IMG/VR virus record: IMGVR_UViG_3300042389_001027
Coordinates: 64,619-128,618 of that record
Direction: 5' to 3' (one strand)
DNA from: a virus
Length of the DNA: 64,000 nucleotides
Under the pieces are notes generated by a model. The model was not told where the DNA came from, did not search any database, and saw only the letters and a program-made list of their open reading frames with translations. The position numbers and the translations under genes were made by a program. Shown piece after piece: positions 1 through 64,000 of this stretch (position 1 is its first letter; the number at the start of each line of letters is the position of its first letter).

Positions 1-2
1 AT

Positions 3-605
3 GGTTCATCCATTGTTATTGGAGTGACCCCGTCGTCAAATGTCTACACCATGGCACGAGACGTGTATTTTTACAATCTCACCATAAATTCTGGAGTTCG
101 CCTAAATCCAAACGGATATCGGGTATTTGTCAAGAATCAGTTAACACTCGGGAGTAGCGCAACAATCGGTTATACGACAGGTTTTGCTTCTGCTGGCTCT
201 ATTCAGCAAGGTGCCCCAGCAAACACTTCAGTTACGCATAGTCTTGGCGGGCAATCGCAAACAGCAACACGCACAACACCAATTGCTTCGCTCGGTGGTT
301 CCGAATACTTTCAACAACCATTACAAGCAATAGATGGATTCTCCATTACTGCTTCTGGCGGACCGACATTTTTGCGCGGTGGTGCTGGAGGCGTAGGTCA
401 GGCAGGCGGAGGGGTAGTAATTCTTGCTGCACGCTATATCTCTGGACCAACATCTGGAAGCGCAACAATTTCTGCCAAAGCAACATCGCCTGCTGGTGGA
501 GGGGTAATCCTTATTGTTTCATCTGGGGCTGCACTTCCCGCAACTGTAACAACGGACGTAACTGGGTTCGCGGCTGGCACAGTTAACTACATGCAGTTGG
601 TCTGA
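3..605 (+). CDS. Gly-rich tail/fibre-associated protein, 5'-truncated by the window edge
   Basis: Frame open from the window start; shares the motif RDVYFYNLTI..LNPNGYRVFVKN and the GGGGVVIL C-terminus with the next ORF. Confidence 0.7.
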   Translation, partial: GSSIVIGVTPSSNVYTMARDVYFYNLTINSGVRLNPNGYRVFVKNQLTLGSSATIGYTTGFASAGSIQQGAPANTSVTHSLGGQSQTATRTTPIASLGGSEYFQQPLQAIDGFSITASGGPTFLRGGAGGVGQAGGGVVILAARYISGPTSGSATISAKATSPAGGGVILIVSSGAALPATVTTDVTGFAAGTVNYMQLV

Positions 606-606
606 G

Positions 607-2487
607 ATGGCTGCTGTTGAGCGATACGGAACTCCAAGTCCAGTCCAGAGGGCTGGCAATGACTCGGTATATGGTAGTGGCGCATTAGGTAATGTCACCC
701 TAAGTGCTGGGGAAACAGTCATGTCGCAAGATATGTACTACAACAATCTCACTGTCCCATTTGGCTCGTTTCTGAACACGAATGGGTTTCGTGTTTTTGT
801 TAAAAATACTTTGACATTAAATGGAATTATAGGCATTGCTACTAGTTCTGGTGTTCTTGCTCTTGAACCATCTCCTGTTGCTACTGGGACAGTTGCTGGC
901 ACTACATCAAGTAACGCTATTACATACCGCATTGGCGGAAAAAGCGGTGGTGCGACAGCGGATGGTACCAGTCTTATCCCCACAGGAATTTTATATTCGC
1001 TGGATGTGGCTACAAAAGGTTTGTTTATTGACCCAAACGACAACCAGCCCAAACGGCTAATTGGCGGTGCTGCTGGTACAACTGGCAGTCAGGGAACAAC
1101 CTTCCCTGCGCTGACCAATACCGATACATGGTCTGGTAAAACTGCTCCGACATCATGGCCGAGCCAATCAGGGAACCCTGGTTCTGCAGGGAACCCTGGT
1201 GGCGCTGGAGGAGCAGGTGGAGCAGGGAACCTAGGTGGTCTAGGAGGGCACCCCCCACATGCTCATACTGTTGGAGTGCCTGGTGGTAGAGGGAATGCAG
1301 GCAACTCTGGAAATCCTGGTGGCGCAGGAAATCCTGGTGGCGCAGGGAACCCGGGCAACCCCGGCACTGTTGGCAACCCCGGCACGGCGACTGGTGCCAA
1401 TCCGAGTGTTGGTGGCGCTGGGGGTTCGGGCGGGCAAGGTGGCGGGGTAGTCCTAGTTGTAGCAAAAACTATTACTGGAACTGGAACTATTCTTTCATTA
1501 GGTATTTCTGGAACATCGGGTAGTTCTGGGACTACTGGTACTGGAGGTACGGCAGGGAACCCTGGTTCTGCTGGCAATACTGGCACCACTGGTACTACAG
1601 GCAATTTTGGTACTCTAGGCACTACAGGTAATCCTGGCAATACGATGCCTCATCGGTCAGACAATCCCACCCACGCCCATCACCGAGTTTCATCTGGTCA
1701 TACAAATTCACAGAACGGCGGCGGAGGGGGCGGTCATGATTCGGAACCAGGCAACGGTCCGCAAGTTCACCACGCTCACCTGAGTCAAGATAGGCACGAG
1801 CAGCATCGTGGTTCGCGACTTCATTTCCATATGCCTCACGGCGGGAACACTGTAGGTCATAACCCGCCTGTCGTTACAAGCAACAAGCCATTAACGCACG
1901 GTCCTGGAACCGTTTTTCACAATCCTGCACACATTCACCATGCAGGACATACTCACAACCCTCACCATGATGCACCCCATGGGCATAACCACCATACGCA
2001 TAACGACCATGGTGGCAGTTCTCACGGTCCTCACCATTTTGGTCCTCATCACGGTGCAGCAAACGGGCAAGGCAATGGCGGGTCGCACGCCTACTACTAT
2101 TGGGCTGGACACCACGGAATTCAGCATGCGGGCGGTCCTCATTACCATGCCGCTGCAGGCAAACATATTGGCTCCCCGCACACGCATACCCACTATGCGG
2201 GGGGTGCTGGAGGTACTGGAGGTGCTGCGGGTAATGCTGGCGCTCCGGGGACTGGCGGTTTGGGGGGAAATGCTGGAGTCGCTGGACCAGGTGGACTTGC
2301 AGCACCCGCACAACCGCAGGGCGGCACAGGTAAACGCGGTGGGGCGGGTGGAGGAGGCGGTATCATTGTGGTTACCGACAACACATCGCTAGGAAGTGTT
2401 AATACTAGTGTCGCTGCTGGTTTGACTGCTGACTCAGATTTCAATACAGCCTCATCAGGGTTTGTATACTTAATTCAGAACACTTAG
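607..2487 (+). CDS. Gly-rich (Gly-X-Y/polyglycine) tail fibre or adhesin-like protein with a His-rich central segment
   Basis: 626 aa; GNP/GGA triplet runs flank a ~190-aa His-rich block; lies in a structural-type operon. Confidence 0.7.
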   Translation: MAAVERYGTPSPVQRAGNDSVYGSGALGNVTLSAGETVMSQDMYYNNLTVPFGSFLNTNGFRVFVKNTLTLNGIIGIATSSGVLALEPSPVATGTVAGTTSSNAITYRIGGKSGGATADGTSLIPTGILYSLDVATKGLFIDPNDNQPKRLIGGAAGTTGSQGTTFPALTNTDTWSGKTAPTSWPSQSGNPGSAGNPGGAGGAGGAGNLGGLGGHPPHAHTVGVPGGRGNAGNSGNPGGAGNPGGAGNPGNPGTVGNPGTATGANPSVGGAGGSGGQGGGVVLVVAKTITGTGTILSLGISGTSGSSGTTGTGGTAGNPGSAGNTGTTGTTGNFGTLGTTGNPGNTMPHRSDNPTHAHHRVSSGHTNSQNGGGGGGHDSEPGNGPQVHHAHLSQDRHEQHRGSRLHFHMPHGGNTVGHNPPVVTSNKPLTHGPGTVFHNPAHIHHAGHTHNPHHDAPHGHNHHTHNDHGGSSHGPHHFGPHHGAANGQGNGGSHAYYYWAGHHGIQHAGGPHYHAAAGKHIGSPHTHTHYAGGAGGTGGAAGNAGAPGTGGLGGNAGVAGPGGLAAPAQPQGGTGKRGGAGGGGGIIVVTDNTSLGSVNTSVAAGLTADSDFNTASSGFVYLIQNT

Positions 2488-2495
2488 GAGACAAA

Positions 2496-2738
2496 ATGCC
2501 TTTATTTGATGAAATTGACAAAAAACAGCGGTTGCAGATTCTTCGCGGAACGTATAAATCTTTGGAAATTGAACTTTTTGAAGTTTTAACGCGCCTTGGA
2601 GTTGACGCTGATGAATACGCATTTGGCGAAAATCCTGAATTTGCTGAATCTGTAGATAACTGGAACAAGCGTCGCGTTATTGAGTTAGAAACAACCTTGG
2701 CTACAATTAAGGCAAAAATTGACGCATTGGAAGCATAA
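2496..2738 (+). CDS. Small coiled-coil hypothetical protein (possible fibre chaperone)
   Basis: AGGAG RBS; 80 aa; C-terminal heptads. Confidence 0.7.
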   Translation: MPLFDEIDKKQRLQILRGTYKSLEIELFEVLTRLGVDADEYAFGENPEFAESVDNWNKRRVIELETTLATIKAKIDALEA

Positions 2739-2741
2739 ATA

Positions 2742-3161
2742 ATGCAAAGAGTGTTTTACGTTCCTGCATCAATGACTATTAGTACTGAACTGAGCGAACA
2801 AGCAGAATCGCTCGGTCTTTCTGTGATGCATGGGGAAAGTGCTCTATCACGCTACGTTGAATTTGACCGCGATGTAGCGCAGGCTATTTCTTTGCCTTCA
2901 GAAAAAATATGTCTTTTCTTTAATGAAGTTTCAATCATGCTTCACCAAAGCATTGAAGTAACTAATGATTTTGTTGATATGCGCGACGGTGTAACTCTAG
3001 TTTTGAACGGCTCAAAAATTATTGACCCGCTGATACTAGAAAAACACTATGCACGCTATGCGATTGAATGCACTGGGTACGGTGTTCAAGTGTTTGACAT
3101 ATTTGATAAATCTATGCGAGTATTGGAGCACGGTGAGTACTATGTCGTTAACCCTGAGTAA
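2742..3161 (+). CDS. Hypothetical protein
   Basis: 139-aa ORF tightly packed in the operon. Confidence 0.65.
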   Translation: MQRVFYVPASMTISTELSEQAESLGLSVMHGESALSRYVEFDRDVAQAISLPSEKICLFFNEVSIMLHQSIEVTNDFVDMRDGVTLVLNGSKIIDPLILEKHYARYAIECTGYGVQVFDIFDKSMRVLEHGEYYVVNPE

Positions 3162-3729
3162 GCCAGCCCCCTGCATTTTTGTTTATGAAAACGCTCTCAA
3201 AGATGGCGAAAAGTTTATTTCTATGCTTGAAGAGCAGACTAATGACGAGTGGTCGCCGTTGTCATGGGATTATTCAAAAACTGGAAGTGGCACTGTTAGT
3301 GAATATCGTTCATCGCGCATATGTTCACTAATAGACATTACGCAACCTTGCCCCAGTACGCCTATTTCTGATTTGTTGAACAAATCCATTCTCAAAGACA
3401 TAGAAACATGTCTTACCGACTATACGACCTACCATGGGATTGCTGCGCTTGTTGGCAATGAAGGTTGGATTGTCCTGAAATACGAAGGGCACGCTCAGTA
3501 CCGTACGCACTGGGACCACGCACCAGACAACACCAGAACTCTATCAATAGTTGCATTCCCTTATTCAACAGCAGAAGTTGGTGGAGAATTGACATTCCCT
3601 CATTTTGGGACAACGATTAAACCAAAAACAGGTTCAGTGATTATATTTCCATCAAACTTCCCTTATACGCACACGGCACACCCTGTTGAAGATGGTATTA
3701 AATATTCATTGGTTACATGGTTGAGGTAG
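3142..3729 (+). CDS. 2OG-Fe(II) oxygenase (prolyl-hydroxylase-like)
   Basis: HWD...GGELTF...IFPSNFPYTH...KYSLVTW motifs. Confidence 0.9.
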   Translation: MSLTLSKPAPCIFVYENALKDGEKFISMLEEQTNDEWSPLSWDYSKTGSGTVSEYRSSRICSLIDITQPCPSTPISDLLNKSILKDIETCLTDYTTYHGIAALVGNEGWIVLKYEGHAQYRTHWDHAPDNTRTLSIVAFPYSTAEVGGELTFPHFGTTIKPKTGSVIIFPSNFPYTHTAHPVEDGIKYSLVTWLR

Positions 3730-3731
3730 CG

Positions 3732-3992
3732 ATGACTGACCCAGATTTACCAACCGATAAATTCGCATGGCTTGGCACCCCGCTTCCGCCAGATGGTATT
3801 GCCGCCCCTGAGGACAATCCAGTACCAATAGTCAGAGAGATATTGCCACCCAACCAAGTAACAGGGGCGGACGAAGGTCTTGGCATATTCAGGTGGCTGA
3901 TGGCAGACGAGAATGAACGCCAAGAAACATTGTCAGGGTGTAGATTGCTTGACAACTTCGTTTACATGGAAATACCAAAGGAAGACGACTGA
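3732..3992 (+). CDS. Hypothetical protein
   Basis: GAGG RBS; operon packing. Confidence 0.6.
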   Translation: MTDPDLPTDKFAWLGTPLPPDGIAAPEDNPVPIVREILPPNQVTGADEGLGIFRWLMADENERQETLSGCRLLDNFVYMEIPKEDD

Positions 3993-4219
3993 TGGCTATA
4001 GCATTTGACTACTCTGATAGTAATAATCATATTTTGGCTTTGACAGCGCAGGTTAAAACATTAATTGATGTTGACTATGATTCCGTTGATGCCACTAACG
4101 TTGAAGCATTCAGAGTTGCCGCAAAGGCACTGAATGAACCAGTGCGTAGCAAACTTCTCCATATGCTGAACTTCATTGTTTTTAATAGCCAAGTAAATAG
4201 CGTGTATGGAGATGAATGA
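3992..4219 (+). CDS. Hypothetical protein
   Basis: TGATG coupling with the upstream gene. Confidence 0.6.
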   Translation: MAIAFDYSDSNNHILALTAQVKTLIDVDYDSVDATNVEAFRVAAKALNEPVRSKLLHMLNFIVFNSQVNSVYGDE

Positions 4220-4962
4220 TGAGCGAAATTAATATTGTTACAGTCGGCAACGCGACACATCGCGTGAGTTCATTTTCTTGCCCTCCACAGTTGCCTTCTA
4301 TTGTTGAGTTTAAAGATTTCAGCCGTTCTATCTATGCTCGCTTAACGGAATCAGATAAATTTGATTTACGTACTTCTTCGCGTTCTGAAGAGTTTCTTGC
4401 TTATGGCTTAGTCGGAGCCCCTGGTGGGGAAGATATTGCTCCAGTCGTTTGGAGTTCTCATGGGCAAGCAGAAATGTATGGACGTTTATGTGGCGCAAAG
4501 AACGTTTTTATACATAGTGTTCCGTACGCTATTTATTTTGCGGCTCACAACTATGAGAATGTTTATGTTTTAAATTGTGCATCAACACTCATTGCAGGTT
4601 CGCACGATACGGCAAGCGATGCCGAAATCACAAACGTGACCACGCTTTCATGGGATAATGCCTATAACAACATGCCCGAACTGGATATGGCTATCGTGAT
4701 GTATTCACACATCTGTGCTGATGATTCGTTATTTGATGCAATCATGAACGCGATGAAGCCAAATGGCGTAGTTGTTATCCATAACTCAAGCAACGGTGGC
4801 GCACTCTATGAGGTACTTGGGGACAAGAAGCCTTTAGACATGGCTGCAGAAGTTTCCCTTTCCGCCTTGCTACACAAAAAAATTCTTGAAAGGGGCGATT
4901 TTTTGACGCAACATTTTCAGGGCTGGGTCTCCCACACTGTATGCGTTAAACTGCCATCATGA
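4216..4962 (+). CDS. Hypothetical protein, possible SAM-methyltransferase-like fold
   Basis: DMAIV...AMKPNGVVVIHN resembles the C-terminal strands of class I MTases; no clear GxGxG. Confidence 0.5.
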   Translation: MMSEINIVTVGNATHRVSSFSCPPQLPSIVEFKDFSRSIYARLTESDKFDLRTSSRSEEFLAYGLVGAPGGEDIAPVVWSSHGQAEMYGRLCGAKNVFIHSVPYAIYFAAHNYENVYVLNCASTLIAGSHDTASDAEITNVTTLSWDNAYNNMPELDMAIVMYSHICADDSLFDAIMNAMKPNGVVVIHNSSNGGALYEVLGDKKPLDMAAEVSLSALLHKKILERGDFLTQHFQGWVSHTVCVKLPS

Positions 4963-6449
4963 ATAAGGAACATCAACCTATCAGTTTTGGGATTGTCGGC
5001 TCTGGAACAGCAGGGCTGATTTCCGCAATCATGCTACGACAGGCTTTTCCCCTGTCTAAAGTAACCATTGTTTCTTCAAGTACCATTGGGATAGTTGGTG
5101 TTGGGGAGGGAAGCACTGAACATTGGCGCGAATTTATGAATTTGTGCGACATCCCACTTGAGCAAATGTTGGTCAAAACTGCTGCTACACACAAATATGG
5201 AATTCGTTTTGAGGGTTGGTCTGGCGCTTTCCCTAATTATTTTCATAGCGTTTCTGGCGATGAAGCAATTTATGGGTGGGGGCACTACCCAACATATGCT
5301 GGCATTTTTGAAAATGGGGACTCATTAACAAGCCAAACCAGCAGTATTGGTTTAGTGCAGAACAAAATTAAGCGCGAAAACCTACATTCAAACACTAACC
5401 AATACCATTTTGACACTTTCAAACTCAATAACTATTTTACTGAATTATGTTTCAGGCGCTCTGTAAAAATGATTGATGGGCAAGTCGCAGACATCACGCG
5501 AAATACTGAAACAGGAAATATCTCCAGCGTAATTCTTGATACTGGAAGTTCAGTAGAAGCAGATTTTTGGATTGACGCTAGTGGCTTCGCTCGTGTATTG
5601 ATGAAAAAACTGGATGCTTCCAACTGGAACTCATTCTCCGACTATCTTCTTGTTGACTCAGCGATAGCCGCACCATCAGAATCATGGGCAGAAGGAATAC
5701 GTCCATACACAAGGGCTATTGCCAAAGATTCTGGCTGGATTTGGGAAATCCCAACACAAGAGCGGCGCGGTAACGGGTATGTGTACTCATCACAGTTTGT
5801 TTCCGATGATGAGGCTATTGCAACATTAGAGAAGCAAATCGGACCACTGTCTGTTTCGCCAAGAAGTTTCAAATTTGATGCAGGTCATGTCAAAGAGGTT
5901 TGGGTTAAAAATTGCATGGCTATCGGTTTGGCTGCTGCTTTTGTTGAGCCATTGGAAGCGACTTCAATCGGCAGCACTATTCAGCAGATGAAATATGCTA
6001 TTCCGTATTTTGCATCTTTTGAACAAACCCACACAGCATCACAGAAGCATTACAACAAGTTATTCACAAGAATGATGGACAATATCTTAACAATGATTCG
6101 TCTCCACTACATCTCGGATAGACGGGATACGCCATTCTGGGTTGCTTGTTCGGAAATGAAAATTAACGATTCACTTCAGGAACTTCTTGACCTTTGGCAG
6201 GAAAGAGTTCCATGCCGAAATGACGTCGGGGGCATCAATGGGGAAATGTTCCATGCGCCTCATCTGTTTCACGTGGCTCAAGGGCAAGGCGTACTGAATG
6301 CAAAGTCCGCAACGTTGATGATTGACAATTTTAATCTTCGCAAGCAGGTTGAGTTAGATATCTCCAACCGTCGTCATGCTCGTTTCAATCATGAGTTGGT
6401 TGACCATCGTGAGTCACTAAATATGCAATTTGAGGATGAAATACTTTGA
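4959..6449 (+). CDS. Flavin-dependent halogenase (tryptophan halogenase family)
   Basis: GSGTAG FAD motif, VGEGS, ATHKYGIRF (catalytic Lys), GWIWEIP (WxWxIP), FVEPLEATSI. Confidence 0.92.
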   Translation: MNKEHQPISFGIVGSGTAGLISAIMLRQAFPLSKVTIVSSSTIGIVGVGEGSTEHWREFMNLCDIPLEQMLVKTAATHKYGIRFEGWSGAFPNYFHSVSGDEAIYGWGHYPTYAGIFENGDSLTSQTSSIGLVQNKIKRENLHSNTNQYHFDTFKLNNYFTELCFRRSVKMIDGQVADITRNTETGNISSVILDTGSSVEADFWIDASGFARVLMKKLDASNWNSFSDYLLVDSAIAAPSESWAEGIRPYTRAIAKDSGWIWEIPTQERRGNGYVYSSQFVSDDEAIATLEKQIGPLSVSPRSFKFDAGHVKEVWVKNCMAIGLAAAFVEPLEATSIGSTIQQMKYAIPYFASFEQTHTASQKHYNKLFTRMMDNILTMIRLHYISDRRDTPFWVACSEMKINDSLQELLDLWQERVPCRNDVGGINGEMFHAPHLFHVAQGQGVLNAKSATLMIDNFNLRKQVELDISNRRHARFNHELVDHRESLNMQFEDEIL

Positions 6450-7258
6450 GTTTACGGAAAATTGAAAAGTACAGCGATATCAAGGTTCCTGAAGGCAAAA
6501 TTGTTATCGTTCCTTGGGATAATCGTCTTTTAGAACTTCCCCCATACACAAACGATAGGGCTCCTCTTCCTCAGTGGATTAAGGACGCCCCCACCACACA
6601 AGGTTCAATTAGGCGATGTGCGGCGACAATGGATTATGTCTCTTCTGGCATCACAATCCCTGCGTGGACTAATTTTCGCTTCAATAAAATTGAAGGTGAA
6701 GATTCATGGGGTTTTTCTTGTGACCAGTTTGATGGGCATGGAACAAATGGGTTTGAGCATTTCACGAATCAGCCGTTTGCTTTTGAGCAAACAGGCTCGT
6801 GCCCTATGACTAAGGTACGAGCAATGGAGAATGTTGGTTACCCAAAGTTAGTTAACCCATTCAGAATCATTACTGCACCAGGATGGTCAACGATGATTTT
6901 GCCAGTTCTTTACGAACCATCGCCACATTATTCCGTTTTACCAGGAATCGTGAATACTGACTATTATCATGAATCAAACTGTGTACTTAATTTGATTGGC
7001 AAAGAGTCGTTCACTATTCCATGGGGTGCACCTTTGATGCATCTAATCCCAGTAAAAAGAAGCACGCTTGCGCACAGTGTTGAATTTCTTGACGAAAGTG
7101 CATTCAAGTATGTGATTGGTCGCGGATTTGGTTCTGGTGCCCTGAAACCCACTGGTAATGGCTGGTCTTCTAGCCGTCTTTATCGTGCGTACAGATTTAG
7201 GCGTGATGCAGAACTTGCTGAAGATAGCAAGAAAACAACGTGGTGGAAAACTAAATGA
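6446..7258 (+). CDS. Hypothetical phage protein (dUTPase-like beta fold, DUF6065-like)
   Basis: IRRC...TAPGWS...LPGIVNTDYY...GAPLMHLIP pattern typical of phage oxygenase clusters. Confidence 0.6.
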   Translation: MSLRKIEKYSDIKVPEGKIVIVPWDNRLLELPPYTNDRAPLPQWIKDAPTTQGSIRRCAATMDYVSSGITIPAWTNFRFNKIEGEDSWGFSCDQFDGHGTNGFEHFTNQPFAFEQTGSCPMTKVRAMENVGYPKLVNPFRIITAPGWSTMILPVLYEPSPHYSVLPGIVNTDYYHESNCVLNLIGKESFTIPWGAPLMHLIPVKRSTLAHSVEFLDESAFKYVIGRGFGSGALKPTGNGWSSSRLYRAYRFRRDAELAEDSKKTTWWKTK

Positions 7259-7950
7259 TTTTCCCTGCTGGCATCGGTGGCGGTATCGGTTACAAAGACA
7301 ATGTTTTAAGTGATGCGCTATGTGCTGACATTGTTGAGTACGCAGAAACGCACAGCAACATGATGTACGAGGGTCCGACTCTTGGGGGACTCAACAAGCA
7401 GATAAAGAATTGCTACGATTTTTCTTTGTCCTATTATAGCGACTATGCAGAAAACGATGAACAACGCAACGAATTAGCAAATTTCAACAATCTAGTATTT
7501 GACTCTTTTTCGCCTGCGTTAGAAGAATACTGTTCCTATTACGAGGGCTTGGAGCATTGGACAACAAGGTACGACACGGGGTATCAGTTTCAAAAATACC
7601 CAGCCAACGAAGGGTTTTACAAACCTCATTGTGATGGTGGCGTGTATCTGACAGGCTCCACTGCCACAAGAGTTCTCGGTGTCGTTATGTACCTAAATAC
7701 TGTGCCTAAGGGCGGCGGAACTAATTTCCCACTACATGATGTCACTATTGATGCGGTATGCGGACGTATTTCTTTCTTTCCAGCGAACTTCACTCATCCC
7801 CATGCTGGATTGATGCCTCTTTCTTCCCCCAAGTACATCATCAGTACCTTCTGTTACACTTTGCCAACCGCCCCCAGTGTTGATGAGGCAGTAAATAAAC
7901 TTTCCTTGAATTATGTTGAGGAAGTCAGCAAAACAGATGATGAAATCTAA
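7255..7950 (+). CDS. 2OG-Fe(II) oxygenase (prolyl-hydroxylase-like)
   Basis: PHCD...MYLNTV..GGGT.F...FFPANFTHPH...KYI. Confidence 0.9.
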   Translation: MIFPAGIGGGIGYKDNVLSDALCADIVEYAETHSNMMYEGPTLGGLNKQIKNCYDFSLSYYSDYAENDEQRNELANFNNLVFDSFSPALEEYCSYYEGLEHWTTRYDTGYQFQKYPANEGFYKPHCDGGVYLTGSTATRVLGVVMYLNTVPKGGGTNFPLHDVTIDAVCGRISFFPANFTHPHAGLMPLSSPKYIISTFCYTLPTAPSVDEAVNKLSLNYVEEVSKTDDEI

Positions 7951-7992
7951 TTTCAACTCTTTACAACATACACACAACTACGGAGTGATAAA

Positions 7993-8175
7993 ATGACTGA
8001 GCAAGTAAACCCACAACTCATTATTGATGAACTGGTCAAGCGAGTACAATCGCTAACAATTGAGAACGTTGTCCTGTCAGCAAAGGTGCAAACATTGACA
8101 GACATTGTCAATGCTCTCAACCATTCACATGATGACGAGATGGTTTCAGTAATCGGAGAACCAACGGAGGAATAA
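7993..8175 (+). CDS. Small coiled-coil hypothetical protein
   Basis: GGAG RBS; 60 aa. Confidence 0.65.
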   Translation: MTEQVNPQLIIDELVKRVQSLTIENVVLSAKVQTLTDIVNALNHSHDDEMVSVIGEPTEE

Positions 8176-8178
8176 CAG

Positions 8179-9960
8179 ATGCCCGGTGCAAACGTATTTG
8201 CCTACGATGGCACTGGGTATAAGCCGACCGACCGCTCTCAGAGTGCTGGTATCTTCGCAAGAGGAGCATCTCTGTCGGGTGTTATCTATGTCTACCAGTT
8301 GTCTAAGCCTGCATCAGTTACTGTCGCGACACAGATTTGGCAGGGATTCCCTCCCACGCCAAGCCAAGTTACATTCTCACATGGAACTACAGGCACAGCA
8401 CCGAACTCCACCAACAGAACCACTATCTCATGGACATGTGACAGCAGTGCGCTTTTGTCCAAATTTGAGATATACCAAAAAGTTGGAACTGGTTCTTTCG
8501 TGGCGCTTTCCACAACAATCGGTTCAGGAGTTCGTAGTTATGCAGTTGATTCCCATGCCGCAGGTACGTTGTATACCTACTATGTTCGCGCCGTAGGAAT
8601 ATCTGGGTTAACCAGAAACGGTGCAGAAAACTCTTTCACTCTATCTGCACCAACCTTGACTGGCGTGTCGCTCGCTGAACTATCTAAAACATCTTCGTCT
8701 GCTACATGGAGACTTACTGTTCCTGCTGGAACATTTCAGAAAGTTGACTGGTATCGGTCAACGGATGGCAGCACATTTGCATACAGCACTTCAACAACAA
8801 TTGGTTCATCAGCAACATTCGTTGACCATACTTGGTCAAGTATTTCGGAGCGGACAACACGTTGGGTGAGGGCTGTTTTAACCAACTACAGCAACCACGC
8901 CACTGGCAATACTTCATCGGCAGCAATCACAACAATAAACCAACCACCTGGCGCCCCATCAATCAGTAGTGCTTCCGCAGTTTCCGAATCAGACCCTGGT
9001 GTTGGCGGTGGGTACGGTACAACGGGGGAAGTACGTAAGCGAGTGAATGTTGCTTATTCGCTTGCAGGAGATAGCGATTACAAAAACCATACTCTTTATG
9101 TTTACGGCGACAATGGTGCTGGAACTGGACCGAGCGGATATGTAACCGAAATTACCCGCACGGATGGAGCCAACCGTACGGAAACTGTTACTGGTCTCAT
9201 GCCGAGCACTCGCTATTGGTTCCTTTTGCGCCAACGCGACAACAACAGTGGTGAAACAGATAACTCTCAAGGTTGGCAAACGGCGGTCACTCAAGCAGTA
9301 ATTTCACGTAGCCAACAAAATGCGTATACGTATTACAGCGCAAGTGGCGTGGTGGATGGAACGGCAGACGGTAACTATCTCGTTGACTCTGTATCAACAG
9401 TCCCTAGTGAAAGTACGTACTCTTCTCATTCACGTATGTACGACAATGACACTGGTAACTTTTGGGTATCTGGCACTACTAACACTGTCGGTTCCCCAGA
9501 CCCTGGTGGTATTGTCCGTATTCGTTTTGAAATGAGCGACGCGCGAGACAATTTTTGGGATTACTACATTCGCGGATTCAACTTCTATTTACCGCAGTCA
9601 CACAACACAGCGATTCAAGTTCGCGCAGGAACTGGTGGGGCATGGCTTGGCTCCGCAGTGAACTCTTCACTCACGGGAAACAGCGACCCATATCTGTATG
9701 ATGCAGTTAACCCTTCTTCTGGTCAAGAAATTGTTGACTGGAGTGTTTACGTCGGCGTAGACGACCCTACTTTCCGTGTTCATAATGGTGGAACTAACGG
9801 CGGAACCGCATATTTTGCGGCTCGTTTCTGTTTACGAAACATGAGAGCATATTCAGGTTCTTCTGTTTTGAGGGCTGGGTTCTCGGAATTGCAAGGCGTC
9901 TATGTTAAGTACCGCACAAGAGTTTCCAACTATGTTGCGGAGACTTACAGGTACTATTAA
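8179..9960 (+). CDS. Fibronectin type III repeat protein (tail/receptor-binding-like)
   Basis: FN3 signatures YTYYVRAV and TGLMPSTRYWFLLR; S/T/G-rich beta composition. Confidence 0.75.
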   Translation: MPGANVFAYDGTGYKPTDRSQSAGIFARGASLSGVIYVYQLSKPASVTVATQIWQGFPPTPSQVTFSHGTTGTAPNSTNRTTISWTCDSSALLSKFEIYQKVGTGSFVALSTTIGSGVRSYAVDSHAAGTLYTYYVRAVGISGLTRNGAENSFTLSAPTLTGVSLAELSKTSSSATWRLTVPAGTFQKVDWYRSTDGSTFAYSTSTTIGSSATFVDHTWSSISERTTRWVRAVLTNYSNHATGNTSSAAITTINQPPGAPSISSASAVSESDPGVGGGYGTTGEVRKRVNVAYSLAGDSDYKNHTLYVYGDNGAGTGPSGYVTEITRTDGANRTETVTGLMPSTRYWFLLRQRDNNSGETDNSQGWQTAVTQAVISRSQQNAYTYYSASGVVDGTADGNYLVDSVSTVPSESTYSSHSRMYDNDTGNFWVSGTTNTVGSPDPGGIVRIRFEMSDARDNFWDYYIRGFNFYLPQSHNTAIQVRAGTGGAWLGSAVNSSLTGNSDPYLYDAVNPSSGQEIVDWSVYVGVDDPTFRVHNGGTNGGTAYFAARFCLRNMRAYSGSSVLRAGFSELQGVYVKYRTRVSNYVAETYRYY

Positions 9961-10013
9961 ATCACTCCCAAATAAATAGTTTTATTCCTGCTACACTATA
10001 GTGGAGGTGTAGC

Positions 10014-11987
10014 ATGGGGAAATTTCTGCGCATAACACGCGCACTTATTTTTATACCTGTCGCCATAATGGCATGGTTCACCCCAACTGGTGCACGAGCC
10101 GCAACCCCCGGTCTCCAAATGACCGTTTACAACAACTTCGGCCACAACGGCTCGCCACCACTTCCCGAAGTCAGTGGACGACCAATCGTTGGGACAACGA
10201 CAGTTGGGAACGTAAACCAAGACTTTGATGCAAGCCCATACTTCAACATGTACGAGGACTTCATCGTCCAGTACGAAGGACACGTCACATCGCCTATTGA
10301 TGCCGATATCAGTTTCCTCCCACCAGCAGATGACGGCACAAAGTTATTCATAGACGGCGTGTTGGTTGACGATAACTGGGTTGACAAGGGCGGTGGTGCA
10401 AACCCAACTGAGCCAATCCATTTCAATGCTGGAGAATCCAAAACGTTCACACTTTGGTTCTATGAGAACGGCGGAGGAGCATGGGTTGAACTTTATTGGA
10501 ATTTAAACGGTGGGTGGGAAATAGTCCCAGAATCGGCATTCACCCAAGATTTAGTAACACCAGCGCCCCCATATCTAAATACACCGAGCAATGTGCAGGT
10601 GGTATCCGTAACAGATTCAAGTGTTTCTATTTCGTGGGATACTCCAGAACAGTCAAATGCTGATGTTGAGCGTTACGCAATCATGTGGTCATGTGAAACC
10701 AACTGGGATGCCGCATATGTAATCTCCTCCTACACAACCGAGGTGACAATTAACGGAATTGACTCTGGCACATCGTGCATTTTTCAGGTCAGGGCAGATA
10801 ATGACACGATTCCCGTGTATTCACAATATTCGCAGTCTGTAAGCGGAGTTACACAGACAACTACAACAACTACAACAACTACAACAACTACAACGATTCC
10901 TGAAACTACTACCACAGAACCAGAAACAACTACAACGACAGAACCCGAAACTACAACTACTGAGCCTGAAACAACAGTTCCAGAAACAACTACAACTACT
11001 GAGCCAGAACCCGAAACTACGACTACAACGGAAGTAGAGGTTCCAGTTGGAACAACAACCCCAGAAGAAACAGTTGAAGAAACGCTACCTGAACCAACAG
11101 AACCACCCGAAACAACGCCGCCGACGAGCGAACCAGAGGTAGACGTCCCACAAGATGTTCAAGATACCGCTGATGCAGCCGTTGATGAGATTTTCACGGC
11201 ATCCACGAATATTGAAGAGTTGGCTGATGCTGTTGATGAACTTGTTGGAGAGGCTGAAACACCAGAGGAATTGGTCGCAGTCATTGGGGCTCTTCTTGGG
11301 AAAGATTTAACCGAAGAGCAGTTTGATGCCGTTATTGATTCTGTGTTCTCTGAGCCTTTATCGGACGAGAACTTCACTGCTGCTCTTGAAGCAGTTTTTG
11401 AAGAACCACTCACAGATGAGCAGTTTGATGCTGTCATCACAGCAGTCCTTGATGAACCTATCTCCAATGAACAATTTGAGGAACTTGTGAATGTTCTTGA
11501 GTCCGACTCGGTATCCGAGGAACAGGTTGTTGCTGCTGTTGATGAGATTATTCAGAATCAAATTTCTGAAGAACAGGCTGTTGACCTCGCAACGAGCGAA
11601 AAAGTCTTGCAAAGTATTGACGGCGAGCAGGCTACAGAAATCTTTGATGCTGTTGACATCTCGGAAATAAACCCTGAAGAGGCTGAACAACTTGTTGCGG
11701 CTGTTCAAGATGCCCCAACGGAAGTTAAAGAAGCATTTGAGGGCGAAATCAACATCTTTGAAGGCGCCGTTGACACCTATGTGCCGCTTGGCTCAACGGT
11801 GAGTGTCGGTACACGTCGTGTCGTAGTTGCTGCCGCTGGTGTATTATTTGTAGCACCGACTATTGCGGCTATACCTCCTACAGCCCCAATAAATGGTAGC
11901 GGTAATAATAATCCGACTCCAAATAATAGTGGTGCTGGGAGTGCTTCAATGTCCGTAGAACCACGCAGGAGGGTCAGAGGAAAATGA
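10014..11987 (+). CDS. Secreted/membrane protein: signal peptide, PA14, FN3, Thr-rich linker, acidic repeats
   Basis: ADDGTKLFIDG...WFYENGGGAWVELYW (PA14); FN3 with IFQVRA; PETTTT repeats; C-terminal hydrophobic stretch. Confidence 0.8.
   Translation: MGKFLRITRALIFIPVAIMAWFTPTGARAATPGLQMTVYNNFGHNGSPPLPEVSGRPIVGTTTVGNVNQDFDASPYFNMYEDFIVQYEGHVTSPIDADISFLPPADDGTKLFIDGVLVDDNWVDKGGGANPTEPIHFNAGESKTFTLWFYENGGGAWVELYWNLNGGWEIVPESAFTQDLVTPAPPYLNTPSNVQVVSVTDSSVSISWDTPEQSNADVERYAIMWSCETNWDAAYVISSYTTEVTINGIDSGTSCIFQVRADNDTIPVYSQYSQSVSGVTQTTTTTTTTTTTTTIPETTTTEPETTTTTEPETTTTEPETTVPETTTTTEPEPETTTTTEVEVPVGTTTPEETVEETLPEPTEPPETTPPTSEPEVDVPQDVQDTADAAVDEIFTASTNIEELADAVDELVGEAETPEELVAVIGALLGKDLTEEQFDAVIDSVFSEPLSDENFTAALEAVFEEPLTDEQFDAVITAVLDEPISNEQFEELVNVLESDSVSEEQVVAAVDEIIQNQISEEQAVDLATSEKVLQSIDGEQATEIFDAVDISEINPEEAEQLVAAVQDAPTEVKEAFEGEINIFEGAVDTYVPLGSTVSVGTRRVVVAAAGVLFVAPTIAAIPPTAPINGSGNNNPTPNNSGAGSASMSVEPRRRVRGK
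10855..11030 (+). repeat. Coding low-complexity ACA/ACT repeat (Thr and PETTTTE linker)
   Basis: (ACAACTACA)n and CCAGAAACAACTAC units within the CDS. Confidence 0.85.
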
Positions 11988-12166
11988 AATACGTCAAAAA
12001 ACTCGTGAATGAAGGTCACTCGCTTGCTTGGACGTTGGCTGGAACGGCACTCGTTCTCATCACTCTTTCTGGCGACACCAAATCAAAAGGTCTTTGGATT
12101 AGCGGTATAGCCCTTGGCGCACACCTGATTGGCGTCCTTGTCAAGAAAGACGAAAACAATGAATAA
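11984..12166 (+). CDS. Small 2-TM membrane protein (holin-like)
   Basis: Two hydrophobic helices and a charged tail. Confidence 0.55.
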   Translation: MKYVKKLVNEGHSLAWTLAGTALVLITLSGDTKSKGLWISGIALGAHLIGVLVKKDENNE

Positions 12167-13562
12167 ATCTATTCGCAAAGCAATTCCGCTAATCACTGGA
12201 GTGACGCTCCTCCTTCTTGGCTTGTCAATGATTGCTGAAACAGCATCACCTCAGAAAAATGTTGCCTACGCAACAACTGGCGGCGGACCAATCGTCCTTG
12301 ACGGCATGGACCCTGTTTGCCACTCAGGCTGGGAATCAACTGGACAATACATTGCGAAAGTCCTAAAGAAAGTTCATGACGGCGCGGTAAACCCAAACAA
12401 CGGTCGTATCGCTATCGTTGGGTCAAACGAAACAACCACATCATGCGGGTCAACATGGGCAACGCAACTCAGCACACAATTCTTGGCTGAATTCACGACC
12501 GCACCAAGTGTTGATTTCTACACAACCGATGCCCAAATTAACAGTTTCTTCGCCACAACAATTACTTCAGCATCCCCAGCAGTTCTCTGGATTCCAGACA
12601 ACTGGAACAGGGGCGCAGCGACAGAAGCAATCTTCACAACCAATGCTGAAAAAATTGCTGACTTCGTGAACAGCGGTGGCGGGCTATTCGCCAACATGGG
12701 CTCGTACGGCTGGTTGACAGCACTTCTTCCGAGCGCAACCTACAACAATGGTGGATGCAACGGCGGTCCAGAAGCGACCGCTGATGGAATCGCAGATTTC
12801 GGTCTAACCAACACTCTTGTCGCTGCCTGCTGGCATGGATATTTCACAGGGAATGTCGGCACCCTGAAGACACTTGTTGACTACCCGTACCCGAGCGCCT
12901 CGGATACCCGCAAATCTGTCTCAATCGGCGGTGGCGCAGTATCCCTTCCAAGTTCCTTCACATTGGGTATTTCCCCCGAGAATCCTGCCGCTGGCGAAGA
13001 CCTCGTTATTACCGCCCTTGCGCAGACCTTGGCTGGCGTCCCTCAGGCTGGCGTTGTCGTATCAGTAACTGTCAGTAGCGGACCAGACGCTGGACAAACC
13101 TTCACAGCGACCACTAACGCCTCTGGTGTTGCCACAATTACTGTTCGGACAAATTCAGTCGGAACTGCGGTTTATACAGCGACCGCCACGGTGAATGGTG
13201 TCGCTAAAACAGTATCCAAGACTGTTACATGGAATCCTCCAACAACAACCCTTCCACCCCCAACGACGGTTCCACCTACTACAGAGGCTCCGACTACGAC
13301 CGTAGCCCCTACTACAACTGAGTCACCAACTACGACCGTAGCCCCCACTACGACTGTTGCTCCAACAACTACAGAGTCCCCAACAACAACTCAAGTGGTT
13401 ATTGAGACGACAACAACCGTTCATGACCATTCAACACATAGTCACGGACCGCTCCCAGATACTGGAAGCAAATCTGGCAGAAACACCCTGTTCGGTTTCT
13501 ACCTCATCCTCTTTGGGGTCTTCGTACTTTCCCTCTCGTACATCAGGAGAAAAGCATCATGA
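12159..13562 (+). CDS. Surface protein: signal peptide, Ig-like (Big-1) domain, PTTT linker, LPXTG sortase anchor
   Basis: ATTNASGVATIT Ig motif; LPDTG followed by a hydrophobic helix and RRKAS tail. Confidence 0.8.
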   Translation: MNKSIRKAIPLITGVTLLLLGLSMIAETASPQKNVAYATTGGGPIVLDGMDPVCHSGWESTGQYIAKVLKKVHDGAVNPNNGRIAIVGSNETTTSCGSTWATQLSTQFLAEFTTAPSVDFYTTDAQINSFFATTITSASPAVLWIPDNWNRGAATEAIFTTNAEKIADFVNSGGGLFANMGSYGWLTALLPSATYNNGGCNGGPEATADGIADFGLTNTLVAACWHGYFTGNVGTLKTLVDYPYPSASDTRKSVSIGGGAVSLPSSFTLGISPENPAAGEDLVITALAQTLAGVPQAGVVVSVTVSSGPDAGQTFTATTNASGVATITVRTNSVGTAVYTATATVNGVAKTVSKTVTWNPPTTTLPPPTTVPPTTEAPTTTVAPTTTESPTTTVAPTTTVAPTTTESPTTTQVVIETTTTVHDHSTHSHGPLPDTGSKSGRNTLFGFYLILFGVFVLSLSYIRRKAS

Positions 13563-13813
13563 CAATCATTTCTAATGTTCTTCTGCGAATCGTCGCAGTG
13601 TTCGCAGCATCAGGGCTTGGCGTTATCGGCGCTGGCGCAATCGCTGGAGTAAGCCTCTGGAAAGCATGCTTTATGGCTGGCATGGCTGGCGTAGCAACTG
13701 TCGTAGAAGGTCTTGCTCGCGAATTCCTTGATGACGGAAAACTTGACGCTGACGAAATTAACGGTGTTTTCAATAAGGTTGACAAAAAAGCGCAACCGCA
13801 AGTTGCTGAATAA
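13559..13813 (+). CDS. Putative holin
   Basis: 84 aa with 2 TM helices, directly upstream of the endolysin. Confidence 0.6.
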   Translation: MTIISNVLLRIVAVFAASGLGVIGAGAIAGVSLWKACFMAGMAGVATVVEGLAREFLDDGKLDADEINGVFNKVDKKAQPQVAE

Positions 13814-13885
13814 TAGGATTGACTAGTTTGGTATAATGGCTATGGAGCAAAAAACTCCGCACCCAGTATCAAACAAAGGAAAATC

Positions 13886-14689
13886 ATGACACTCCCGTAC
13901 ATCAAACTCGTAGTTCCTACAGCACTTACGAAGTTCAAGAACGGACAATTGCCTGCAAACGTTCTGGGGAAAGTTAAGACTGGCGGGCTCATGTATGCCC
14001 CCGTCGCCGAACAATTCAACAAAATGTATGACGCCGCTCTTGCCGCTGGACACAAACTCAAGAATGTGGGCGACTACCGCTCATTTGAAGGTCAACTTGC
14101 CATGTTCCGTGACCGCTACGTCCTTGAGAACACAGGGACAGGCGTAACACGTACCTATGAAGGCAAGACATGGTACCTCAAGAAGGGCAAGGCTCCTTCG
14201 GCAGCACCAGACCCAACTGGGTTGAAGGGCTCCAACCACGGTTGGGGACTCGCCATTGACCTCGGGTACGAGTCTGGCGGAAAGTTAGTTGGCATGGGCG
14301 GTGCGTGCTTTGACTGGATGTGCGCCAATGCTCCGAAGTACGGTTTCTACCTTCAGGGCAATGACCGCAACTCTAAAGAGTTTGAGGCGTGGCACTGGCA
14401 GTACTGCCTCGGTGACAAGACCCCAGACGGCTCTGCAGCAGCCGCTCCTGCCGCTCCCGCTCCCGCAGCCGCTCCTACTGGTGGATTGAAGTTTGATTAC
14501 CCAGGTACTCCAGTAAAGCAAGGCTCCAAGGGAGACGCAGCGAAACTCGTCCAATCAATCATCGGCGCTAAGCCAGATGGTGATTTCGGTCCGAAGTCAA
14601 CCGCTGCCCTCAAGGCTTGGCAAACCGCAAATGGTTTAACGGCAGATGGCGTTGTTGGTCCTGTGACATGGAAGAAGATGTTCGGCTGA
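13886..14689 (+). CDS. Endolysin: M15 (VanY-like) peptidase plus PG_binding_1 domain
   Basis: YRS..Q, SNHGWGLAID and EAWHW motifs; C-terminal DGDFGPKS...WQ.ANGLTADGVVGPVTW. Confidence 0.9.
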   Translation: MTLPYIKLVVPTALTKFKNGQLPANVLGKVKTGGLMYAPVAEQFNKMYDAALAAGHKLKNVGDYRSFEGQLAMFRDRYVLENTGTGVTRTYEGKTWYLKKGKAPSAAPDPTGLKGSNHGWGLAIDLGYESGGKLVGMGGACFDWMCANAPKYGFYLQGNDRNSKEFEAWHWQYCLGDKTPDGSAAAAPAAPAPAAAPTGGLKFDYPGTPVKQGSKGDAAKLVQSIIGAKPDGDFGPKSTAALKAWQTANGLTADGVVGPVTWKKMFG

Positions 14690-14769
14690 ACTAAACCGAA
14701 CGACACGCTTCTTTTGGATGCAGTCATTTTTTCAAACTTAGCCATAACAACCTGATGTAGTCTTACCTT

Positions 14770-15108
14770 ATGGAAAAGACTCAGGCTGACGAAGTTTCAT
14801 GGCACAACGACGGGCATATTCTTGTCTTGCAACTCAGCGCAAGCACTCTACGAATCCTTGAGACAGTTTGTCCTCATGAAGATAGCGAGACTGCCGCTTG
14901 CCGTCACGCAGATGCGAAGTGTGCGGTTGAATGGTTTATCACCCGATTTGGATTTGAGTGCAATGTTGGTGTCTGCGCCCCCGAGGAAAGACTTCAGGTT
15001 GCATGGGCGTTCGCTGGCGACTGGCATCGCGAACTAGAACAGGGTCAAGTCTGGATAATGCCAGTAAATGATGAGGCTTTTGCCGCTTGGATTGTCACTC
15101 AGCAGTAG
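14770..15108 (+). CDS. Hypothetical protein (probably leaderless)
   Basis: TAGTCT -10 element 6 nt before the ATG. Confidence 0.65.
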   Translation: MEKTQADEVSWHNDGHILVLQLSASTLRILETVCPHEDSETAACRHADAKCAVEWFITRFGFECNVGVCAPEERLQVAWAFAGDWHRELEQGQVWIMPVNDEAFAAWIVTQQ

Positions 15109-15583
15109 TGCTATCACTGGCACCTTGCTGGCGTTCTTTTAGTAGGTGCCCGATAACGAGAAATAGCCCTCGTATATCACTGTGATTTTCAAGAGATAAG
15201 CCGACAATTCTGTACTCATTTCTTCCATTGACTTTTGTTCTTGCTATGAGCCCATCATCCAGCAGTTTTGCTATTGCTTTAATGATGCTTGATTCTGTTG
15301 TGCCAAGAAGAACAGACATTTCTCGCACTGTCAGATTCGGCTTCTGAATTAGTAGCGACAAAACTCTTCCCGCAGGAGTCAATAGACTCGTGACGTTTCT
15401 ATCTCCGTAGTCAATGACATTCTGTTCCCCAAGAGTAAGAAGAATCTCTTCAACAATTGACGCAATGTCTGCACCCGAATTAATGCCTACTTCAAGAGTT
15501 CGCTCAAGAGGAGTACGCAAAACATGGTCTCGTTTATTTGAATAACGTGAAGACATTGAACTCCTAGACACGGACGTAAACAT
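15095..15583 (-). CDS. Winged-helix (MarR-like) DNA-binding protein
   Basis: LTVREMSVLLGTTESSIIKAIAKLLDDGLIARTKVNGRNEY; start uncertain. Confidence 0.75.
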   Translation of the reverse strand: MFTSVSRSSMSSRYSNKRDHVLRTPLERTLEVGINSGADIASIVEEILLTLGEQNVIDYGDRNVTSLLTPAGRVLSLLIQKPNLTVREMSVLLGTTESSIIKAIAKLLDDGLIARTKVNGRNEYRIVGLSLENHSDIRGLFLVIGHLLKERQQGASDSTTAE

Positions 15584-15642
15584 AGTCTATAGTTATTCAC
15601 GTCCACGTGCGTTTCCATTCGCGCAATTGATGGGGGTAACAA

Positions 15643-15885
15643 ATGTCGGAACTTGCAGAACGGCTGAATCGCTTACAAGCGCAACAAAATCAACCATGCC
15701 CAGTTACGAAACTTTTTAACTCCCTAGATAAAGAAACAGCGGATGTTCTTAAGCGCGTAATGGATGGTAAGGCGTCAACACGAGAAATACATAGCGAGTT
15801 AGCGTCTGCTGGATACCGAATCGGCAGGGACACAATAGCCGCACACCGCAACGGCTGGTGTCGTTGTCAAGGAGTAGAGCAATGA
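15643..15885 (+). CDS. Small hypothetical protein with HTH-like core and Cys motifs
   Basis: CPV...HRNGWCRC; coupled to the next gene. Confidence 0.7.
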   Translation: MSELAERLNRLQAQQNQPCPVTKLFNSLDKETADVLKRVMDGKASTREIHSELASAGYRIGRDTIAAHRNGWCRCQGVEQ

Positions 15886-17129
15886 GCAAGAAACCAACGA
15901 ATCTGGCAGACCGTCTAGCCGCAGTGGAAAACAAAGCGGAACATCAGGACGATACTAAAACGCGCAAGGCACCACCCGGCTGGGAACCCGGAGTTATCTG
16001 GGATGGCAAAACTGGCACTATCACTACTGACACTATTTACGAAACCCCCGAAGATTGGTCAGACCTTCTGCGGGCGCGAGGGCTGGACCCCGAAAAGTAC
16101 GAAGTTGTAGGCGACACAATCAAATGGTGCTCCTATGACGGCTGGAAAAGAGAGAATCCAGAAGATACTGCAACCAGTGCTATCTGTTACTCCTTTAAAG
16201 CAGAGATTCGCCTCAAGTCAAAGAACCGTTATAGCGGTGATTTAGAGGCGTTATATCACGATGTTCGGAAGAAGAAAAAGGGCACTAAAGTCACCCCAAC
16301 TGGTGACAGCACTTTTGTAGTTGCTCTAAGCGATTGGCAAGTCGGAAACAGAGACGGTGGCGGAGTAGAACGCCAAGCCGAAAAAATCGCCACACTCGTA
16401 GACGCAATACCCCAGCGCATAGCCGATTTACGCCGTGCAGGAAACAAAATCGGGCATATTGTCATTGCAGGATTAGGCGACCTAGCCGAAGGAACCTGCG
16501 GACACTACCCAGCACAGCAGTTCAGAATTGAACTAGACCGCCGTGAACAACACAAACTTGTTCGTCGCGGAATCCGAGACATCATCATGGCATGTGCGCC
16601 ATTGGCAGAGAAGGTAACAGTTACTGCAGTAGGCGGAAACCACGGTGAAAACCGAGGGCTCAACGGCAAAGCGTTTACCACCACTGGTGATAACGACGAT
16701 GTCGCTATCTTTGAGCAGATTGCCGAAATACTGTCAGTCAACCCTGAAGTTTACGGGCATGTCGGATTCAGACTCCCGCTAGAACGGCTCAGCGTTTCGT
16801 TAAATCTTTCTGGACATAATGTTGCGTTCACACACGGACACTTATCAAAAGCGAGCGGCAATGCTGCGCAGTCAGTGTGGAACTGGTGGAAAGACCAAAC
16901 TTTAGGTCGTGCCCACTCTGGCGTCGCCGATGCTGACATCCTCATTACAGGGCATTATCACCACTTGAACGTCAAGGAGCAAGAAGGACGCGCAGTATTC
17001 GTTTGTCCAAGTCTCACTTCCGTTGGTGAATACTTCCAAGATGCCTATGGGGTAAGAACCCGTGAAGGAACTTTGTCAATCCTTATTTCTGAAGACAACG
17101 GGTGGGGCGACCTCCACCTCATCAACTGA
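15882..17129 (+). CDS. Calcineurin-like metallophosphoesterase
   Basis: LSDWQ, GLGD, GGNHG, THGH and GHYH motifs. Confidence 0.9.
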   Translation: MSKKPTNLADRLAAVENKAEHQDDTKTRKAPPGWEPGVIWDGKTGTITTDTIYETPEDWSDLLRARGLDPEKYEVVGDTIKWCSYDGWKRENPEDTATSAICYSFKAEIRLKSKNRYSGDLEALYHDVRKKKKGTKVTPTGDSTFVVALSDWQVGNRDGGGVERQAEKIATLVDAIPQRIADLRRAGNKIGHIVIAGLGDLAEGTCGHYPAQQFRIELDRREQHKLVRRGIRDIIMACAPLAEKVTVTAVGGNHGENRGLNGKAFTTTGDNDDVAIFEQIAEILSVNPEVYGHVGFRLPLERLSVSLNLSGHNVAFTHGHLSKASGNAAQSVWNWWKDQTLGRAHSGVADADILITGHYHHLNVKEQEGRAVFVCPSLTSVGEYFQDAYGVRTREGTLSILISEDNGWGDLHLIN

Positions 17130-17137
17130 GGTGACTC

Positions 17138-17671
17138 ATGTGGAATAAACACAATCCAGGCAGTAAGGGAGCACAAGAACTCGGTTGTGTCTGCCCTGTT
17201 GAAGATAACAACAGTGGACTTTGGTCTCCTTTTGGTAAGCGCGACACATGGATACTTAGCGCACTGTGTGAATACCATCAAAGAGGCAACGAGACCGAAA
17301 TTGAGCGCAAGATTGCCCACATTGAATCCCTGATGGACAAAGAGATGAGAGGCTACATTGAGTGCGACCATGGCTGGGATGAACTCATTATTAGATGCCA
17401 TGAGGAACTGATAGCACTAGACCCCAACTATGTTCCTGTACAAATTAAACAGAAGTTTGGTGGTCTTCGCTACTACTTTGACACACAAACAGACGAACGG
17501 ACACGCCTCAAAATGTACGAAACCACAGGAAGATACGAAGCGCTATCACTCAAAACCTGCGAAGTCACAGGAGAAGCAGGTGTCCTCATGAAACAAGGCG
17601 GAACCTACTTCACCGTCAACCCTGCATACGCCCCCGAAGGCTCAGTGGAAGTAGATAGCAATGGACTCTGA
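17138..17671 (+). CDS. Conserved phage hypothetical protein
   Basis: QIKQKFGGLRYY...CEVTG motif; GAGG RBS. Confidence 0.75.
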   Translation: MWNKHNPGSKGAQELGCVCPVEDNNSGLWSPFGKRDTWILSALCEYHQRGNETEIERKIAHIESLMDKEMRGYIECDHGWDELIIRCHEELIALDPNYVPVQIKQKFGGLRYYFDTQTDERTRLKMYETTGRYEALSLKTCEVTGEAGVLMKQGGTYFTVNPAYAPEGSVEVDSNGL

Positions 17672-17825
17672 ACGCGAAGAAAGCGTAGAAAACACGCTCC
17701 GAATCATGGCAGTCATCCTACGACAAGAAGAAAAAACCATACAGGTTGACTTCACCCCAGAGTTCCTAGAAGAAGTAGCCGACGAAATCTCCGCCCTCAA
17801 ACAACGATTAGCGGAACAATCATGA
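17661..17825 (+). CDS. Small acidic hypothetical protein (54 aa, not in the ORF track)
   Basis: Translated by hand as MDSEREES...EQS; ATGA coupling with the next gene. Confidence 0.6.
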   Translation: MDSEREESVENTLRIMAVILRQEEKTIQVDFTPEFLEEVADEISALKQRLAEQS

Positions 17826-18031
17826 ATGACTTGACGGAAATCCTCCATCGCGACCCCAGCCACAGATGGGCAGTCGTCATACAAGAAGCAACTGAAGACT
17901 GGGGCGCCCCCGAATACTTCCTAGTCAAAGGCGACGGATTTAAATACACGATAGTAGCCAGAACCGACTTCCTAGAAGAAGCCGAAGAAATGGCAACCGC
18001 CCTCAACTACTGGGAAACACGCCCACTCTGA
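17822..18031 (+). CDS. Hypothetical protein
   Basis: 69 aa; coupled. Confidence 0.65.
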   Translation: MNDLTEILHRDPSHRWAVVIQEATEDWGAPEYFLVKGDGFKYTIVARTDFLEEAEEMATALNYWETRPL

Positions 18032-18103
18032 GACCATGAACAAAGCGCCGCATTCTCCCTCCACGTACCCAAATATGGGAATGTCCTATATATGGAGAGA
18101 CCT

Positions 18104-18721
18104 GTGACAACGATAGTGGGGATACAAGGAGACGGTTTCGCTTTACTGGCTACAGACAGCCGAATTTCCAGTTTTGATGAGAAAGGTAACGCCTACCAGT
18201 ACACAACCCTAGGTGCTGGCTCCAGCAAACTTGCCACCAACGGCAAATACCTTGTAGGCGCAGCAGGAGACGTCCGAGCCATCAACCTCCTCCATCACGC
18301 CTTCCACCCACCAGTATGCGCACCATCCCTCAGAGGGAAACGGTTAGACACCTTCATCACCACCAAATTCATCCCCGCATTAAACAAACTGTTTGACGAA
18401 CACGGCTACACAACCTCAGAAGACAAACGCACCCACAAATCAGAACACGACTCCACAATCGTCGTCGCCATAAACGCCACCATCTACATCATAGAAGGCG
18501 ACTACTCATGGACATCCGACACCACAGGACTCTACTCCGCAGGCACAGGGTCAAGTTACGCCCTAGGAGCACTACAAGCCCTCACCCACAAAAACACCAC
18601 CCCACAACAAGCCAAAACCATCGCCCTCAAAGCCCTCAACATCGCAGCCAAATACGACCCCTACACAGGGACACCATTCCACACATACCTACAAGAACAC
18701 CAAAAACCCACCAGAAAATAA
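18104..18721 (+). CDS. Ntn-hydrolase, proteasome beta/HslV-like protease
   Basis: (M)TTIVG...ATDSR...K...SAGTGSSYALGAL...D.YTG. Confidence 0.88.
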   Translation: MTTIVGIQGDGFALLATDSRISSFDEKGNAYQYTTLGAGSSKLATNGKYLVGAAGDVRAINLLHHAFHPPVCAPSLRGKRLDTFITTKFIPALNKLFDEHGYTTSEDKRTHKSEHDSTIVVAINATIYIIEGDYSWTSDTTGLYSAGTGSSYALGALQALTHKNTTPQQAKTIALKALNIAAKYDPYTGTPFHTYLQEHQKPTRK

Positions 18722-18730
18722 CACCCCTGT

Positions 18731-19054
18731 ATGACAAACCAAAACCAAACAAACTTAACCGATATACAGGGAATAGACATATCAGAAAACTGGATGGACA
18801 ACGCCAACTGCAAAGGCAAAACCCACCTCATGTTCCCCAAAGAACACAAAGACATCACATACATCACACAAGCCCGCAACATCTGCAAAGCCTGCACCGT
18901 CCGAGAACAATGCCTCAACTACGCCCTAGAATACCCACCCATAGACATGCACGGAGTCTGGGCAGGCATGACCAGCAGACAACTAGCCGCAGAACAAAAA
19001 AACAGAGGCATCAAAGCAACCCGCCCCTCACTAGCCCAAATGTTCCCCCGCTAA
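18731..19054 (+). CDS. whiB: WhiB-family Fe-S transcription factor
   Basis: W...ANC...A..IC..C.VR..CL.YAL...GVWAG. Confidence 0.93.
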   Translation: MTNQNQTNLTDIQGIDISENWMDNANCKGKTHLMFPKEHKDITYITQARNICKACTVREQCLNYALEYPPIDMHGVWAGMTSRQLAAEQKNRGIKATRPSLAQMFPR

Positions 19055-19392
19055 CCGCAACGCACCCCACACTCATCACAAAACATCAAACCCCCCACAT
19101 CCACAAGAGACGGCGAACAATCAGTCCGACCACACGGCTGCAACACCCTCTCGCCCGCAAGATACGCCCGCAACACAGAACCAGCATCAGGCAACGGCTG
19201 ACCATCCGCAAGACGAGGCACACCCTGAGCCTCCCGCAAAGCCGACATCACACACACAGCCATCCATTGCTGTAAAGAAACCCCCTGTGTGTCGCAGAAG
19301 TCTATGACTGCGTTTTTGTCTTTGCCTGATAGTAGGAATTCCATTCTGTAGAGGGTTGTGGGGTTTTTGGCGCGTTCAGGTTTTCTCGGCAT
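19051..19392 (-). CDS. RHH-like DNA-binding protein with C-terminal Cys cluster
   Basis: beta-alpha-alpha pattern (MEFLL..KDK...GVSLQQWM); PCGRTDC...FCDECG. Confidence 0.6.
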   Translation of the reverse strand: MPRKPERAKNPTTLYRMEFLLSGKDKNAVIDFCDTQGVSLQQWMAVCVMSALREAQGVPRLADGQPLPDAGSVLRAYLAGERVLQPCGRTDCSPSLVDVGGLMFCDECGVRCG

Positions 19393-19543
19393 CGCGTTGT
19401 ATGAGTGTGGTGATGTATTCGGTGATTGTCATGTCGTATCCGTCGGCGAGTTGGATGATGAGGTTTTTGAGGTCGGGTTCTAGTTTGATTGTGAGGGTGG
19501 TTGGTTTGTCGGCGGGTTTGGGTGGGCGTCCGTTGCGTTTCAT
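19376..19543 (-). CDS. Ribbon-helix-helix protein (55 aa, not in the ORF track)
   Basis: Hand translation MKRNGRPPKPADKPTTLTIKLEPDLKNLIIQLADGYDMTITEYITTLIQRD. Confidence 0.7.
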   Translation of the reverse strand: MKRNGRPPKPADKPTTLTIKLEPDLKNLIIQLADGYDMTITEYITTLIQRDAEKT

Positions 19544-19971
19544 TGGTATGTCTCATTCCATTGTTTCGTATAGATTTGTATGAAGTGTTCTCGGTCGGAG
19601 TTTGTGTGTAGTTGGTAGCCGCCTACTATTTTGATGGTGTTGGCGAGTACGGGGTGTAGGTCTTTGGGGGTGTAGTTGCCTGAGTCTAGTTGGGAGGCTA
19701 GGTCTCGGTATTGTGCCCATGCTTCGTGTGGTCCGGGGGCGAGGTCGGTGGTGTGCATGTCTTTGACGCGCCTGTAGACGGTTCCTGCTCTGGGCATGTA
19801 GGTGTCTTCTTTGGCGATGGCGTCTATGGCGGTGTGGCAATCTTCGGCGTCTAGGTCTGCGATGATTCTCCACCATGCGTTGTACGTCGCTTTAGGGGCG
19901 CCAGTGTTCGCTAACTGGTTCCAGTGTGCGAGGACACGGTCAACGATTTCTACACATTCTTCCTTAGTCAT
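19540..19971 (-). CDS. Replicative helicase loader/inhibitor-like (G39P-like) protein
   Basis: MTKEE...AW..II.DL...AID......MP pattern; adjacent to a replication-like gene. Confidence 0.6.
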   Translation of the reverse strand: MTKEECVEIVDRVLAHWNQLANTGAPKATYNAWWRIIADLDAEDCHTAIDAIAKEDTYMPRAGTVYRRVKDMHTTDLAPGPHEAWAQYRDLASQLDSGNYTPKDLHPVLANTIKIVGGYQLHTNSDREHFIQIYTKQWNETYQ

Positions 19972-20362
19972 CTAAGAACCCTTTCGCTCCGAGATTGCCG
20001 TCCGCTTCGGCGATGTCACAAAACTTCTCTATATGGTCTGCGTCTCTGAAGATGAGTTCCAGACTGTCATACCGTTTCTTGTTACGGTTCGCCCCCATAT
20101 GGAACGGTGACATTGAGCAGCCTGTGATTGCTTTCAAGCAGTCATCTACACCGTAGTCGTGTATGGCGGCACCGATAAACAGTTTGCGTTTCTCATCCAA
20201 CTTTGTTCGGCTGGATTTATTAGAACGCATTGTGGTGACCCAATGGTCAAACACCCCCTGAATGTCGGCATCATCAACAGACCGACACTTAGCGGCTTGA
20301 CCGACAGCACGCGGAGTACGCCCACGTTTCTTAACAGGTTCAGTAGAAGAAAGAGAGTCCAT
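19964..20362 (-). CDS. Phage replication-organiser-like protein
   Basis: VFDHW...KLDEKRK..I...YGVDDCLKAI...Y.SLELIFR; leaderless TATACT-N7-ATG. Confidence 0.6.
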   Translation of the reverse strand: MDSLSSTEPVKKRGRTPRAVGQAAKCRSVDDADIQGVFDHWVTTMRSNKSSRTKLDEKRKLFIGAAIHDYGVDDCLKAITGCSMSPFHMGANRNKKRYDSLELIFRDADHIEKFCDIAEADGNLGAKGFLDD

Positions 20363-20846
20363 AAGTTTCAGTATACCCAGTTGGTCCACATCAAGCAATA
20401 GGAACATGAGACCTAATACGAGTAGTTCAATCCACGTCTTAAAGAACTTGGAAAGATGTTCTGCATCACTAACCCATTTGAAGGGGGTTCGGGGGAAACT
20501 TTACGAATTCCCAAACCGCAACAGGTCCATGCAGTGGCTGACCCTCGCAAAACCATATGGCTGAGAGTTCAGTCGGATTTCGGCGCCGAATGAATTTGTT
20601 TCCGCCACCGTCGCTCTTTGTGGAACGACAGCAACGTATGCGATAGAGACGATAGCAGCGTGAGCCCCGCCTTGCAAGCACCTTTGTGAGTCCCGCACAA
20701 CAAAAATAGACAGGTTTGTAATATAGCCGCCGACTACTCGTGGTACTCTTGACAACAGGTCGCATGCCCCCCGTGCGGCTCAAGGCGTTGCAGGCGGGAC
20801 GGGTATGTGAGAGTTCCCCGTCCCGTCTCCGCTTTTAGCGGGGCTG

Positions 20847-21326
20847 TTACCCTGCAAGTGGTAGAAGGAACAAGCGGGACTCCCACATCATTCCGATGGC
20901 TGCGTATCCAACAACATCCATAAGATTGTCTTCAATGGATTCGTTGTGCGGCTTTCCGCCACCGTCATCACTTGAGAGAAGGTTTTCAAGGCGCGCCACC
21001 TTGTCATGCATGCGAACCATCAAGCCTTGCCGCCCGAAGCGACGGATGTTCTCATGCCCGTAGTCGCGCTGCTTCCTAACGAGGGTTGCGTGCACCTGCT
21101 CAATCGTCATTGGGGTGCCGCGCTTTGCCGCCAGTTCAATAGCATCGCCGCCAATGACTGCCCACATTGCTGCCGCTTTATGGAATCCTGCTGCCGCGTG
21201 GAACAAGTCATCAATAAACCCGTCTAAATCGCTGCGTATCTGAGTGAGGTCTGCTCTTGGCTGCCTACGGACTTGAACCCAAATCCCGTCTAGTGCCCAA
21301 CGCGCTGCTTCATCCCATGTGTCCAT
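20847..21326 (-). CDS. Nucleotide-modification-associated (DUF1599-like) protein
   Basis: KQRDYG...RMHDKVARL...ESIEDNLMDVVGYA. Confidence 0.75.
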   Translation of the reverse strand: MDTWDEAARWALDGIWVQVRRQPRADLTQIRSDLDGFIDDLFHAAAGFHKAAAMWAVIGGDAIELAAKRGTPMTIEQVHATLVRKQRDYGHENIRRFGRQGLMVRMHDKVARLENLLSSDDGGGKPHNESIEDNLMDVVGYAAIGMMWESRLFLLPLAG

Positions 21327-21372
21327 AGCGCATTTTTAGCACACCGCTATACGCCACCGTCAGTACTTGAGA

Positions 21373-21681
21373 CTACTCTTCCTCAAACTTTTTTGATGCT
21401 GCGAGCAGTGCCATCTGCATAAGGTTTGACATCGCCATCGCTGCCGCTGTCGCTTCGCCGAACTCTTCCGCGTTGACTTCAATAGCCCGCGAAAACTTTT
21501 CTTCCACAAACCGTTCGTTGTATAACACAACAATATTATCTTCGGTTAACTGGATGACGACTGGTCCGTCTTCATCCATGGTTTCGGGTGGTGCCGCGAT
21601 GACTGCAACCTGCTGTCCAGTTTCGGGGTTTTCAAACCGAAACATTACCTCAGGGTCGTCGCTTCCAAAATTAATGTCCAT
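21373..21681 (-). CDS. Acidic hypothetical protein
   Basis: AGGAG RBS; 102 aa. Confidence 0.7.
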   Translation of the reverse strand: MDINFGSDDPEVMFRFENPETGQQVAVIAAPPETMDEDGPVVIQLTEDNIVVLYNERFVEEKFSRAIEVNAEEFGEATAAAMAMSNLMQMALLAASKKFEEE

Positions 21682-21728
21682 TACATATCTCCTAATAGTT
21701 AGTTTACAGCAGTGGCTTTACGCCACCG

Positions 21729-21977
21729 TCAATCATTGCGAGCGACATTATGGGTGATGTTGTATGCGCGTGCCACTGGCCACGCATCAGTCTTCTCGCA
21801 ACCTCCGTCAAAGAAATCCTTCAATGCTTCGTCTTCTCCGCACGCGGAGCAGATTTCTGTTTTGTTGTCCGCCCGCGAGAGCGCGCCGGGATATTCGCCG
21901 GGTCGTTCATTACAGGGAATCCAGTTGTCTTTACAACGTGGACAGATGTTGGGGATGTTCATGAGTTTGCCTTCCAT
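21729..21977 (-). CDS. Zn-finger hypothetical protein
   Basis: CPRC...ALSRADNKTEICSACG. Confidence 0.7.
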   Translation of the reverse strand: MEGKLMNIPNICPRCKDNWIPCNERPGEYPGALSRADNKTEICSACGEDEALKDFFDGGCEKTDAWPVARAYNITHNVARND

Positions 21978-22090
21978 TCGCAGTAGGAGTTGTAGTTTTC
22001 GTCGTTCTCTGGGTCAAGACCGTTCGCCTCGCACCAGTCTTCGTAGGTTGGTGTTGATTTAAAGATGTTCATTGTCGCTTTCCGCCACCG

Positions 22091-22381
22091 TCACTTCTTG
22101 CGAGTGTTTGTTTGGAACGCTTTCCAAACATCTACATCACTGTTTGCTGGATGATTCGCGCGCGATGCGATGATGGCTTGTGCTTCTTCGTGCCATTCTT
22201 CGTATGTCCGCGCCATGGTTGATGTCAGTTCGCCATCAGTGTAGAAGTCAAATACAACACCCTCATTAGTTACAACAAGAATCAGGATGTCCTGACCCAT
22301 GTCGTCTACGCCGTGGGGTAGTTGGATGACGATTTCTTTGCGTGCATCAAACTGACAGTTGAAATCCATACTGTCTGTCAT
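22091..22381 (-). CDS. Hypothetical protein
   Basis: GGAGG RBS; coupled. Confidence 0.7.
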   Translation of the reverse strand: MTDSMDFNCQFDARKEIVIQLPHGVDDMGQDILILVVTNEGVVFDFYTDGELTSTMARTYEEWHEEAQAIIASRANHPANSDVDVWKAFQTNTRKK

Positions 22382-22611
22382 GAGCGTTCCTCCGACTTTT
22401 CAATGACCGCATCCGCAATCCATTCACTGAGTTCGGTGCCTGCGTCTTCCCAGTCATCAAACTCTGCACAGATTTCTGCCCATGCTTCCGCTGTGAGAAC
22501 ATTCTCGTCGTCATCGTCGTAGTCGTACGACGGTTTCTCCCAGTACAACACACAGATGTCGTCGTTTGGATTTAGTTCGCCGAGTTGCTTGAGTAGTTCT
22601 GAAACTTTCAC
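22378..22611 (-). CDS. Acidic hypothetical protein
   Basis: GTGA overlap start, MKVSELLKQL. Confidence 0.7.
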   Translation of the reverse strand: MKVSELLKQLGELNPNDDICVLYWEKPSYDYDDDDENVLTAEAWAEICAEFDDWEDAGTELSEWIADAVIEKSEERS

Positions 22612-22874
22612 TTGTCTTCTGCTCCAATCAGGAAAAGGAATCCTGCTCCATTTCCTTCGGGGTCTTGTGAGGGGATAACGACGGTGCCGTCGGTAAAGAA
22701 AATCGCCATGGCGTCTGCGTCGTAGTTGTAGTCCCATGCGAACTGTTCGCATTCCGCCTTGGTGAGCGGTCGCACGAGTGCGATGGTTTTTCCTTTGAGG
22801 GAACCAAACTCACGCTCAATGTATTTGATGCGCTCGCCGTAGATTTCCTGCTCTGTCTTTAGTGCAGTGGGCAT
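22608..22874 (-). CDS. Hypothetical protein
   Basis: Strong RBS; PSQDPEGNGAG motif. Confidence 0.75.
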   Translation of the reverse strand: MPTALKTEQEIYGERIKYIEREFGSLKGKTIALVRPLTKAECEQFAWDYNYDADAMAIFFTDGTVVIPSQDPEGNGAGFLFLIGAEDK

Positions 22875-22907
22875 TACTCCTTCTTTCGTTTAGTAGATTT
22901 ACAGCAA

Positions 22908-22987
22908 GGATGGAACGGTTCCCCGACGGAACCTTTTCAGACTCTCGTATACCCACTTAGTAGCGAGCGTGTAAGTGTCTGCCATCC
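22908..22987 (-). ncRNA. Candidate structured 5' leader (three-way junction)
   Basis: GGAUGG/CCAUCC closing stem enclosing a long CAGAC/GUCUG hairpin and a GGUUCC/GGAACC hairpin, downstream of a TTGATA-17-TATACT promoter. Confidence 0.45.
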
Positions 22988-23022
22988 AGCAACAGAGAGT
23001 ATAACAACCCTCTGTGTATTTA

Positions 23023-23223
23023 TCAACTCATCTCAAAACAAAGATGTTCGTTGTTTACATCACGAGCGATGCCAGTGACCCACGCAGGATTTTCTGTTGG
23101 GTTTACGCCACCGTCACCTCTTGCAATGAGTTCAACAACTTTGTCAACTGCTTCGCCGAGCGCGCCGTTGAAATCGGTTGCATCAACATCGGTCGTGACC
23201 ATCACTGTTACGCGATACTTCAT
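23023..23223 (-). CDS. Hypothetical protein
   Basis: GGAGGTGG RBS; ATGA coupling. Confidence 0.65.
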   Translation of the reverse strand: MKYRVTVMVTTDVDATDFNGALGEAVDKVVELIARGDGGVNPTENPAWVTGIARDVNNEHLCFEMS

Positions 23224-23543
23224 ACCGCCACCTCCGCAAACTTGCTGTACTCGTTTACGAACTCTTGTGGAGTGTGAGCGAACCCTTTCTCCCATGCGGA
23301 TTCGTAGCACGCTTGAAGGAGTGCGAGTCTTGCGATTGCGAGAGAAACTGTCGGATAGTGCTCCAACCACTCGTTGGCAACGAAGTCTGTCCACCACAGG
23401 TAACCGCTGTCATCTGCGCCTTGAGAGACAACTGCTTTCATATCGTCGTTGATGATGACGCATACTTCCTTTGATATTTCAAAGTCTGTCATGTTTGGTT
23501 GATAATCGGTGTGTGCTGAGTCAATGATGTTTGTCATGTTCAT
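23220..23543 (-). CDS. Hypothetical protein
   Basis: 107 aa; coupled. Confidence 0.7.
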   Translation of the reverse strand: MNMTNIIDSAHTDYQPNMTDFEISKEVCVIINDDMKAVVSQGADDSGYLWWTDFVANEWLEHYPTVSLAIARLALLQACYESAWEKGFAHTPQEFVNEYSKFAEVAV

Positions 23544-23776
23544 CCCATTTCTTCTAGTAGTTCGTCTAATGCTTCGTAGTCAAGTGAGTCATCCAACCAT
23601 GCAACGCCGTCAGGAGTTCCTGCCGATGTGTAGACAAGATAGTTGGTTGCGAAATCTCGGTAGTTCATTTCTTTGCCGTACGCCATAACCATTTGGTAGA
23701 GCCGTTCGTCATTGGCGAGCCACAGGTTTACATTCCATGTCTCTCGGTTTTTCCAACCGTTGTAAGTCGTTTCCAT
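23540..23776 (-). CDS. Conserved phage hypothetical protein (YNGW.N.ETW family)
   Basis: YNGWKNRETWNVNLW...TPDGVAW; CTACTAGAAAGG leader. Confidence 0.8.
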   Translation of the reverse strand: METTYNGWKNRETWNVNLWLANDERLYQMVMAYGKEMNYRDFATNYLVYTSAGTPDGVAWLDDSLDYEALDELLEEMG

Positions 23777-23848
23777 TTTTACCTTTCTAGTAGATTTATC
23801 TATCAGCACCCACTTTACAGTGGGGGTGTAACACGGTTTATGCCACCG

Positions 23849-24292
23849 TCAGATGTTGCGATTGTTGTAGAGGTGGAGGAGCCACTCCATCATGTTGGAC
23901 TTGTATCCCTCCCACACGCTGTCGCCACTCATAATCCAGTCCGACAAGTCTTCCAAGTCTTGCTGAGTTGCGTCGTTCTGAATCCATTGGAGTGCTTTCC
24001 ACTCTCGGTCTTCTTCTGTGTAGATTCCGCCGTCAATGAGTGAGCCGACTTCATCTTTGATGGAGAGGGGGGAGTACGAGACTGCGTAGCGATACTTGTT
24101 GTCGCCCCACCCCGTGTCTTTGCCCATCTGCTCAATGGAGATTCCGTAACGCTTGCCGATGTCAGAGATTTCGCTGTCGCTGGCTTCGTCAAGGAGATGA
24201 TTGTCGTGGTCATCTAGGTTGTCGGTTTCTACGATGACGCATCCCTCAAGGTTGAGTACTGTGCCAGTAGTTGTGTCAATGATGAGTTTCAT
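23849..24292 (-). CDS. Hypothetical protein
   Basis: TACTAGAAAGG leader; 147 aa. Confidence 0.75.
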   Translation of the reverse strand: MKLIIDTTTGTVLNLEGCVIVETDNLDDHDNHLLDEASDSEISDIGKRYGISIEQMGKDTGWGDNKYRYAVSYSPLSIKDEVGSLIDGGIYTEEDREWKALQWIQNDATQQDLEDLSDWIMSGDSVWEGYKSNMMEWLLHLYNNRNI

Positions 24293-24351
24293 CTGTTTAC
24301 CTTTCTAGTAAGTAGGTGTTATGTAGAGTGTAATACACTCACAGCGTCCTG

Positions 24352-24654
24352 TCAACTCGCAACAGGATTTTTCGTATAAATAAACTCATACGGTTCGCAG
24401 AGGTCAATCGCCCACTCCTCGTGAGCAATGCCCCACACATCTCGGGATTCACTGATTGCCTTCATGAGACTCTCAAGTTCCTCACGGTTCATGTGGTAGT
24501 AGTACTCCTCAAAGAACTCGTTCTGGTCATCGGGGTTCCAAGTGTCGCCGTCAAACACGAGGGTGACTTCCTGAAGGGAGTCGCGCCCATCGTCGTGGTA
24601 GTAGATGGCGCACTCAAGTGTGAGTCCGTTTACTTCGGGGATTGTGATGGTCAT
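24352..24654 (-). CDS. Acidic hypothetical protein
   Basis: CTACTAGAAAGG leader. Confidence 0.75.
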   Translation of the reverse strand: MTITIPEVNGLTLECAIYYHDDGRDSLQEVTLVFDGDTWNPDDQNEFFEEYYYHMNREELESLMKAISESRDVWGIAHEEWAIDLCEPYEFIYTKNPVAS

Positions 24655-24715
24655 GTCGGTTACCTTTCTAGTAGTTGATGGAAGTATAACAGGTGGGTGT
24701 AACACACACAACTAT

Positions 24716-24871
24716 TTACTTCTCATTCTCTATAACGACGGGAGTCTCCTGAAGTGTGCGCATTTCTGCGAGCATTTCTAAAATCTCTGCGCTCTGTCGT
24801 TGTATGTCTGCGATGAGGGCGAGAGCCTTTGCTCTCTCCTCGGATGTCATGAGGTCGGGGTTGAAGGTCAT
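24716..24871 (-). CDS. Small coiled-coil hypothetical protein
   Basis: ATGA coupling; AAGGAG RBS. Confidence 0.6.
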   Translation of the reverse strand: MTFNPDLMTSEERAKALALIADIQRQSAEILEMLAEMRTLQETPVVIENEK

Positions 24872-25140
24872 ACAGACTCCTTCTGTTCCACGACTGACCA
24901 ACCGATGGGTTCGCACCGCCATGTCACTCCATCTACTTCTACTTCGTCACGCACGGACAGTGCGGTATGTGTGCGGTTCTCGGGGAGGTGCGGTTCTAGC
25001 GCATCCCACAGTGACCCGTTATATAGGTTGGTGTCACGGAACGCACGCTCAACGATGTCGTGACCTTCAGTGTTCTCCCACTCAAAAGTGGCTGAAGTCG
25101 GGTCGCCGAACGCTTTCCATGTGATGGTGATTGTTGCCAT
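24868..25140 (-). CDS. Hypothetical protein (YodL-like C-terminus)
   Basis: HTALSVRDEVEVDG..W.CEPIGW. Confidence 0.7.
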   Translation of the reverse strand: MATITITWKAFGDPTSATFEWENTEGHDIVERAFRDTNLYNGSLWDALEPHLPENRTHTALSVRDEVEVDGVTWRCEPIGWSVVEQKESV

Positions 25141-25173
25141 GTTTTTTCCTTTCGTTTAGTACTTACGAATACA

Positions 25174-25202
25174 ACTATACACGAGGGGTGTAACATTGTC
25201 AA
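25174..25202 (-). promoter_or_regulatory. Sigma70-type promoter with TGTTACACCCC spacer motif
   Basis: TTGACA-17-TATAGT. Confidence 0.85.
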
Positions 25203-25421
25203 CCTTTATTCAGAAAAGTTTAAAAGAATCTTTGGCGGAGAAAACTCATACAGATTTATGTAAAGAGTTCTTCCCAGTTACGCAAAACCCCCAAACCATT
25301 TACGCCCCCGCAAGCCCCGCAGCAAAAGCGTGCGCATCAGCCCCGCAGCGCACATTCATGTGCGGGACTCCCAGAAAAAGTCAAGAAATGTTCCCAGAGT
25401 TACGACATGGCGGGGCTGTGG

Positions 25422-25435
25422 CGAACTAATGTTCG
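25422..25435. promoter_or_regulatory. LexA (SOS) box overlapping the -10 of the HA-HTH gene
   Basis: CGAAC-TAAT-GTTCG. Confidence 0.75.
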
Positions 25436-25440
25436 GTTTC

Positions 25441-25836
25441 ATGAAACCCAATCGCATTGACAATGCCACTCGCTGGCAACTCCACCTAACAGCACTACAA
25501 CAGTTCGTTACCCGAACTGGCTCTGCCCGTGTTCCGTCCACACACACTGAGGTCGTGGAAGGTCGCAATGTTGCCCTTGGCGCATGGGTCGGGTACATGA
25601 GACAGCGCAATCGTGCTGGGTTGTTGTCCTCGGAGCGTAAGCAAACCCTTGAGGCAATCTCGGGCTGGGCTTGGGGACCGCTTCGCCCTGGCCCTGCGAC
25701 CAATACGGAACGAGATGAAAACATTGTCGTCCTTCGCTCACAAGGTCTGAGCCTTGAGACAATCGCAAGCAAGTTCGGTATCTCTCGTCAGCGAGTTCAT
25801 CAAATCGCTCGTTCACACACCAACGCCAATGCCTGA
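25441..25836 (+). CDS. Helicase-associated (HA) domain plus sigma-region-4-like HTH regulator
   Basis: W...L..L..F....G..RVP...LG.WV..MR...L..ER...L...GW.W; GLSLETIASKFGISRQRVHQI. Confidence 0.85.
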   Translation: MKPNRIDNATRWQLHLTALQQFVTRTGSARVPSTHTEVVEGRNVALGAWVGYMRQRNRAGLLSSERKQTLEAISGWAWGPLRPGPATNTERDENIVVLRSQGLSLETIASKFGISRQRVHQIARSHTNANA

Positions 25837-26122
25837 ACACGACCCAAGTAAGTGGAGAATGGTTGACCCCAACTGGCGTATCCCAGTTGATGAGTCTGAA
25901 GTCTTTACTCCCTTGGAGCAGAACCGAGTTCCGATTAGCGGTCTTGTGCTCAAGATGTTGTGGGGGTTTATCACATTCGTTGGTCTTGTTGGTGCTGGGG
26001 TGTTTGGTATCGCTAATCTTGCTGGCGCAGAACAAATCGGTCTACTGGATTCTTATGGAATCTCACTGATTCTGATTCTGCTCCGCGCTTTGGATAAAAC
26101 GACATTCGGGAAACAATCCTAA
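25829..26122 (+). CDS. Small 2-TM membrane protein
   Basis: Two hydrophobic segments. Confidence 0.65.
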   Translation: MPEHDPSKWRMVDPNWRIPVDESEVFTPLEQNRVPISGLVLKMLWGFITFVGLVGAGVFGIANLAGAEQIGLLDSYGISLILILLRALDKTTFGKQS

Positions 26123-26160
26123 AAACAAAACAACCCCTCAGGCTTTCGCCATTGGGGTTG
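26121..26160 (-). terminator. Intrinsic terminator
   Basis: CAACCCC...GGGGTTG stem with a U-tract on the minus strand. Confidence 0.8.
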
Positions 26161-26165
26161 CTTCG

Positions 26166-26205
26166 GAGCAGTTGAGGGTGAAAGGAGTAAAGTTCCTCAC
26201 TTCTC
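26166..26205 (-). ncRNA. 3'-UTR hairpin with anti-Shine-Dalgarno loop (candidate sRNA)
   Basis: UGAGG/CCUCA stem with loop AACUUUACUCCUUUCAC, directly followed by the terminator. Confidence 0.5.
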
Positions 26206-26244
26206 TATTTGGTCGTACGCCGACTATTCGTCGTACCAGCAGGG

Positions 26245-27735
26245 TCAGAGGTTGCCCCCCTGAACCCGTCGCCATGTTTGCTTCCAACAGTTTGGATACC
26301 ACATGGCTGGTTTGATTCCTGACTTCAGTTGCTCAAGAGCCTTGATTCCTTCTTGTACATTCACACGAACGATTACCTTTTCTTTGCGAACCTGCTTGAT
26401 ACAGTCCATTGCGAGAAAGTCCTCGTAACCGTGGTTGATTCCATGAACAAGTCCGTCCGTGATGAACACGACTGGTGCGTTCTTGTGTTGCTTCTGCTTG
26501 ATTGCCCAACGCAGAGCCTCACCGTCAACACCGTTGCCACCGCTACGCTCGGGAACTGCGTCAACCATACGACCCTTTTCCGCAAGAATGAACAAGTTGT
26601 CCTTCTTGTTTTGTGAGTCTGTGGAATAAACCGCAACCGTTGCGCCGGGAGCCTGCTCCATGATTTTCACAAGGTCTGCCGTGGAGAGTCGCATAGAGCC
26701 TGAACCGTCAATGATGACGACTCCACCGTTGCCCTTCTTGCTTGCGTCAAAGATACGACGCTCAGGGTCAATCAACATTCGCCCGATACGACGAGGGTTG
26801 CGTCCCATGTCGGTTGCCCGACGCTTGCGACCCAATCCACCTTGTGCGTGACGAGTGAGTGGGAGTTTGCGAACCTTGAGTTCTGCCCAAGAGACCGCAC
26901 GACCACCTTCGCTCGCAGGATTGATTTCCTTGAGTTTGGTTTTGTCAACCTTTGGCTTCGCAGGTTGCTTGTCTGCTTTGCCAATCTTGTTTGGTTGAGT
27001 TTCGCCGTTTGCTTCTGGCTTTCCGCCACCGTCATCACTTGACTGACCTTCTTGACCTTCCTCACCTTCGTCGTTCTCGTCCTCGGGTGGGTTGGCGATT
27101 CGGTCAATCATCTCTGCGATTACTTCGGTGTGGGTGAATCCCAACGGTGCGAGACCGCTTTTTGCGTCAACCGCCGTGCTTGCGAGAGTCCGACGCTTGT
27201 CTGCCTTCGCAATCAGTTTCTCAACCTTCTTGGCAATGTCTCGGAGTGCGTTCGCCCATTCGGGATTTTCCCTGCGGATTCCCGTGATGAATGGCTTGAG
27301 TCCTGCGGAGTTGGAGAATCCAACGACCGTGTAGACCGCACTTGTCCAATCGCCTTGCTTGGCGATTCGTACGCCTGCCTCAAGTTCAGACCCGTCGCTG
27401 AGGTGAGTGAGAACATCAAACCCTGCCTTCTGAGCAAGGAAGTTCACTCGGGATTCCTCAACTGCTCGCAGAGCGATTTCACTCGCAATGTTTCGCTGAA
27501 TCCATGCTGAGAAGTCGTGCGCTGGTGAGACCTTTGCGTGAACCATCTCGTGAGCCCGAATACAACGCTCAGTCTCTCCGTCATTTACGGGGACGACCAT
27601 CACCTTGTCAACAATGTTGGTGTGAGGGAGTCCTCGGACTGGAGCACATGGGTCAACGACCCACGCCCCAATCTCTGTGTCCCTGCGCCCCAACATCTCG
27701 GGCATGGGTTGGTTGTTCATTGTCGCAGTCATCAC
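26245..27735 (-). CDS. HEXXH metallopeptidase-like plus VWA (CobT-like) protein
   Basis: AHEMVH, acidic linker, IDGSGSM MIDAS motif, FITDG. Confidence 0.85.
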   Translation of the reverse strand: MMTATMNNQPMPEMLGRRDTEIGAWVVDPCAPVRGLPHTNIVDKVMVVPVNDGETERCIRAHEMVHAKVSPAHDFSAWIQRNIASEIALRAVEESRVNFLAQKAGFDVLTHLSDGSELEAGVRIAKQGDWTSAVYTVVGFSNSAGLKPFITGIRRENPEWANALRDIAKKVEKLIAKADKRRTLASTAVDAKSGLAPLGFTHTEVIAEMIDRIANPPEDENDEGEEGQEGQSSDDGGGKPEANGETQPNKIGKADKQPAKPKVDKTKLKEINPASEGGRAVSWAELKVRKLPLTRHAQGGLGRKRRATDMGRNPRRIGRMLIDPERRIFDASKKGNGGVVIIDGSGSMRLSTADLVKIMEQAPGATVAVYSTDSQNKKDNLFILAEKGRMVDAVPERSGGNGVDGEALRWAIKQKQHKNAPVVFITDGLVHGINHGYEDFLAMDCIKQVRKEKVIVRVNVQEGIKALEQLKSGIKPAMWYPNCWKQTWRRVQGGNL

Positions 27736-28451
27736 GCACCAACCTTGTCAAGTGCGATTGCGTCCATGAACGATTGTGCTCGGTCTCGGAACACCATCTT
27801 GCTTGCCTTCTCGTCGCCCAACTGCTTGCGGAGCGAGTCAAATGCGTAGAAGGTGCGGAGACTGATACGACGCTCGCCTGCGTCTGCCATACGGACTGCG
27901 TATCCACGCAAATCCTCTGACAGTTTGAGTAGAGCGTTCGGGTGAGGTTGGTTGATTCGGATTGCCACGGGGAATCTGTCTTTCAGAGCCTCGGGGAGTT
28001 CCCTCATGTCCTCAATGTTGGTGGTCATGACGACGCTGAATCCGTCAAGGGGACGAACCTTGCGACCGTTGTCGGGGTTTTCCCATGACGCTGATTCGGG
28101 AGAGTCGGTCATTGCGAGGAGAGTTGCGAACACATCTCCCCCTGCCTTGTCAATCTCGTCAATCACGAGACGACCGCCACGGAGACCGTCGCCCTGCCAT
28201 GCCTTGATTGCCTGACCGTCATTCCAACGCCACTCGCCATTGGCAGAGGGCTTGTAGTGACCCTCAACTTGAGCGTTAGTCATGTCGTCGGTACAGATGA
28301 GTCGCCACGCACCGCCTGCCACATCACCCATGTTCATGCCTGCGTAGGTCTTGCCAGTTCCTGGGGGACCGAACAGAATCACACGGTCAATGCCTGCGAT
28401 AAGTGCGTCGTTGACTTCCTGCCAACAACTCGGGAGTTCTACTTGATTCAT
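27732..28451 (-). CDS. MoxR/CobS-like AAA+ ATPase
   Basis: GPPGTGKT, LVIDEIDK, TTN, ALKDRF. Confidence 0.9.
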   Translation of the reverse strand: MNQVELPSCWQEVNDALIAGIDRVILFGPPGTGKTYAGMNMGDVAGGAWRLICTDDMTNAQVEGHYKPSANGEWRWNDGQAIKAWQGDGLRGGRLVIDEIDKAGGDVFATLLAMTDSPESASWENPDNGRKVRPLDGFSVVMTTNIEDMRELPEALKDRFPVAIRINQPHPNALLKLSEDLRGYAVRMADAGERRISLRTFYAFDSLRKQLGDEKASKMVFRDRAQSFMDAIALDKVGA

Positions 28452-28645
28452 TGTTCCTTCTTTCTAGGTTTAGTCGGTTTATCTAACAAGGAGAAGTGTA
28501 TCTACTTATTAGTGATTTGTCAACTCTTTTCTGAGGTTTTTTTTCGGGAGTTTTCTCTCTCCCTCAGCAACCCCCATCTTACAGAGGGGGTGTAACACAG
28601 TAACGAACAGAGTGACCGAAAGTGTGCGCTCTGTCCGAAACTTTG

Positions 28646-29416
28646 TTAGTTGCTCACGGTTGTTCGCACTCCCTGACGGATTGCCTCAAACATGGCAAGA
28701 ATGTTCTTGTCGGGGTGAGCCAACGGTTCACCAACCTCACCCATGACTTCGGATTCACACTTGGACTTCAGGTCGTCAATCTTGTCTTGGTATGCCTGCC
28801 AGTCAAAGTCCTCGTCGTTCCAATCCAAGTCTGCGTATCCCTCAATGTCCTCAACATTCCCATCACAGGTTGCGACGAGACCGTTCTGAATACGCCCTGC
28901 CCCAACGAGACCGTTTCCAAGTTCCTCGTACTGAATGTGGAACTCCAATGTTGGGAACATTGTGGAAATGTGGTTGAGTGCGTCAATCGGGGGTGACCAC
29001 GCCGTATCAAAGGAGAAGTCAAGGTGAGTGTCTGAGTGACCGTTGAGACGAGTCTCGCAGTCGCCCCACTTTGTTCCCCAATGCGAGCAACACCAGTCGT
29101 ACCAGTCTTTCGCACCATACTTGGCGAGATTTGCCTGATTTCGTGCGTAGCCTTCCGCATTGCGAGTGACCAGTTCGTTGTACCATTCCTCGGTGATTTC
29201 GCCCTTCTCCATTGACACCTTCCAGTTGGGGTGTTCCTCGGGAGTGAAGAATCCTGCGGTGGATTCCTTGAGTTCGGTCGGAATCGGATAGAGACGACTA
29301 ATAATGTCGTATGTGTCGTGTCCTTCGTCGTTCACGGTGTGGACTCGCTGAAGGAAGTCCGTGATGGACTCAGGGTCTCCCTGAATCGTCATAGTGTTGT
29401 TACACCAGTTGGGCAT
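28646..29416 (-). CDS. DUF1281/YubB ferredoxin-like protein
   Basis: MPNWCNN...WYDW...WGTKW...FDTAWSPP. Confidence 0.85.
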   Translation of the reverse strand: MPNWCNNTMTIQGDPESITDFLQRVHTVNDEGHDTYDIISRLYPIPTELKESTAGFFTPEEHPNWKVSMEKGEITEEWYNELVTRNAEGYARNQANLAKYGAKDWYDWCCSHWGTKWGDCETRLNGHSDTHLDFSFDTAWSPPIDALNHISTMFPTLEFHIQYEELGNGLVGAGRIQNGLVATCDGNVEDIEGYADLDWNDEDFDWQAYQDKIDDLKSKCESEVMGEVGEPLAHPDKNILAMFEAIRQGVRTTVSN

Positions 29417-29614
29417 TTGCTTACTCCTTATTTCTAGTAGGTATCGGAGAGTGTATCTCCTTTTTATTTCGCTGTCAACTTTATCCGAAGATTTTTTTGA
29501 CTGCTTGCCCCACACCTTACAGAAGGGGTGTGACACAGATAGAACGAACACAACCATCAGAAGTGTGCGCTCTTTCTAAACAAACTTTACCAAAGGGGTG
29601 TAACACAGTTCCCC

Positions 29615-29635
29615 TGTGGATAAGCCTGTGGATAA
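29615..29635. promoter_or_regulatory. Pair of perfect DnaA boxes
   Basis: TGTGGATAA at 29615 and 29627. Confidence 0.75.
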
Positions 29636-29809
29636 CTTGGACACCATAAATACATACGCATACACATGAACGCACGGCTATACGCCACCGTCGCTACTTG
29701 TAAGCACACACACAAGCACACGCTCGCGCGCGCGTAAGCCCCGTGGGCGCATCACCAGATGCGGGACTCCCCATGCCCGCTTCCGCAGCGGGGCTCGTGG
29801 GGAAGATGG

Positions 29810-30007
29810 TTAGTCAATGACCACCCATCTGTCGCCCGCTTCTGCGATAAGTCCGAGTTGTGAGCCATTGTCCCACTTCACGAAAACAGTTCCGAAGTCG
29901 TCAATGAAATCAACATTCCCTTCGTCGCCTTGTCGTAGAAGTGTGTATGCGTCATTCGTGTACTGGAGTCGCACACGCTTTCCGAGAAGATACGAAAGAT
30001 GTTTCAT
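29810..30007 (-). CDS. DUF4314-like protein
   Basis: G.RVRL....D.Y..L..G.EG.V.FIDD.GTV.V.WDNGS.LGL. Confidence 0.85.
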   Translation of the reverse strand: MKHLSYLLGKRVRLQYTNDAYTLLRQGDEGNVDFIDDFGTVFVKWDNGSQLGLIAEAGDRWVVID

Positions 30008-30258
30008 TTGTTTGCCCAATACTCCTCGTGAGATAACCACAGTTTGCCGTTGTCTTGCCAACGCTTCGTGAGCATGAAAACAATCTCACGGAACTCTGAA
30101 CGGGTAACTTCCCAATCCAATAGGTTCTCATCAAACTGATTGTTCTCAAACTCAAGAATGATTGTGGCAATCGCTTCATGCCCACTCAATGTTCCGAGTG
30201 AGTAGTAATGCTCGTCAATCACATTCATTATTTCTTCGTATTTGTTTGTTAGTGTCAT
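30004..30258 (-). CDS. Hypothetical protein
   Basis: GAGG RBS; coupled. Confidence 0.65.
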   Translation of the reverse strand: MTLTNKYEEIMNVIDEHYYSLGTLSGHEAIATIILEFENNQFDENLLDWEVTRSEFREIVFMLTKRWQDNGKLWLSHEEYWANK

Positions 30259-30372
30259 GCCACTTCCTCGTCGTCGGGGGGCGCACAGTCGTAACAGACT
30301 CGCCCGAATGATGACCACACTTCTGAAGTGTCGTCGTGTGTGTTTTGACCGCATTGGTTACAGGTGAGAGTC

Positions 30373-30612
30373 TCAGTAGTCATCTAGGGTGTCTCCGTTT
30401 TGGTCTTGGAAGATGAGGTCTCTTGCTCGTGCGTTACGCATCATGTCAAGTGTTTCGTTCTCTATGTAGAGAATGACATCATCAAGTGTGAAGTTCATTT
30501 CTTCGCCGTTGAGAATACGGTTATCTTCTTTGAGTGTTTGGATAACTTCATCAACGCCGTATGTGGAAACCCACATCACATTTATGCGTTCGGGCATTAC
30601 TTCTAGTTCCAT
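30373..30612 (-). CDS. Hypothetical protein
   Basis: CTACTAGAAAGGA leader. Confidence 0.75.
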   Translation of the reverse strand: MELEVMPERINVMWVSTYGVDEVIQTLKEDNRILNGEEMNFTLDDVILYIENETLDMMRNARARDLIFQDQNGDTLDDY

Positions 30613-30640
30613 CTATGTGTTCCTTTCTAGTAGTTACAGC

Positions 30641-30669
30641 AACACCCCTCAGTATAAGTGAGGGGTGTT
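30641..30669. promoter_or_regulatory. Palindromic ACACCCC element flanking a -10 box
   Basis: AACACCCCTCA-GTATAAG-TGAGGGGTGTT with TATACT (minus strand) in the middle. Confidence 0.6.
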
Positions 30670-30676
30670 ATAGGGA

Positions 30677-30919
30677 TTAGCCCTCGTCTGCGTAGAGAGT
30701 TGCTTCGTCGTAATACGAGTAGTCGTAGTCCTGAAGATGACCAATCGCTTCCTCAAGAGAGTTTGCCTCAATGAGGTTTGAGTAATCCAAGTGTGGAGAT
30801 GCTGGAGTTCTTGTGGCAGAGACACGGAATAGAGTTCCGCCTAACTCTCGCACCTCTAGGTTGGGGAAGAAACTTCCCGTTCCTGTCCAGATTGCGTATT
30901 CTTGTAGTTCGTTTGTCAT
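30677..30919 (-). CDS. Hypothetical protein
   Basis: 80 aa; AAGGA RBS. Confidence 0.6.
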   Translation of the reverse strand: MTNELQEYAIWTGTGSFFPNLEVRELGGTLFRVSATRTPASPHLDYSNLIEANSLEEAIGHLQDYDYSYYDEATLYADEG

Positions 30920-31049
30920 TAGTTTCTTTTTCCTTGCCCCTTTCCAGAGCGTAGTAGTTGTTCTTATCTTCAGTATAACAGGTTATGTTAGATAAAACAA
31001 CCTGTCAGCGGAGAAACCACTCCCCGTGAGGAGTGGTCACCCTGAGTGG

Positions 31050-31565
31050 TCAGTACCAACAAATGAGCCCGTCTGCGTGTTCCGCCGCCCACTTGAGATA
31101 CCACGACGCATACTTGAGGTCTGCCGTGATGTCCTCTCCGCCCATGCGGTAAACACCATCTTCCTCGTCGCACTCGTCAAACGCCTCGTCAATGACTTGG
31201 GCAAGAGTGAGACAAGAGCCCTTTGACTTCTCTGTCCCATCTTCGCTATCGCCATAGAACGAGAAGTCATCACTATCGCCGTATCCGATTGCTTCCAAGA
31301 GGTAGTTGCCGTACTTGCCTCTGTACCAACAGTCAGTACCGAACATTCCATAGACAGGACTGCCGAGTGCTTCCTTGTCTTGCTTATTCAGTTCATTGAC
31401 ATACGGGCAACCGCCACACGCTTGCGTAGCCTGACAGTCAATGACCATCATGGTTGAGCCGTCATCTTCCGTGAGTGCCACGCCGTCTTTGTTGAGTCGT
31501 GGAGTCATCACTACAGTTCCCTGAGCCTTACAGGGGTACTGCTTCGGAATGTTGTCTAGTCCCAT
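31050..31565 (-). CDS. Hypothetical protein (MGLD-start family)
   Basis: GAAAGGA RBS and upstream promoter. Confidence 0.75.
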   Translation of the reverse strand: MGLDNIPKQYPCKAQGTVVMTPRLNKDGVALTEDDGSTMMVIDCQATQACGGCPYVNELNKQDKEALGSPVYGMFGTDCWYRGKYGNYLLEAIGYGDSDDFSFYGDSEDGTEKSKGSCLTLAQVIDEAFDECDEEDGVYRMGGEDITADLKYASWYLKWAAEHADGLICWY

Positions 31566-31596
31566 CACTTTCCTTTCGTTTAGGTTTATACAGCAC

Positions 31597-31625
31597 AGTA
31601 TAACAAGGGGGTGTCATACTGTCAA
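31597..31625 (-). promoter_or_regulatory. Sigma70-type promoter with ACACCCC spacer motif
   Basis: TTGACA-17-TATACT. Confidence 0.85.
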
Positions 31626-31632
31626 ACTCTGC

Positions 31633-31944
31633 TCAGATTGCGAACAGAGCCCTCAGGTAGTCAGGTGCGTCGTGGTTCTCGCCGTCATACACGCCCTCAG
31701 GGGAGAACGCACCAACGACGACGACATTCCCGACAAGGTGACGCTGAAACAAGATGCTCGCCGTGAGGTTCGCCTCAAGTCCCCAAATCAAACCCTCGTC
31801 ATTGACATAGCCAACGAAGTCGTCTGCCCGAACGCAGTCAATGTAGCCACCGACTGACTCTTGGAGAAACCTGAGCGAGTCTTGCTCAGGAATGTCCACA
31901 ACCTTCGGGCGGTCATCTGTCGGGATAAGGATTGCCTTTGTCAT
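31633..31944 (-). CDS. DUF3846-like protein
   Basis: LQESVGGYID.V.....YVNDEG....L..N..A...LVG.VV. Confidence 0.85.
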   Translation of the reverse strand: MTKAILIPTDDRPKVVDIPEQDSLRFLQESVGGYIDCVRADDFVGYVNDEGLIWGLEANLTASILFQRHLVGNVVVVGAFSPEGVYDGENHDAPDYLRALFAI

Positions 31945-31979
31945 GTTTGTACCTTTCTAGTAGTTACAGCGTGAGTAGG

Positions 31980-32378
31980 TCACGCCACCTTTGCGGTAGC
32001 GTCACCTTCCTCAACATTGTCATTCAGGTCATACACACGGAACTGCGTGTATGGGGTGGACTTGGTGACCGCTTCTGCGACATCTGCCTTGATGAGTCCA
32101 AGTTCTACTGCCGACTGAAACTTCTTACCGTCAATCTCGGTCTTAGTGACCTTCTTGAGCGTCGCACCGTTCACCAACTCGGTGAGGGTCTTGAGGTTGT
32201 ATGAGCGACGGTTAGCCGTGATGAGCATGACCTTTTCGTTGCCCACAATGACGGACTCCGTGCCGTTCTTGGCAAGGGCTTCCTTCAGGATTTCCTCTGC
32301 CTGCGCCTTTGCCTGCTTTGCGACTTCCAATGCTCGCTCTGCCTCAAGGAACATCTGACCTGCTTGTAATGTATTCAT
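31980..32378 (-). CDS. Hypothetical protein
   Basis: 132 aa; AAGGAG RBS. Confidence 0.8.
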   Translation of the reverse strand: MNTLQAGQMFLEAERALEVAKQAKAQAEEILKEALAKNGTESVIVGNEKVMLITANRRSYNLKTLTELVNGATLKKVTKTEIDGKKFQSAVELGLIKADVAEAVTKSTPYTQFRVYDLNDNVEEGDATAKVA

Positions 32379-32828
32379 TTCGCTACTCCTTTTAGTAGTT
32401 AGGTTTATGTGATTGAGTTTATCAGAGGGGTGTTACTTTCGCAACCTTTATTTCTGACTCACTCGGTATTTCTTATTTCCCACTTTATCAGAGGGGTGTA
32501 ACACAGTTCCCTGTAGCCCTCACCATCTATAACGAATGGCGAACCTCAAAGTGTGCGCTCATCTTATCTAGGGGGTGTGACACGGTTATCCGTACACACA
32601 TAGAACGAACAGAGCCAGCCAAAGTGTGCGCTCAATCCTAAATAAATCTTTCCAGCATCTCAACCCCCGCTTTCGGCTACCGTCGCTACTTGTAGCGCAT
32701 CTGGCATAACGCTGTGCGTTATACACGCACCAGCCCCGCATAACGCGTCGCGTTATACGCACGAGCCCCGCATCAGAAGATGCGCAGCGGGGCTTCTGGC
32801 AACTTTGTGGGAAAGTGGGAAAGTGGGC

Positions 32829-32864
32829 AAAAGAAAAACCCCCGCCCGTTTCTGAGCGAGGGTT
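32829..32864 (-). terminator. Intrinsic terminator
   Basis: GC stem with an A-tract on the plus strand. Confidence 0.75.
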
Positions 32865-32888
32865 CTTCGGTTGGATTTGTCGGGAATG

Positions 32889-33257
32889 TCACGACGGGGT
32901 GACGGTCATGCTTCCGCCAGTTGGTGCGTCGTGGTGATAAAGAACGCACTTGAGTGAGTCGCCCTCAACTGTGTATCGGAGTCGCCACTCGGTTCTGTCG
33001 GGAGTGATTGCCCGCAAAAGTTCTTCGGGAGTCCGTGCGGAGAATGTTCCGTCAATCGTTCCGTACCACACGGGGAAACCCGTAATGCGGAAACCCTGAT
33101 TGTGTTCCACGAACAATGCTTCGGTATCAAAACCGAACTGCTCTACTTGGTCACTCCAACAATCTCCCCAACATTCGGGGGCTTCATTCCACTCGCCCGC
33201 ATCTTCGTCAAAAGTTACACACGCACAAGTGTTTTGTATCTCGGTCATTGTTTCCAT
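32889..33257 (-). CDS. Hypothetical protein
   Basis: TACTAGAAAGGA leader; HHDAPTG motif. Confidence 0.75.
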   Translation of the reverse strand: METMTEIQNTCACVTFDEDAGEWNEAPECWGDCWSDQVEQFGFDTEALFVEHNQGFRITGFPVWYGTIDGTFSARTPEELLRAITPDRTEWRLRYTVEGDSLKCVLYHHDAPTGGSMTVTPS

Positions 33258-33292
33258 GATTGTCCTTTCTAGTAATGACAGCGGGGGAGTCG

Positions 33293-33745
33293 TCAGACTC
33301 CGATACCCGCATGACGCTTCGCTTCTTCCCATGTGTGACACGCAAGGTGCTTCAGGGTCTCTGTGTTGTTCTCGCCACTCTCAACCGTGTACACGCTCAC
33401 GCCGTTCCTGCGCATGACATAGACGAACTGCGCCCATGAGTATGCGCCAGTTTCTTCCGTGTACCACGCTTCGTCGGAGTCCTTGTCAATGTCGTCGTGA
33501 ACAATGCCGTAGCCGACACGAATGTTCTTCTCATCTCTGAACTCGTCGGTGTCGCCTTGCTCGTGGTCAATAACTGACCATGACGCATTGTCGTTGATGA
33601 GTGTCGTGACTACTTGTGTAATCCCGTCACGCTCTACAAGTGCGCCGAGTACGCCAACCATTCGTTCAGGGTAGTTATCCCAATGAGCGTAACGCCCACG
33701 CCAACCCTGCGCCCGTTCTACTGCGATGATTGCTCTAGTTGCCAT
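33293..33745 (-). CDS. Conserved phage hypothetical protein (MATR...Y.HWD.YP family)
   Basis: MATRAII...YAHWDNYPE..G..L. Confidence 0.8.
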   Translation of the reverse strand: MATRAIIAVERAQGWRGRYAHWDNYPERMVGVLGALVERDGITQVVTTLINDNASWSVIDHEQGDTDEFRDEKNIRVGYGIVHDDIDKDSDEAWYTEETGAYSWAQFVYVMRRNGVSVYTVESGENNTETLKHLACHTWEEAKRHAGIGV

Positions 33746-33819
33746 TGTGTTTATTCCTTTTCTCTAGTAGGTATTGCCCATGATACACACGGGGTGTGAC
33801 ACGGTACAGCGACGCAAGG

Positions 33820-33972
33820 TCATGGGTTCCAACGAAACCCACGACACTCACGCTTGTTGCTGACACGCTTCTTGTTCGGTATGCGTTGCGCTTTCAGAAT
33901 GTTCCTGTCTGCGAACGCCTGTCGGTCTTGGTCACTCCAACCACGACTAGGGCTAGGTCTATTAGTTGCCAT
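33820..33972 (-). CDS. Small basic hypothetical protein
   Basis: 50 aa, R/K-rich; AAGGA RBS. Confidence 0.55.
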   Translation of the reverse strand: MATNRPSPSRGWSDQDRQAFADRNILKAQRIPNKKRVSNKRECRGFRWNP

Positions 33973-33974
33973 GT

Positions 33975-34421
33975 TCAGTTTCCTTCCGTATCCATGATGT
34001 GGCGAGTCTCGCCGTGACATTTGTGGGTTGTCTTGCGAACACACTCCGCCATGCTCTGCGAGTCAATGACGAACTTCTTGTTACACTCGTGGCACTTCGC
34101 CGTGTATGAACGCTGACCCTTTGCCCATTGGTATGGGTGGATTGGCGTGTAGCCCTTGAGTCGCTCGTCAGGGAAACAAGTGATTGCTTCGTCACACTTC
34201 ACACACACGACAACCTTGACCATGTAGGTGACTCCGCCGAACACGATGGGCTCAATGTTGGAGTAACCCTTTTTGTTGTATCCGCACTTGGTACAGATAC
34301 GGTCATGGTTGGTCATGTCTGCCGAAAGTGTGGACACTTCCTTGTTGGCGATTTTCTGAACTACAGCAACTGGAATGTTTTTGTTGTTCGCTTGCTTTAC
34401 GATGTGGGCGGTGAGTTTCAT
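33975..34421 (-). CDS. DUF4258-like protein with Zn ribbons (paralogue 1)
   Basis: MKLTAHI..QA....IP; three CxxC pairs. Confidence 0.7.
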   Translation of the reverse strand: MKLTAHIVKQANNKNIPVAVVQKIANKEVSTLSADMTNHDRICTKCGYNKKGYSNIEPIVFGGVTYMVKVVVCVKCDEAITCFPDERLKGYTPIHPYQWAKGQRSYTAKCHECNKKFVIDSQSMAECVRKTTHKCHGETRHIMDTEGN

Positions 34422-34585
34422 TTCTTTTTACCTTTCTAGTAAGTTGTAATCACTCTATCACTACGGTGTAACACTAGCAACCTTATCGGATAGATTTATT
34501 TATTTATTTTGTCTTGTACTTTCTATAACGAACGGTGACATGAAAAGTGTGCGCCACTACTGAAAGTTTTTCAGAAAGATTTTTC

Positions 34586-34613
34586 CGAACAAATGTTCCC
34601 GAACAAGTGTTCG
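34586..34613. promoter_or_regulatory. Two tandem LexA boxes
   Basis: CGAACAAATGTTCC and CGAACAAGTGTTCG. Confidence 0.75.
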
Positions 34614-34667
34614 CACGGGCTTTCGGCTACCGTCGCTACTTGTAGAGACTTCCGATAAACTCGTCGC

Positions 34668-34874
34668 ATGATTGTTACTTGTGAGTTCTGCGGATTTCAG
34701 ATTGACACGGGCAGACACGCCCACTCGGTGAAAGTAACGGGCTGGGTAAAGACGAAACAAGGCAAACCTGGCACCACCATTACACGGGCATCAGCCCCGA
34801 TGGGTTATGCGTGCCAGACCTGTCTGGAGTCCCGCGACGGGCGCGGCGATGCGGGGCTCGCGACGCTCTTCTGA
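34668..34874 (+). CDS. Small Zn-finger protein (leaderless)
   Basis: CEFCG...ACQTC; TAAACT-N6-ATG. Confidence 0.6.
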   Translation: MIVTCEFCGFQIDTGRHAHSVKVTGWVKTKQGKPGTTITRASAPMGYACQTCLESRDGRGDAGLATLF

Positions 34875-34896
34875 TGCGGGCATAAACGCGGGCATC

Positions 34897-34926
34897 AAAA
34901 AACCCGCCCCCAACGCGGAGGGCGGG
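34897..34926 (-). terminator. Intrinsic terminator
   Basis: CCCGCCC/GGGCGGG stem plus A6. Confidence 0.8.
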
Positions 34927-34947
34927 CTGATTGAGTTCTTCGCGGAA

Positions 34948-35148
34948 TCAGAGTTGTTCGGAAACTGTACGAATCTGAATGAATCTGAAGTGCTTACGGA
35001 ACTTATTGGCTTTGGCTTCTGCTTGAGCCTTGCCGTGAACTCCGTCAAAGATGACCCACTCGCATGGGAGGAGTCCGAACTCTCCCGAGAACTCGGGGTC
35101 ATCTCTCGTGATGGCTGTATGAGCCAAGACTATGTATGTCGGGTACAT
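34948..35148 (-). CDS. Hypothetical protein
   Basis: CTACTAGAAAGGA leader. Confidence 0.7.
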   Translation of the reverse strand: MYPTYIVLAHTAITRDDPEFSGEFGLLPCEWVIFDGVHGKAQAEAKANKFRKHFRFIQIRTVSEQL

Positions 35149-35333
35149 ATCTATCCTTTCTAGTAGTTGCTTATCACTATAACGAAAGGGTGTTACATAG
35201 TTGTGCGCTAACCGCCAAACTTTTTCTTTTCTTTTGAGCGCACACTTTTGACCACTCTTATCGTTACTGTATTACACCCCTTAGTTATAGTGGTGAGTAT
35301 TCCAGTAACTACTAGAAAGAAAGGAAAAACCAA

Positions 35334-35504
35334 ATGAGTCAGAAAGTCACCTCAATCCGAGTCTCGGAACAAAAGAGTGAAACCAACGGCGGAGTTGTTT
35401 ACTTCGTCACTTGGAACAACGGAACGACAATCCGTATGGAACTCGCACCTGACATGGCAGAACATCTGTCATGGCACTACGGCGTAGCAATCACCGCCCG
35501 CTAA
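35334..35504 (+). CDS. Small hypothetical protein (56 aa, not in the ORF track)
   Basis: CTACTAGAAAGAAAGGA leader; MSQKVTSIRV...ITAR; followed by a terminator. Confidence 0.75.
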   Translation: MSQKVTSIRVSEQKSETNGGVVYFVTWNNGTTIRMELAPDMAEHLSWHYGVAITAR

Positions 35505-35533
35505 TCCAGCCAAATCTCAACCGACTAGCAGAG

Positions 35534-35572
35534 AGCCCTCTCCCCAGAAATGGGGCGGGGGCTTTTTGTTTT
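35534..35572 (+). terminator. Intrinsic terminator
   Basis: AGCCCTCTCCCC...GGGGCGGGGGCT plus T-tract. Confidence 0.8.
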
Positions 35573-35753
35573 CCCCGCTATACGCCACCGTCGCTACTTG
35601 CTGTTAGCGAAAACGCTAACACTTTCCCAGAAGATGAGCGCACGAGTCCCGTGGGTCGGCGGCGCGGCGGGGCTACTGGGTTGATGTCGCTGGTTCTGGG
35701 CGGATTCATTTCTGGTTTCGGGCAAAAAAAAATCCACAACCCGCATCTTGGGC

Positions 35754-35875
35754 TGTGGATAATGTTGTGGATAAAGTTATTCACAGGCTGTGGATTTCGT
35801 TGTGGAAATCGCTTGCTTGCCTGTGGATACCCGTACAGCACTTATCCACAGGAGACACCTGCCCCCTGTGGATAA
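35754..35875. promoter_or_regulatory. DnaA-box cluster (4 perfect, about 4 degenerate)
   Basis: TGTGGATAA at 35754, 35766, 35867; TTATCCACA at 35842; TTATTCACA at 35777. Confidence 0.8.
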
Positions 35876-35893
35876 AACCAAACTCCCGAGAGT

Positions 35894-36172
35894 TCAGTCC
35901 TCGCACTCGCAATCTTCGTGAGCCTCGTAGCACCAACCGCACTCGTCGCTGTAGTCGCTGTCCTCGTCGCTTCCGAAGTCAATCCTGACCCACTTGGCGA
36001 TGGTGGCGAGAACATTGTCGTAGTCGCCTGAGGTGGCTTCCTGACGGAACTCGCTGATGATGTCACGGGCAACGCCCGACCGCCTGAGAGCGTCGCTCAC
36101 AGAGCCGATGAGAGAAAACGCATTCCCATCTACCCCAATGAGGTTCACTCCGATGTTCGGATACTTGACCAT
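35894..36172 (-). CDS. Conserved phage hypothetical protein
   Basis: V.L.G.DGNAFS.IG.V..ALRR.G...EA.SGDYD..L. Confidence 0.8.
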   Translation of the reverse strand: MVKYPNIGVNLIGVDGNAFSLIGSVSDALRRSGVARDIISEFRQEATSGDYDNVLATIAKWVRIDFGSDEDSDYSDECGWCYEAHEDCECED

Positions 36173-36382
36173 TACCTATCTCCTTTTCTATTTCTAGTAG
36201 TTGCCTTCATTGTACTGAAGGGGTGTGGCAGAGTTATTTCACCCTCCCGAGAGTTCGCTTCTCCATTGCCGATTCTCACGCCGACGCAAGAGACCGTTGT
36301 GGGTCTTTCGCCCGTGACGCTTCAGGGTGCGACAACACCCGTACGGGCATTGCCTCTCTGCTCGCTTGTTGTGGAGCATTGC

Positions 36383-36829
36383 TCACTTCTCCTTCATGAT
36401 GTGTCGGGTCTTGCCCTTACAGGTGTGCGTAGTGTCTCGCTTACATTGTGCCAAGTCCATTGACTGAATCATGAACCTACGACCGCAATCGTGACACTTA
36501 GCCGAGTACGACCGCATGCCCTTATCCCATTGGTCTCTACGAATGGGTGTATTGCCCTCTAGGGCTTCGTCTGCGTAGACCGTGATGGCTTCGTCGCACT
36601 TGACGCATACAACGACCTTCACGCCGTATTCCTTGCCCTGAAACACAATGGGCGAGTAGGTGCGCCACTCTTGCTTGATAGCACCGCACCAACGGCAACG
36701 GCAGTCTCGCTTCGTGATGTCCTGCTGTGCCTTGTGAATGCCGACCTGCTGGAGAACGACCTTCTCCACTACGGGAATCGGGATTCGCTTCTGTTCGGCT
36801 TGGTTCTTGATGTGCTGTGTCATTCGCAT
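36383..36829 (-). CDS. DUF4258-like protein with Zn ribbons (paralogue 2)
   Basis: Aligns over its length with 33975-34421 (VKVVVCVKCDEAIT identical). Confidence 0.75.
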   Translation of the reverse strand: MRMTQHIKNQAEQKRIPIPVVEKVVLQQVGIHKAQQDITKRDCRCRWCGAIKQEWRTYSPIVFQGKEYGVKVVVCVKCDEAITVYADEALEGNTPIRRDQWDKGMRSYSAKCHDCGRRFMIQSMDLAQCKRDTTHTCKGKTRHIMKEK

Positions 36830-36935
36830 TTGCTTACTCCTTCTAGTAGGTATGCCCTCACTATAACGGAGGGGTGTAATACATAAACGTATCGGAGGCA
36901 CAAAAGTGTGCGTGTCATTCGTCACATCTCTTGAC

Positions 36936-37020
36936 AGAACAAGTGTTCGCCTCCCCGACCGAACGAGTGTTCGCCGAACGAGTGTTCCCCGAACAGGTGT
37001 TCGTACCGAACAAGTGTTCG
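36936..37020. promoter_or_regulatory. Array of five LexA boxes
   Basis: GAAC-N4-GTTC at 36936, 36960, 36975, 36990, 37007. Confidence 0.85.
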
Positions 37021-37061
37021 CCCGTGAGACAAAGAGACCCAAAGTGTCTCACCGTCTCGCC

Positions 37062-37184
37062 TGTGGATAAACCTGTGGAAAACTATGTTGCTGACTACAA
37101 GTAAGTTATCCACACCCTGTGGAAAACCTTATCCCCACCCTGTGGACAAACTTATCCACACGCTGTGAATAAACCTGTGGAAAA
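37062..37184. promoter_or_regulatory. Array of about nine DnaA boxes
   Basis: Perfect boxes at 37062, 37106, 37152; TTWTNCACA or 1-mismatch boxes at 37074, 37118, 37129, 37141, 37164, 37176. Confidence 0.85.
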
Positions 37185-37358
37185 CTTTTCCGCCAAAAAA
37201 CTTGACAAACCAAAAACTTTATGCGAATCCGAAACTAGAAACCAGATGCCCGCCCCGTAGCCCCGTGTGCTACGCGCTGGCATAGCAGTCCCGTGGGTGT
37301 AAACCCCGTGCGGGGCTCGTGAGGTGAGTGGTCGCCCAACTCGTGGATTCGGGGAATA

Positions 37359-37398
37359 AAAAATGGGTCGCCACCCCGTATGTAGGGAAACGACCCAT
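37359..37398 (-). terminator. Intrinsic terminator
   Basis: ATGGGTCG...CGACCCAT stem plus A-tract. Confidence 0.7.
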
Positions 37399-37417
37399 GA
37401 AGGTAACCCGAAGAATC

Positions 37418-37639
37418 TCAGTCAATCAGGAACTCAGGGCGAGCGAGGGCAAGGGCTTCGCCAATCTCAATCGCCGTAAATGCCTGAGGGTTATCCAAGT
37501 CTCTGACCGTCACGAAGTTAGCCCCAACTGTCGGGTCATTGGCTATCTCCGCAAGGTTGCCGTACGCCTGACAGACCGCATCTAAGTGGGATTCGCAATC
37601 CTCGTAGACCATCTCCCAAGTCACTATGTACCTAGCCAT
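37418..37639 (-). CDS. Hypothetical protein
   Basis: AGGAG RBS. Confidence 0.7.
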   Translation of the reverse strand: MARYIVTWEMVYEDCESHLDAVCQAYGNLAEIANDPTVGANFVTVRDLDNPQAFTAIEIGEALALARPEFLID

Positions 37640-37750
37640 TTGTGTTGTCTCCTATCTGCCCCTGAGGGCGGTTGTAAGGGGCTGGAAAGCCCAAAGCCCC
37701 CGTGTCACCCAATGAGGCAACACGGAGGCGTATGTGAGGCGTGGAAGGGC

Positions 37751-38266
37751 TTACGCCAACTTCCTCGCACACACTGGTCCGATACCCCGTGCGACTGATT
37801 CGGGGTCGTTCAGGAATCGCCCGCAGATGACGCAGTGACCGCACTCGTGTCCGAGCGCACCTGCCTGCTCAACGGTGAGCGCAACAATCGCACCCGTGCT
37901 GATTCGGTTGGCGAGGGTGACCATACCGCCACGCTCAAATGTCCACGAAGTGGCGAGAGCCTGCTTGGTCATTGCGTAGGTGTGTCCACCGCCGTTACGG
38001 GCAGGGCGCACGAACCATACGGTTGAGTGAGCCGATTCCCAGTAGAACCCAACGGGGGGAACTGGCAACGCCTGAGCACCATTGCGTTGGACTTGGCGAG
38101 CCTGAGCCTTGTTGCGCATGGAAACCGCAGAGCGAATCTGAGCCTCCGTGAGCGTACGGTGACGACGGTAATACTTGGCGAGATTCTGAGCGAAGTCAGA
38201 CCAAGTCTGATTGCCGAGCCAAACTGCGAGGTCTGCTACCTCGGAAGCGTCTAGTTGAGTGGACAT
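37751..38266 (-). CDS. DUF6011-like Zn-finger protein
   Basis: C-terminal CVICGRFLNDPESVARGIGPVCARK. Confidence 0.85.
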   Translation of the reverse strand: MSTQLDASEVADLAVWLGNQTWSDFAQNLAKYYRRHRTLTEAQIRSAVSMRNKAQARQVQRNGAQALPVPPVGFYWESAHSTVWFVRPARNGGGHTYAMTKQALATSWTFERGGMVTLANRISTGAIVALTVEQAGALGHECGHCVICGRFLNDPESVARGIGPVCARKLA

Positions 38267-38305
38267 TGCAACCCCTTTCATGGGTCTAGTAGGTTTACGA
38301 AATCA

Positions 38306-38334
38306 ACTATACAACGGGGGTGTTACATAGTCAA
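38306..38334 (-). promoter_or_regulatory. Sigma70-type promoter with ACACCCC spacer motif
   Basis: TTGACT-17-TATAGT. Confidence 0.8.
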
Positions 38335-38617
38335 GGATTATCTGAAAAAAGTGTAAATAAACTTCGCCAGACATTTGCCAGCCCAACCCAACCGCTGTCC
38401 CAAACCGAACTCACCAAACCCCCACAGCCCCCGCTTTCCGCCACCGTCGCCCTTGTAGCGCAATCCCACACGCACCACCCGCAGGGGCGCACGCACCCCC
38501 ATAGCCCCGCAGCGGCGCATAACGCGACACGTTACGTCACAGCCCCGCTTGACAGAGTCGGCGGCGGGACTCGCGGGGTCGGGCGAGCAGAATCTTGGTC
38601 AAAATCTTGGGTAAAGA

Positions 38618-38642
38618 AAAACCCCGCCATTTCTGACGGGGT
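38618..38642 (-). terminator. Intrinsic terminator
   Basis: ACCCCGCCA/TGACGGGGT stem plus A-tract. Confidence 0.7.
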
Positions 38643-38661
38643 GATTCTGTGGTTGTGAGGT

Positions 38662-38829
38662 TCAGGAGTTGGCGTTTGTTTTTTCGTTGCTGTGTGATTG
38701 CTCAACGATTCTGTTTAGCCAGAACCGACTAGCACCGAATGCGTACGGGTAACCGTGCTGTTCCACCATCTCGGGGAGTTGGTCTAGTAAATCCTTGATT
38801 GCCTTTATGTCTGCCTTGGTGAGTTCCAT
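38662..38829 (-). CDS. Small hypothetical protein (55 aa, not in the ORF track)
   Basis: CTACTAGAAAGG leader; MELTKADIKAIKDLL... Confidence 0.7.
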   Translation of the reverse strand: MELTKADIKAIKDLLDQLPEMVEQHGYPYAFGASRFWLNRIVEQSHSNEKTNANS

Positions 38830-39013
38830 GTTTACCTTTCTAGTAGTTGCCCCTACCTTAGCGGAGGGGTGTTGTATAGATAACGGATAGACCGAGGGGA
38901 TTAGTGCGCTATCTCAATGTGACGCACGCCACACCCAACAATGCGAGACTATGTTACACCCATCTGTTAGATTTATCTCATAGAAGTACTAGACCCATGA
39001 AAGGGGGGAAATA

Positions 39014-39340
39014 ATGAATACACGAATCCGTGAAGGTCGCCAATGTGACCCGAAGGTACTCCGTGACCAAATCGGAATGATGACGGTCTTGGCAGTATCG
39101 GGTGGGCGATGGGGTGCTATCCGTGACAACGAAGGCGAACCCATCGGTGTCATCTTTCCGTGCGGAACAAATCGCACGGTAGAGGTCACCCTGTCCTTTT
39201 GGGACACCTACACCGTACGGCGCTACCGCCAAGTGGTGAGAGGCGAGCGCAGAGGCGAGGACATTCTTGAGCACGAAGCAACGAATGTCTACTGCGACGA
39301 AATCAGCGAAGCGGTCTACACCGCTAGTTGTTGGAAATAA
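39014..39340 (+). CDS. Conserved phage hypothetical protein
   Basis: DTYTVRR...NVYCDE motif; followed by a terminator. Confidence 0.8.
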   Translation: MNTRIREGRQCDPKVLRDQIGMMTVLAVSGGRWGAIRDNEGEPIGVIFPCGTNRTVEVTLSFWDTYTVRRYRQVVRGERRGEDILEHEATNVYCDEISEAVYTASCWK

Positions 39341-39365
39341 TCCCACCAGCGCACAGAACCAAGAG

Positions 39366-39393
39366 ACCCGCCCCCACAAAGGGCGGGTTTTTT
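39366..39393 (+). terminator. Intrinsic terminator
   Basis: ACCCGCCC/GGGCGGGT plus T-tract. Confidence 0.85.
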
Positions 39394-39619
39394 GATGCCC
39401 CAACACAAACGAACCCGAACAACCCCCAGAAGAACACCCCCGCAGCCCCGCCGCACCTTGCTGGCAACGGGACTTCTGGACGAATAAATCAACCCCAGAA
39501 CCAGGTCATCCGCCAGGTCAACCAGAACAATCAAAAAAAGTCAAGTTTTTTCTGACAAAAAGACACCCAAGGGTACTTGCCCCCAAAATCAACAAAAAAA
39601 ACAAGAAATCTAGTAACAT

Positions 39620-41548
39620 TTGCCTGTGCCTGAGACGCAACTATTACTTGCCGACGACCATCTTGTCCTCATCTTCCCGTACGACAAAGACCAGGTTGAT
39701 GAAATCAAACGCATCAAGAACTCCAAATGGGACAAGATAGCGAAAGTCTGGAGAGTCCCGATGACAAGTCTTAATGAGGCGCGGGACTTCGCAGCCAAGC
39801 ACGGCTTCTGGGTGGAACCAGATGTACTTCGCTTTGACCTCCCAGAACCAGACAACCAGGTGTTCGGGGTCCTCCTAGAAAAAGATTGGATTTACCTCTC
39901 TTTTGCCTTTGACCCAGTAAAAGTCAAGGCGGTCAAACAAATACCGAGCATAACTTGGCACGCAAAGACCAAATCATGGCGTGCGCCCCTCGCTTCCATC
40001 CACGAATGTATTGATTGGGCGAAGAAGTTTCGTGAAGTTTTACCGCAGGACCTAGAAGACCTGGCTGCGGGAATCCTCCAGAAGCATCAAGAATCCGTGA
40101 AAGAGTCCCGTGCTACCGATGCAGACATCTCTGTTGCGGGGCTGCCGCTGCTCCCGTACCAGAGAGCGGGCGTAAAGTACGCCGCAGCCGCACGCAGGAC
40201 CTTTATCGCCGACGATATGGGGTTAGGGAAAACCATTCAGGCGATTGCGACCGTGGAATATGTGTACGACTCGTACCCAGCGGTTGTGGTCTGCCCACCG
40301 AACTTGGTGCTGAACTGGGTAAATGAGTACCAAAAGTGGTTACCTAGCAGGAAAGTTGTTGCCGTAACCGACCGAAAGTCCTTCCCCGAGGAAGAGTTTG
40401 ATGTTCTTGTTGTCGGATACTCCAACATCACCCATTGGGAAAAGCGTCTGACGGGGATGCGTTCGTACGTGTTTGACGAATCCCATTACATCAAGACCCC
40501 AACCTCCCAAAGAACTAAATCTGCCATCAAGATGTCCAAATCAGCCCCGCCAGAAGGAATCGTTCTGGCTTTGACGGGAACCCCAGTCACGAATCGTCCA
40601 GCCGAGTACGCATCCCAACTGGACGCAATCGGTCGTTTGGATAAGTTTGGAGGACTTTGGGGGTTTTACCGACGGTATTGCGGTGCTTTCCGAGACAGAT
40701 TTGGTCAATGGAACATCTCTGGACACAGCAACCTGGACGAACTCAACGAAAAACTCCGAGGAAACTGCTACATACGCAGAACCAAAGACCAGGTTCTGGA
40801 GGACCTGCCGCCAGTCCGCCATGCTCCGCTCGTGGTCAGCGGGACTTCAGCGGCGATGAAGGAATACCGAAAGGCGGAGGAGGACATCGTTGAGTACCTG
40901 GTTGCCCGAGCGAAGGAACTCGCCGAGGAACTGGGTGTTTCACCAAAGTCAGCCGCTGTTCTCGCAAAAATCAAAGCCGAATCCAACGAACACATGGTGA
41001 AGTTGAGTGTTTTGCGCCGTCTAGCCGCCAAAGCCAAGATGGAAGCAGCGAAAGAAATCATAGAAGCACACATTGAGGCTGGTCAGAAAGTTGTTGTTGC
41101 TGCCCACCACAGGGACATCGTTGATGAACTCGCAGCCAGGTTCGGGGACATGAAAATCCAGGGCGGGATGAAGGTGGAAGATGTTGAGGCTGGGAAGTCC
41201 CGTTTTCAGAATGAACCCGTCGGGACTGCTCCCGTGATGGTGCTCAGTATCCAAGCCGCGAAGACTGGGCATACTTTGACCGCAGCGCAAGATGTTTTGT
41301 TTATGGAGTTGCCATGGACGCCAGCCGACGTTGACCAAACTTATTCAAGATGCCACCGACTTGGGCAGAAAGGTTCAGTCACGGCGACTTATCTTTTGTG
41401 TGAGGGAACGGTGGACCAGCAAATCTATGACCTCATTGAGGCGAAGCGAAGCATTGTGAATGTCGCTACCGATGGGGGCGAAGTTGATAAAGCGGAGTCC
41501 GTTGGCTCTGCGCTCGTCGGGTTGTTCACCGAACGAGGCTTGACTTGA
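39620..41548 (+). CDS. SNF2-family helicase with two N-terminal HARP-like domains (SMARCAL1-like)
   Basis: ADDMGLGKT, DESH, LTGTP, RCHRLGQ; two F.YD/FD...W....W.VP repeats. Confidence 0.9.
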   Translation: MPVPETQLLLADDHLVLIFPYDKDQVDEIKRIKNSKWDKIAKVWRVPMTSLNEARDFAAKHGFWVEPDVLRFDLPEPDNQVFGVLLEKDWIYLSFAFDPVKVKAVKQIPSITWHAKTKSWRAPLASIHECIDWAKKFREVLPQDLEDLAAGILQKHQESVKESRATDADISVAGLPLLPYQRAGVKYAAAARRTFIADDMGLGKTIQAIATVEYVYDSYPAVVVCPPNLVLNWVNEYQKWLPSRKVVAVTDRKSFPEEEFDVLVVGYSNITHWEKRLTGMRSYVFDESHYIKTPTSQRTKSAIKMSKSAPPEGIVLALTGTPVTNRPAEYASQLDAIGRLDKFGGLWGFYRRYCGAFRDRFGQWNISGHSNLDELNEKLRGNCYIRRTKDQVLEDLPPVRHAPLVVSGTSAAMKEYRKAEEDIVEYLVARAKELAEELGVSPKSAAVLAKIKAESNEHMVKLSVLRRLAAKAKMEAAKEIIEAHIEAGQKVVVAAHHRDIVDELAARFGDMKIQGGMKVEDVEAGKSRFQNEPVGTAPVMVLSIQAAKTGHTLTAAQDVLFMELPWTPADVDQTYSRCHRLGQKGSVTATYLLCEGTVDQQIYDLIEAKRSIVNVATDGGEVDKAESVGSALVGLFTERGLT

Positions 41549-41573
41549 CAATATAACACCCCCATGATATACT
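41545..41573 (+). promoter_or_regulatory. Sigma70-type promoter with ACACCCC spacer motif
   Basis: TTGACA-17-TATACT. Confidence 0.85.
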
Positions 41574-41604
41574 TACTTTATACCTACTAGAAAGGACTAG
41601 AAGT

Positions 41605-41832
41605 ATGGAATCAGGATATCTAAACGGGAGTCGTTGGTGGGTCACCCTCAACTACAACTCCACACGCAAGTTCAGTATCAGTTACTTGGCTAAAGGGGCA
41701 AGCAGAATGTCTAAACACGACATTGTGACTTACCGTGAAGGTGCGCCACACTACGAGGCGTATACGACAGAAACGGGCAAAACCATACCGCAGTTTGTGG
41801 CGAAAGCACTTTGGGAGTTCATAAACCAATAA
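41605..41832 (+). CDS. Hypothetical protein
   Basis: CTACTAGAAAGGA leader; own promoter and terminator. Confidence 0.75.
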   Translation: MESGYLNGSRWWVTLNYNSTRKFSISYLAKGASRMSKHDIVTYREGAPHYEAYTTETGKTIPQFVAKALWEFINQ

Positions 41833-41850
41833 CTAAAAACCAAACCAAGG

Positions 41851-41882
41851 AGCCCACCCGTCAAAAGGTGGGCTTTTTCTTT
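41851..41882 (+). terminator. Intrinsic terminator
   Basis: AGCCCACC/GGTGGGCT plus T-tract. Confidence 0.85.
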
Positions 41883-41952
41883 GCCCCTTCCCGTTAGCCC
41901 CGCACGACCAGTTGCGCGGCGGGGCTGCGGGGTCTATTCTGCCGACGGTTAG

Positions 41953-42026
41953 CCTCCGTGATGCGTCTGGTTGACGCAGGGTGTCTTATACACACCTGTA
42001 GCAGGGTTCAATCCCCTGACGGAGGA
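41953..42026 (+). tRNA. tRNA-Ile(TAT), atypical
   Basis: Acceptor CCTCCGT/ACGGAGG; D arm TGCG/CGCA; anticodon arm GGTGT-CTTATAC-ACACC; T arm CAGGG-TTCAATC-CCCTG; G at position 8; no encoded CCA. Confidence 0.7.
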
Positions 42027-42087
42027 CTCCTGAATAAATCTCAACAAAAGCCTTGACATTCATACACCCACTGAGTAACATGAAGGC

Positions 42088-42252
42088 ATGAACTTTGATG
42101 AACTACTAGACGAGTTGTTCCGACCCCTCACTGAGTGTTGCGGAAAGATACCAAGCGACCGAGGTGATGTCGGCTACTGCCACTACTGCGAGATGAGCAT
42201 GGAGTGGTGTCAATGCGACGCAGATGATTTCTGTAAGTGTGTACCCAAGTAA
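42088..42252 (+). CDS. Small Cys-rich protein (54 aa, leaderless, not in the ORF track)
   Basis: TTGACA-17-TAACAT-N6-ATG; ECC...CHYC...CQC...CKC. Confidence 0.6.
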   Translation: MNFDELLDELFRPLTECCGKIPSDRGDVGYCHYCEMSMEWCQCDADDFCKCVPK

Positions 42253-42306
42253 CTCTGTCACACCCCCGCTGTATAGTGATGTTGTAACTACTAGAAAGGT
42301 AAAGCA

Positions 42307-42564
42307 ATGGGCATTGATTACGACGCATGGCTAGAACAGCCATACCAAGATGCTTGCGATGCGCAAGACGCATACGACGAAGCAGAAGAGTCCTACCGAG
42401 AGTCTGACTATTACTGGGAAGACTACGAAGAGTGGCTAAAGACCAACGAAGGTAAGTCTGAAGCAGATTGGGGAGAGACCAGCGACTACGTAAAGTCCGT
42501 TGAGTCCTACCAAGCAATGAAGAACGAACCACCAACCGAGGAGGATTACTATGGTCGGTACTGA
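42307..42564 (+). CDS. Very acidic, aromatic-rich small protein
   Basis: CTACTAGAAAGG leader; D/E/Y/W-rich. Confidence 0.75.
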   Translation: MGIDYDAWLEQPYQDACDAQDAYDEAEESYRESDYYWEDYEEWLKTNEGKSEADWGETSDYVKSVESYQAMKNEPPTEEDYYGRY

Positions 42565-42841
42565 AACTAAATACGACGGCGCAATCAACGAGCCCGTACC
42601 ATTCGTAGGCACACCCGAAGAAGCGGAAGCCAACTTCGCCACACACCACTTCGGTTACGACGGCGAAGATTATGACGCTCGTTGTATCTCATGTGACTCA
42701 AAAGTGTGGCACAAATCAGCCAACTACCCATGCGGAACAGAAGTACCGAGGCAAGTTCGTGTGTTCTTTACCGACGGCACGGAAGTCGTCATGACCGAGC
42801 AAGAACACGACATTTTGCTCAAATCAGCAGAAAAAATCTAA
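42551..42841 (+). CDS. Hypothetical protein
   Basis: GAGGAGG RBS; RCISCD...YPCG. Confidence 0.75.
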   Translation: MVGTETKYDGAINEPVPFVGTPEEAEANFATHHFGYDGEDYDARCISCDSKVWHKSANYPCGTEVPRQVRVFFTDGTEVVMTEQEHDILLKSAEKI

Positions 42842-43044
42842 CAAATAACACAACTCGCAAATCTGTGTATTTACTGGGGAAACTTGGTTTATACACGGAT
42901 TTATTGCGGGGCTGATGCGTCTTCGGGGCGAACTTCTGGAGGCATCAAGGTAAACTATAAGTCGTGACATATTGACATAGAAACATCGGCGAACCTTCCT
43001 CGTTCCACGCCGATGCCTTATCCACCTAGTGAAAGAGAAAACCA

Positions 43045-43611
43045 TTGCGACAACACATCTTCGCACCTCTTATTGTCCTATTCATCGGATTGTTCGGAAT
43101 AGAAGTTCTCGCTTCCGACTCCACGAGCATTACTACTAGCACTAGTCCCGCGACCATCGCACCTATCCCGACCAACCCGCCTCCGCCGAGAACCGTGGTC
43201 ATCACTCCGCCCCCGACTACAACAACTGTGGTTCTGACTGAAGAGCAAATCGCTGGTCTTCGTCAACTCCAAGTAGAAAAAGACAGAGAAACTTGGGGTA
43301 AATGTGGGGAATGGCACGACCTTGCTATTCAGGTTGGCTGGCCCGAAGCGCAGTGGAAGTACCTCCAACAAGTCATTTACCGTGAAAGCCGCTGCCAAGT
43401 AGATGCTTGGAACGGTGCCGATGCGGGGCTCCTACAAATCAACCAAATCCATCGGTCGTACATCGGTGAACTTGGCATGGGCGAGCATCCTGACGCAATG
43501 TTTGATGCAGAAAACAATCTGTGGTTCGGATTGTTGTTGTGGGAAGGAAGCGGAAAGAACTGTTGGAAGCATTGGCGTTTCAGCGGACAAACATTCGGGT
43601 GTGAGAAATGA
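43045..43611 (+). CDS. Secreted lytic transglycosylase (SLT-like)
   Basis: Signal/TM, P/T linker, RESRC...DAGLLQIN...DAENN. Confidence 0.85.
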   Translation: MRQHIFAPLIVLFIGLFGIEVLASDSTSITTSTSPATIAPIPTNPPPPRTVVITPPPTTTTVVLTEEQIAGLRQLQVEKDRETWGKCGEWHDLAIQVGWPEAQWKYLQQVIYRESRCQVDAWNGADAGLLQINQIHRSYIGELGMGEHPDAMFDAENNLWFGLLLWEGSGKNCWKHWRFSGQTFGCEK

Positions 43612-44744
43612 ACCCAATGTTTCTGTTCCGAGGAGTTATTGCAGTTTGGTTTACCACTTGGGGGCTCTTTGCGTTTGCGCCAAGCAAGAAAGAACCCGAA
43701 GCCGTCGTACGTGATTCTGTACGTGCGCCGATAACTGCGCCCGCACCAACAGTCCCGCCGACTACTCAGCCCGCTCCTGTGCAGCCAGATGCGCCATCAA
43801 CGCCATCTGCAACACCAATCCCTCTCGTTTCGTACTGGGAAAAGATTGCCAAATGTGAAACCAACAGCAACTGGCAACACAAAGGTGGTAACGGCGCAGG
43901 TCATTACTATGAGGGCGGTCTTGGTATTTATGATGGGACTTGGCTCGCATGGGGTGGCGATGAGTTTGCTCAACACGCATATGAAGCAACTAAGGAAGAG
44001 CAAATCATTGTTGCTAACCGAATCGCTTTGTTTGGTTACGAACAAGTTCGGACACGAGATGCCGAGTGGGCAAAAGTCAAGGGCGTACCAGCCACTTATC
44101 TGTACAAGAAGAGCCCCGTGGGTTTTAATGGGTGGGGATGCAACCGTCGCAACGGGGCTCCCGCGTTGTTTTACTATCCAGACCCAGAACGGTTCTTGAC
44201 GACGGCGTTCGCGTTCAGCCAACGCGGAGTTGAGGTTCATGATTTACAGCAACTTCTTGGTGTGAAAGCCGACGGCTGGTACGGAAAAGCAACCCGAAAC
44301 GCTCACTACAAGTATTTGGTTGAGGAAAATCTTCCAACTGATGTTGTCCCATCTATTCCAGCAAGCAGTCGTGCACCGAGAAGCGGTTACAAGTTTGTTG
44401 AGTGGAACGGAGATGTCGCAGAGATTCCTGTTGATGCGACTAAGCGATGCCCGCAGTACGAAGCAAAGTTTGCTCAGCACGGTCTTCCTGTGGAGATTTT
44501 CTCGTTCATTGCTTGGCGGGAGTCCCGTTGTAATCCGAAGTCGGAGAACTGGACTCTGAATGCGAATGGAACGAGCGACCACGGATTGGTGCAAATAAAC
44601 TCGTCGTGGAAAACGGTGACATCGCAAACTTGCGGTAGCAAGATGGGTGACCTAAGTGTGTTGCTTGATGTGAACTGCAACCTCAAGGTAGCCAAGAGGT
44701 TGTTAGAGATTTCTAGTAATCCGTTAGGTAACTGGAACCTTTAG
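43608..44744 (+). CDS. Rpf-like transglycosylase plus PG-binding plus SLT domain protein
   Basis: WEKIAKCETNSNW...GGL....TW...A..ATKEEQI..A (Rpf); LQQLLGVKADG.YG..T; RESRCNP...DHGLVQIN. Confidence 0.85.
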   Translation: MNPMFLFRGVIAVWFTTWGLFAFAPSKKEPEAVVRDSVRAPITAPAPTVPPTTQPAPVQPDAPSTPSATPIPLVSYWEKIAKCETNSNWQHKGGNGAGHYYEGGLGIYDGTWLAWGGDEFAQHAYEATKEEQIIVANRIALFGYEQVRTRDAEWAKVKGVPATYLYKKSPVGFNGWGCNRRNGAPALFYYPDPERFLTTAFAFSQRGVEVHDLQQLLGVKADGWYGKATRNAHYKYLVEENLPTDVVPSIPASSRAPRSGYKFVEWNGDVAEIPVDATKRCPQYEAKFAQHGLPVEIFSFIAWRESRCNPKSENWTLNANGTSDHGLVQINSSWKTVTSQTCGSKMGDLSVLLDVNCNLKVAKRLLEISSNPLGNWNL

Positions 44745-44746
44745 GT

Positions 44747-44953
44747 TTACCAATGTCGCCAAGTGCGACCCCATCTCGGGGAAGTTGTTCTGAGGTATGT
44801 TGCCAAGATTGGCATACGGTTCTCAATAAGTTTCGGGAACAGAACATGGACTGCGAGGTCTATGGTGCGAACATACTTACAGGGGCTTCCAAAGAAGTAT
44901 CTGCTTCGTGGTTCTGACTCATGGAGTCTTGCTAGTTCTAGTACTTGATTCAT
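44747..44953 (-). CDS. Hypothetical protein (leaderless)
   Basis: TTGACA-17-TATACT-N6-ATG at 44960-44988. Confidence 0.55.
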   Translation of the reverse strand: MNQVLELARLHESEPRSRYFFGSPCKYVRTIDLAVHVLFPKLIENRMPILATYLRTTSPRWGRTWRHW

Positions 44954-44992
44954 AATGTGAGTATAACAGCGGGGTGTCGTATTGTCAAGTAT

Positions 44993-45397
44993 TTAGATTT
45001 TACTGGCTACCCACTTCACGCCATTCCACCACACAACCCGACGAACGCCTGCGTACTCTAACTCGGGTACACACCTGCGACACGGGTGCGAAGGCAATAG
45101 CCGACCCGATGCCCCAAGCCGAGCCACATAGATGGTTCCGCCACGAGCCTTTCTCCCCATCAGCCGAAGGGCATTCATTTCTGCGTGCGTGCTCTGGTGA
45201 AGGAAGGACACAGACTTCTGGTTCCTGAGTCGGTTCAGTCCAGATGCCACACGTCCCGCTTTGACGATGACGGCACCAACGCGAGTGCGGTGACGGGACT
45301 TCTCTGCGGCTTTGATGGCTTTGGCGACATGGCGAAAGTCGGCTCCAGACAGGTCGGATGTGAACTTTTCTGGTTGATTTACATTTCGGGTTGTCAT
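44993..45397 (-). CDS. Cytidine/deoxycytidylate deaminase-like protein
   Basis: VGAVIV...N...HAE..A...PCRRC Zn motif. Confidence 0.85.
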   Translation of the reverse strand: MTTRNVNQPEKFTSDLSGADFRHVAKAIKAAEKSRHRTRVGAVIVKAGRVASGLNRLRNQKSVSFLHQSTHAEMNALRLMGRKARGGTIYVARLGASGRLLPSHPCRRCVPELEYAGVRRVVWWNGVKWVASKI

Positions 45398-45509
45398 CCC
45401 CGTATCTTTCTGCTAAAGTTATCTAAACAGGTTCTCATCAGAGCACTTGACAAACCAATACGGTTCCACTAAACTTCAGGGAATCTACTAGAAGAAAGAA
45501 AGGACAGCA

Positions 45510-46535
45510 ATGTCTCACGACTTAGAAATCAAAGCAAATGGGGAGGCGAAGTTTGCGTACGCAGACCGAGAAGCCCCTTGGCACAGACTCGGCAAGCCCA
45601 TGAAGGGTCTCCAAACAATGGATGCCATGTTGGAGGCAGCGGAAGCGGACTACCAAGTGATTCTCACAAAGGTCGCAGCGGTAAACGAAGATGGCGAGTT
45701 CATCTTGGATGTGAACGGTAAGCCCGTCATCATTGACGACAGTCGGGCAACAGTCCGTGCGAATACCGATGGCACCTACGATTCGTTGGCAACCGTAGGC
45801 AACCGTTACGAAGTGCGTCAGAACCGTGAGGTTCTAGAGCGTGCGTTGGCAGTTGTCGGAGCGAGCAAGGGCGACGCAGTGATTGACACTTGCGGAGTTC
45901 TCCGTGGCGGTGCGAGATTCTTCTCCACTATTGACCTCGGCTCTCTCGTCATTGACCCAATGGGCGTGAATGACCGTATCGCACGGTTCCTTGTCGTATC
46001 CACGGGTCACGACGGCGTGTGGCCAATCCGTTATGCGAATACCGACATTCGTGCGGTGTGTCAGAACACTGTGATTATGGGTCTCCGTTCAGCGGAGCGC
46101 ACATTCACGGCACGACACACTCGTAATGTGGATACCGCACTTGACGACGCTCAGACCGTTCTCCGAATGAACACCGAATGGGCGAGAGAGTTCAAGGCAA
46201 CCGCAGAGCGAATGCTCACAATCCCAGTCCCCCAAGCATCATTTGCGATTGACAAGGTTCTCAATACCGTATTCCCTAAGAAGTCGGATGAGACAGACCG
46301 TCAGCGCAAGAACCGTGACGAGAATCTTTCACTCGTGCGTTCGCTCTATGCGAATGAGCGCAATGCGGGAGGATTCGGTTACAACGGTTGGTCTATCTAC
46401 AACACTGTTGTGGAATACCTTGACCACTGGCGTGACGACGACAAGATTGCGATGGCAACAGCATCCATGGATGACAACTCGTGGGTCACACGCAAGAAGT
46501 TGGAAACACAGAACGCAGTGCTCGCACTCGTCTAA
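45510..46535 (+). CDS. DUF932 family phage/plasmid protein
   Basis: MSH...PWHRLG...Y.V.QN...GHDG...IRAVCQNT...RHT. Confidence 0.9.
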   Translation: MSHDLEIKANGEAKFAYADREAPWHRLGKPMKGLQTMDAMLEAAEADYQVILTKVAAVNEDGEFILDVNGKPVIIDDSRATVRANTDGTYDSLATVGNRYEVRQNREVLERALAVVGASKGDAVIDTCGVLRGGARFFSTIDLGSLVIDPMGVNDRIARFLVVSTGHDGVWPIRYANTDIRAVCQNTVIMGLRSAERTFTARHTRNVDTALDDAQTVLRMNTEWAREFKATAERMLTIPVPQASFAIDKVLNTVFPKKSDETDRQRKNRDENLSLVRSLYANERNAGGFGYNGWSIYNTVVEYLDHWRDDDKIAMATASMDDNSWVTRKKLETQNAVLALV

Positions 46536-46545
46536 CCAGCACCAA

Positions 46546-46608
46546 TCGCCCAGCCCCCCAAAAGGCGAAGCAAGAGCGTCATTCCCTAGCGGAGTGGCGC
46601 TCTTTGCT
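46546..46608 (+). ncRNA. 3'-UTR hairpin with a six-C loop followed by a terminator hairpin
   Basis: TCGCC-CAGCCCCCCAAAA-GGCGA, then AGCAAGAGCG...CGCTCTTTGCT. Confidence 0.4.
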
Positions 46609-46636
46609 ATGTCGGCGACTGTAACATTACTCAATC

Positions 46637-47101
46637 ATGTCGGATGAAAAACCTTACGACCAAGACGACGAACACAAAGAACTCATACCAATCGTCTTGC
46701 CATACCCGCCGACCGAAAACAACATTTATGAACTAGTGCGTTACATGACCGATGCCGACAGGAGAGACGAAGTGATAAACCAGACGGTGCGGGACTACCT
46801 TGATGAACTGTTTGATGAGTTCGGGGAAGACTGCGTCGTGCCAATCTTGTCGTACGTTCAGTTGGAAATGGGGTGGGACTTGGAAATCCTGATGGACAAA
46901 CGGGATACCGAGGATGCGCTGATGAAAAACCACAGCATCTTTGATGATGAAATCTGGCGAAAAGTTCTAAATACCCGTGCGGTGAACGAGTTTCATCACG
47001 CCGTCTATCGGCTTAGTCAAACCTATCTGAATGATGCGATTGCGGAGGTGTTGATGAAGGAAGAACTTCGCACCCCTCCAGAGGGTGACCTTCCAAACTG
47101 A
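46637..47101 (+). CDS. Acidic hypothetical protein
   Basis: 154 aa. Confidence 0.7.
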   Translation: MSDEKPYDQDDEHKELIPIVLPYPPTENNIYELVRYMTDADRRDEVINQTVRDYLDELFDEFGEDCVVPILSYVQLEMGWDLEILMDKRDTEDALMKNHSIFDDEIWRKVLNTRAVNEFHHAVYRLSQTYLNDAIAEVLMKEELRTPPEGDLPN

Positions 47102-47160
47102 TGTGCTCAACGACATCTGGGTCGTAGAGAGTCCCGCACGCATCACACTTTACGAGATGC

Positions 47161-47403
47161 TCACGACGCCGATTCGCCATCTTCACCCTCGTACAGACGC
47201 AGCGTCACTTTGATTGAGCCGTCGGCTTCTACGGAGTTGACCTCCAAGCCGAGGGTTTCCAACAGAATGTCGGTTAGTTCTGACATTTCTTCTGCTAGTT
47301 CCTCAACATCATCATCGCTCATCTCGTCATCTGCTCCGATGCTGACAAGCACATCAACGATTGTCTCGTAAATCTTTATTTTGGCTTCAGGTCCTGTAGT
47401 CAC
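47161..47403 (-). CDS. Acidic hypothetical protein
   Basis: 80 aa, D/E-rich. Confidence 0.65.
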   Translation of the reverse strand: MTTGPEAKIKIYETIVDVLVSIGADDEMSDDDVEELAEEMSELTDILLETLGLEVNSVEADGSIKVTLRLYEGEDGESAS

Positions 47404-47487
47404 TTGTTTTTTCTATCACACAATGCTAGGCTGGCGTCGCACCTTCGGGACTTCCGAGGGTCAACTCACACAAGGAGAATCCGTACT

Positions 47488-47952
47488 ATGGCGACAGCCC
47501 CAGTAACATTGGTCGGGCGTTTGACCCAAGACCCCGAACTCAAGTTCCTCGGTAATGGAACACCCAAACTGAGTTTTTCACTCGCAGTCAACCATTTTTG
47601 GAAAGACGCAAGTGGCGAAACACAGGAAAAGACCCACTTCTTCAATGTCATCGCATGGCGAAACATGGCGGAAGACGCAGCGGCAATCTTGGAAAAAGGA
47701 CTTCAGGTCATTGTCCAAGGTCGTCTTGAGCAGGAATCATGGGATGACAAGGACACAGGCAAGAAGCAGTCCCGTGTCGTGATTCTCGCAGACGAGATTG
47801 GCGCAACTGTGCGTGGCATCTCGGCGGTTTCCCGCAAGGCGAGCGGCGAAGGCGGCGCATCTTCAGGCGGGGCTCGTGCGGGCTCAGCAGTTGCGAAGGC
47901 GCAAGCAAAGGTCGCACCAAAGGTCGTTGAGGAAGAAGACGAACCATTCTGA
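47488..47952 (+). CDS. ssb: Single-stranded DNA-binding protein
   Basis: VGRLTQDPELKF...FSLAVN...W..AE...KG..V.V.GRL...W; acidic DEPF tail. Confidence 0.95.
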   Translation: MATAPVTLVGRLTQDPELKFLGNGTPKLSFSLAVNHFWKDASGETQEKTHFFNVIAWRNMAEDAAAILEKGLQVIVQGRLEQESWDDKDTGKKQSRVVILADEIGATVRGISAVSRKASGEGGASSGGARAGSAVAKAQAKVAPKVVEEEDEPF

Positions 47953-47995
47953 TAACCGTCAAACCGCATCTGTGAGTGCGGTACGGTAACAATAA

Positions 47996-48032
47996 GAAAA
48001 CCCCACCCGTCTGATGGCGAGTGGGGTTTCTT
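47996..48032. terminator. Bidirectional terminator
   Basis: GAAAACCCCAC...GTGGGGTTTC between convergent genes. Confidence 0.8.
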
Positions 48033-48053
48033 GCTGTTTAGGGTTGGCGTTGA

Positions 48054-48755
48054 TTAGCGTGCTGGGAAGTCTCGGATTAGTACCGACTCCTTGTCCATCG
48101 TGTCCCTGCCAAGAACATGGATTTCTGTGTTGTTGTAGTTCCAAGTCTCACGAACATGATGGTGACCGCAGACATGAAGGTCAGGGTTGACCTTTTGCTG
48201 TAGTTCCAACACGAGTTCACGCTGAGCAACCGATACGGGAATGTCATCTTTGTATGTGAGTTGCTTTCCGTATGGTGCTTCGTGGGTGATGAGGACATCT
48301 ACTTTGTCGTTGCTCACTTCGTCTAAGTGATACGGGTTGATGAGTTCTTGCTTCCAGAATGAATGACCCAACTCTCGCTGTTTCCAGTCCACGCTGTACG
48401 CACCGCCGTAGCCCATGAATGTGTACCCGTTGATGTCAAAACGACACCCTCGTGGTATCCACTTGACCCACTTGTCAGGGGTAGGGATAGGGGTATGGTC
48501 GCCGTGTTCCTCTCGGAGTTTGTCCAAAAGGTCGTGGTTCTCATGGTTGCCGTCTATCCACAAGATAGGAATGTTGTTGTGTTCTGCGAGCAGACTCGCC
48601 CGTGCGATGAACTTACGCCCAAACGCTAGGTGAACCCAGTAGCCGAAGTCGCCACACGCAATGATGGTGTCAACATCGTTCTTCTTTGCATGGCGGAATA
48701 GCCAGTTCAGATGGCTCATGTTTCCATGAATGTCACCTGCGAACATGATTCTCAT
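48054..48755 (-). CDS. Metallophosphoesterase
   Basis: GDIHG, CGDFG, DGNHE, THEAP, GHHH. Confidence 0.92.
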   Translation of the reverse strand: MRIMFAGDIHGNMSHLNWLFRHAKKNDVDTIIACGDFGYWVHLAFGRKFIARASLLAEHNNIPILWIDGNHENHDLLDKLREEHGDHTPIPTPDKWVKWIPRGCRFDINGYTFMGYGGAYSVDWKQRELGHSFWKQELINPYHLDEVSNDKVDVLITHEAPYGKQLTYKDDIPVSVAQRELVLELQQKVNPDLHVCGHHHVRETWNYNNTEIHVLGRDTMDKESVLIRDFPAR

Positions 48756-48838
48756 TTATTGTCACCTCCTCGGTGCTCTAGTAGTTCTATAACCATAAGT
48801 ATAGCAAGGGGGTGTAACATTTGCAACTCCTAGATTTC

Positions 48839-48852
48839 AGAACATTTGTTCG
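48839..48852. promoter_or_regulatory. LexA box in a divergent promoter region
   Basis: AGAAC-ATTT-GTTCG immediately before the -10 of the gene at 48867. Confidence 0.65.
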
Positions 48853-48866
48853 TATAACATCATCAT

Positions 48867-49271
48867 GTGACACGGATTTCAGACCAACTACCTGACGACA
48901 TTATTTACCTGATTCGGAACATCAGTGAGGGAAACATCACAGATGCCGAAATGGAAGGTATTCTCCCAGATTTCTATGTGCGGGTAGCCGTCGTAGATGA
49001 GGGCAAAAACCTCCCCGTAAGCCCAGAAACGCACGACAAGGCTGCGGCTTGGATTGAGAAGCAGCGGGGCTTCCAGAAGCGTGCATCGGAGGCTTGGGCT
49101 GTCCTGCAGCGGGCGGAACCCATAGATGCGGTCGCCGTCGGCAAGGGAGGGAATCTTCCCGAATGGTTTGGCTACACATGGACATCAAACTTGATGTTTG
49201 ATTGGGCAACAAACCTGCATCTTGCTGTTTTTGATGCGGAAAAATACATTTCCGAACGAGGATTGCGTTAA
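48867..49271 (+). CDS. Hypothetical protein (leaderless)
   Basis: TAACAT-N6-GTG. Confidence 0.7.
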   Translation: MTRISDQLPDDIIYLIRNISEGNITDAEMEGILPDFYVRVAVVDEGKNLPVSPETHDKAAAWIEKQRGFQKRASEAWAVLQRAEPIDAVAVGKGGNLPEWFGYTWTSNLMFDWATNLHLAVFDAEKYISERGLR

Positions 49272-49272
49272 G

Positions 49273-50430
49273 TCAGAACAGTTGAGGCTGATGGTCGGGT
49301 ATTTCTGCGATTCGCTTCTCCGCCAACTTCGCATACTCGGGATTTAACTCAAACCCGATGCCATCCCTGCCCAACCGCTTTGCGACCGCCAGCGTTGTCC
49401 CAGAGCCCGCAAACGGGTCAAGTACGACACACGGGGCTACTGGGGCATCGCATGAGCACGTTGCCTCCCAGCCGACGGTGAACGTTGGGACTGTGTGTTT
49501 GAGGGTTGAGCCATCTTCCAGACCAGTTCGTCGCATCCCTTGTTCGTTGATGTCGTACTGCCCAGCCCCCTGTGCTGACCATGCCTGAAGGATTGGTTCG
49601 CCCTTCTCTGTCAGTCGGACATACGGATTCCCGCACTTGGAACAGCAACCTTTCTCAGATGTGCCTGCAAGAATGCACGGCTCAACGAGGTCGTGAGGGA
49701 AAGTTGCGAAATGCGCCCCTTTGTACGGCTTCGTGTTGATTGTCCAGACGGACCTGCGGTTCTTCATCGCTCCAACGGTGTAGTTCGCTGAAGACGAGTT
49801 CGCCTCTGTCCCTCGCCGCGAGTCCCGTCGTGCGCCACGGTTGTCGCCCGCCCAGATGGCTGGCTCCTTGATGGCTTCCGCATCGTAGAAGTACCTGGGT
49901 TTCTTTGCGAGGAGGAAGATGTATTCGTGTGATGTGGTGCAACGGTCAGTCACGCTTGACGGCATCGCATTCGGTTTGTTCCAAATGATGTCTTGTCGCA
50001 AATACCAGCCAGCATCTTGGAGCGCAAATGCTACTCGCCATGGGATGCCCATGAGGTCTTTTGGTTTTAAACCGTCGGGTGTGGACTTATGGAGTGTCCC
50101 AATGATTGTTCCAAGTGAAGTTGCCTGTTTGGAGTTCGGGTCAACGTTCGCTGAGCCGTCTGCGTTCCGCCCTTTGCCTGAGCCCGCATAACTGTCTCCG
50201 AGATTCAGCCAGAGAGTCCCGTCGTCACGAAGTACACGATGTATCTCTTTGAATACCTCAAGCATCGCAGCGACGAACTCTTGAGGTGATGGCTCCTGTC
50301 CGATTTGTCCTTCGTGTCCGTAATCACGCAACCCGAAGTACGGGGGTGATGTGACGACGCAGTGTACGGATTTGTCAGGTAGATGCGAAAGTCCTGTTCG
50401 GCAATCGCTAACAATCAGTTGTGTGGTCAA
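49273..50430 (-). CDS. DNA N4-cytosine/N6-adenine methyltransferase (beta class)
   Basis: VTSPPY near the N-terminus; HFATFP; [10 protein letters not shown] near the C-terminus. Confidence 0.93.
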
Positions 50431-50436
50431 GTTTCT

Positions 50437-50775
50437 CTATTTTCTAGTGAACCACTTCAGTACTCGTGCCCGAAGCGAAGGATTAACAATGTCGTTTGCC
50501 TTCACCACATTAGCGGTTTTTTCAATGATTTCCTTGATTCCTTCAGGCACGCTTGCGGTGACTTCAACTTTGATGTCGGCTTTCGCAGTGGATGTCTTCG
50601 GCGACTGTGTTTTCACGACTGTCTTCGCTGCGGGACGCTTACGCGGCTCAGCACTCTTCTGCGGCACAACTTTCTTCGCGGATGCCTTCTTCGCACCCGC
50701 TTTCTTCGCAGCGGTTTTCTTCGCAACTGCTTTCTTCGCGGCTGGTTTCTTTTTGGGTTGCTTGCTTTCGTTCAT
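50437..50775 (-). CDS. Histone H1-like Lys/Ala-rich protein
   Basis: PAAKKAVAKKTAAKKAGAKKASAKK repeats. Confidence 0.7.
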   Translation of the reverse strand: MNESKQPKKKPAAKKAVAKKTAAKKAGAKKASAKKVVPQKSAEPRKRPAAKTVVKTQSPKTSTAKADIKVEVTASVPEGIKEIIEKTANVVKANDIVNPSLRARVLKWFTRK

Positions 50776-50850
50776 AACACGCAACAGTAGTACGAACTTC
50801 GTTTTCGTAAGAGCACTTTCGGTCACATTTTATGAGATAGGGTTACATTC

Positions 50851-51468
50851 ATGGATGCGTATCCAACAACTCTTGACAAAGTCGCCCTGGTAGTAGAAGC
50901 AGCGAAAGTCGCAAAATCAGATGCGGTAAAACTGAACGGAATCGGGGAGGACATCAACCTTAACTTGTTCGGGTGGCGGGACTCCTCGCTGGTCGTCATC
51001 GCTCAGATGCTTGACAGCAGTCAGATTCCAAAAGACGAACGGTTCGCCAAAGTCGTGAATGCGCTTTGTATTATCAGACAAGGTTGGCAAGTTGATGGAT
51101 TTACGATGGTTGCGGAAGCGTTTTGCTCACTTTTGCCGTCGGACACGAGGGGCAAAGACCTTGCGGCGCAGTTCGCCGAGAAGGATTCGCCTGTGATGGA
51201 GTGCCTCTCGTTCACGCACGTATCGCACAAAGATGCGCTCTTCGTAACAGTCCCGTACACGTGCGTTCCGCCTCGCACGGTCATATACAAGACCCCGCTG
51301 AAGTACTCTGGTTACGAGGGTGTGCTCCGTGATAGAAAGTATCCCGCTGCGATGGGGAAGGCTCTTGACCTCCCGATTAGCGAGTCGGTGGTTGAGGATG
51401 GCGATGTGTTTCATGCCGTTCTCGCTGAGGGGTTGGCTGACGAAGGGTTTGATGTTCATTATCTTTAG
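50851..51468 (+). CDS. Hypothetical protein (leaderless)
   Basis: TAGGGT-N7-ATG; 205 aa. Confidence 0.75.
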   Translation: MDAYPTTLDKVALVVEAAKVAKSDAVKLNGIGEDINLNLFGWRDSSLVVIAQMLDSSQIPKDERFAKVVNALCIIRQGWQVDGFTMVAEAFCSLLPSDTRGKDLAAQFAEKDSPVMECLSFTHVSHKDALFVTVPYTCVPPRTVIYKTPLKYSGYEGVLRDRKYPAAMGKALDLPISESVVEDGDVFHAVLAEGLADEGFDVHYL

Positions 51469-51472
51469 TTTC

Positions 51473-51502
51473 TTGACATAACACATCTGTTATGTGTATA
51501 AT
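51473..51502 (+). promoter_or_regulatory. Consensus promoter overlapped by a palindromic operator
   Basis: TTGACA-18-TATAAT; ACATAACA-CATC-TGTTATGT inverted repeat. Confidence 0.85.
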
Positions 51503-51507
51503 GTAAA

Positions 51508-51578
51508 AAGCAGGCGTCTCCTTTCCGCCTGTGCCAAGACCCCCTCCGACTTCATGTGGTGGGGGTTTTTGGTTTTTT
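51508..51578 (+). ncRNA. ~70-nt small RNA with an anti-Shine-Dalgarno loop
   Basis: Own promoter; CAGGCG-UCUCCUUUC-CGCCUG hairpin; ACCCCC/GGGGGU terminator plus U-tract; no ORF. Confidence 0.7.
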
Positions 51579-51622
51579 GACAATGCTTGACTTCATGAAC
51601 TAGATTGGGTAAGTTTAGATAC

Positions 51623-51919
51623 ATGAACTACTACACCAATAAACAGCACCCAAACTACTACTACAGCATTCGCACTTTCGTAAGGGTCACCTTTTGGGGA
51701 GGTGTGGCAGTCGGTCTCTTCGTGGGGGCAGGCGTACTCGGAGAAAAACTGGCAGACGACCCACGACCCAAATGTGATGTGACAGTCAATGTGGATTTCA
51801 CATGGGTCAATAACGGCACAACATGGGTTGACCTCACAATGTGCCAAAACCCGAACAACGGGATTTTCCTTGAGCCCGACGGAACATGGCGTTGGTACGA
51901 CCCAGAGTTGGATAACTGA
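51623..51919 (+). CDS. Single-TM hypothetical protein (leaderless)
   Basis: TTGACT...TAAGTT-N7-ATG; one hydrophobic helix. Confidence 0.7.
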   Translation: MNYYTNKQHPNYYYSIRTFVRVTFWGGVAVGLFVGAGVLGEKLADDPRPKCDVTVNVDFTWVNNGTTWVDLTMCQNPNNGIFLEPDGTWRWYDPELDN

Positions 51920-51933
51920 GTAGACTGCGAGAC

Positions 51934-52266
51934 ATGACAATGGACATGGACACATACCAGCAACAAGCATCCACCACAGCGAAGTACCCCGAAAGCACAG
52001 GCTTGATTTACTGCGTGCTCGGGCTCGCATCCGAAGCAGGTGAAGTCGCTGGCAAACTGAAGAAAGCCATCCGTGACGAGAACGGCGTCCTGTCGGAGTC
52101 CCGCAAGGAAGACTTGCTCGCGGAACTCGGCGATGTGCTCTGGTACTGCGCGATGACCGCGATGGAACTTGATGCGACGCTCTCCTCGGTCGCTGAGGCA
52201 AATCTCAACAAACTGTTTGACCGCAAAGACCGTGGTGTCATCGGGGGCGATGGGGACAAGCGGTGA
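51934..52266 (+). CDS. mazG: MazG-like nucleotide pyrophosphohydrolase
   Basis: LGLASEAGEVA.K.KK...ELGDVLWY...N..KL..R. Confidence 0.9.
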   Translation: MTMDMDTYQQQASTTAKYPESTGLIYCVLGLASEAGEVAGKLKKAIRDENGVLSESRKEDLLAELGDVLWYCAMTAMELDATLSSVAEANLNKLFDRKDRGVIGGDGDKR

Positions 52267-52323
52267 AAGCCTTCATTTCCGTCATTGCCGTGCTTGGCAT
52301 GGTTTTGCTGATTGGAATGCGAA

Positions 52324-52584
52324 ATGACTGACACAACTTGGACTTGGTTGCTGTTCGGAATGGAAATCATTGGTGTCACAGGAATGTGGTACGCAGGGAA
52401 AAAGATGTGGTGGGGCTGGCTCATCGTCATCCTCCACACCATCCCGTGGTTCATTTACGCCGTCACCCACAACAAGCCCGGATTCGTCGCAATGTCATTG
52501 ATGTGGTGGGCTGTTCACTGGCGGAACATGATTCGCTGGCGCAGGGAAGAGCGTTGGAGCAAGGCGGGGCTTGTGAGGGGATGA
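52324..52584 (+). CDS. Small PnuC-like membrane protein
   Basis: G.W..G.K.WWGW......W..YA...GF...RN...W pattern. Confidence 0.65.
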   Translation: MTDTTWTWLLFGMEIIGVTGMWYAGKKMWWGWLIVILHTIPWFIYAVTHNKPGFVAMSLMWWAVHWRNMIRWRREERWSKAGLVRG

Positions 52585-52588
52585 ACCC

Positions 52589-53098
52589 TCAGTCGCCCTC
52601 CTTCCACAACTTCTCCAACTCGTCGCGCTCCTCCGACTCCCGCTGGACGCGCTCCATGATTGCGTCAAACACACCACCCAACCCGTCGGGGTTATCCAAC
52701 TCCTCGCCCATGAGCCGCTGGATTTCCATGTGTGCGTCAAGTTCCTCGTCGGTCATAGCGTTCAGTTCACGCTCGTATGCGACTTGCTGACCTGCGAACA
52801 GGAACATCTCCAACTGTAGGTCGTCAATCAACTTGAACTCCGAAATCATGTTGTTCAGATAAACCGCTGACGGAATGCGTTCTCCCGTACGAATGCTCTG
52901 TGCGATGTTGTGCCAAAACAGTTCCGTCTTGTACTCGTACAGTCTCACTAGGTCATCGGGGATGAAGTCATCCTGCCAATCCCATCCGTCAAGGTCAAAG
53001 TCCTTAGCCGATGGCACTCGGTCAGGGAAACGCTTCATGGATTCTGCCCGTAGAGCCCCATGACCGTCGTCGCCTTCATTACTATCTATGTCAAACAT
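52589..53098 (-). CDS. Acidic hypothetical protein
   Basis: 169 aa; GGAAGG RBS. Confidence 0.7.
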   Translation of the reverse strand: MFDIDSNEGDDGHGALRAESMKRFPDRVPSAKDFDLDGWDWQDDFIPDDLVRLYEYKTELFWHNIAQSIRTGERIPSAVYLNNMISEFKLIDDLQLEMFLFAGQQVAYERELNAMTDEELDAHMEIQRLMGEELDNPDGLGGVFDAIMERVQRESEERDELEKLWKEGD

Positions 53099-53206
53099 TG
53101 TCTATACCTTCCTTGTTTATGCCCCCTCCGTGGGGGTCTATGTCTATAACGAACAAAGGTGGGGAAAGTGTGCGCTCCCCATCGGCTTGTAATACTAAAA
53201 TGTTGT

Positions 53207-53389
53207 ATGGGAAAGAAAAAGAAATCATCAGGTTCGCAATCCACAGGTCGCACCCGTGTGAACCCCTTGACTGGTCAAGTGGAAACTGTGAGTGGGACAA
53301 AGGCTGGCAAACGACGGTCGTACCTCCCTGCTGGACACCCCCTCAGGACACACGACATTCAGGGCGCATCAAAGAAGAAAGACAAGTAG
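53207..53389 (+). CDS. Small basic protein (leaderless)
   Basis: TAAAAT-N5-ATG; MGKKKKSSG...KKKDK. Confidence 0.6.
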   Translation: MGKKKKSSGSQSTGRTRVNPLTGQVETVSGTKAGKRRSYLPAGHPLRTHDIQGASKKKDK

Positions 53390-53549
53390 TCCCGCTCTCA
53401 TGATGCCCTCCTCATGGCGACCATCACCAGATAGCCGTATCGCTGTGCGCTTCGCACTCACGGGGCTTCTGGCGTTCTTCTCGTGGTTGTGCGGGGTTGT
53501 CTCGTTCGCACTTCTCTGTTGGGGTTCGTGGGTGTATTCACGCCGTCGG

Positions 53550-53714
53550 TCAGGTACATAGTTCACAGTATTCATGGGGGTCGTGGTCGCATACTTCGTA
53601 CCACACTTCCCATTCGTAATAGTCGTGGCTGTCAAGGTACTCTCGTACTTCCCTCTTAGCCTGTCGCCTGTGTTGCTTGACCTTGTGACGGTAATACAAC
53701 AGTCCTAGTATCAC
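53550..53714 (-). CDS. Small hypothetical protein (54 aa, not in the ORF track)
   Basis: Hand translation MILGLLYYRHKVKQHRRQAKREVREYLDSHDYYEWEVWYEVCDHDPHEYCELCT. Confidence 0.45.
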   Translation of the reverse strand: MILGLLYYRHKVKQHRRQAKREVREYLDSHDYYEWEVWYEVCDHDPHEYCELCT

Positions 53715-53793
53715 TTTGATACCCGTGAACTACCCGTGAGCATCTTGACGATGCGCCTGAGCGTCACTCTCCTTATCCAAGTCAAGTAGAGAT

Positions 53794-53841
53794 GTATCAC
53801 TTCGTATCTCTTTGTATCACTTTGTATCCCTTTGTATTGCT
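53794..53841. repeat. 10-bp tandem repeat x5 (GTATCNCTTY), iteron-like
   Basis: GTATCACTTC GTATCTCTTT GTATCACTTT GTATCCCTTT GTATTGCT. Confidence 0.75.
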
Positions 53842-53975
53842 GATTCCATTTATACAAACTCTTTCCTGTATTAGCAGAGGGGTCTCCTCCACTATAGACA
53901 ACATAACAGATGTGTTAGATGTTGTCAAGTGTTACGAATAAATATTTACCCGTGAGCACCCGTAAGCACTAAAGC

Positions 53976-54007
53976 AAAAAGAGGGGAGAGGTGTTACCTC
54001 CTCCCCT
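53976..54007 (-). terminator. Intrinsic terminator
   Basis: AGGGGAG...CTCCCCT stem plus A-tract. Confidence 0.7.
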
Positions 54008-54012
54008 TGCTT

Positions 54013-54291
54013 TCAGAACTTGTAGTCGGTGTAGAAGATTGGGGTCTCTGTCTCCCTCAAGGGGCGCATACCTTGACCTGTGCGGTATGTGCCGTCTTTG
54101 CGGAGTCGCACTGTCATTGTGTATCCCTCAGGGCAAGTGATTGCGATGTGTCCAACTACTGGCAACTCTGCGCCATCGTTGTAAACCTGCTCGCCTTGAC
54201 TCATCTGACGAATCGTAATCGTCTTAGCCGTCTGACGAATCACTTCCCAACATCTTGTGTCTGTCACAAGCGTTTCTGTCATGAACTTCAT
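54013..54291 (-). CDS. Hypothetical protein
   Basis: CTACTAGAAAGG leader; promoter at 54335-54363. Confidence 0.8.
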   Translation of the reverse strand: MKFMTETLVTDTRCWEVIRQTAKTITIRQMSQGEQVYNDGAELPVVGHIAITCPEGYTMTVRLRKDGTYRTGQGMRPLRETETPIFYTDYKF

Positions 54292-54334
54292 TGCTCTACC
54301 TTTCTAGTAGTTCAGGTACTTCCTGATAAATCTA

Positions 54335-54363
54335 ACTATAACAGGGGGGTGTAACATTGTCAA
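54335..54363 (-). promoter_or_regulatory. Sigma70-type promoter with TGTTACACCCC spacer motif
   Basis: TTGACA-17-TATAGT. Confidence 0.85.
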
Positions 54364-54415
54364 CCCCAAAACAAAAGAAATCCAAAAAACTTCCGAAACC
54401 CTCAAGCCCCTCCAA

Positions 54416-54448
54416 CAATCCACAACCTGTGGAAAAACCTGTGGACAA
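54416..54448. promoter_or_regulatory. Small cluster of degenerate DnaA boxes
   Basis: CAATCCACA, TGTGGAAAA, TGTGGACAA at 12-bp period. Confidence 0.55.
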
Positions 54449-54561
54449 CACACAACAACAACAAACAGCAATACACACGGGACTACTGACCTTTTAGACG
54501 CGAGCAAAAGGCGCGGGCGTACCTACACCAAATTTTTAGAGTCCCACAACTTGATTTAGAT

Positions 54562-54741
54562 TTATCTGACTAGCGACTGTTGTGGTGGTTTGCCGTTGCG
54601 TGACGTTTTGAGTCCGTTGACGCATTTGTGGTTGTTGTACCACTGTTGTACGTGTTTCCATTCTTGCCATCGGAATGATTTGCGGTTGCAGAGGGTGCAT
54701 TGTCCTCTGTGGTTTTTTCCGATTGTGATGTTTTCTAGCAT
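54562..54741 (-). CDS. Small hypothetical protein (59 aa, not in the ORF track)
   Basis: Hand translation MLENITIGKNHRGQCTLCNRK...NHKC. Confidence 0.5.
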   Translation of the reverse strand: MLENITIGKNHRGQCTLCNRKSFRWQEWKHVQQWYNNHKCVNGLKTSRNGKPPQQSLVR

Positions 54742-54748
54742 GTTGTTT

Positions 54749-55102
54749 TTACTTGGTTGTGTAGGGGCAGAGGTTGGTTGTTGCTGCTTTGACGACTGCT
54801 TCGTTGAGTTCTGCGTCTTGTTGGTCTTCTGCGCCTTCGTTGATGCGTTCTTGTACGTCGTTTGGTTGCATTCCCATTTGGATTGCTTGACACCAGAGTC
54901 CTGCGATTTCTAGGAGTGTGTCGGGGTCTTGTGGGGTGTTGTCACCGTAGTGGTAGTAGAAGTCGTCTAGGTATGCCATTTGTGCAGGGTCGTATTCTGC
55001 TTGTTGTGTGGGGGGCGTGTCTAGGGGTTGGAGTGTGGTGGGGTCGCTTGTTGCGACTGTGCATCCTGTGAGGAGTGCTGCGAGTGTCAGGGTACGTAGC
55101 AT
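54749..55102 (-). CDS. Lipoprotein (DUF732-like)
   Basis: MLRTLTLAALLTGC lipobox; YL.....L...G...C...G pattern. Confidence 0.7.
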   Translation of the reverse strand: MLRTLTLAALLTGCTVATSDPTTLQPLDTPPTQQAEYDPAQMAYLDDFYYHYGDNTPQDPDTLLEIAGLWCQAIQMGMQPNDVQERINEGAEDQQDAELNEAVVKAATTNLCPYTTK

Positions 55103-55275
55103 TCTTCTACCATATCTGTCCACTGGGTGGGGTCTGCGTCGTAGTAGGTGCAGATTTCGTTGGGGTTGTAGGGGCGCGGTTCGGGCGGGTTGGTGACGCT
55201 GTCGTAGATTGACCATGCGATGAGTGCGATGAATCCCCAGAAGAAGATTCGTCCCCAGTTGATGTCTGTGTCCAT
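55087..55275 (-). CDS. Small membrane protein
   Basis: N-terminal TM helix; AAGGA RBS. Confidence 0.65.
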   Translation of the reverse strand: MDTDINWGRIFFWGFIALIAWSIYDSVTNPPEPRPYNPNEICTYYDADPTQWTDMVEECYVP

Positions 55276-55284
55276 TGGGTGTCC

Positions 55285-56424
55285 TTAGTTTGTGATGTTG
55301 ATGACGCGGGTTGATTCGCGAAATTCTTTGTTTGCTGTTTTGCCTTTTATGTAGTCGCTGACATACACATATCTGTATGCGTTGGGGTCTCCGACTGGGA
55401 GTCCTGTTGAACGCAAATATGCACGTTTCCAGTGACCTCTTACCCTGAATGCATACTTGGGTGAGGAGTGTGTGCCGCCGCCGTTTTCGTATTCTGCTCG
55501 TCGGAGTCTGAGTACGGTGAGGTAGCCGTTTTCTAAAATTTTTCTGTTGGCTCGCTTCGCTCGCTTGATGACGTGGCGGGGTGCTTCTTCGTGTGTTTGT
55601 GCTAGGTAGGAGTATGTGAGTCGGAAGAGTGCGATGAGGAACTTTTTCATTCCTCCGATTGTTTTGTCGTATTCTTCTGTTGAGTGGTTGAATCTGAAGA
55701 ATGTGGCGTCAAACATTGATGTTGGTGCGCCTTTTGCTTTTTTTAGTAGCATTTCCAGTGTTGCAATACTTGTGTTTGCGTTGAGGGTTTGGAGCAGTTC
55801 TTTTGTTGCGTTTTTGTATGTGATGCCTAGTTGAGTGATTTCTGCACAATCCGTTTCTGGGTTGTATTCCATCATCTCGTTGGTTTCAAGATTGCTCACG
55901 GATTTCCAATGTCCGAAGAATCTTACTTCTATGCCGTCGTAGTGGTTGAGGTCATCAGTTGTGTAGTCAACGCTGTTGATAACGTTGAACTGCACTGCTT
56001 TGAGGTTCCATTCCTCTCGTGCGTTGAATGTTTTCATATCGCCTGCGCCAGTGTCGTCTTTGTAGCCGTCGGTCACCGTAAGAAAATAGGAAAATGGTTT
56101 TTCAAAGACGAGCATGCCGTTTGGGACGAACACGTCTTGTGGGAGTAGCACGTTGTCTGGCATAGTGTCTCGCGCTTCGCACACTTCTTTCATTATTTCT
56201 TCGGACACGTAGATTGTTTGAGCGGTGCTGTGTCGTAGGTGTTCGTTTTTGAGTGTTTCTTCTGCGATGAGTTTTTTTACTGACGGGGTGGCTTTCATGA
56301 ACAAATCCATTGTTCCCGCCAACCATGTCATACGGTCTAGCAATACATCATTGGAACACGGGTATTGCGTAGACGCACATATTTGACTATGTATGTCCAT
56401 TGCAAGGTGCGCTTCGCTGTTCAC
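55285..56424 (-). CDS. Conserved phage hypothetical protein
   Basis: 379 aa; C-terminal VRGHWKR...YIKG motif. Confidence 0.75.
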   Translation of the reverse strand: MNSEAHLAMDIHSQICASTQYPCSNDVLLDRMTWLAGTMDLFMKATPSVKKLIAEETLKNEHLRHSTAQTIYVSEEIMKEVCEARDTMPDNVLLPQDVFVPNGMLVFEKPFSYFLTVTDGYKDDTGAGDMKTFNAREEWNLKAVQFNVINSVDYTTDDLNHYDGIEVRFFGHWKSVSNLETNEMMEYNPETDCAEITQLGITYKNATKELLQTLNANTSIATLEMLLKKAKGAPTSMFDATFFRFNHSTEEYDKTIGGMKKFLIALFRLTYSYLAQTHEEAPRHVIKRAKRANRKILENGYLTVLRLRRAEYENGGGTHSSPKYAFRVRGHWKRAYLRSTGLPVGDPNAYRYVYVSDYIKGKTANKEFRESTRVINITN

Positions 56425-56603
56425 GTGTTTTCTAGCCCTTTGACGATGATTTGCATGAGTTCTTCTTCGCTGAGTTTTGTGCTGGCTTCGGTCGCCTTGT
56501 AGCGAGTTTCTCCGTCTTTTCCGATGCTTACTTCCACGAGTCCGTTGACGATGAGGAAGTTGAGGTCGTCTTCTAGGTTTTCTTTGTTGTACTGGTTTGA
56601 CAT
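56421..56603 (-). CDS. Small winged-helix-like protein (leaderless)
   Basis: L..LI..GLVEV..G.DG...Y.AT; TTGACA promoter with TAATCT-N7-ATG. Confidence 0.65.
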   Translation of the reverse strand: MSNQYNKENLEDDLNFLIVNGLVEVSIGKDGETRYKATEASTKLSEEELMQIIVKGLENT

Positions 56604-56736
56604 GGCACTGAGATTACAGAGCCCCAATGGCTTTGTCAAGGGTTTTCATGAGGCTACCTAAAAATAATATACAGGACACTATTCCCAGTTAAATTTATTG
56701 GAATAGGGACTTCTATAGGCTATACTGGGGCAAAAT

Positions 56737-56810
56737 CCGAGTGTGGCGCAGTTTGGTAGCGCAGGGCGTTTGGGACGCCAAGGTCGGGAGTTCAAATCTC
56801 TCCACTCGGA
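56737..56810 (+). tRNA. tRNA-Pro(TGG)
   Basis: Acceptor CCGAGTG/CACTCGG; D arm GCGC-AGTTTGGTA-GCGC; anticodon loop TTTGGGA; T loop TTCAAAT. Confidence 0.92.
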
Positions 56811-56818
56811 CGGGATTC

Positions 56819-57316
56819 TTAGAGAATCCGAGACTGCCGCTGGAGAAGGTATTCCACAAGGTCGTCCATATGGCGTAGGTCGGCTTTATTGACGAGATAG
56901 AAGTCGTCGGTCAACTGTTGTTGCCTATCAAAGAATGTGCGTTTTGACCAGCGTTCGTACGACGAGACGCCGATAGCGAGCATCGCGCCAGTTACTTTGC
57001 TGACAAGGATGTAGGCGCAGGGTTTAAGAATCTTGTCTTCATAACTGCTTACTGTGTCAACAATCGTGTCTGCGAATGGGAAATCGGCTGGGTTGTCGGT
57101 GAATTCACGACTGCTGGACTTGACTTCCAGAATGTGGGGCAACCCTTCAAGAACAATGTCTTTTTCTGTCAGCGTTAAATGGCGACGCTCAGCGGAGTTT
57201 TGTGCAATCTGTAATTCTGGTGCGTGACATTTGATTTCACGGCTTTGCAAATATTCTGCTACTCGTTTGTTGTACGAATGTCCGTCTGTGAATGCTTTTA
57301 TGTAGTCGTACGGCAT
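56819..57316 (-). CDS. PD-(D/E)XK-like nuclease
   Basis: KDIVL...ILEVKS motif. Confidence 0.6.
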   Translation of the reverse strand: MPYDYIKAFTDGHSYNKRVAEYLQSREIKCHAPELQIAQNSAERRHLTLTEKDIVLEGLPHILEVKSSSREFTDNPADFPFADTIVDTVSSYEDKILKPCAYILVSKVTGAMLAIGVSSYERWSKRTFFDRQQQLTDDFYLVNKADLRHMDDLVEYLLQRQSRIL

Positions 57317-57317
57317 T

Positions 57318-57686
57318 TCACCAACCAGCGAAGTGTTTAATTATTGCTGTTGTAGCGAGCAAGACCCATACAACGTTGAAGATGATGATGGTTGGCAATG
57401 TTTTGCGTGTTGATGTCCATATGAGGGCGATGCTTGAAGCAATCGCAAAAATGTACAGCCACCACCACTGCTTTTCAAAAATAAGACCAGGGATAATGAT
57501 TGCTAGTTTTGTTCCGAAGCCCCATGCTTCTACTGCGTTTACGCGAGTCCAGTATTCTTTCGTGGAGAGTTTTTGTACGGCATCAACAATTTTCCCGAAG
57601 AAGATTACGAATTTATTTCGGTTGTCGTGCGTTTCTGGCGCAACTGTTGCTGATGTCGTTCCGTAACGTTTGATTGATTGGCTCAT
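57318..57686 (-). CDS. Membrane protein
   Basis: 3-4 hydrophobic helices; ATGA coupling. Confidence 0.7.
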   Translation of the reverse strand: MSQSIKRYGTTSATVAPETHDNRNKFVIFFGKIVDAVQKLSTKEYWTRVNAVEAWGFGTKLAIIIPGLIFEKQWWWLYIFAIASSIALIWTSTRKTLPTIIIFNVVWVLLATTAIIKHFAGW

Positions 57687-58870
57687 GATACAACCTTGGG
57701 GAATAGGGATTTCAGGTAGCCGATTTCTTTGAGGATTTCGTCGCTGTGTTGTCCGTGTGTTGGTGCTTCTCGCGAGATTATCAGAGGGGTGTGCGATAGT
57801 CGTGGAGCCTGTCGTGCCTCTTTGATTGTCAGTCCATTGGTGTATGTGCGTGTGGAGAAAACACCGCATGCTTCTACTTGCATGTTTTGTGGAAGTTCTT
57901 CTACTGATTCAAAAATTGCGGCGGGTAAGCCACGGTTATTAATTGCATCCGTGATTTCCGCAACTGTCACATTTTCTGCCGCTTTGTCGGTGAGTGCTAT
58001 AAGTGTTTCGGCGTTGTTGAATCGTGCGCCGATTGAAGAAAAGCGTTCGTCGCTAAGAAGAGACGTTAAACCTATGACATCTAGCCACACAGCGAATTCT
58101 TCGTCGGATGCGGGAGTTACGGCACAGTACCCGTCTTTAAGTTTTATTGTTCTGTAGTACTTGTCAATTGTGGCTGCACGTGTTGCGTCTTCGTTTTGTA
58201 CTGCTGCGTTCATGCCAAGGTCTTGCCACATGAATTGTGTTGCTACATCAAGCATTGAGACGGATACTTTTTGTCCGACTCCCGTGTTGGTGCGAGCAAA
58301 CAACGCAGCCATTACTGCTTGAGCGACGACGTGTGCGGTTACTTTGTCGCATACTAGTTGGTGTACCACTTCTGGCGGGTCGCTTTGTGCAACACCCATG
58401 CCAGTTATTGCTTGGAGCATGTTGTCATAACCTTTGTGGTCACGCTTCAGTCCTACGTCACCGAATCCTGTGATGTGCGCATAAATCAAGTTGGGCATTT
58501 CGTCTTTTACGTTGTCATAGGAAAGACCGAAGTTTTCCATTACCCCATGCCGAAAGTTGTGTATTACAACGTCTGCCGTTGACATTAGGCGACGAATAAT
58601 TTCGGCACCTTTGGCTTGTTTCATGTCAATGGCTAGCGCCCGCTTACCGCGATTGTTTAAGGCAAAGATTCCTGTCATTCCTTTTGCAGATGTTCCAACA
58701 AACCGCATGAGGTCGCAAGAGTTGTTGGGTTCTACTTTGATGACGTCTGCACCGTAGTCAGCGAGGATGCTCGCAGCAAAAGGACCAGCAATCATGGTTG
58801 AGAAATCAACAATTCGTATCCCCATAAGCGGTGGTGCGATTACATTTGGGATGGTTGGCAAATTTGTCAC
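57683..58870 (-). CDS. CoA-transferase family III (CaiB/BaiF)
   Basis: PL.GIRIVDFS..IAGP....LADYGADVIKVE...NRGKR...ADVVIHNFR.G...ITGFG..G...YD...QA..G...D. Confidence 0.93.
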   Translation of the reverse strand: MTNLPTIPNVIAPPLMGIRIVDFSTMIAGPFAASILADYGADVIKVEPNNSCDLMRFVGTSAKGMTGIFALNNRGKRALAIDMKQAKGAEIIRRLMSTADVVIHNFRHGVMENFGLSYDNVKDEMPNLIYAHITGFGDVGLKRDHKGYDNMLQAITGMGVAQSDPPEVVHQLVCDKVTAHVVAQAVMAALFARTNTGVGQKVSVSMLDVATQFMWQDLGMNAAVQNEDATRAATIDKYYRTIKLKDGYCAVTPASDEEFAVWLDVIGLTSLLSDERFSSIGARFNNAETLIALTDKAAENVTVAEITDAINNRGLPAAIFESVEELPQNMQVEACGVFSTRTYTNGLTIKEARQAPRLSHTPLIISREAPTHGQHSDEILKEIGYLKSLFPKVVS

Positions 58871-59148
58871 GAAAAGTGGTCTCCGTTGAAGTCACGGACG
58901 ATAATTGGCGTTTGTTCACCAACCCATGCGCCGATGCAGTTGAACTCAATGTATTCCTCTGCTTCGTCGTAGGTCATTCCATCTCTGAATACCAGTACTT
59001 TGACCATCTTGTCTTTGGAATAGACAGCAAGCATTGGTTCGTTGATGCGTTGACTAAACCCAATAAATGCGTCTTCAAAACCGTCCATCAACAGGACGGA
59101 TTCATCCATTTCTTCAAATAGGTTGCTGATTGTGTCTCGTAAGGTCAT
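58867..59148 (-). CDS. Conserved phage hypothetical protein
   Basis: DGFEDAFIG...AVYS..KM...EA.EYIEFN..GAWVGE.TP. Confidence 0.8.
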   Translation of the reverse strand: MTLRDTISNLFEEMDESVLLMDGFEDAFIGFSQRINEPMLAVYSKDKMVKVLVFRDGMTYDEAEEYIEFNCIGAWVGEQTPIIVRDFNGDHFS

Positions 59149-59155
59149 GGCGTTC

Positions 59156-59974
59156 CTATGGGGTGTGTTGTTCAATAAAGTCAATAAGTTTTGCGGCTGT
59201 TGTTTCGCCAGCGGCGGCTGGGTCGCTGCGGAGCCAGCGAAGGAAGTCGTACCATTTGCGCTGTTGTGCCGCATCGTCAAATACGAGTGTGTATTGAACG
59301 ACGGATTTAGTTCCGCCGCCAGCGCCTACTGCCCCTGAGCCTTGTGTGACCGCAGTGTGAATGTCGGTTCCTTTGGGGGCAGAGAGTGTGATGTCACCAT
59401 TGTCTTCTCGTGTTGTGACAATGTTTTGCCGTTGTGGTTCTTGTTCCTGTGTGGTATTTGGTAGCGATGTGGTTGACGAAATAATGTCATCAAGGTCACG
59501 CAAAATTGGTTGCTCGTATACGCCGGGTGTTGCTAGTTCCCCGCGCTCTGTTCCGAGGTCTAGCATTGCGAGTTCAAACTCATCCCAGCCGAGGTCTTCA
59601 AGTAGGTCGCCGAAATCATCAATGATGTATTCCATTGCGGCATGCAGCAGTGAATCGTCGGTATGTCCAAGTTCATTAGTTCGGTTGTCGGCAATTGCGA
59701 AAGCCATGGCTCGCGAATCGTCGGCGTCCATTTCAACTACGGCGATGTGCGTCCATCCCAGTCGGCGTGCTGCTTCCAGTTGATGATTTCCCGCAATCAC
59801 GGTTGATGTTCCGTCATTGTTTGGGCGAACGACGATTGGACGAACTTGTCCGAACTCTTCGTAGGACGCGGCGATGGCATCAATGTTTCCGACTCGGGGG
59901 TTTCCTTGTAGGTGCACCAGATTTTCTACTGGACAAGCAAGTGAGGCGATTGATTCGTGGATGTTGTGGTTCAT
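59156..59974 (-). CDS. ParB/Srx N-terminal domain protein
   Basis: NPR...I..S..EFGQ..PIVV...VIAGNH.LEAA..LGW...ADNRT.EL. Confidence 0.88.
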   Translation of the reverse strand: MNHNIHESIASLACPVENLVHLQGNPRVGNIDAIAASYEEFGQVRPIVVRPNNDGTSTVIAGNHQLEAARRLGWTHIAVVEMDADDSRAMAFAIADNRTNELGHTDDSLLHAAMEYIIDDFGDLLEDLGWDEFELAMLDLGTERGELATPGVYEQPILRDLDDIISSTTSLPNTTQEQEPQRQNIVTTREDNGDITLSAPKGTDIHTAVTQGSGAVGAGGGTKSVVQYTLVFDDAAQQRKWYDFLRWLRSDPAAAGETTAAKLIDFIEQHTP

Positions 59975-60122
59975 TTGCTCTTCCGTTTTTTCACTTTGTA
60001 ACCTTGCTGCTTGAGTTCGCTAAGTATGTGTTCGGGTAGTCCGTACCAAATGACGACACCTTTTGAGACGAGAGCAAGGGCGATGGCACGTTCTTTGGGG
60101 TTGTCTGGGAGTGGGTGTAGGT

Positions 60123-60464
60123 TTACATTTGTACTTGTGTTCGGACGTTGGCGTTCAATGTCCGCAGAGCGTCTATTGATGTCCGTAACGAAATCAACTT
60201 CTCGCGTTTGGCTTTCACTAACGCTTCTGCGATTTTGTAGTCGTAGGAGTCGTCTGAGAGTTTGTAGTCCGACCATGCTTCCCTTTCTCTGATGGAACCT
60301 TTTGCTGAAAGGTATTCCTTTGCCCAATTAGATTTATACAGTGCTTCTTTTTTTGCACAGTCTTCGGCTAGCGTTTCAAAAGTTTCTGTTTCTTCTTCAA
60401 GAATATCCATTAGGCGAATGAGTTCATTTTCAATATCAACTTGGCTAATAGGTTTAGAGCGCAC
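60123..60464 (-). CDS. Coiled-coil hypothetical protein
   Basis: 113 aa; AAGGAG RBS. Confidence 0.75.
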   Translation of the reverse strand: MRSKPISQVDIENELIRLMDILEEETETFETLAEDCAKKEALYKSNWAKEYLSAKGSIREREAWSDYKLSDDSYDYKIAEALVKAKREKLISLRTSIDALRTLNANVRTQVQM

Positions 60465-60996
60465 GGTTCTCCTTCGTGGTTTGAATGGATGTTAACGCGC
60501 CCCAATCTACCTTGTCAAGGGCTGATAATTGTGCGGCAGACCATGTGTAATCCGAAATACCGATACGAGTTCTGCACATTTCTTCAAGAATCCATGCGTC
60601 GCACATGTCGTCGGCTCCCTTGCCAGAAAAGACGAGCCCTGTTTTAGCAGATATTGATGACATCACCTCGGTTTTTGCAGCGTTACCCCGTCCTGTTGCG
60701 AACTTGGCGCGACATGTTGGTGGTATGTCAACGTACGGGATGTTTCTTTCCCAGAGGCGAGTTCTGACAACACCACCTAGTTCACCAATGCTGTGGGCTT
60801 GGCTATTACGTGAGGCAAACGAATAGCCCTCAATTGCTACAAGTTGGATGCTGTTATCAATAACTGCGTCTAGTACGGCTAGCGAAATAATGGACAGTCG
60901 TTCTGGTCCTTTAGCGGATGTTGTGATAGTTCCAGTTTTCCCGTTGGCGGATATGCCAGTAGATGTTAAAGACAGGTCAACTCCAAGAATGTTCAT
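60454..60996 (-). CDS. ruvC: RuvC-like Holliday junction resolvase
   Basis: ILGVDLSLTSTG, IEG, ELGG, KFATG.GNA.K, DD..DA. Confidence 0.88.
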   Translation of the reverse strand: MNILGVDLSLTSTGISANGKTGTITTSAKGPERLSIISLAVLDAVIDNSIQLVAIEGYSFASRNSQAHSIGELGGVVRTRLWERNIPYVDIPPTCRAKFATGRGNAAKTEVMSSISAKTGLVFSGKGADDMCDAWILEEMCRTRIGISDYTWSAAQLSALDKVDWGALTSIQTTKENRAL

Positions 60997-61051
60997 CGTA
61001 GCAACCTATCATTAGTGGTGTAGAATATGTAGGAACCACCTTGGGAGAGAT

Positions 61052-61756
61052 ATGTCTGGAATTACGCCCCCATCAATCGTCAATTATGAATGGGTAGTTA
61101 GGGATTCTGACCCTTCTTTCTTGAATGTGTCTTTCCCGTTCCGCGTAAAGATTGAGTCAATCTGGTTTACTACACAACAGAATTACGGCGCGACTAACGG
61201 GCTTTGGGGTACTAGTGAAGGTGGCATTGTGGATATTGAGACAACCGAAAGACAACTGTCTTTGTCGGTAACGAAGTCCAAGAACACTAAGACACAGTAT
61301 TCCTCCTCTGACAACCCAACAGAATTTGTGTATGCATTCCAAAATGTTGGATACGACGACATCGTTGACGAAACACTGAAGCCAACAATGTGGCTCGGGA
61401 ACCCAGACCTCGCCGCAGGGCGAATTGGCGCATTTTCTTCAGCAAGCGGTATAGTTGGAAGCCAATTGAGCCTTCGTAGCACTGCTGTGGCACCTATTGA
61501 GAAGGGATATGTTTTCAACTCAAGTTGGTCATATGACGAAACTTTATGGAATGAACGGGCATACCTCACCGATGTTGCTGTTATGAATACTGACGAATTC
61601 CTTCAGATTTTCCCTTATGCTTCTGGCACTGAGGGTGACTGGACAGGTTACGCAGACGATGCAGTAGTCACAATCTCAATTGCTTATAGCGGTCTTTCTA
61701 ACGAGACTGCAGTTTCTGCTACAGCGAAGCCTTGGACAGCATGGTGGAACGACTAG
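61052..61756 (+). CDS. Hypothetical protein
   Basis: 234 aa; GGGAG RBS. Confidence 0.7.
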   Translation: MSGITPPSIVNYEWVVRDSDPSFLNVSFPFRVKIESIWFTTQQNYGATNGLWGTSEGGIVDIETTERQLSLSVTKSKNTKTQYSSSDNPTEFVYAFQNVGYDDIVDETLKPTMWLGNPDLAAGRIGAFSSASGIVGSQLSLRSTAVAPIEKGYVFNSSWSYDETLWNERAYLTDVAVMNTDEFLQIFPYASGTEGDWTGYADDAVVTISIAYSGLSNETAVSATAKPWTAWWND

Positions 61757-61765
61757 TCTTGCCGA

Positions 61766-62362
61766 ATGGCAATGAAAATGGTCTGGTTCTGGAAGGGACC
61801 GCAACTAAACGATAAATGGTCAGTAGTAGCAAACTACGCTACTAATGAGCATCCGATTCCATCTACTGTTGAAGCAGATGACTGTCCAACAGAAGCAGAA
61901 CCTTTATCTTTCTGCATGTTGGACGATAATGGGAACTTGGTAGTGAGGCTCGTGGGCGAGCAATTTTCTGCCGCACCAGACCTGTGGTTTGTTGTAGAGG
62001 AAAAAACCACCCCTACTGACATGGTGACAGTCCACGCCATGGCTGGTGGGGCATTTCCTAATGGGACAGTGGTGGCTGTTAGGGATATCAGAAACTTCAG
62101 TTTAAAGGCGTCTGACCGCGTTGGGTTTCTGACGTGGTTTAGAGAAGACTCACGGATTCAGCAAATTTCCGTATCAGAAAATTGGCGTCGCATGCGAATA
62201 AGTACAACATTGTTTGGGGTGGCGGACATAATAATAGTGTCTGGCAATTACGGACAGTACTTGAATGGTGGAGACATCACAACAGATGATGGAGAAAAAC
62301 TACGAAAAGCGTGGGGCGCTTCATCAAGGGTGAACCGTCGTATCGGGAGCGTTGAAATCTAG
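61766..62362 (+). CDS. Hypothetical protein with a GNAT-like C-terminal motif
   Basis: IQQISVSENWRRMRISTTL...T.DG.K. Confidence 0.6.
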   Translation: MAMKMVWFWKGPQLNDKWSVVANYATNEHPIPSTVEADDCPTEAEPLSFCMLDDNGNLVVRLVGEQFSAAPDLWFVVEEKTTPTDMVTVHAMAGGAFPNGTVVAVRDIRNFSLKASDRVGFLTWFREDSRIQQISVSENWRRMRISTTLFGVADIIIVSGNYGQYLNGGDITTDDGEKLRKAWGASSRVNRRIGSVEI

Positions 62363-62661
62363 GATTCGTAACCGTGTTTAGCCAGACCTAAGTCAAATGC
62401 GAGTTGTGGGTGATTTCCGATACGTGTATGGCATGGTCTGCACACGCACATCAGGTTAGATTCATCCAGAATTGAGCCCCCTTGCGAGCGGCGCACTAGT
62501 TCATGGACATCCATGGAGGCGTTGCGACGGTACACAGGTTTCTCGTCATATTCTGCGAATACTGGACATGCTTCGCATAGGGGACGTTCTTCCAAGAGGC
62601 GAGCCACTAGTGGGCGACGAAGCCTATATTCCGCTTCCTTTTTGGGGGAACGGTGGCGCAT
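62359..62661 (-). CDS. HNH endonuclease-like protein
   Basis: CEAC...DVHE...RSQGG...NLMCVCRPCH. Confidence 0.85.
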   Translation of the reverse strand: MRHRSPKKEAEYRLRRPLVARLLEERPLCEACPVFAEYDEKPVYRRNASMDVHELVRRSQGGSILDESNLMCVCRPCHTRIGNHPQLAFDLGLAKHGYES

Positions 62662-63017
62662 CAGTGTGTATTGCTGCGACGATATGATTTCGGATTCTCG
62701 GTGAAGTCTTTCTTGCCGCACTGAAGGCAGGTTTTGCCCCATGGGTAGAAGCGTGTCATGTTGGTCGGGTGCTGACAATCCAAAAGTTGAGTGGCTGCAG
62801 CATTGCAGCATTCACGAACAAATTCCGACATAGAAATGCCCTGCTTTTCTGCGGCATCCTTCCAACGCTGGTGGTCTGCTTCGCTAGCACGTACGAGTAC
62901 TTGTTTTGCCGCTGGCTCACCAGGCTTTGAGCCTGTGTTGGTTGAGCGCGTCATGTCCAATGTTTCGGCAACTTTATCCATTGCTGCCTCAACATTGTCT
63001 GGCGTTTCGTTACTCAT
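62661..63017 (-). CDS. RHH DNA-binding protein with a C-terminal Zn finger
   Basis: VLVRA....H.RWK.AAE..GISMSEFVR; CQH...CLQCG. Confidence 0.7.
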   Translation of the reverse strand: MSNETPDNVEAAMDKVAETLDMTRSTNTGSKPGEPAAKQVLVRASEADHQRWKDAAEKQGISMSEFVRECCNAAATQLLDCQHPTNMTRFYPWGKTCLQCGKKDFTENPKSYRRSNTH

Positions 63018-63651
63018 TTTCAATTACCTCTGCATCAATTGGTTGATTAAATTCGGCACTATTCAACATTCGTTTATTGGATGTGTCTGAGCCTAGTATT
63101 TCGTTGATGGTATCTTCTGGCAATACGCCAGATTCCCCCATTAGTTGAAGAAGTTTTCTTACTTCTTCTTCTGGATTAAAGGCGTTCAGGGCTGCTGGTC
63201 GTTCAGCGCCTGCGAGTGTGGCGCGGATTGGGCTGTTCCCAACACTGTTGATATCCATTTGGATATTTACGTTGTTTTGTTCCATGCCAAGTAACTTGGA
63301 ACGCCTATCCATGATTGAAAGGGCGGTCTGTACTGCCTTCATATCTGGCTCTACTGCCACTTCTGTTCCATCGTCCATTTTGACTCTACGGTGTTGGGTG
63401 AGTGGCCAGATTGCTGCTTGGAGAGCGTCCAAGCGTTCTAGTTCCATTCGGAGAACTTCAGGGTAAGCCATTAGGGCTTCTGAGTTCATCTTCTGTAGTT
63501 GACGGCGAATTGCGCTTCCAACAGCACTAGTCGTCATGTTGAAGCGACGGGCAATTTCTGCTTGCGTCACCCCGCTTTGACGCATTTTGAAAATGCGCAA
63601 ATCCCGTTCTGCAAGGAACTCTTTATTTAGACCTTGTTGGGAGTTTGTCAT
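63010..63651 (-). CDS. HTH protein (terminase-small-subunit-like)
   Basis: RD..I..MR..G.T..EIA...; ELERLD.L...W...AV...L.IMDRR.KLLG. Confidence 0.65.
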   Translation of the reverse strand: MTNSQQGLNKEFLAERDLRIFKMRQSGVTQAEIARRFNMTTSAVGSAIRRQLQKMNSEALMAYPEVLRMELERLDALQAAIWPLTQHRRVKMDDGTEVAVEPDMKAVQTALSIMDRRSKLLGMEQNNVNIQMDINSVGNSPIRATLAGAERPAALNAFNPEEEVRKLLQLMGESGVLPEDTINEILGSDTSNKRMLNSAEFNQPIDAEVIENE

Positions 63652-64000
63652 CAGTCAACCTTCATAAATTCCAACACTTCAAATGGGAATATTTTGCCTC
63701 TTCTCATCTTAGTTGGAAATTGACGCAAATCTCGCGCCCCACGGAAATGCTTGACGTCGTAAACGTAGCCTTCTGTTGATGTCGGGTCTGGGGTTAAAGA
63801 GAGACCGAATTCTGGCCAGCGTGACCATACTGCTGAACCGAATGGGCGAAGGTCGCGTCCACCGATTGATGAACCAAGTGGCGCGTGGTGTTCTAGCCAC
63901 ATGGCGCAACCGTATACATCGCGTAAAGTGTCAAGATATTTAGCGACTTCAATTGCAACGCTTTCGCTGGTTCTTCCGCCGGGGTCAATGAAAGACTTAT
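63651..64000 (-). CDS. C-terminal part of a RepA/DnaB-like (AAA_25) helicase, truncated by the window
   Basis: Frame open to the window end; LEHHA...RPFGSAVWSRWPEFG. Confidence 0.7.
   Translation of the reverse strand, partial: KSFIDPGGRTSESVAIEVAKYLDTLRDVYGCAMWLEHHAPLGSSIGGRDLRPFGSAVWSRWPEFGLSLTPDPTSTEGYVYDVKHFRGARDLRQFPTKMRRGKIFPFEVLEFMKVD

Follow-up and report, generated by a model that had tools for sequence, protein, structure and literature searches.

Several groups of tailed phages carry localized single-strand interruptions in their genomes. In the published account, those of T5/BF23, the phiKMV-like phages and the tf/LUZ24-like phages are placed by asymmetric words of 7-19 bp on one strand; that of phiKMV, CGAC-N5-CCTA/CTCCGG, has two parts separated by 5 bp, and the positions of nick sites are similar among relatives and vary between lineages (PMC3517423). 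Although tf is transcribed in two convergent units, its 14 sites are all on the top strand, 11 of them within one half of the genome (PMC3517423). As described there, the sites of T5 and tf are spread unevenly along the genome, without being limited to one region. The stoperators of Cluster A mycobacteriophages are likewise asymmetric and dispersed, often in short gaps by stop codons of an actinobacterial phage; they point the way transcription runs and lose their function when reversed (PMC9283540).

Here, we analysed a window of 64,000 nucleotides from the 128,618-bp record of a lake-water phage, the host of which is probably a freshwater actinobacterium. The word GCTWTMCGCCACCGTCRNNNYTTG has 6 exact matches in the window, all on the + strand, and 13 at up to 3 mismatches, again on the + strand only, between 20597 and 38456 (Table 1). 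These are exactly the positions at which an earlier note on this DNA had placed 13 copies in a single orientation, and 100 dinucleotide-preserving shuffles gave no match. Scanned in full at the same threshold, the record holds 13 copies on the + strand, none on the - strand and none elsewhere in its 128.6 kb; allowing 4 mismatches adds a single match, which is chance level (mean of 0.2 in 20 mononucleotide shuffles). By codon-usage scoring, nearly all genes in the interval of 19.3-38.8 kb, the leftward-transcribed arm of the note, are on the - strand.

Together with relatives, the copies define a common core, [G/C]CT[T/A]T[C/A]CGCCACCGT(C)-N5-TT(G), which in its G-rich (CAAG) form reads 5'-CAAs-N4-GACGGTGGCGkAwAGs-3'. 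A logo of 99 distinct copies reveals a long, bipartite word in which positions 5, 9, 11, 12, 14 and 15 are invariant and the TT at +22/23 carries 1.0-1.2 bits, even though it was left out of copy selection. The 8-mer core is seldom found in the phage apart from the full motif. A second repeat of similar size, the ribosome-binding-site (RBS) leader TACTAGAAAGG, is present in 12 copies in the same genome and turns with the gene strand; inverted repeats of such size are thus tolerated, so that the fixed strand of the motif looks functional.

Table 1. Copies of the 24-bp motif in the window, with their match to the consensus and their surroundings.
Copy	Strand	Match	Surroundings
20597..20620	+	2 mismatches, TGTTTCCGCCACCGTCGCTCTTTG	Between DUF1599-like gene and ORF 19964-20407; within low-scoring ORF only
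20951..20974	+	exact	Inside DUF1599-like ORF 20847-21326 (- strand), read ..SSDDGGGKP..; position kept in relatives L022, L013, G005
21346..21369	+	exact	Short gap; in mRNA sense, TAG stop of ORF 21373-21681 4 nt before, start of ORF 20847-21326 20 nt after
21715..21738	+	1 mismatch	Motif TGA is stop of ORF 21729-21977; next start (21681) 34 nt downstream
22077..22100	+	exact	Motif TGA is stop of ORF 22091-22381
23100..23123	+	1 mismatch	Spacer separating ORFs 23220-23543 and 22608-22874; promoter-like TTGATA-N17-TATACT follows ~75 nt downstream (mRNA sense)
23835..23858	+	3 mismatches	Motif TGA is stop of ORF 23849-24292; directly followed by TGTTACACCC element and conserved RBS leader
27018..27041	+	exact	Inside 496-aa ORF 26245-27735 (- strand), within acidic/glycine linker, read ..SSDDGGGKP..
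29677..29700	+	exact	Long intergenic region; 109 nt after stop of DUF4314 gene (29810-30061, -), 120 nt before start of ORF 28646-29557; then two DnaA-box-like 9-mers
32669..32692	+	2 mismatches, GCTTTCGGCTACCGTC...	Long intergenic region; promoter-region elements of the repeated type GAGCGCACACTTT / TGTWACACCC lie downstream (mRNA sense)
34619..34642	+	2 mismatches	Long intergenic region; 198 nt before start of ORF 33975-34421
35577..35600	+	exact	Long intergenic region; 73 nt after stop of + strand ORF 35334-35504; DnaA-box-like 9-mer cluster nearby at 35754-35875
38433..38456	+	2 mismatches	Nearest of all copies to helicase gene; 99 nt upstream (mRNA sense) of TTGACT-N17-TATAGT (38334-38306); downstream of terminator-like hairpin 38642-38621

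Most copies in the window (11 of 13) lie outside called genes, several of them adjoining stop codons, and the three reported overlaps with a TGA stop (copies 21715, 22077 and 23835) are all present. The 26-bp copy said to be common to two genes is identical at 20951 and 27018 and is read in frame as S-S-D-D-G-G-G-K-P in both. The names given to these genes fared less well: the DUF1599-like assignment comes from a Pfam match that misses the curated cut-off (E 7.6e-4, 20.2 bits versus 25), and the VWA name found no confirmation, that ORF matching no Pfam family at E<=0.5, with an AAA_5 (MoxR-like) ATPase as its neighbour. All in-gene copies, in the DUF1599-like, 496-aa and AAA_25 genes, use the single frame that reads (D/N)GGGK. 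The view of a strictly directional, selected signal is upheld; the signal is shared with related phages, and where it falls inside coding sequence it keeps one harmless frame.

The same core forms one-strand arrays in nine further records of uncultured phages. Within each of the 10 records, including this genome, the copies are co-oriented (80 of 80; G000, the present genome, 13; G001, 8; G003, 6; G004, 9; G005, 11; G006, 12; G007, 3; G008, 7; G009, 9; G010, 2), and reversed-pattern controls in these records gave no match. A scan of the genome and its relatives had been proposed as a check on the directional claim, and the orientation did not prove random (13/0 and 80/80). The exception is the G011/G012 lineage, where both strands carry the motif (2+2 and 1+1 copies). 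The arrays are limited to the early region and the helicase flank, and the long contigs G003, G004 and G005 show none outside these parts.

The relatives also separate the orientation of the motif from that of the genes. In G004, G005, G008 and G009, homologues of the upper-arm genes of the window have changed strand without the motif following them, so that the proposed tie to leftward transcription is not supported. Judged relative to the conserved lower arm and the helicase, the flipped genes of G004 and G005 are homologues of 29810-30061, 30373-30612, 31633-31944, 31980-32378 and 35894-36172. A census of 102 copies on 18 genome pieces, in which the gene calls of relatives come from our own codon-usage scoring and are backed by homology for part of the genes, found 27 intergenic copies among genes reading the CAAG form, 38 among genes reading the GCT form and 16 with mixed flanks; a further 12 copies lie inside genes reading the CAAG form, 5 inside genes reading the GCT form, and 4 are unclear. 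Even a single gene end can bear the motif in both relative orientations, which we count towards independence from transcription: beyond the stop of the DUF4314 gene in this genome, at a distance of 109 nt, the motif is in the CAAG form, and next to the stop of the homologue in G005 it is in the GCT form. Taken together, the intergenic split and the flipped homologues speak against stoperators, nut/put elements and promoters and for a polar site at the DNA level; the sequence evidence argues that the direction conveyed by the motif belongs to the DNA and not to the way its genes are read.

The earlier note had compared the element with, among others, stoperators and nut/put-like antitermination elements; on these readings, host RNA polymerase transcribing the leftward arm would meet the motif as a roadblock or as an antitermination signal. 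The likeness to the stoperators of Cluster A mycobacteriophages (L5 gp71-type) lies in the many dispersed asymmetric sites, often in short intergenic gaps, and in a plausible reader, a monomer that binds DNA through two of its parts; the stoperator consensus of L5 likewise contains the words GGTGGC and CAAG. However, the defining feature of stoperators fails here, orientation in relatives being indifferent to transcription (38 versus 27 intergenic copies, with the G004/G005 genes flipping without the motif). Neither kind of integrase (PF00589, PF00239) was found in the genome, with controls positive in 14/14 and 13/14 genomes, and the phage looks strictly lytic; a search for the L5 repressor (gp71) returned no match, although an empty answer there is weak. 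Of the binders suggested earlier, helix-turn-helix (HTH) and ribbon-helix-helix proteins, only weak matches emerged, a TacA1-like one in ORF 19376-19543 (E 0.02) and a Sigma70_r4_2-like HTH below the cut-off in ORF 63010-63651 (E 1.6e-5). As for an RNA element, the 13 copies per arm contrast with one or two near promoters for nut/put, no Rfam family matched, and no structure common to the copies was seen: folded along with their 10-nt flanks, seven copies ranged in z-score between -2.86 and +0.81 and took a different structure each. We consider it highly improbable that the motif acts in either of these ways. Another reading is a promoter served by a phage polymerase or sigma-like factor that has so far escaped recognition; it would fire one way across the early region, and its transcripts would be sense here but in part antisense in relatives. 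The motif has the length, asymmetry, co-orientation and mostly intergenic placement typical of T7-type promoters, which are conserved, asymmetric, co-oriented words of ~20-24 bp. Each copy in this genome also lies upstream of a - strand gene, at 4 to ~475 nt, and four large family-less ORFs in the head module could hide an enzyme. Nevertheless, orientation departs from the genes in the 102-copy census, and whichever way such promoters fired, ~40-50% of copies in the family would yield antisense RNA; the arm, moreover, has sigma-70-like promoters of its own, the 7 best promoter-like sites all being on the - strand. No polymerase domain was detected in the 110 Pfam-scanned ORFs; separate searches found neither Sigma70_r2, with its control positive in 11/14 genomes, nor RNA_pol (PF00940), whose control was positive nowhere, which makes that result weak. 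DxD[GA]D is absent from the four large ORFs, and Atlas look-alikes of two of them include no polymerase. We regard a promoter as very unlikely.

Among readings at the DNA level, the motif might mark the boundaries of exchangeable early-gene cassettes, or simply be bound by a protein, with co-orientation as a side effect: placed at operon joints, direct copies would recombine to swap or delete cassettes, and inverted copies would be lost. This would fit the location of 85 of the 102 copies outside called genes, mostly at operon ends by terminator-like hairpins and promoters, and the highly mosaic gene content between copies, with only ~5-6 upper-block genes common to G000 and G005. The phage also encodes a Rad52/22-family annealing protein and an exonuclease, and the bounds of G011 are formed by an inverted repeat of 123 bp whose first bases are precisely the motif. 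The promoter/stem-loop (PeSL) cassettes of T4-type phages are similar, being short, conserved modules found where variable cassettes of early genes join; they include a promoter and turn with the genes, which the motif does not. We consider the cassette reading rather improbable: a perfect core of 16 bp offers little length for homologous exchange, the similarly long RBS-leader repeat is tolerated both ways round, copies held at conserved positions within genes mark no cassette joint, and an invariant core across phages with helicases 54-74% identical is left unexplained. A replication-oriented polar site of the Ter, KOPS or architecture-imparting class, bound tightly by a protein or orienting a translocase, is an unlikely but more serious competitor. 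It would be kept in the orientation that runs with, and lets pass, forks that set out from an origin within the helicase/DUF932/SSB block, and machines moving the opposite way might be blocked or steered. On every piece with DUF932 or SSB markers, the CAAG arrow points away from the block, for 96 copies in all against 1 weak hit toward it, overlapping loci being counted more than once, and it does not track the strand of the helicase gene itself (L176). In G011/G012 (6 contigs, AAA_25 protein 89-100% identical), two copies flank DUF932/SSB with opposite arrows, one immediately beyond the helicase stop and the other, on the far side, within the AAA_25 gene. Copies on both sides of the block were nevertheless seen in this lineage only, and of the two far-side copies one sits in the 123-bp inverted duplication of a spacer that bears a promoter, with which it may simply have been carried along. 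Use of the host chromosome machinery is suggested by many DnaA-box-like 9-mers in the phage, in which PolA and Pol III alpha were not found, and by canonical parS in relatives; however, no origin, iterons or AT-rich dip was located in the window at 38-50 kb, and base skews track gene strand rather than fork direction. Like Tus-Ter, Chi and KOPS, the motif is non-palindromic and may be oriented relative to replication rather than to genes, and, as a logo of 99 copies indicates, it resembles Tus-Ter/RTP in being an asymmetric site of ~20-30 bp, Ter itself being ~23 bp long. In contrast to Tus-Ter, the phage genome contains no Tus homologue (PF05472; control positive in E. coli), and we know of no phage precedent for such a site. 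The earlier comparison with Ter/Chi-type sites thus survives for the class of polar DNA sites, but Chi itself is unlikely, the motif being a 16-24-bp word with no second copy in any bacterial genome among the matches listed. Chi and KOPS are words of 5-8 nt abundant in the host chromosome, whereas the 17-fixed-base pattern of the motif matched 112 stretches in 596 Gb (185,579 species genomes), about the chance expectation; no bacterial array appeared among the matches listed (80 of the 112 stretches, one match per row), and a shorter word in the genome of the phage's own host is possible.

A polar site of some kind acting on the DNA thus appears the probable function of the motif, judging from the sequences of this phage and its relatives. 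We propose that a dedicated sequence-specific protein, probably encoded by the phage, would recognise the motif on DNA rather than on transcripts, with a polarity fixed genome-wide, such that the G-rich form would run away from the helicase/DUF932/SSB block whatever the direction of neighbouring genes. Among specific functions, our best guess places a nick or processing site first and a replication-oriented polar lock next: the sites may be nicked or processed strand-specifically, as at the localized single-strand interruptions of T5, the phiKMV-like phages and tf. Nicking in particular is drawn from this analogy and is somewhat doubtful, and the proposal in its entirety, committed to a DNA site, a dedicated protein, fixed polarity and nicking, is a tentative one. 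The motif resembles those nick sites in its asymmetry and single strand, in a strand rule independent of transcription (compare the convergent units of tf), in its uneven spread with similar placement in relatives and variation between lineages and, for the phiKMV word, in its bipartite build with a 5-bp spacer (PMC3517423). It differs in being longer (24 bp), limited to the early region and known here from sequence alone; moreover, in the G011/G012 lineage both strands carry copies, unlike sites of the T5 and tf type, and the hosts of the nick-site phages are Proteobacteria, whereas here they are probably Actinobacteria. No nickase was identified among the Pfam-scanned ORFs, two of which, neither tied to the motif, are an HNH-like ORF at 62359-62811 (20.1 bits versus a cut-off of 21.4) and an ORF with a ParB_N domain at 59156-59974. 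In public sequencing runs used as assembled contigs, in which DNA and RNA ends do not show, single RNA contigs spanned the copy in the 496-aa gene in 3 of 4 metatranscriptome runs.

The 13 co-oriented copies of a 24-bp asymmetric word that an earlier note had described in the leftward-transcribed arm were all recovered on the + strand, 6 of them exact and all 13 within 3 mismatches, and 100 dinucleotide-preserving shuffles contained 0 matches. A scan of the whole 128,618-bp record (G000), proposed in that note as a check on the orientation, gives 13 copies on the + strand and 0 on the - strand; the orientation is not random, and the single additional match, with 4 mismatches, is no more than chance would give. 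Confinement to the arm likewise holds, nearly all genes there being on the - strand by codon-usage scoring; in the mRNA sense of the arm the motif reads CAAG-NNN-yGACGGTGGCG-kAwAGC (hereafter the CAAG form, its complement being the GCT form). The copies at 20951 and 27018, inside the DUF1599-like and the 496-aa gene, are indeed identical over 26 letters and both translated SSDDGGGKP, and 3 ORFs terminate at a TGA lying within the motif. The gene names stood less well: DUF1599 is a weak match below the Pfam cut-off and the VWA assignment was not found, the adjoining gene encoding an AAA_5 ATPase. Nor does the word belong to a longer unit, as the sequences around the five copies in long intergenic regions give a poor alignment (55% mean column identity). 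No hairpin adjoining the motif is consistent among the copies, and an Rfam search of window 19000-40000 (E<=1) returned one chance-level match, unrelated to the motif. Copies 1-5 are spaced by 354, 395, 369, and 362 bp, with one small gene per interval.

The same word recurs in other uncultured phages. An IMG/VR scan with 17 fixed bases retrieved 25 stretches in 20 contigs, and whole-record counts (16-bp core, <=2 mismatches) placed it on one strand, with 0 copies on the other, in G001 (8 copies), G003 (6), G004 (9), G005 (11), G006 (12), G007 (3), G008 (7), G009 (9), and G010 (2). Including the 13 copies of G000, co-orientation within the record extends to 80 of 80 copies in 10 records, and reversed-pattern controls gave 0. 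G002, first taken for a motif-poor relative, is an unrelated phage (one common 41-aa match) and was used only as a chance control, with 1+1 matches; G013-G015 carry a single copy each and are hence uninformative on orientation. Among 41 helicase-anchored loci, 13 hold 31 copies on the helicase-sense strand and 2 hold 6 copies on the opposite strand, with no copy in the stretch covered of the remaining 26. The logo of 99 distinct copies is [G/C]CT[T/A]T[C/A]CGCCACCGT(C)-N5-TT(G), in which the TT block reaches 1.0-1.2 bits although it was outside the selection criteria; lineage variants are CCACCACCGT (locus L185 and the G011 group) and CCTCCACCGT (locus L172). Searched across 596 Gb of genomes from bacteria and archaea, the 17-base pattern gave 112 stretches, approximately the chance number, with one motif match per row among the matches listed, which rejects a host genomic repeat and indicates that the word belongs to the phage group and not to the host chromosome. 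A megablast of the arm matched none of 50,697 cultured phage records, a query of 36 bases spanning the motif yielded only 3 weak partial matches in the cultured phage collection, and no cultured phage with the motif was found among the 50,697 records. In the literature searched we found no printed description of the motif, its 10-mers occurring, among the 15 of 176 papers listed, as primer-type entries only, and literature searches on a transcription-independent one-strand phage motif and on newer T5 nicking work returned nothing relevant.

The relatives provide a natural experiment that parts genome polarity from transcription polarity, since gene blocks have been flipped and the motif has not. 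Relative to the motif, the lower arm (DUF1599-like, 496-aa, and AAA_5 genes) is oriented in G004, G005, G008, and G009 just as it is in G000, and in these relatives a 10-25-kb upper block beside the helicase is transcribed the opposite way. This flipped block holds homologues of window genes (Table), and where they are turned, the strand of the motif is unchanged. At the end of the DUF4314 gene, for example, the motif lies 109 nt past the stop in the CAAG form in the window and abuts the stop of the homologue in the GCT form in G005. Among 102 copies on 18 genome pieces, classified with our own gene calls and with some loci overlapping the same records, 27 intergenic copies sit where the surrounding genes read the CAAG form and 38 where they read the GCT form, 16 copies have mixed flanks, copies inside genes are read in the CAAG (12) or the GCT form (5), and 4 are of unclear class. 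The polarity of the motif is set on DNA, not by transcription. The ribosome-binding leader, a repeat of similar size, turns with its genes in G000; given that it occurs in both orientations, inverted short repeats are tolerated, and the fixed strand of the motif is probably more than a by-product. A polarity that outlasts inversion of the surrounding genes is the distinctive property of the motif, which we file as a dispersed polar phage word.

This polarity has a reference point. In every piece with DUF932 or SSB markers, the CAAG form is directed away from the replication block (helicase, DUF932, and SSB genes), with 96 copies pointing away and 1 toward, the latter a weak 2-mismatch match inside a gene; the 96:1 count mostly reflects conserved synteny, with overlapping loci counted more than once and few informative cases. 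The rule is independent of the helicase gene's own strand (locus L176). In one lineage of 6 contigs (G011/G012), the copy just past the helicase stop is directed opposite to a copy inside the AAA_25 primase/helicase-like gene, which lies beyond DUF932/SSB and carries its copy in the NGGGK frame. At both of its contig ends (L026 and L007), G011 has a 123-bp inverted repeat that opens with base 1 of the motif; the terminal copy on the far side may simply have been carried along in this duplication, and the replication block may invert between such repeat copies. In G000, an AAA_25 primase/helicase-like gene seems to span the ends of the record. A search for an origin by repeats and composition found no iterons and no AT-rich dip in window 38-50 kb; GC and AT skews track gene strand.

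The earlier note had likened the element to stoperators, nut/put-type antitermination signals, and Ter/Chi-type polar sites. Stoperators, in the cited extract, are defined by an orientation following transcription plus a repressor (PMC9283540). In the relatives, the motif copies do not turn with the genes, and no repressor homologue or integrase was found, which makes this analogy improbable. The RNA reading is unlikely, as the copies have no common fold, are too numerous, and would be read as the complement in half of the family. A promoter, also unlikely, would be antisense for ~40-50% of the copies whichever way it fires. Polymerase and sigma searches (PF00940 and PF04542, one of them run without a working control) found neither family. 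Between the genes for prohead protease and capsid lie four large ORFs (970, 907, 738, and 798 aa) that match no Pfam or PHROG family and lack the DxD[GA]D motif; for two of these ORFs, Atlas look-alikes (scores 0.81 and 0.90) are uninformative and include no polymerase. The arm has sigma-70-like promoters of its own, the 7 best promoter-like sites all being on the - strand, although promoter-like sites are overall no more numerous than in shuffled sequence (15 vs 13.6). A conserved 5' leader with ribosome site, AACTACTAGAAAGGTAA, occurs in 12 copies whose strand follows the genes, and the promoter-region word TGTWACACCC, also conserved, often has a TTGACA-like hexamer on one side and a TATAGT-like hexamer on the other. 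DnaA-box-like 9-mers (TTWTCCACA) number 15 genome-wide, of which 12 lie in clusters in the upper arm; in relatives, paired boxes precede the start codons of many upper-block genes by ~45-51 nt, mostly in one orientation, and may belong to early promoters or act as a DnaA sink. Assembled RNA contigs of 4 metatranscriptome runs, from which ends and strand are not readable, cover arm genes; the intergenic motif copies are uncovered, and contigs of one run (X19) end at 26848 and resume at 27037 beside an in-gene copy, gaps from which we draw no inference. The in-gene copy at 27018 is bridged by single RNA contigs in 3 of the 4 runs, so that transcripts are not stopped there and a transcription block at this copy is contradicted. 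In the X18 and X19 contigs, 154 bases inside one ORF are replaced by 26 other letters, which looks like a population variant of that ORF.

The part of the Ter/Chi-type analogy that stands is the class, a polar site on DNA; Chi itself is unlikely, as the signal is the whole 16-24-bp word. The motif is probably a long, bipartite, asymmetric site of a dedicated protein, which would read the word on DNA and act in a strand- or direction-specific manner. The predicted action, a strand-specific nick or processing at the motif, is a possibility that we raise tentatively. Within the polar-site class, localized single-strand interruption is, by analogy, the closest documented phage phenomenon: according to the cited extract, all 14 nick sites of phage tf occupy the top strand even though its transcription units converge, 11 of the 14 fall in one half of the genome, positions are similar among relatives, the phiKMV nick word CGAC-N5-CCTA/CTCCGG is bipartite with a 5-bp spacer, and the biological role of phage nick sites is still unknown after decades (PMC3517423). 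The motif resembles the phiKMV word in this bipartite layout and in spacer length. Next after nicking, and as improbable, we rank a polar lock or orienting site aligned with replication; it would draw on the direction away from the replication block and on the opposed copies of the G011/G012 lineage, but no origin was located, no Tus-like protein was found, and such a lock is not known from other phages. More speculatively than nicking alone, the motif might be a viral counterpart of chromosome-architecture sites, a 24-bp word with a dedicated reader that is held pointing away from the replication module through repeated cassette inversion and replacement and that steers or gates a directional DNA machine (replisome, translocase, or repair nuclease), possibly by programmed nicks. 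As part of this architecture-site reading, a phage without a main DNA polymerase of its own would borrow host chromosome signals, namely DnaA boxes and, in relatives, parS; integrase, PolA, and Pol III alpha were not found in the 128.6-kb phage with positive controls (PolB lay outside the search).

Dispersed one-strand words are known in a few phages, as nick sites, stoperators, or polymerase promoters. Should the sites prove to be nicked or to work as polar locks, these widespread, uncultured actinobacterial phages of fresh water would supply many sequence variants for working out the role of the signal, and a 24-bp site with its reader could serve as an orientation-dependent tool. Even as an ordinary binding site, the motif would be a useful marker of the early region of the group.

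Coordinates of the motif array and of other features of the phage and its relatives
Feature	Coordinates	Strand
Motif copies, 13	window 20597-38456	+
Motif copies 1-5	window 20597-22100	+
Leftward-transcribed arm	window 19.3-38.8 kb	-
Genes with homologues in the flipped upper block	window 29810-30061 (69% identity), 30373-30612, 31633-31944, 31980-32378, 35894-36172	
Bases replaced in RNA contigs	window 30219-30372, in ORF 30004-30354	
5' leader and promoter-region word	window 23782-38843, 41585, 42289, 54299	
DnaA-box-like 9-mers	window 29615-29635, 35754-35875, 37062-37184; G005/G009 upper blocks (L143-L145, L149-L150)	
Four large ORFs	G000 15649-26618 (L001, L005, L002)	-
WhiB gene	window 18731-19054	
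Tryptophan halogenase	window 4959-6449	
CoA-transferase family III	window 57683-58870	
Proteasome-subunit-like ORF	window 18092-18721	
Histone-deacetylase-domain ORF	G000 6235-7101	
tRNA-Ile (anticodon TAT)	window 41953-42027	
tRNA-Pro (anticodon TGG)	window 56737-56811	
ParB_N-domain ORF	window 59156-59974	
TGTTTCACGTGAAACA, one copy each	G004:C1:32649 (L146), G008:C1:26826 (L151)	

The window makes up the final 64 kb of the record, in which the annotated "direct terminal repeat" is 127 bp of assembly overlap and no guide to the physical ends. The sequence comes from a tailed phage with recognisable portal, protease, HK97-type capsid, and large terminase genes and others for an SNF2 helicase, SSB, a Rad52-like annealing protein, an exonuclease, a class II ribonucleotide reductase, and ThyX; small genes, mostly without known function, make up the arm. 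An actinobacterial host is pointed to by the WhiB gene, an Rpf-like transglycosylase gene, the ribosome-binding leader (ACTAGAAAGG), and the nearest cultured capsids, those of Gordonia phages (48-50% identity); a search via the CoA-transferase gene, aimed at the host, found no relative in the genome contigs searched. Among public runs, the arm is present in metagenomes from lakes, rivers, and other fresh waters, and 6 riverine metatranscriptomes hold 31-40% of the arm's sampled words. Unusual cargo includes a tryptophan halogenase (E 2e-103), a CoA-transferase of family III (E 2e-93), and proteasome-subunit-like and histone-deacetylase-domain ORFs, alongside two tRNA genes and a ParB_N-domain ORF. 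The perfect 16-bp TGTTTCACGTGAAACA, which we take to be the canonical chromosomal parS, is absent from G000 and occurs once each in G004 and G008.

Follow-up and report, generated by a model that had tools for sequence, protein, structure and literature searches.

The DNA analyzed here, a window of 64,000 nucleotides, corresponds to bases 64619 to 128618 of the 128,618-bp virus record of a freshwater phage (G000), the contig ends of which form a 127-bp assembly overlap; coordinates are those of the window unless stated otherwise. From motif counts and gene-family matches, we delineated a domain at positions 20663 to 54484, approximately one quarter of the genome, that carries 61 copies of the heptamer AGYCCCG (counted on either strand). 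Its contents include small early-type genes and genes for an SNF2 helicase, SSB, a DUF932 protein, dCMP deaminase, a methylase, and CobS/CobT-like ATPases, and its GC content exceeds that of the rest of the genome. A weak match to DUF1599 (“nucleotide modification”; E value of 7e-4, below the cutoff) falls on the domain's first gene.

Just beyond the domain edge, at 19540 to 20407, a replication-organizer-like gene (phrog_16167; 19964 to 20407, minus strand) and a loader-like gene (phrog_2289; 19540 to 19971, minus strand), both named by PHROG matches, are transcribed away from the domain. A model of the organizer-like protein returned only weak fold matches (SPP1 G39P, Z score of 4.6; DnaD domains, Z score of 4.2). 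The edge itself (20663 to 20881) lies upstream of the initiator-like gene and holds two plus-strand sites (20663 and 20689) and two minus-strand sites (20839 and 20875) that flank approximately 140 bp; larger symmetric edge clusters (+++/----) occur in the related genomes G011 and G012. Outside the domain, on the minus strand, is an operon with overlapping reading frames (62661 to 64000): the 3′ part of a primase-helicase gene that continues across the contig join (63651 to 64000), a gene for a 213-amino-acid (aa) helix-turn-helix (HTH) protein (63010 to 63651) that overlaps the primase-helicase stop codon, and a gene for a 120-aa ribbon-helix-helix protein (62661 to 63023). A 272-aa protein with a ParB N-terminal domain (Pfam) is encoded at 59156 to 59974 (minus strand) and a second such protein at genome coordinates 38482 to 39027, and the phage also encodes small conserved nucleases (phrog_452 and phrog_26427).

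Confinement of the heptamer to one segment

A first-pass annotation had counted by hand roughly 55 to 60 AGYCCCG half-sites between 20.6 and 54.5 kb and essentially none in the window flanks. The effect is stronger than claimed: we counted 61 sites (31 on the plus and 30 on the minus strand), all at 20663 to 54484, and exactly zero in the flanks and in the rest of the 128.6-kb genome. Markov models of orders 0 to 3 predict 7.3 to 9.3 sites inside the domain, and models of orders 0 to 4 predict 9.3 to 19.9 in the other 94.6 kb, which include the remaining half of the record. Comparison with shuffled sequence, a check of the kind that the annotation had proposed, bore out the enrichment (mean of 11.9 and maximum of 20 sites; 0 of 100 shuffles reached 61), and the density outside the domain is zero rather than similar.

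Seven related environmental phage genomes carry 25 to 82 sites in one contiguous segment and almost none outside it; among genomes with both edges seen, the segment is 28.5 to 37 kb long. The complete 137-kb genome G002 has 82 sites inside and none in 103 kb outside, where 14 to 26 are expected, and G001 has 59 inside and 1 outside. All sites of G003, G004, and G005 fall in one block, except for one G005 site 6.6 kb off, while G011 (138 kb) has 49 sites within 32902 to 61422 and G012 (145 kb) has 45 within 28527 to 56996. The organizer-like gene borders the marked segment on one side in all seven genomes looked at, with four more sites past it in G002.

The presence of sites follows location and not the gene. 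The primase-helicase/WhiB block, which is outside the segment in G000, has no sites in 4.8 kb there; inside the segment, it has three in G001 and seven in G002, and the gene at 50851 to 51468 is the converse case. The marked domains of G001 and G002 likewise include the primase-helicase/HTH/ribbon-helix-helix block.

Selection on the DNA

In G000, 27 of the 61 sites are inside genes, where every one of the six phases is represented (13 sites sense, 14 antisense), and site orientation is independent of gene strand. From 42907 to 54484, the 26 sites are mostly single, lie chiefly within genes, and alternate in orientation. The SNF2 helicase gene (39620 to 41548, plus strand) holds eight sites, the majority at positions shared with relatives. 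Among 12 nonredundant SNF2 genes with a mean nucleotide identity of 60%, 190 of 665 ordered comparisons (29%) showed a site retained at the matching alignment position, versus 5.9% for other 7-mers. Sites are thus approximately five times better kept, even where the encoded residues differ; at one position, the residues are DGT, DGA, DGGA, EVPA, or EPGA with the motif unchanged, and its orientation is flipped in one genome. Selection on AGYCCCG acts at the level of DNA and not of protein or RNA.

Orientation and spacing

The orientation and spacing of sites follow rules, as seen in 10 sequences that are related to one another, so that P values overstate independence. Neighboring sites were inverted in 86 cases and direct in 8 at 90 to 200 bp, inverted in 58 and direct in 20 at 200 to 300 bp, and about evenly divided beyond 300 bp; pairs closer than 90 bp were convergent in 39 cases and divergent in 1. 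Opposite-orientation pairs at 131 to 200 bp were in excess (67 observed versus 36.4 expected; standard deviation, 5.8), whereas same-orientation pairs at 46 to 130 bp (3 versus 44) and same-orientation sites within 300 bp overall (42 versus 94.6) were depleted. The arms of tight pairs were homotypic in 18 cases and heterotypic in 20 (C or T at position 3), and base-pairing of the arms is therefore not selected.

Nine intergenic inverted pairs in G000 have spacers of 17 bp (seven pairs), 16 bp (one), or 18 bp (one), exactly as the first-pass annotation described. Its statement that every intergenic island holds such a pair was too broad: of the 31 gaps of 60 bp or more in our own approximate gene annotation, 14 contain a site and 9 contain a tight pair. 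A third half-site, always of the form AGCCCCG, lies 19 to 31 bp away in six of the nine. The first island (25313 to 25417) has four sites (+, + N17 −, −), with its pair starting at 25339. At 29737 to 29795, a + N18 − pair is followed 20 bp further by a third site (−), and a tandem DnaA-box pair is nearby (29615/29627). Four islands, at 32732 to 32794, 34793 to 34858, 37259 to 37317, and 38503 to 38571, have a third site (+) and then + N17 − (pairs starting at 32764, 34828, 37287, and 38541, respectively); the first of these is downstream, on the minus strand, of a terminator-like GC hairpin with a T-run, and the third is within 1.2 kb without a called gene. The island at 35645 to 35674 is + N16 −. 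The remaining two are + N17 − pairs, one (39444 to 39474) at the divergence point of leftward and rightward gene blocks and the other (41896 to 41926) just upstream of tRNA-Ile (41953 to 42027).

DnaA-box-like 9-mers number 35 in G000, compared with 14 expected, and form arrays that adjoin islands (11 at 37062 to 37184 and 7 at 35754 to 35875). Tandem DnaA-box pairs occur mid-domain in G001 and G005; a search for a DnaA-box cluster in G002 found none, and G001 has an origin-like region of DnaA boxes and iterons outside its marked segment, at 66.28 to 66.41 kb.

Within the G000 subclade, islands with pairs have a terminator-like hairpin on one side and promoter-like motifs on the other, and the triple-site pattern recurs in 66 stretches from about 40 viral contigs. 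Conservation of the spacer in homologous islands, on which the annotation had staked its proposal, fails: the spacers are 16 to 27 bp in L015, and tight pairs are almost absent from G001 and G002, which keep the domain pattern. Pairs of the N17 type belong to a single subclade.

A proposed role in domain control

Selection acts on the sites as DNA, and they are confined to one segment. It is likely that they form an array of protein sites, and the odds somewhat favor action in inverted pairs, which a protein would bridge; that the output is transcriptional control is a more tentative proposal. Taken as a whole, the reading that we prefer, at a little under even odds, is that AGYCCCG marks putative half-sites of a sequence-specific, probably phage-encoded, DNA-binding protein, with pairing and domain control. 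Binding sites for a dimeric protein had been suggested by the first-pass annotation, and that suggestion is supported in kind by DNA-level selection, inverted neighbors within 300 bp, and arms not selected for complementarity; the protein itself is a prediction.

Under this proposal, each asymmetric 7-bp site would be read, as duplex DNA, by a single subunit, and two subunits would cooperate on oppositely oriented sites, either side by side at the tight convergent pairs of one subclade (16- to 27-bp spacers) or, at separations of about 130 to 300 bp, by looping the short stretch of DNA in between. The array, extending over one contiguous 28- to 37-kb early-type and replication segment, would set that segment apart from the remaining chromosome. 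The output may be domain-wide control of access for transcription, with the segment shut off or insulated when late genes take over; we propose that sites are totally excluded elsewhere because one landing in a long late operon would do harm. If read by a protein, the word probably lets the segment be treated differently from the rest of the genome.

Several observations weigh against this proposal. Sites that act as transcription roadblocks would be expected to point along transcription, as in the case of stoperators, but site orientation is independent of gene strand. To our knowledge, no operator network approaches a density of one site per 400 to 590 bp inside genes. L024 and L039 have SNF2 genes 59 to 65% identical, yet they show no motif enrichment. 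The segment is also rich in replication genes, with the organizer-like gene at one end in seven of seven genomes, and a role in replication therefore fits as well.

The candidate reader is the conserved protein of 213 aa that carries an HTH of the sigma-region-4/LuxR type (63010 to 63651). Its modeled fold matches sigma region 4, LuxR, and DeoR DNA-binding domains (Z scores of 7 to 9), and it was found at 15 of 29 motif-rich and 0 of 12 motif-poor loci, a co-occurrence confounded by phylogeny and synteny; with so generic a fold, this candidate is no more than a lead.

Alternative readings

The main rival to transcription control is helicase loading for replication, which we consider unlikely. 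Sites would be recognized by the primase-helicase with its HTH and ribbon-helix-helix partners, or by the organizer/loader pair, and helicases would be loaded back to back, two per inverted pair, making the segment a broad zone of initiation or titration. A strict requirement for inversion is how the loading of double-hexamer helicases is known to work. The organizer- and loader-like genes at the segment end, the symmetric cluster just upstream in G000, G011, and G012, the SSB and SNF2 genes (and, in G001 and G002, the primase-helicase gene) within the segment, the overlap of the HTH gene with the primase-helicase stop codon, and the DnaA boxes beside G000 islands and mid-domain in G001 and G005 all point the same way. 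However, 45 to 82 sites over 28 to 37 kb resemble no known origin, in-gene sites have no adjoining AT-rich unwinding region, G002 lacks a DnaA-box cluster, the origin-like region of G001 is outside its segment, and a replication signal has no obvious need of total exclusion elsewhere.

It is improbable that each site is the target of a strand-specific enzyme that nicks, or modifies a base on, a single strand. Close same-strand sites would then be avoided since short gaps would be released, as the deficit within 300 bp would suggest, and zero tolerance elsewhere is natural for a cleavage signal; the conserved small nucleases and the subthreshold DUF1599 match would also fit. Nicking, however, should produce double-strand breaks at tight convergent pairs and does not predict the attraction of opposite orientations at 131 to 200 bp. 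The sole DNA methylase of the domain (49273 to 50430) has no homolog in G001 or G002, and the heptamer as its target is not supported.

Still less probable is a packaging- or uptake-type signal for a DNA-translocating machine, read, for example, by a small-terminase-like HTH ring, with packaging starts and genome ends only inside the segment. The distribution resembles that of DNA uptake sequences (both orientations, in genes, and in inverted pairs where genes end), additional packaging signals outside the segment would do harm, the 213-aa HTH protein has a weak, whole-length structural match to the small terminase of G20c (TerS; Z score of 6.6, root mean square deviation of 7.4, 113 residues), and PHROGs name no small terminase across the genome, including beside the large terminase. 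Against this, known pac or cos regions are shorter than 1 kb, the 213-aa HTH gene is within a primase-helicase operon, and the terminase match is weak and falls among generic HTH hits.

The parS-like system raised in the first-pass annotation, a centromere or condensation array with either ParB-like protein as its reader, is very improbable. In bacteria, parS sites occur in several copies close to the origin, and half-parS heptamers can be bound; here, too, several sites lie in a replication-gene segment of a phage with ParB-like genes. But the sites are nonpalindromic, with half-sites single or 16 to 27 bp apart instead of abutting, and their number (45 to 82) far exceeds any parS count known to us. 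Pfam finds only a ParB_N domain in the 272-aa protein, family searches gave no ParA-type match, and homologs (38 to 39% identity) occur in G006 and G007, phages without the motif pattern; the gene at 59156 to 59974 is not supported as the reader. Least probable of all are RNA or single-strand hairpins (terminators or processing sites) or recombination joints bounding gene cassettes. The setting of subclade pairs between hairpin and promoter-like motifs and the recurrence of the triple-site pattern would suit them, but the 27 in-gene sites are single and in either orientation, arms are noncomplementary in 20 of 38 tight pairs, a plain stem would be indifferent to the convergent arrangement (39 versus 1), and the domain pattern persists in G001 and G002 despite almost no tight pairs. 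Recombination sites delimiting cassettes, another first-pass idea, cannot account for the in-gene sites or the conserved SNF2 positions.

Comparison with known systems

Our preferred reading, of paired half-sites for a domain-marking protein, has partial parallels. Iteron origins that act together with remote sites, P4 ori/crr and R6K gamma with alpha and beta, have about 6 to 20 repeats within a few kilobases; these too are short repeats, read in their case by a replication protein, with looping between distant sites and an adjacent initiator gene, and are bound by monomers on single repeats and dimers on inverted half-repeats. Here, by contrast, the array extends over 28 to 37 kb, coding sequence included. 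The bacterial sites of matS/MatP, and of SlmA and Noc, the latter absent from the terminus region, are palindromes of 12 to 16 bp, with tens over hundreds of kilobases of a cellular chromosome. They share the principle that presence or absence of a short motif, with a bridging or spreading reader (putative in the phage), defines a large contiguous segment; the phage word differs as an asymmetric 7-mer, present once per 400 to 590 bp in a virus and completely excluded outside.

DNA uptake sequences of Neisseria and Pasteurellaceae are described as in-gene words in any frame under DNA-level selection, in both orientations and as inverted pairs at gene ends, the presence or absence of which marks native versus foreign segments (PMC2346458, PMC7371117). 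Those words are genome-wide in a competent bacterium and read by uptake machinery, whereas the phage word covers one quarter of a genome and its neighbors are orientation-paired.

Stoperators of Cluster A mycobacteriophages (L5 gp71-type) are also short asymmetric sites of an Actinobacteria phage, in many copies across tens of kilobases, with one subunit per site (as we propose here). Such monomeric actinophage repressors are reported to bind more than 20 asymmetric sites and to stop elongation, and a block of both transcription initiation and elongation has been proposed (PMC9283540). Stoperators are 13-mers, little more than 20 in number, in short intergenic spaces genome-wide and oriented with transcription. 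No integrase or repressor was noted among the family hits of the phage, a scan of matches rather than a dedicated search. The phage sites, in contrast to stoperators, are 7 bp long, number 45 to 82, lie inside genes in almost half of cases in G000, are paired in orientation with the neighboring site and independent of gene strand, and mark one segment only, with none elsewhere.

AGYCCCG is confined to one segment of the genome

All 61 copies of the 7-bp word AGYCCCG in the whole 128,618-bp virus genome (G000) lie between positions 20663 and 54484 of the window, 31 on the plus strand and 30 on the minus strand. The k-mer enrichment proposed in the first-pass annotation, run against 100 shuffles, gave a mean of 11.9 copies and a maximum of 20. 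Markov models of orders 0 to 3 predict 7.3 to 9.3 copies within this marked domain, and models of orders 0 to 4 predict 9.3 to 19.9 in the other 94.6 kb, where density is zero; AGYCCCG is thus both enriched inside the domain, approximately sevenfold, and excluded outside it. The annotation's estimate of some 55 to 60 half-sites at 20.6 to 54.5 kb, and essentially none elsewhere, was therefore borne out. Information is confined to the seven bases of the word, an asymmetric core; at position 8, G000 has C or T but no G (0 of 61 sites), whereas the base is mostly A in G001 and weakly G in G002, two related environmental phage genomes. Variants with one mismatch showed no comparable enrichment. 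Across the whole genome, 7-mers that are one letter from AGYCCCG and contain GGCC, GGNCC, AGCT, or CCGG are absent or nearly absent both in and out of the domain (GGCCCCG, AGCTCCG, and AGTCCGG each 0 inside and 0 outside), which suggests that 4- to 5-bp restriction sites are avoided.

The same confinement recurs in relatives. Using the SNF2 helicase protein of the domain (39620 to 41548, plus strand) as the query, we retrieved 41 loci from IMG/VR, of which 29 carry 8.9 to 28.8 sites per 10 kb and 12 carry fewer than 4 per 10 kb; 10 of these 12 are distant relatives (27 to 44% identity). The complete 137-kb genome of G002 holds 82 sites in one 33.4-kb stretch across the contig join and none in its other 103 kb (13.9 to 25.6 expected). 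In the 118-kb G001, 59 of 60 sites fall within 75,308 to 109,670, and the single site outside (4.7 to 10.4 expected) sits in a terminator-like hairpin. Five further related genomes show one block each in G003 (25 sites, 72 kb) and G004 (47 sites, 57 kb), one block plus one site 6.6 kb away in G005 (77 sites, 59 kb), 49 sites at 32,902 to 61,422 in G011 (138 kb), and 45 sites at 28,527 to 56,996 in G012 (145 kb). The distant phages G006 and G007 carry 16 and 5 scattered copies per ~92 kb each, with no enrichment, and share too few genes for a useful phylogenetic profile.

Some simple regularities do not extend across the group. Domain length is not constant: it is 33.4 to 34.4 kb in G000, G001, G002, and G004, but 28.5 kb in G011 and G012 and 37 kb in G005. 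The word TTTCCAAA was tried as an analogous label, being enriched near SNF2 in distant relatives, yet it is found genome-wide in G006 and G007 and so is not analogous to AGYCCCG. Two loci with SNF2 proteins 59 to 65% identical, L024 and L039, showed neither AGYCCCG enrichment nor a replacement motif on their short contigs (6 to 16 kb) and may represent loss of the system.

Sites are maintained at the DNA level and follow place

In G000, 27 of the 61 sites lie within called genes; 13 are in the sense and 14 in the antisense orientation, and all six phases are occupied. A codon alignment of SNF2 shows site positions recurring among genes that are 55 to 75% identical in protein. At one position the codons read GCG, ACG, TCG, or CCG before GGR CTN, encoding Ala, Thr, Ser, or Pro, and at another the residues are DGT, DGA, DGGA, EVPA, or EPGA; AGYCCCG persists at both, and in one locus (L028) the persisting SNF2 motif is placed on the opposite strand. 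Among 12 nonredundant SNF2 genes with 60% mean nucleotide identity, a site keeps its aligned position in 28.6% of ordered comparisons (190 of 665), compared with 5.9% for other 7-mers and 5.2% for GC-rich 7-mers. Selection on AGYCCCG acts at the DNA level.

Genes that lie inside the domain in some genomes and outside it in others show what the sites track. A block encoding ribbon-helix-helix, HTH, primase-helicase (Toprim plus AAA_25), and WhiB proteins lies outside the domain in G000, with 0 sites in 4.8 kb, and inside it in G001 and G002, with 3 and 7 sites. The gene at 50851 to 51468 carries two sites in G000, and its orthologues, which are outside the domain in G001 and G002, carry none. 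The sites follow place, not gene.

Orientation and spacing of neighboring sites

Compared with shuffled labels, orientation alternates in 43 of 60 neighbor pairs in G000 (P = 0.0008), 36 of 58 in G001 (P = 0.04), and 54 of 81 in G002 (P = 0.0008). Neighbor distances were counted in ten sequences from distinct lineages that are nevertheless related, so that P values, which treat genomes as independent, are optimistic. Neighbors less than 90 bp apart comprise 39 convergent, 1 divergent, and 14 direct pairs; at 90 to 200 bp the corresponding counts are 40, 46, and 8, and at 200 to 300 bp they are 19, 39, and 20, and beyond 300 bp about half of the pairs are inverted and half direct. Under a null in which the two orientation classes are shifted at random against each other, opposite-orientation pairs at 131 to 200 bp number 67 against 36.4 expected (standard deviation, 5.8), and same-orientation pairs are depleted at 46 to 130 bp (3 versus 44 expected), 131 to 200 bp (10 versus 36), and 201 to 300 bp (32 versus 51). 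The effect is present separately in G000, G001, G002, and the loci L020 and L027. We had the impression of a period of ~330 to 380 bp and of helical phasing of spacers (17, 24 to 27, 34 to 39, and 47 to 50) but make no claim for either.

Half-sites occur singly or 16 to 27 bp and more apart. The nine intergenic inverted pairs with 16- to 18-bp spacers that the first-pass annotation described in G000, 17 bp in seven, are there as reported. Its placement of such pairs in every intergenic island was an overstatement, given that, of 31 gaps of 60 bp or more, 14 contain a site and 9 a tight pair (by rough gene calls), and the spacer, which might have been expected to be conserved in homologous islands, spans 16 to 27 bp in those of one locus (L015). 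Pairs with a 17-bp spacer belong to one subclade (G000, G011, G012, and the loci L013 to L015, L038, and L041), and tight pairs are almost absent from G001 and G002. A triple pattern (AGCCCCG, 19 to 31 bp, AGYCCCG, 16 to 18 bp, CGGGRCT) occurs in 66 stretches on ~40 viral contigs, often several per contig, compared with perhaps a handful expected by chance from rough arithmetic rather than a computed control. Read on the minus strand, each island in G000 comes after a terminator-like hairpin and before other repeated motifs. The arms of tight pairs carry the C and T forms in random combination (the same form in 18 pairs and different forms in 20), and their complementarity is therefore not selected; with this lack of covariation, and with single sites on both gene strands, an intrinsic terminator or RNA hairpin is not supported.

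Content of the marked domain

The domain has a higher GC content than the rest of the genome in G000, G001, and G002. Many small genes of unknown function are accompanied by genes for SNF2, SSB, DUF932, DUF3846, DUF4314, and Api92-like proteins, CobS/CobT-like ATPases, dCMP deaminase, MazG, a metallophosphatase, and a methylase. In four river metatranscriptome libraries, contigs cover individual domain genes nearly end to end (35887 to 48761; for example, 37728 to 38259, 45448 to 46533, and 47454 to 47951) and none matches SNF2; such contigs can prove neither transcription nor its absence, uncovered parts carry no meaning, and the contigs are uninformative about AGYCCCG itself. A 128-aa protein encoded at 50437 to 50826 (minus strand) has a below-threshold match to the histone H1-like HC2 (E = 3.4e-6) and is possibly a basic, nonspecific DNA-binding protein.

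A replication-organizer-like gene (phrog_16167; 19964 to 20407, minus strand) is found at one end of the marked segment in all seven genomes examined, next to a cluster of AGYCCCG sites; G002 has four further sites beyond it. The gene points away from the sites, which lie just upstream (strand checked in G000, G001, and G002). The predicted structure of its product has weak fold matches to SPP1 G39P and DnaD (Z ≤ 4.6). The sequence GGTTCCCCCGRACCCCCTYCAAA is conserved just upstream of the gene, at 20440 to 20470 in the window, near 109,900 in G001, and near 136,370 in G002.

DnaA-box-like 9-mers (TTATCCACA, at most one mismatch) number 35 in the window against 14 expected. Eleven fall within 123 bp at 37062 to 37184, ~11 to 12 bp apart and alternating in orientation, and seven within 122 bp at 35754 to 35875; tandem pairs lie at 29615 to 29635 and 54428 to 54448, with others in G001 and G005 and none in G002. 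The arrays are likely a phage origin or DnaA-controlled promoters. G001 has an origin-like region outside its domain, at 66,280 to 66,410 (6280 to 6410 of locus L064), in which three DnaA boxes precede four GAACACATGTACGAC-like iterons. The domain is centered on a DnaA-box array in G000, where the array is at 37.1 kb and the midpoint at 37.6 kb; this does not apply generally, since G002 has no such array and the origin-like region of G001 is outside its domain.

Other motifs also concentrate in this segment. A start-associated leader with the consensus aacTACTAGAAAGGtaaa lies ~8 to 15 nt ahead of the ATG of many domain genes (for example, at 24303, 31955, and 42289) and resembles start-associated sequences of Cluster K and EF actinophages (PMC7302621). 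Of 22 copies of TACTAGAA genome-wide, 20 or 21 are in the domain (23552 to 54302). Upstream of the leader is a promoter-like element, TGTTACACCCC followed after ~4 nt by TATAGT, TATACT, or TAAAGT, a spacing too short for a standard -35/-10 pair; nine exact copies of GGGTGTAACA are all in the domain (23824, 24695, 25186, 28588, 29596, 32494, 38952, 48810, and 54347). A second motif, CAAGTnnnGACGGTGGCG(G/T)AAAGC, has 11 minus-strand copies in 20604 to 38440 and one at 16353; every copy is on the strand of the gene, and many immediately precede a start codon or promoter. Its conserved forms are ACGGTGGCGGAA in G001, with 6 of 6 copies in the domain, and ACGGTGGTGGAA in G002, with 5 of 6. Eight copies of AAAGTGTGCGCTC (24752, 28620, 29561, 32549, 32622, 34545, 35238, and 53166), each with a TATAACGAAC-like sequence ~12 nt upstream, may represent a further class of promoter that reads the opposite strand.

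Identity of the phage

The window covers positions 64619 to 128618 of the virus record. The first 30 bases of the record recur 127 bp from its end, indicating a circular assembly with arbitrary ends. PHROGs and Pfam matches identify a myovirus gene set (major head protein, portal, large terminase, sheath, tube, and baseplate). Two WhiB proteins, an Rpf-type transglycosylase, and DUF732 are also present, all characteristic of actinobacteriophages, and the host is probably a freshwater actinobacterium. A Megablast search with 44 kb of the window found no match among 50,697 phage records, and at the protein level SNF2 is closest to Arthrobacter phage helicases (32 to 37% identity); by these comparisons, no cultured phage appears close to G000. 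Many metagenome runs from lakes, rivers, and fresh water contain its DNA.

The auxiliary gene complement is unusual (window 3049 to 7950 and 57683 to 58870; genome 6235 to 7599, 10558 to 11280, and 12061 to 12618) and includes two 2OG-Fe(II) oxygenases either side of a tryptophan-halogenase-like gene, a family III CoA-transferase (E = 2e-93), a histone-deacetylase-domain protein, a dual-specificity phosphatase, a sulfotransferase, and an Asp/Asn beta-hydroxylase. Five large genes (441 to 970 aa; genome 15649 to 28181, minus strand), beyond the window and between the major head protein gene and the protease and portal genes, possibly encode virion proteins that are internal or ejected; PHROGs and Pfam gave no match for four of them, and the 441-aa product has a PepSY-domain match alone.

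A possible sequence-addressed domain

The domain pattern of G000 is real, conserved, and unusual, and from it we infer a mechanism: a cis-acting reader of double-stranded DNA that recognizes an asymmetric 7-mer. Such a reader would benefit from an oppositely oriented partner site, adjacent or 130 to 300 bp away, would gain nothing from a nearby site in the same orientation, and would be so consequential that no site is tolerated elsewhere. We favor a bridging DNA-binding protein that marks the early/replication segment, perhaps with short-range looping by a two-fold symmetric protein; an orientation rule that fades past ~300 bp and a scarcity of close same-orientation neighbors are what such looping would be expected to leave. 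The output would most likely be domain-wide transcriptional shut-off or insulation of the segment, for which the monomeric stoperator repressors of actinophages are a precedent (PMC9283540). Such an output would explain why sites are excluded from long late operons and leaves unexplained the independence of site orientation from gene strand.

A role of the sites in replication is the main rival, since the segment is built around replication genes, with the organizer-like gene at one of its ends, and translation of the best candidate reader is coupled to that of the primase-helicase. This candidate (63010 to 63651) is a 213-aa protein whose model has an N-terminal HTH of the sigma-region-4/LuxR/DeoR type (Z of 7 to 9), followed by long helices and an acidic tail; it is 55 to 68% identical across relatives, and none of its 2071 homologues is named. 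Foldseek against the PDB returned nothing at E ≤ 0.001 for either modeled protein. We offer the candidate as a lead, not a finding. Other conserved proteins that might read AGYCCCG are the ribbon-helix-helix protein (62661 to 63023), the organizer-like protein, two ParB-like proteins, an 82-aa zinc-ribbon protein (21729 to 21977), and the DUF4314 protein (29810 to 30061).

Whichever the output, we tentatively propose, with rather more doubt than confidence, a sequence-addressed chromosome domain in which a 7-bp label in inverted pairs is kept at fixed places, even within genes, and forbidden elsewhere. The label would direct a protein, of phage or host origin, to the quarter of the genome that it is to fold, silence, or license. 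If so, bacterial macrodomain and uptake-sequence codes would have a counterpart in viruses; our literature searches turned up no viral example. The usual picture of phage gene control has promoters, terminators, and a few operators. Here, dozens of 7-bp copies are maintained through coding sequence, with protein sequences bent to accommodate them, and all copies are purged from three-quarters of the genome. The pattern is common to a diverse clade. It implies a cis-acting process on a whole genome segment, outside known phage regulatory schemes. The proposal predicts that a single ectopic AGYCCCG would be harmful. Any protein that reads the word would be a DNA-binding module both compact and highly specific. 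In genomes of uncultured actinophages, the pattern can also serve as a marker to delimit the early/replication module.

Comparison with known systems

Our searches of the literature on phage motifs, stoperators, domain-restricted overrepresented motifs, and uptake sequences yielded no description of such a pattern. The bacterial parS site is a ~16-bp palindrome of two abutting half-sites. AGYCCCG differs from this ParABS arrangement, its half-sites being single or at least 16 bp apart with no abutting palindrome. The 272-aa ParB-like protein (59156 to 59974), which had prompted a parS-like reading in the first-pass annotation, matches ParB_N alone in Pfam, and family searches returned no ParA-type match (which does not amount to absence). 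Its homologues in G006 and G007 (38 to 39% identical) occur where AGYCCCG is unenriched, and with the nonpalindromic sites this leaves the parS/ParB reading unsupported. Another suggestion of the annotation, that of recombination sites bounding cassettes, likewise found no support. A restriction-modification or orphan methylase target, for which the domain's N6/N4 methylase (49273 to 50430) would be the partner, is not supported, because that gene has no homologue in G001 or G002.

Iteron-type origins have repeats clustered beside the initiator gene, a part that the organizer-like gene, whose product is weakly DnaD/G39P-like, might play. They occupy at most ~1 kb with an AT-rich region and DnaA boxes, whereas the AGYCCCG array spans 28 to 37 kb and runs through coding sequence; G000, G001, and G005 have DnaA-box arrays, and G002 has none. 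DNA uptake sequences are found genome-wide in a naturally competent cell, whereas AGYCCCG is limited to about one-quarter of a phage genome. Intergenic repeats described in actinophages number 5 to 12 per genome (PMC7302621). The stoperators of Cluster A actinophages are, like AGYCCCG, asymmetric sites in many dispersed copies, which for AGYCCCG number 45 to 82 per genome. Stoperators, however, lie in promoters and short intergenic spaces and follow the direction of transcription, whereas 27 of 61 AGYCCCG sites are inside called genes, 13 sense versus 14 antisense, alternating with the neighboring site.

Follow-up and report, generated by a model that had tools for sequence, protein, structure and literature searches.

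DnaA-box clusters and LexA-type palindromes in the early region of an uncultured freshwater phage

Four clusters of DnaA boxes located in the genome of an uncultured freshwater phage may well be operator modules through which the host proteins DnaA and LexA control early transcription, as suggested by their placement relative to predicted promoters and LexA-type palindromes. The sites are present as phased boxes, occupy defined positions and are conserved among related phages. The phage is represented by a 128,618-bp record (IMGVR_UViG_3300042389_001027) rated 100% complete, and the 64-kb stretch covering positions 64,619-128,618 of this record is referred to here as the window; coordinates below are those of the window.

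The phage and its DnaA-box clusters

The phage genome yielded no gene for a polymerase, DnaB, a primase, a DnaA-like protein or an integrase, and PolA, PolB, Pol III alpha, DnaB, the DnaG zinc ribbon and Prim-Pol are all absent from the complete record. DnaA domain IV was not found among the phage proteins. The presence of WhiB, an Rpf-type domain and leaderless promoters suggests that the host is an actinobacterium. No DNA similarity to named phages, near or distant, was detected, and the terminase shares no more than 44% identity with those of Gordonia and Methanothermobacter phages. A scan of bacterial-genome contigs for the host returned a single contig, from a MAG labelled as an archaeon, which is probably a mis-binned phage contig; the scan yielded neither a host clue nor a sign of a prophage. 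The end repeat of the record is only 127 bp, with no long terminal repeat, and since this repeat is taken to be a circular-assembly overlap, no first-injected end is defined.

A gene pair coding for helicase-loader-like (PHROG 2289) and replication-initiator-like (PHROG 16167) proteins is located at 19540-20407 on the minus strand, 9-17 kb away from clusters 1-3. The pair is conserved in the family and is a candidate for its conserved replication module; neither protein gave a Pfam or PDB sequence match. A stretch of odd composition at 18-19 kb was considered as an origin and rejected, being coding sequence. Scanning 19-64 kb of the window against Rfam identified nothing except one tRNA.

The perfect box TTATCCACA is present nine times in the window as compared to 0.51 expected, a count reached in none of 100 shuffles. 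The whole 128,618-bp record contains the same nine copies only, and no copy of the reversed control word. All nine are confined to three gene-free clusters, with starts at 29615 and 29627 in cluster 1, at 35754, 35766, 35842 and 35867 in cluster 2, and at 37062, 37106 and 37152 in cluster 3. When up to two mismatches are allowed, clusters 2 and 3 contain nine boxes each (35730-35875 and 37062-37184), as compared to at most four in any other 150-bp stretch of the genome and a maximum of five in 50 mononucleotide shuffles; the DnaA-box and SOS-box preferences used here are those of other bacteria and may differ from those of the host. A box count limited to DNA outside naive ORFs was rejected because spurious ORFs overlap the arrays.

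Successive boxes start 11-12 bp apart, leaving gaps of 2-3 bp, in 4 of the 8 steps of cluster 2, in 7 of the 8 steps of cluster 3 and throughout clusters 1 and 4, and all four clusters contain double boxes, two DnaA boxes 2 or 3 bp apart. A sequence-only reading of this DNA had placed four clusters at these positions, with boxes mostly 2-3 bp apart and no such clusters in 1-29 kb or 55-64 kb. Our counts (2, 9, 9 and a degenerate triplet) and the 11-12 bp steps agree with it, and the other half of the genome is likewise free of comparable clusters. It had also proposed comparing box density with background: clusters 1-3 are enriched, but the box count of cluster 4 by itself is not above background, although its 12-bp phasing is exact.

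Early promoters, the znfB-g92 cassette and LexA-type palindromes

Cluster 1 (29615-29635, minus strand) is a double box of two perfect TTATCCACA copies with a 3-bp gap. It lies directly upstream of a predicted early promoter (29584-29612, minus strand) consisting of a weak -35 element (GGAACT), a 17-nt spacer containing TGTTACACCCC and a -10 element TAAAGT; on the sequence reading of this promoter, 2 nt separate its -35 from the end of the proximal box. The downstream gene (28646-29557, minus strand) codes for a 303-aa protein with a DUF1281_C-type domain. Its relatives are only 27-33% identical, and 13 of the 14 are without box pairs nearby; L108, a relative by this gene, carries three perfect DnaA boxes. 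The boxes of cluster 1 lie at about -42 and -54, whereas the pairs of the relatives lie at about -57 and -69, and their orientation differs too, a discrepancy that counts against the operator reading.

Cluster 4 (54416-54448) consists of three degenerate boxes, with 2, 1 and 1 mismatches, in 12-bp steps, and the triplet is also kept in the close relative L118. About 60 nt downstream is a predicted promoter (54330-54365, minus strand) with TTGACA, a 17-nt spacer containing TGTTACACCCC and TATAGT, followed by a 92-aa gene (54013-54291, minus strand). Within the window, double boxes placed at promoters are found in clusters 1 and 4 and not in cluster 2. Another motif, ACGGTGGCG, was tried as a promoter and dropped, as it occurs within coding sequence too.

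Clusters 2 and 3 bracket a small early cassette. Its first gene, znfB (P0002; 36383-36829, minus strand), codes for a Cys-rich protein of 148 aa and is a paralog (52% identity) of znfA, also Cys-rich and of 148 aa (33975-34421, minus strand); searches with the single protein and with a 3-sequence alignment found no znfB relative outside the contig of L015. The other cassette gene, g92 (35894-36172, minus strand), codes for a 92-aa protein of PHROG 1933, and a paralog of it is located in an extra cassette of L056. The model of g92 (40 homologs, pLDDT 74.5) had no PDB match below E = 1, either by sequence profile or by Foldseek. The znfB promoter (36850-36890, minus strand) is of the class seen at the 303-aa gene, with the spacer motif at 36871-36881 and a -10 element TATAGT.

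Beyond the SOS boxes described below, a conserved inverted repeat GTGAGACA ... TGTCTCAC (37025-37053) separates them from cluster 3 (37062-37184), which consists of three perfect and six one-mismatch boxes in mostly alternating orientation. An A-rich flank follows (37185-37245, plus strand), and then conserved GC-rich hairpins with a minus-strand terminator (37246-37400) that closes the upstream leftward unit. The flank is nearly invariant across the four related copies aligned. TTGACA (37202-37207) is found 17 nt after the last box, a spacing equal to that of the relatives' promoters; this promoter-like flank has a poor -10 (GAATCC) and no ORF downstream. Over 60 bp from a point inside the right end of cluster 3, A+T reaches 67%, which is the 98th percentile of the genome. 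The sequence-only reading, which saw no obvious AT-rich element, is thus borne out only partly; this stretch is likewise nearly invariant in the four copies, and it is outside the 20 most AT-rich stretches of the genome. Cluster 3 is 200-320 nt upstream of the znfB promoter. This distance, too great for simple operator action, and the number of sites, with nine boxes and five SOS boxes far beyond the need of one promoter, count against the operator reading. Among the contigs listed for four riverine metatranscriptome runs none lies over cluster 3, and these contigs are without transcript starts or strands.

Cluster 2 (35730-35875; nine boxes, four perfect) occupies the gap between convergent genes straight after the g92 stop codon. 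Its two leftmost, inverted boxes form a terminator-like hairpin followed by a T run (35722-35760, minus strand), which is kept in all four aligned copies. No recognisable promoter is present in this gap, which also counts against the operator reading.

Five LexA-type SOS boxes abut cluster 3 (36937-37019; starts at 36937, 36961, 36976, 36991 and 37008), three with the core CGAAC-N4-GTTCG and two with the shorter GAAC-N4-GTTC. The exact CGAAC-N4-GTTCG palindrome is found five times in 128.6 kb as compared to about 0.1 expected by arithmetic. Two more palindromes of the GAAC-N4-GTTC type (34587-34612) lie in the divergent gap between znfA and a 68-aa gene; in the closest relatives, L014 and L015, the matching place at the promoter of the 68-aa gene is taken by one perfect DnaA box. 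The actinobacterial SOS box bound by LexA has been given as TCGAAC-N4-GTTCGA (PMC3381160) and as tCGAAC-N4-GNNCGa (PMC9380542). The window copies have an identical palindromic core and have lost the outer T and A, while in L028, where two palindromes lie beside two DnaA boxes, the outer bases of the full 16-mer match as well. Also unlike the actinobacterial box, those of the window form a tandem series of five at intervals of 15-24 bp, and the nearest promoter is 75-160 nt downstream of them. As LexA represses transcription, its type of site beside DnaA boxes points to transcription control by host factors.

Taken as operators, the modules would belong to the regions that control early genes, in a phage dependent on the host replisome. 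Their basic unit would be a pair of 9-mers separated by 2-3 bp, the double DnaA box, placed a short way upstream of a sigma-A-type promoter, a position from which bound DnaA would raise or lower early transcription with active host DnaA; with SOS boxes in the same regions, DNA damage would be a second input. Two units would have expanded to nine-box arrays in the window phage and its nearest kin, one array with five SOS boxes upstream of the cassette and the other at the terminator end, where two inverted boxes would make the hairpin. Early expression may well follow the replication and DNA-damage state of the host. Binding of DnaA to pairs spaced by 2-3 bp is described for targets of the E. 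coli regulon (PMC11317965), and DnaA is reported to act as an activator or repressor and to stimulate lambda transcription (PMC8203912). Binding of DnaA and LexA at the phage sites, and the sign of the effect, are what we infer from the sequence.

Promoter geometry and array turnover in related loci

The comparison covered 42 related loci (522,276 bp), several of which are strains of one phage. These loci contain 55 perfect boxes, as compared to 3 copies of the reversed control word; pairs of boxes on the same strand with starts 12 bp apart number 16, as compared to none for the control. Double boxes with a 3-bp gap precede, at a constant distance, the sigma-A-type promoters of small leaderless genes. 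In 15 of the 20 distinct pairs, three elements follow together: TTG (+15 to +19), a hexamer resembling a -10 (+38 to +44) and an ATG (+45 to +57) that starts an ORF of 40 aa or more. This combination is seen at 0.37% of 20,000 random places used as background. The ATG is 6-7 nt past the -10, as in a leaderless gene. Assignment of these pairs to leftward genes was considered and rejected; they face rightward promoters. The stereotyped geometry is found in the relatives, and in the window only the spacing from box to TTGACA survives. The promoter motif also seen at cluster 1 has one box 13 nt upstream of it in L015 and boxes on both sides in L020. Clusters 2 and 3 are kept in place in the close relatives L056 and L058, and the arrays of these two loci and the window differ by whole 11-12-nt units. 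A second complete copy of the cassette is present in L056.

Alternative roles of the arrays

It is possible, though in our view unlikely, that cluster 3, and perhaps cluster 2 too, is a DnaA-dependent or transcription-activated origin that recruits the host replisome and is gated by the SOS boxes. Such a role would suit a complete record without its own helicase, primase or polymerase genes, the nine phased boxes combining perfect and imperfect sites, the nearly invariant flank with its 67% A+T, and the global minimum of cumulative GC skew 2.2 kb from cluster 3; DnaA-stimulated transcriptional activation of the lambda origin is a reported precedent (PMC8203912). However, the skew minimum coincides with the divergence point of early transcription (about 38.9 kb), and the module is duplicated in L056. 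The DnaA-trio rule of chromosomal origins requires a box with at most two mismatches, a spacer of at most 16 bp and three or more NAN trios. On the right flank of cluster 3, the window and L056 never have more than two consecutive NAN on either strand; the full pattern is found only in L058 and the L056 duplicate, and the trio feature is therefore not conserved. To our knowledge, LexA has no part in replication initiation. Moreover, boxes are not enriched in G004 (5 TTNTCCACA as compared to 7 for the control), a complete relative in which DnaB, PolA and Pol III alpha are likewise missing and the initiator-like/loader-like pair is kept. The boxes are thus not common to all members without these genes, and the arrays are not the obligate origin of the family. 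That four scattered clusters are unlike one classical origin, as the sequence-only reading held, is borne out by G004 and by the trio rule at cluster 3. More speculatively, the nine-box arrays, the invariant A-rich flank and the tandem SOS boxes could together make up a composite element of a new kind, an auxiliary origin fired by DnaA and gated by LexA that also acts as a sink for the two regulators and can be duplicated as a cassette, the early programme of this family of large, replisome-less freshwater actinophages being wired to both host proteins; we consider this rather improbable.

Another reading takes the arrays as decoys, comparable to E. coli datA or the DnaA-box clusters of B. subtilis. 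Each genome copy has about 23 DnaA boxes and at least 7 SOS boxes, which would soak up DnaA and LexA as the phage replicates, blocking host re-initiation and unleashing the SOS regulon. Arrays larger than one promoter needs, a cluster 2 without a promoter, and the gain and loss of whole units together with the L056 duplication would agree with it, as would the eight intergenic regions of stable DnaA binding in B. subtilis, which are thought to control the level of active initiator (PMC2533591). Titration has no need for the fixed pair-to-promoter position seen in the relatives, many of which have only 2-4 box pairs or none, and it could be a by-product of regulatory sites; this role appears quite improbable. 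We find it very improbable that a phage-encoded protein, with the Cys-rich znf proteins or g92 as candidates, binds the words instead of DnaA or LexA. Both znf paralogs are directly downstream of palindromes and g92-family genes directly upstream of cluster-2-type arrays, but the words are exactly the universal DnaA box, with the variants usual for it, at a spacing favoured by DnaA, and the phage lacks DnaA domain IV. In addition, the flanks examined around the boxes of L016-L022 contain neither a znf nor a g92 homolog, and L028 has palindromes with no znf homolog in the 18 kb examined.

Least of all do we expect an injection-stop or entry signal that catches membrane-bound DnaA on DNA entry, as proposed for T5 first-step transfer, a hypothesis even in T5. 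The parallel with T5-like injection stop regions (10.1101/866236) drawn in the sequence-only reading stands for the unit itself, several phage DnaA boxes in non-coding DNA, paired with a 3-bp gap. It does not extend to the surroundings: the eight boxes of T5 are described as lying in inverted repeats, in the untranslated part of a roughly 10-kb terminal repeat that is injected first (10.1101/866236), an arrangement not found in this record, which is without a long terminal repeat. Here the clusters spread over 25 kb inside early transcription units, at promoters and terminators and tied to SOS boxes, and the pairs of the relatives are at varying sites. The preference of that reading for titration or injection found no positive support; the boxes lie at fixed promoter distances and next to LexA-type SOS boxes.

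Relation to known systems

DnaA is known to control a small chromosomal regulon as a transcription factor and to assist at a few origins of phages and plasmids; lambda has a few weak DnaA sites, and datA of E. coli is a many-box, titrating cluster outside the origin. A full-text literature search found no account of DnaA-box arrays in actinobacteriophages. The candidate units described here resemble the double boxes that DnaA binds in its E. coli regulon (Stringer, Fitzgerald and Wade 2024, PMC11317965), reported as two 9-mers near the consensus TTATCCACA, 2-3 bp apart, at promoters; they differ in being phage-borne, at many early promoters of one lineage and in arrays of up to nine boxes. Lambda pR and ori-lambda (PMC8203912) are similar in that host DnaA is described to modulate early transcription near the replication genes of a phage replicated by host enzymes. 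Unlike lambda, the phage studied here combines SOS boxes with consensus DnaA boxes that number in the tens and occupy stereotyped places at promoters. Several many-box intergenic clusters outside the origin, with regulatory and titrating roles, are reported for B. subtilis (PMC2533591); these and datA are chromosomal and near oriC, whereas the present ones are viral and coupled to LexA boxes.

If the operator modules act as proposed, the virus would read the initiation potential and damage state of its host through the host's own sensors while encoding no regulator. The modules would then provide compact promoter parts of natural origin that respond to DnaA and LexA, for use in Actinobacteria, and would help in studying how host replication is taken over by phages above 100 kb that have no polymerase, helicase or primase. 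In the phage lineage as a whole, the double DnaA box appears to have become a regular component of promoters, used in combination with SOS boxes; what seems new is the SOS boxes abutting cluster 3 and the double boxes at a fixed distance from the relatives' predicted promoters.

Conservation and phasing of the DnaA boxes

The sequence-only reading had reported four groups of DnaA boxes in the window, at 29615-29635 (cluster 1), 35754-35875 (cluster 2), 37062-37184 (cluster 3) and 54416-54448 (cluster 4), and these were confirmed: nine perfect TTATCCACA boxes are present in the window as compared to 0.5 expected. The same nine are all that the whole genome contains, and they are confined to three of the clusters. 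With up to two mismatches allowed, nine boxes fall within 150 bp in each of clusters 2 and 3, while no stretch elsewhere in the genome holds more than four and the maximum in shuffled genomes is five. Neighbouring boxes mostly follow each other at steps of 11-12 bp. Cluster 4 has a weak box count and yet is exactly phased, and it is conserved in one relative whose adjacent gene is 91% identical. The clusters are a real and conserved feature.

The SNF2 helicase was used as an anchor to fetch 41 viral loci, one MAG locus and 47 metagenome loci. The first 42 loci, which amount to 522 kb and include several strains of the same phages, hold 55 perfect boxes against 3 occurrences of the reversed word used as control, and 16 same-strand pairs at 12-bp steps against none for the reversed word. 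DnaA boxes are limited to a subclade in which the helicase is ~55-95% identical, and none was found in loci L034-L054. The last of these, a contig whose SNF2 helicase is 58% identical, belongs to a MAG labelled as a Poseidoniaceae archaeon and is probably a wrongly binned phage contig. A distant relative reached via a 303-aa gene carries three perfect boxes within 800 bp, two of them 11 bp apart (L108:48-800).

Read on the strand spelling TGTGGATAA, the box pairs of the relatives have a common layout: box, 3 nt, box, ~17 nt, TTGnnn, 17 nt, a -10 element (e.g. CATAAT), 6-7 nt and an ATG which opens an ORF of 43-126 aa. All three tests of this layout hold for 15 of the 20 distinct pairs and for 0.37% of random places. 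In the relatives, the sequence predicts the double box to belong to early promoters as their upstream element, with centres near -57 and -69. Since the ATG lies only 6-7 nt after the -10, the message would be leaderless, and leaderless messages are a habit of Actinobacteria.

Promoters, palindromes and the early cassette

Early-gene promoters of the window are predicted to be sigma-A-type: the -35 varies, the 17-nt spacer contains TGTYACACCC(C) and the -10 is often extended. The shared spacer element occurs at 15 sites between 23.8 and 54.4 kb, most of them followed by a leader with CTACTAGAAAGG, which suggests a factor of phage or host origin that recognises this element. Only 2 nt separate cluster 1 from the weak -35 (GGAACT) of such a promoter downstream of it, so the boxes of this cluster are centred near -42 and -54. 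Downstream of cluster 4, at ~60 nt, comes a promoter whose TTGACA is perfect. Cluster 2 has no recognisable promoter; it occupies the gap between convergent genes, directly past the stop codon of the 92-aa gene g92 (35894-36172). The leftmost two of its boxes stand in inverted orientation and, on the gene strand, yield a hairpin that with a T run resembles a terminator. Cluster 3 has on one side the terminator that closes the upstream leftward unit, and on the other the promoter of znfB, from which it is separated by a long distance.

The gene znfB (36383-36829) and its Cys-rich paralog znfA (33975-34421) are 52% identical, have no family match and each lie downstream of SOS-type palindromes; the only homolog found, a distant one, is in the related locus L015. 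Contigs from four RNA libraries cover the genes flanking the clusters, and one of them extends from g92 67 nt beyond its stop codon into cluster 2, although such contigs reveal neither strand nor start and DNA may be present in such libraries. A strain-level length difference also shows in one RNA-library contig, which has a 12-nt insertion at 35953 within the acidic, Cys-rich tail of g92.

LexA represses transcription. Five LexA-type palindromes (starts 36937-37008) are located between cluster 3 and the znfB promoter; the core is CGAAC-N4-GTTCG in three of them and the shorter GAAC-N4-GTTC in the other two, and znfA has another two upstream of it. By sequence, the core is that of the actinobacterial LexA box, which reads TCGAAC-N4-GTTCGA in M. 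tuberculosis (PMC3381160) and tCGAAC-N4-GNNCGa in S. venezuelae (PMC9380542). Two SOS boxes adjoin two DnaA boxes in the related locus L028. In front of a 68-aa gene, a single DnaA box in the related loci L014 and L015 corresponds in position to two SOS boxes of the window.

Clusters 2 and 3 are retained in place in the closest kin, L056 (94% identical across 34470-38352) and L058 (78-88% identical), and the arrays vary from those of the window by whole 11-12-nt units, so that phase is preserved. Immediately to the right of cluster 3 lies a stretch of 60 nt that hardly varies. This flank has a TTGACA 17 nt from the last box, the same distance as in the promoters of the relatives, together with a poor -10 and no ORF. 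At L056:3889-4977 an insert of ~1.1 kb replaces the ~240 bp of the window (38352-38595) and forms a second full cassette, which consists of cluster-2-type boxes with the hairpin, a g92 paralog, a promoter, SOS boxes, an inverted repeat, five DnaA boxes and the invariant flank, the paralog having DnaA- and SOS-box arrays on its flanks. The cassette therefore duplicates as a unit.

Candidate roles of the clusters

That LexA-type boxes travel with the DnaA boxes, that promoter geometry is fixed and that LexA-type boxes occupy the position of the relatives' DnaA box at one matching site argues for a role of the candidate DnaA boxes in transcription. The likeliest reading, to which we give an about even chance, is that the clusters are operator modules of early transcription units for host DnaA and LexA. 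E. coli DnaA binds its regulon as box pairs 2-3 bp apart (PMC11317965), and it can activate or repress and stimulates lambda early transcription (PMC8203912).

The main rival, an accessory origin at cluster 3, has its appeal: this phage has to rely on the host replisome, and cluster 3, with its conserved A-rich flank, resembles a DnaA assembly region. Profile searches in all six frames of the entire record detected no DnaA domain IV, no DNA polymerase A, B or III alpha, no DnaB, DnaG zinc ribbon or Prim-Pol, and no tyrosine integrase or serine recombinase; the sole replication candidates are adjacent helicase-loader-like and initiator-like genes (19540-20407), an SSB, the SNF2 helicase and recombination genes. 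However, DnaB, PolA and Pol III alpha are likewise missing from a complete related genome of 137 kb (G004). This genome shows no box enrichment, and it keeps the initiator-like and loader-like pair, as do the related genomes G001-G003. Moreover, the module occurs twice in L056, the GC-skew minimum (39.4 kb) coincides with the divergence of early transcription (~38.9 kb), and the DnaA-trio rule of chromosomal origins (PMC8287927) finds no match on either strand beside cluster 3 in the window. We therefore consider an origin at cluster 3 rather unlikely.

Titration of DnaA by the arrays would best account for their size and for the promoter-less cluster 2, and may be a by-product. Binding of the sites by a phage-encoded protein is unlikely, since the sites also occur in relatives whose examined flanks contain no homolog of znf or g92. 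An injection signal would be an analogy with T5, with which the box-pair unit is the sole feature in common.

Gene content and other repeated words

The window covers positions 64619-128618 of a 128,618-bp record rated 100% complete, whose two ends have a common 127-bp repeat that we infer to be a circular-assembly overlap. PHROG and Pfam scans of 143 ORFs identified a myovirus gene set (sheath, tube, baseplate, portal, terminase and major head protein) as well as a WhiB-type regulator, an Rpf-type transglycosylase domain, DUF732 and DUF6011, which we take to be markers of Actinobacteria and their phages. The stretch is found in lake and river metagenomes, and no named phage has DNA-level similarity to it. 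A complete 128.6-kb myovirus without recognisable DNA polymerase, replicative helicase, primase or integrase is unusually large for total dependence on the host replisome.

Auxiliary genes (window 3049-7950 and 57683-58870; L009:6235-7101 and 10558-11280 and L011:1323-3028 in the rest of the same record) include a tryptophan-halogenase-like gene, two 2OG-Fe(II) oxygenases, a CoA-transferase III, deacetylase-like and sulfotransferase-like genes, and a PAPS-reductase-like gene adjoining a ParB-like gene. The + strand at 18080-18560 has an extreme excess of A and C, and the opening motif of its ORF resembles, by eye, an N-terminal-nucleophile (proteasome/HslV-like) hydrolase.

The 9-mer ACGGTGGCG has 14 exact occurrences, always on the sense strand of local genes (20603, 20957, 21352, 21721, 22083, 23106, 27024, 29683, 35583 and 38439, and 4793, 16354 and 62650 on the other strand). 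It is partly intergenic and partly coding (peptide S-D-G-G-G-K/V or ...SSDGGV-stop), is also present in relatives, and may act as a Chi-like element or as a signal at the RNA level. Matches to AG[CT]CCCG[TC] number 57 in the 128.6-kb genome, every one of them within the early region (20.6-54.5 kb). Many of those at 20-42 kb form intergenic inverted pairs 25-60 nt apart (AGCCCCG ... CGGGGCT), and these are therefore probably U-less terminators.
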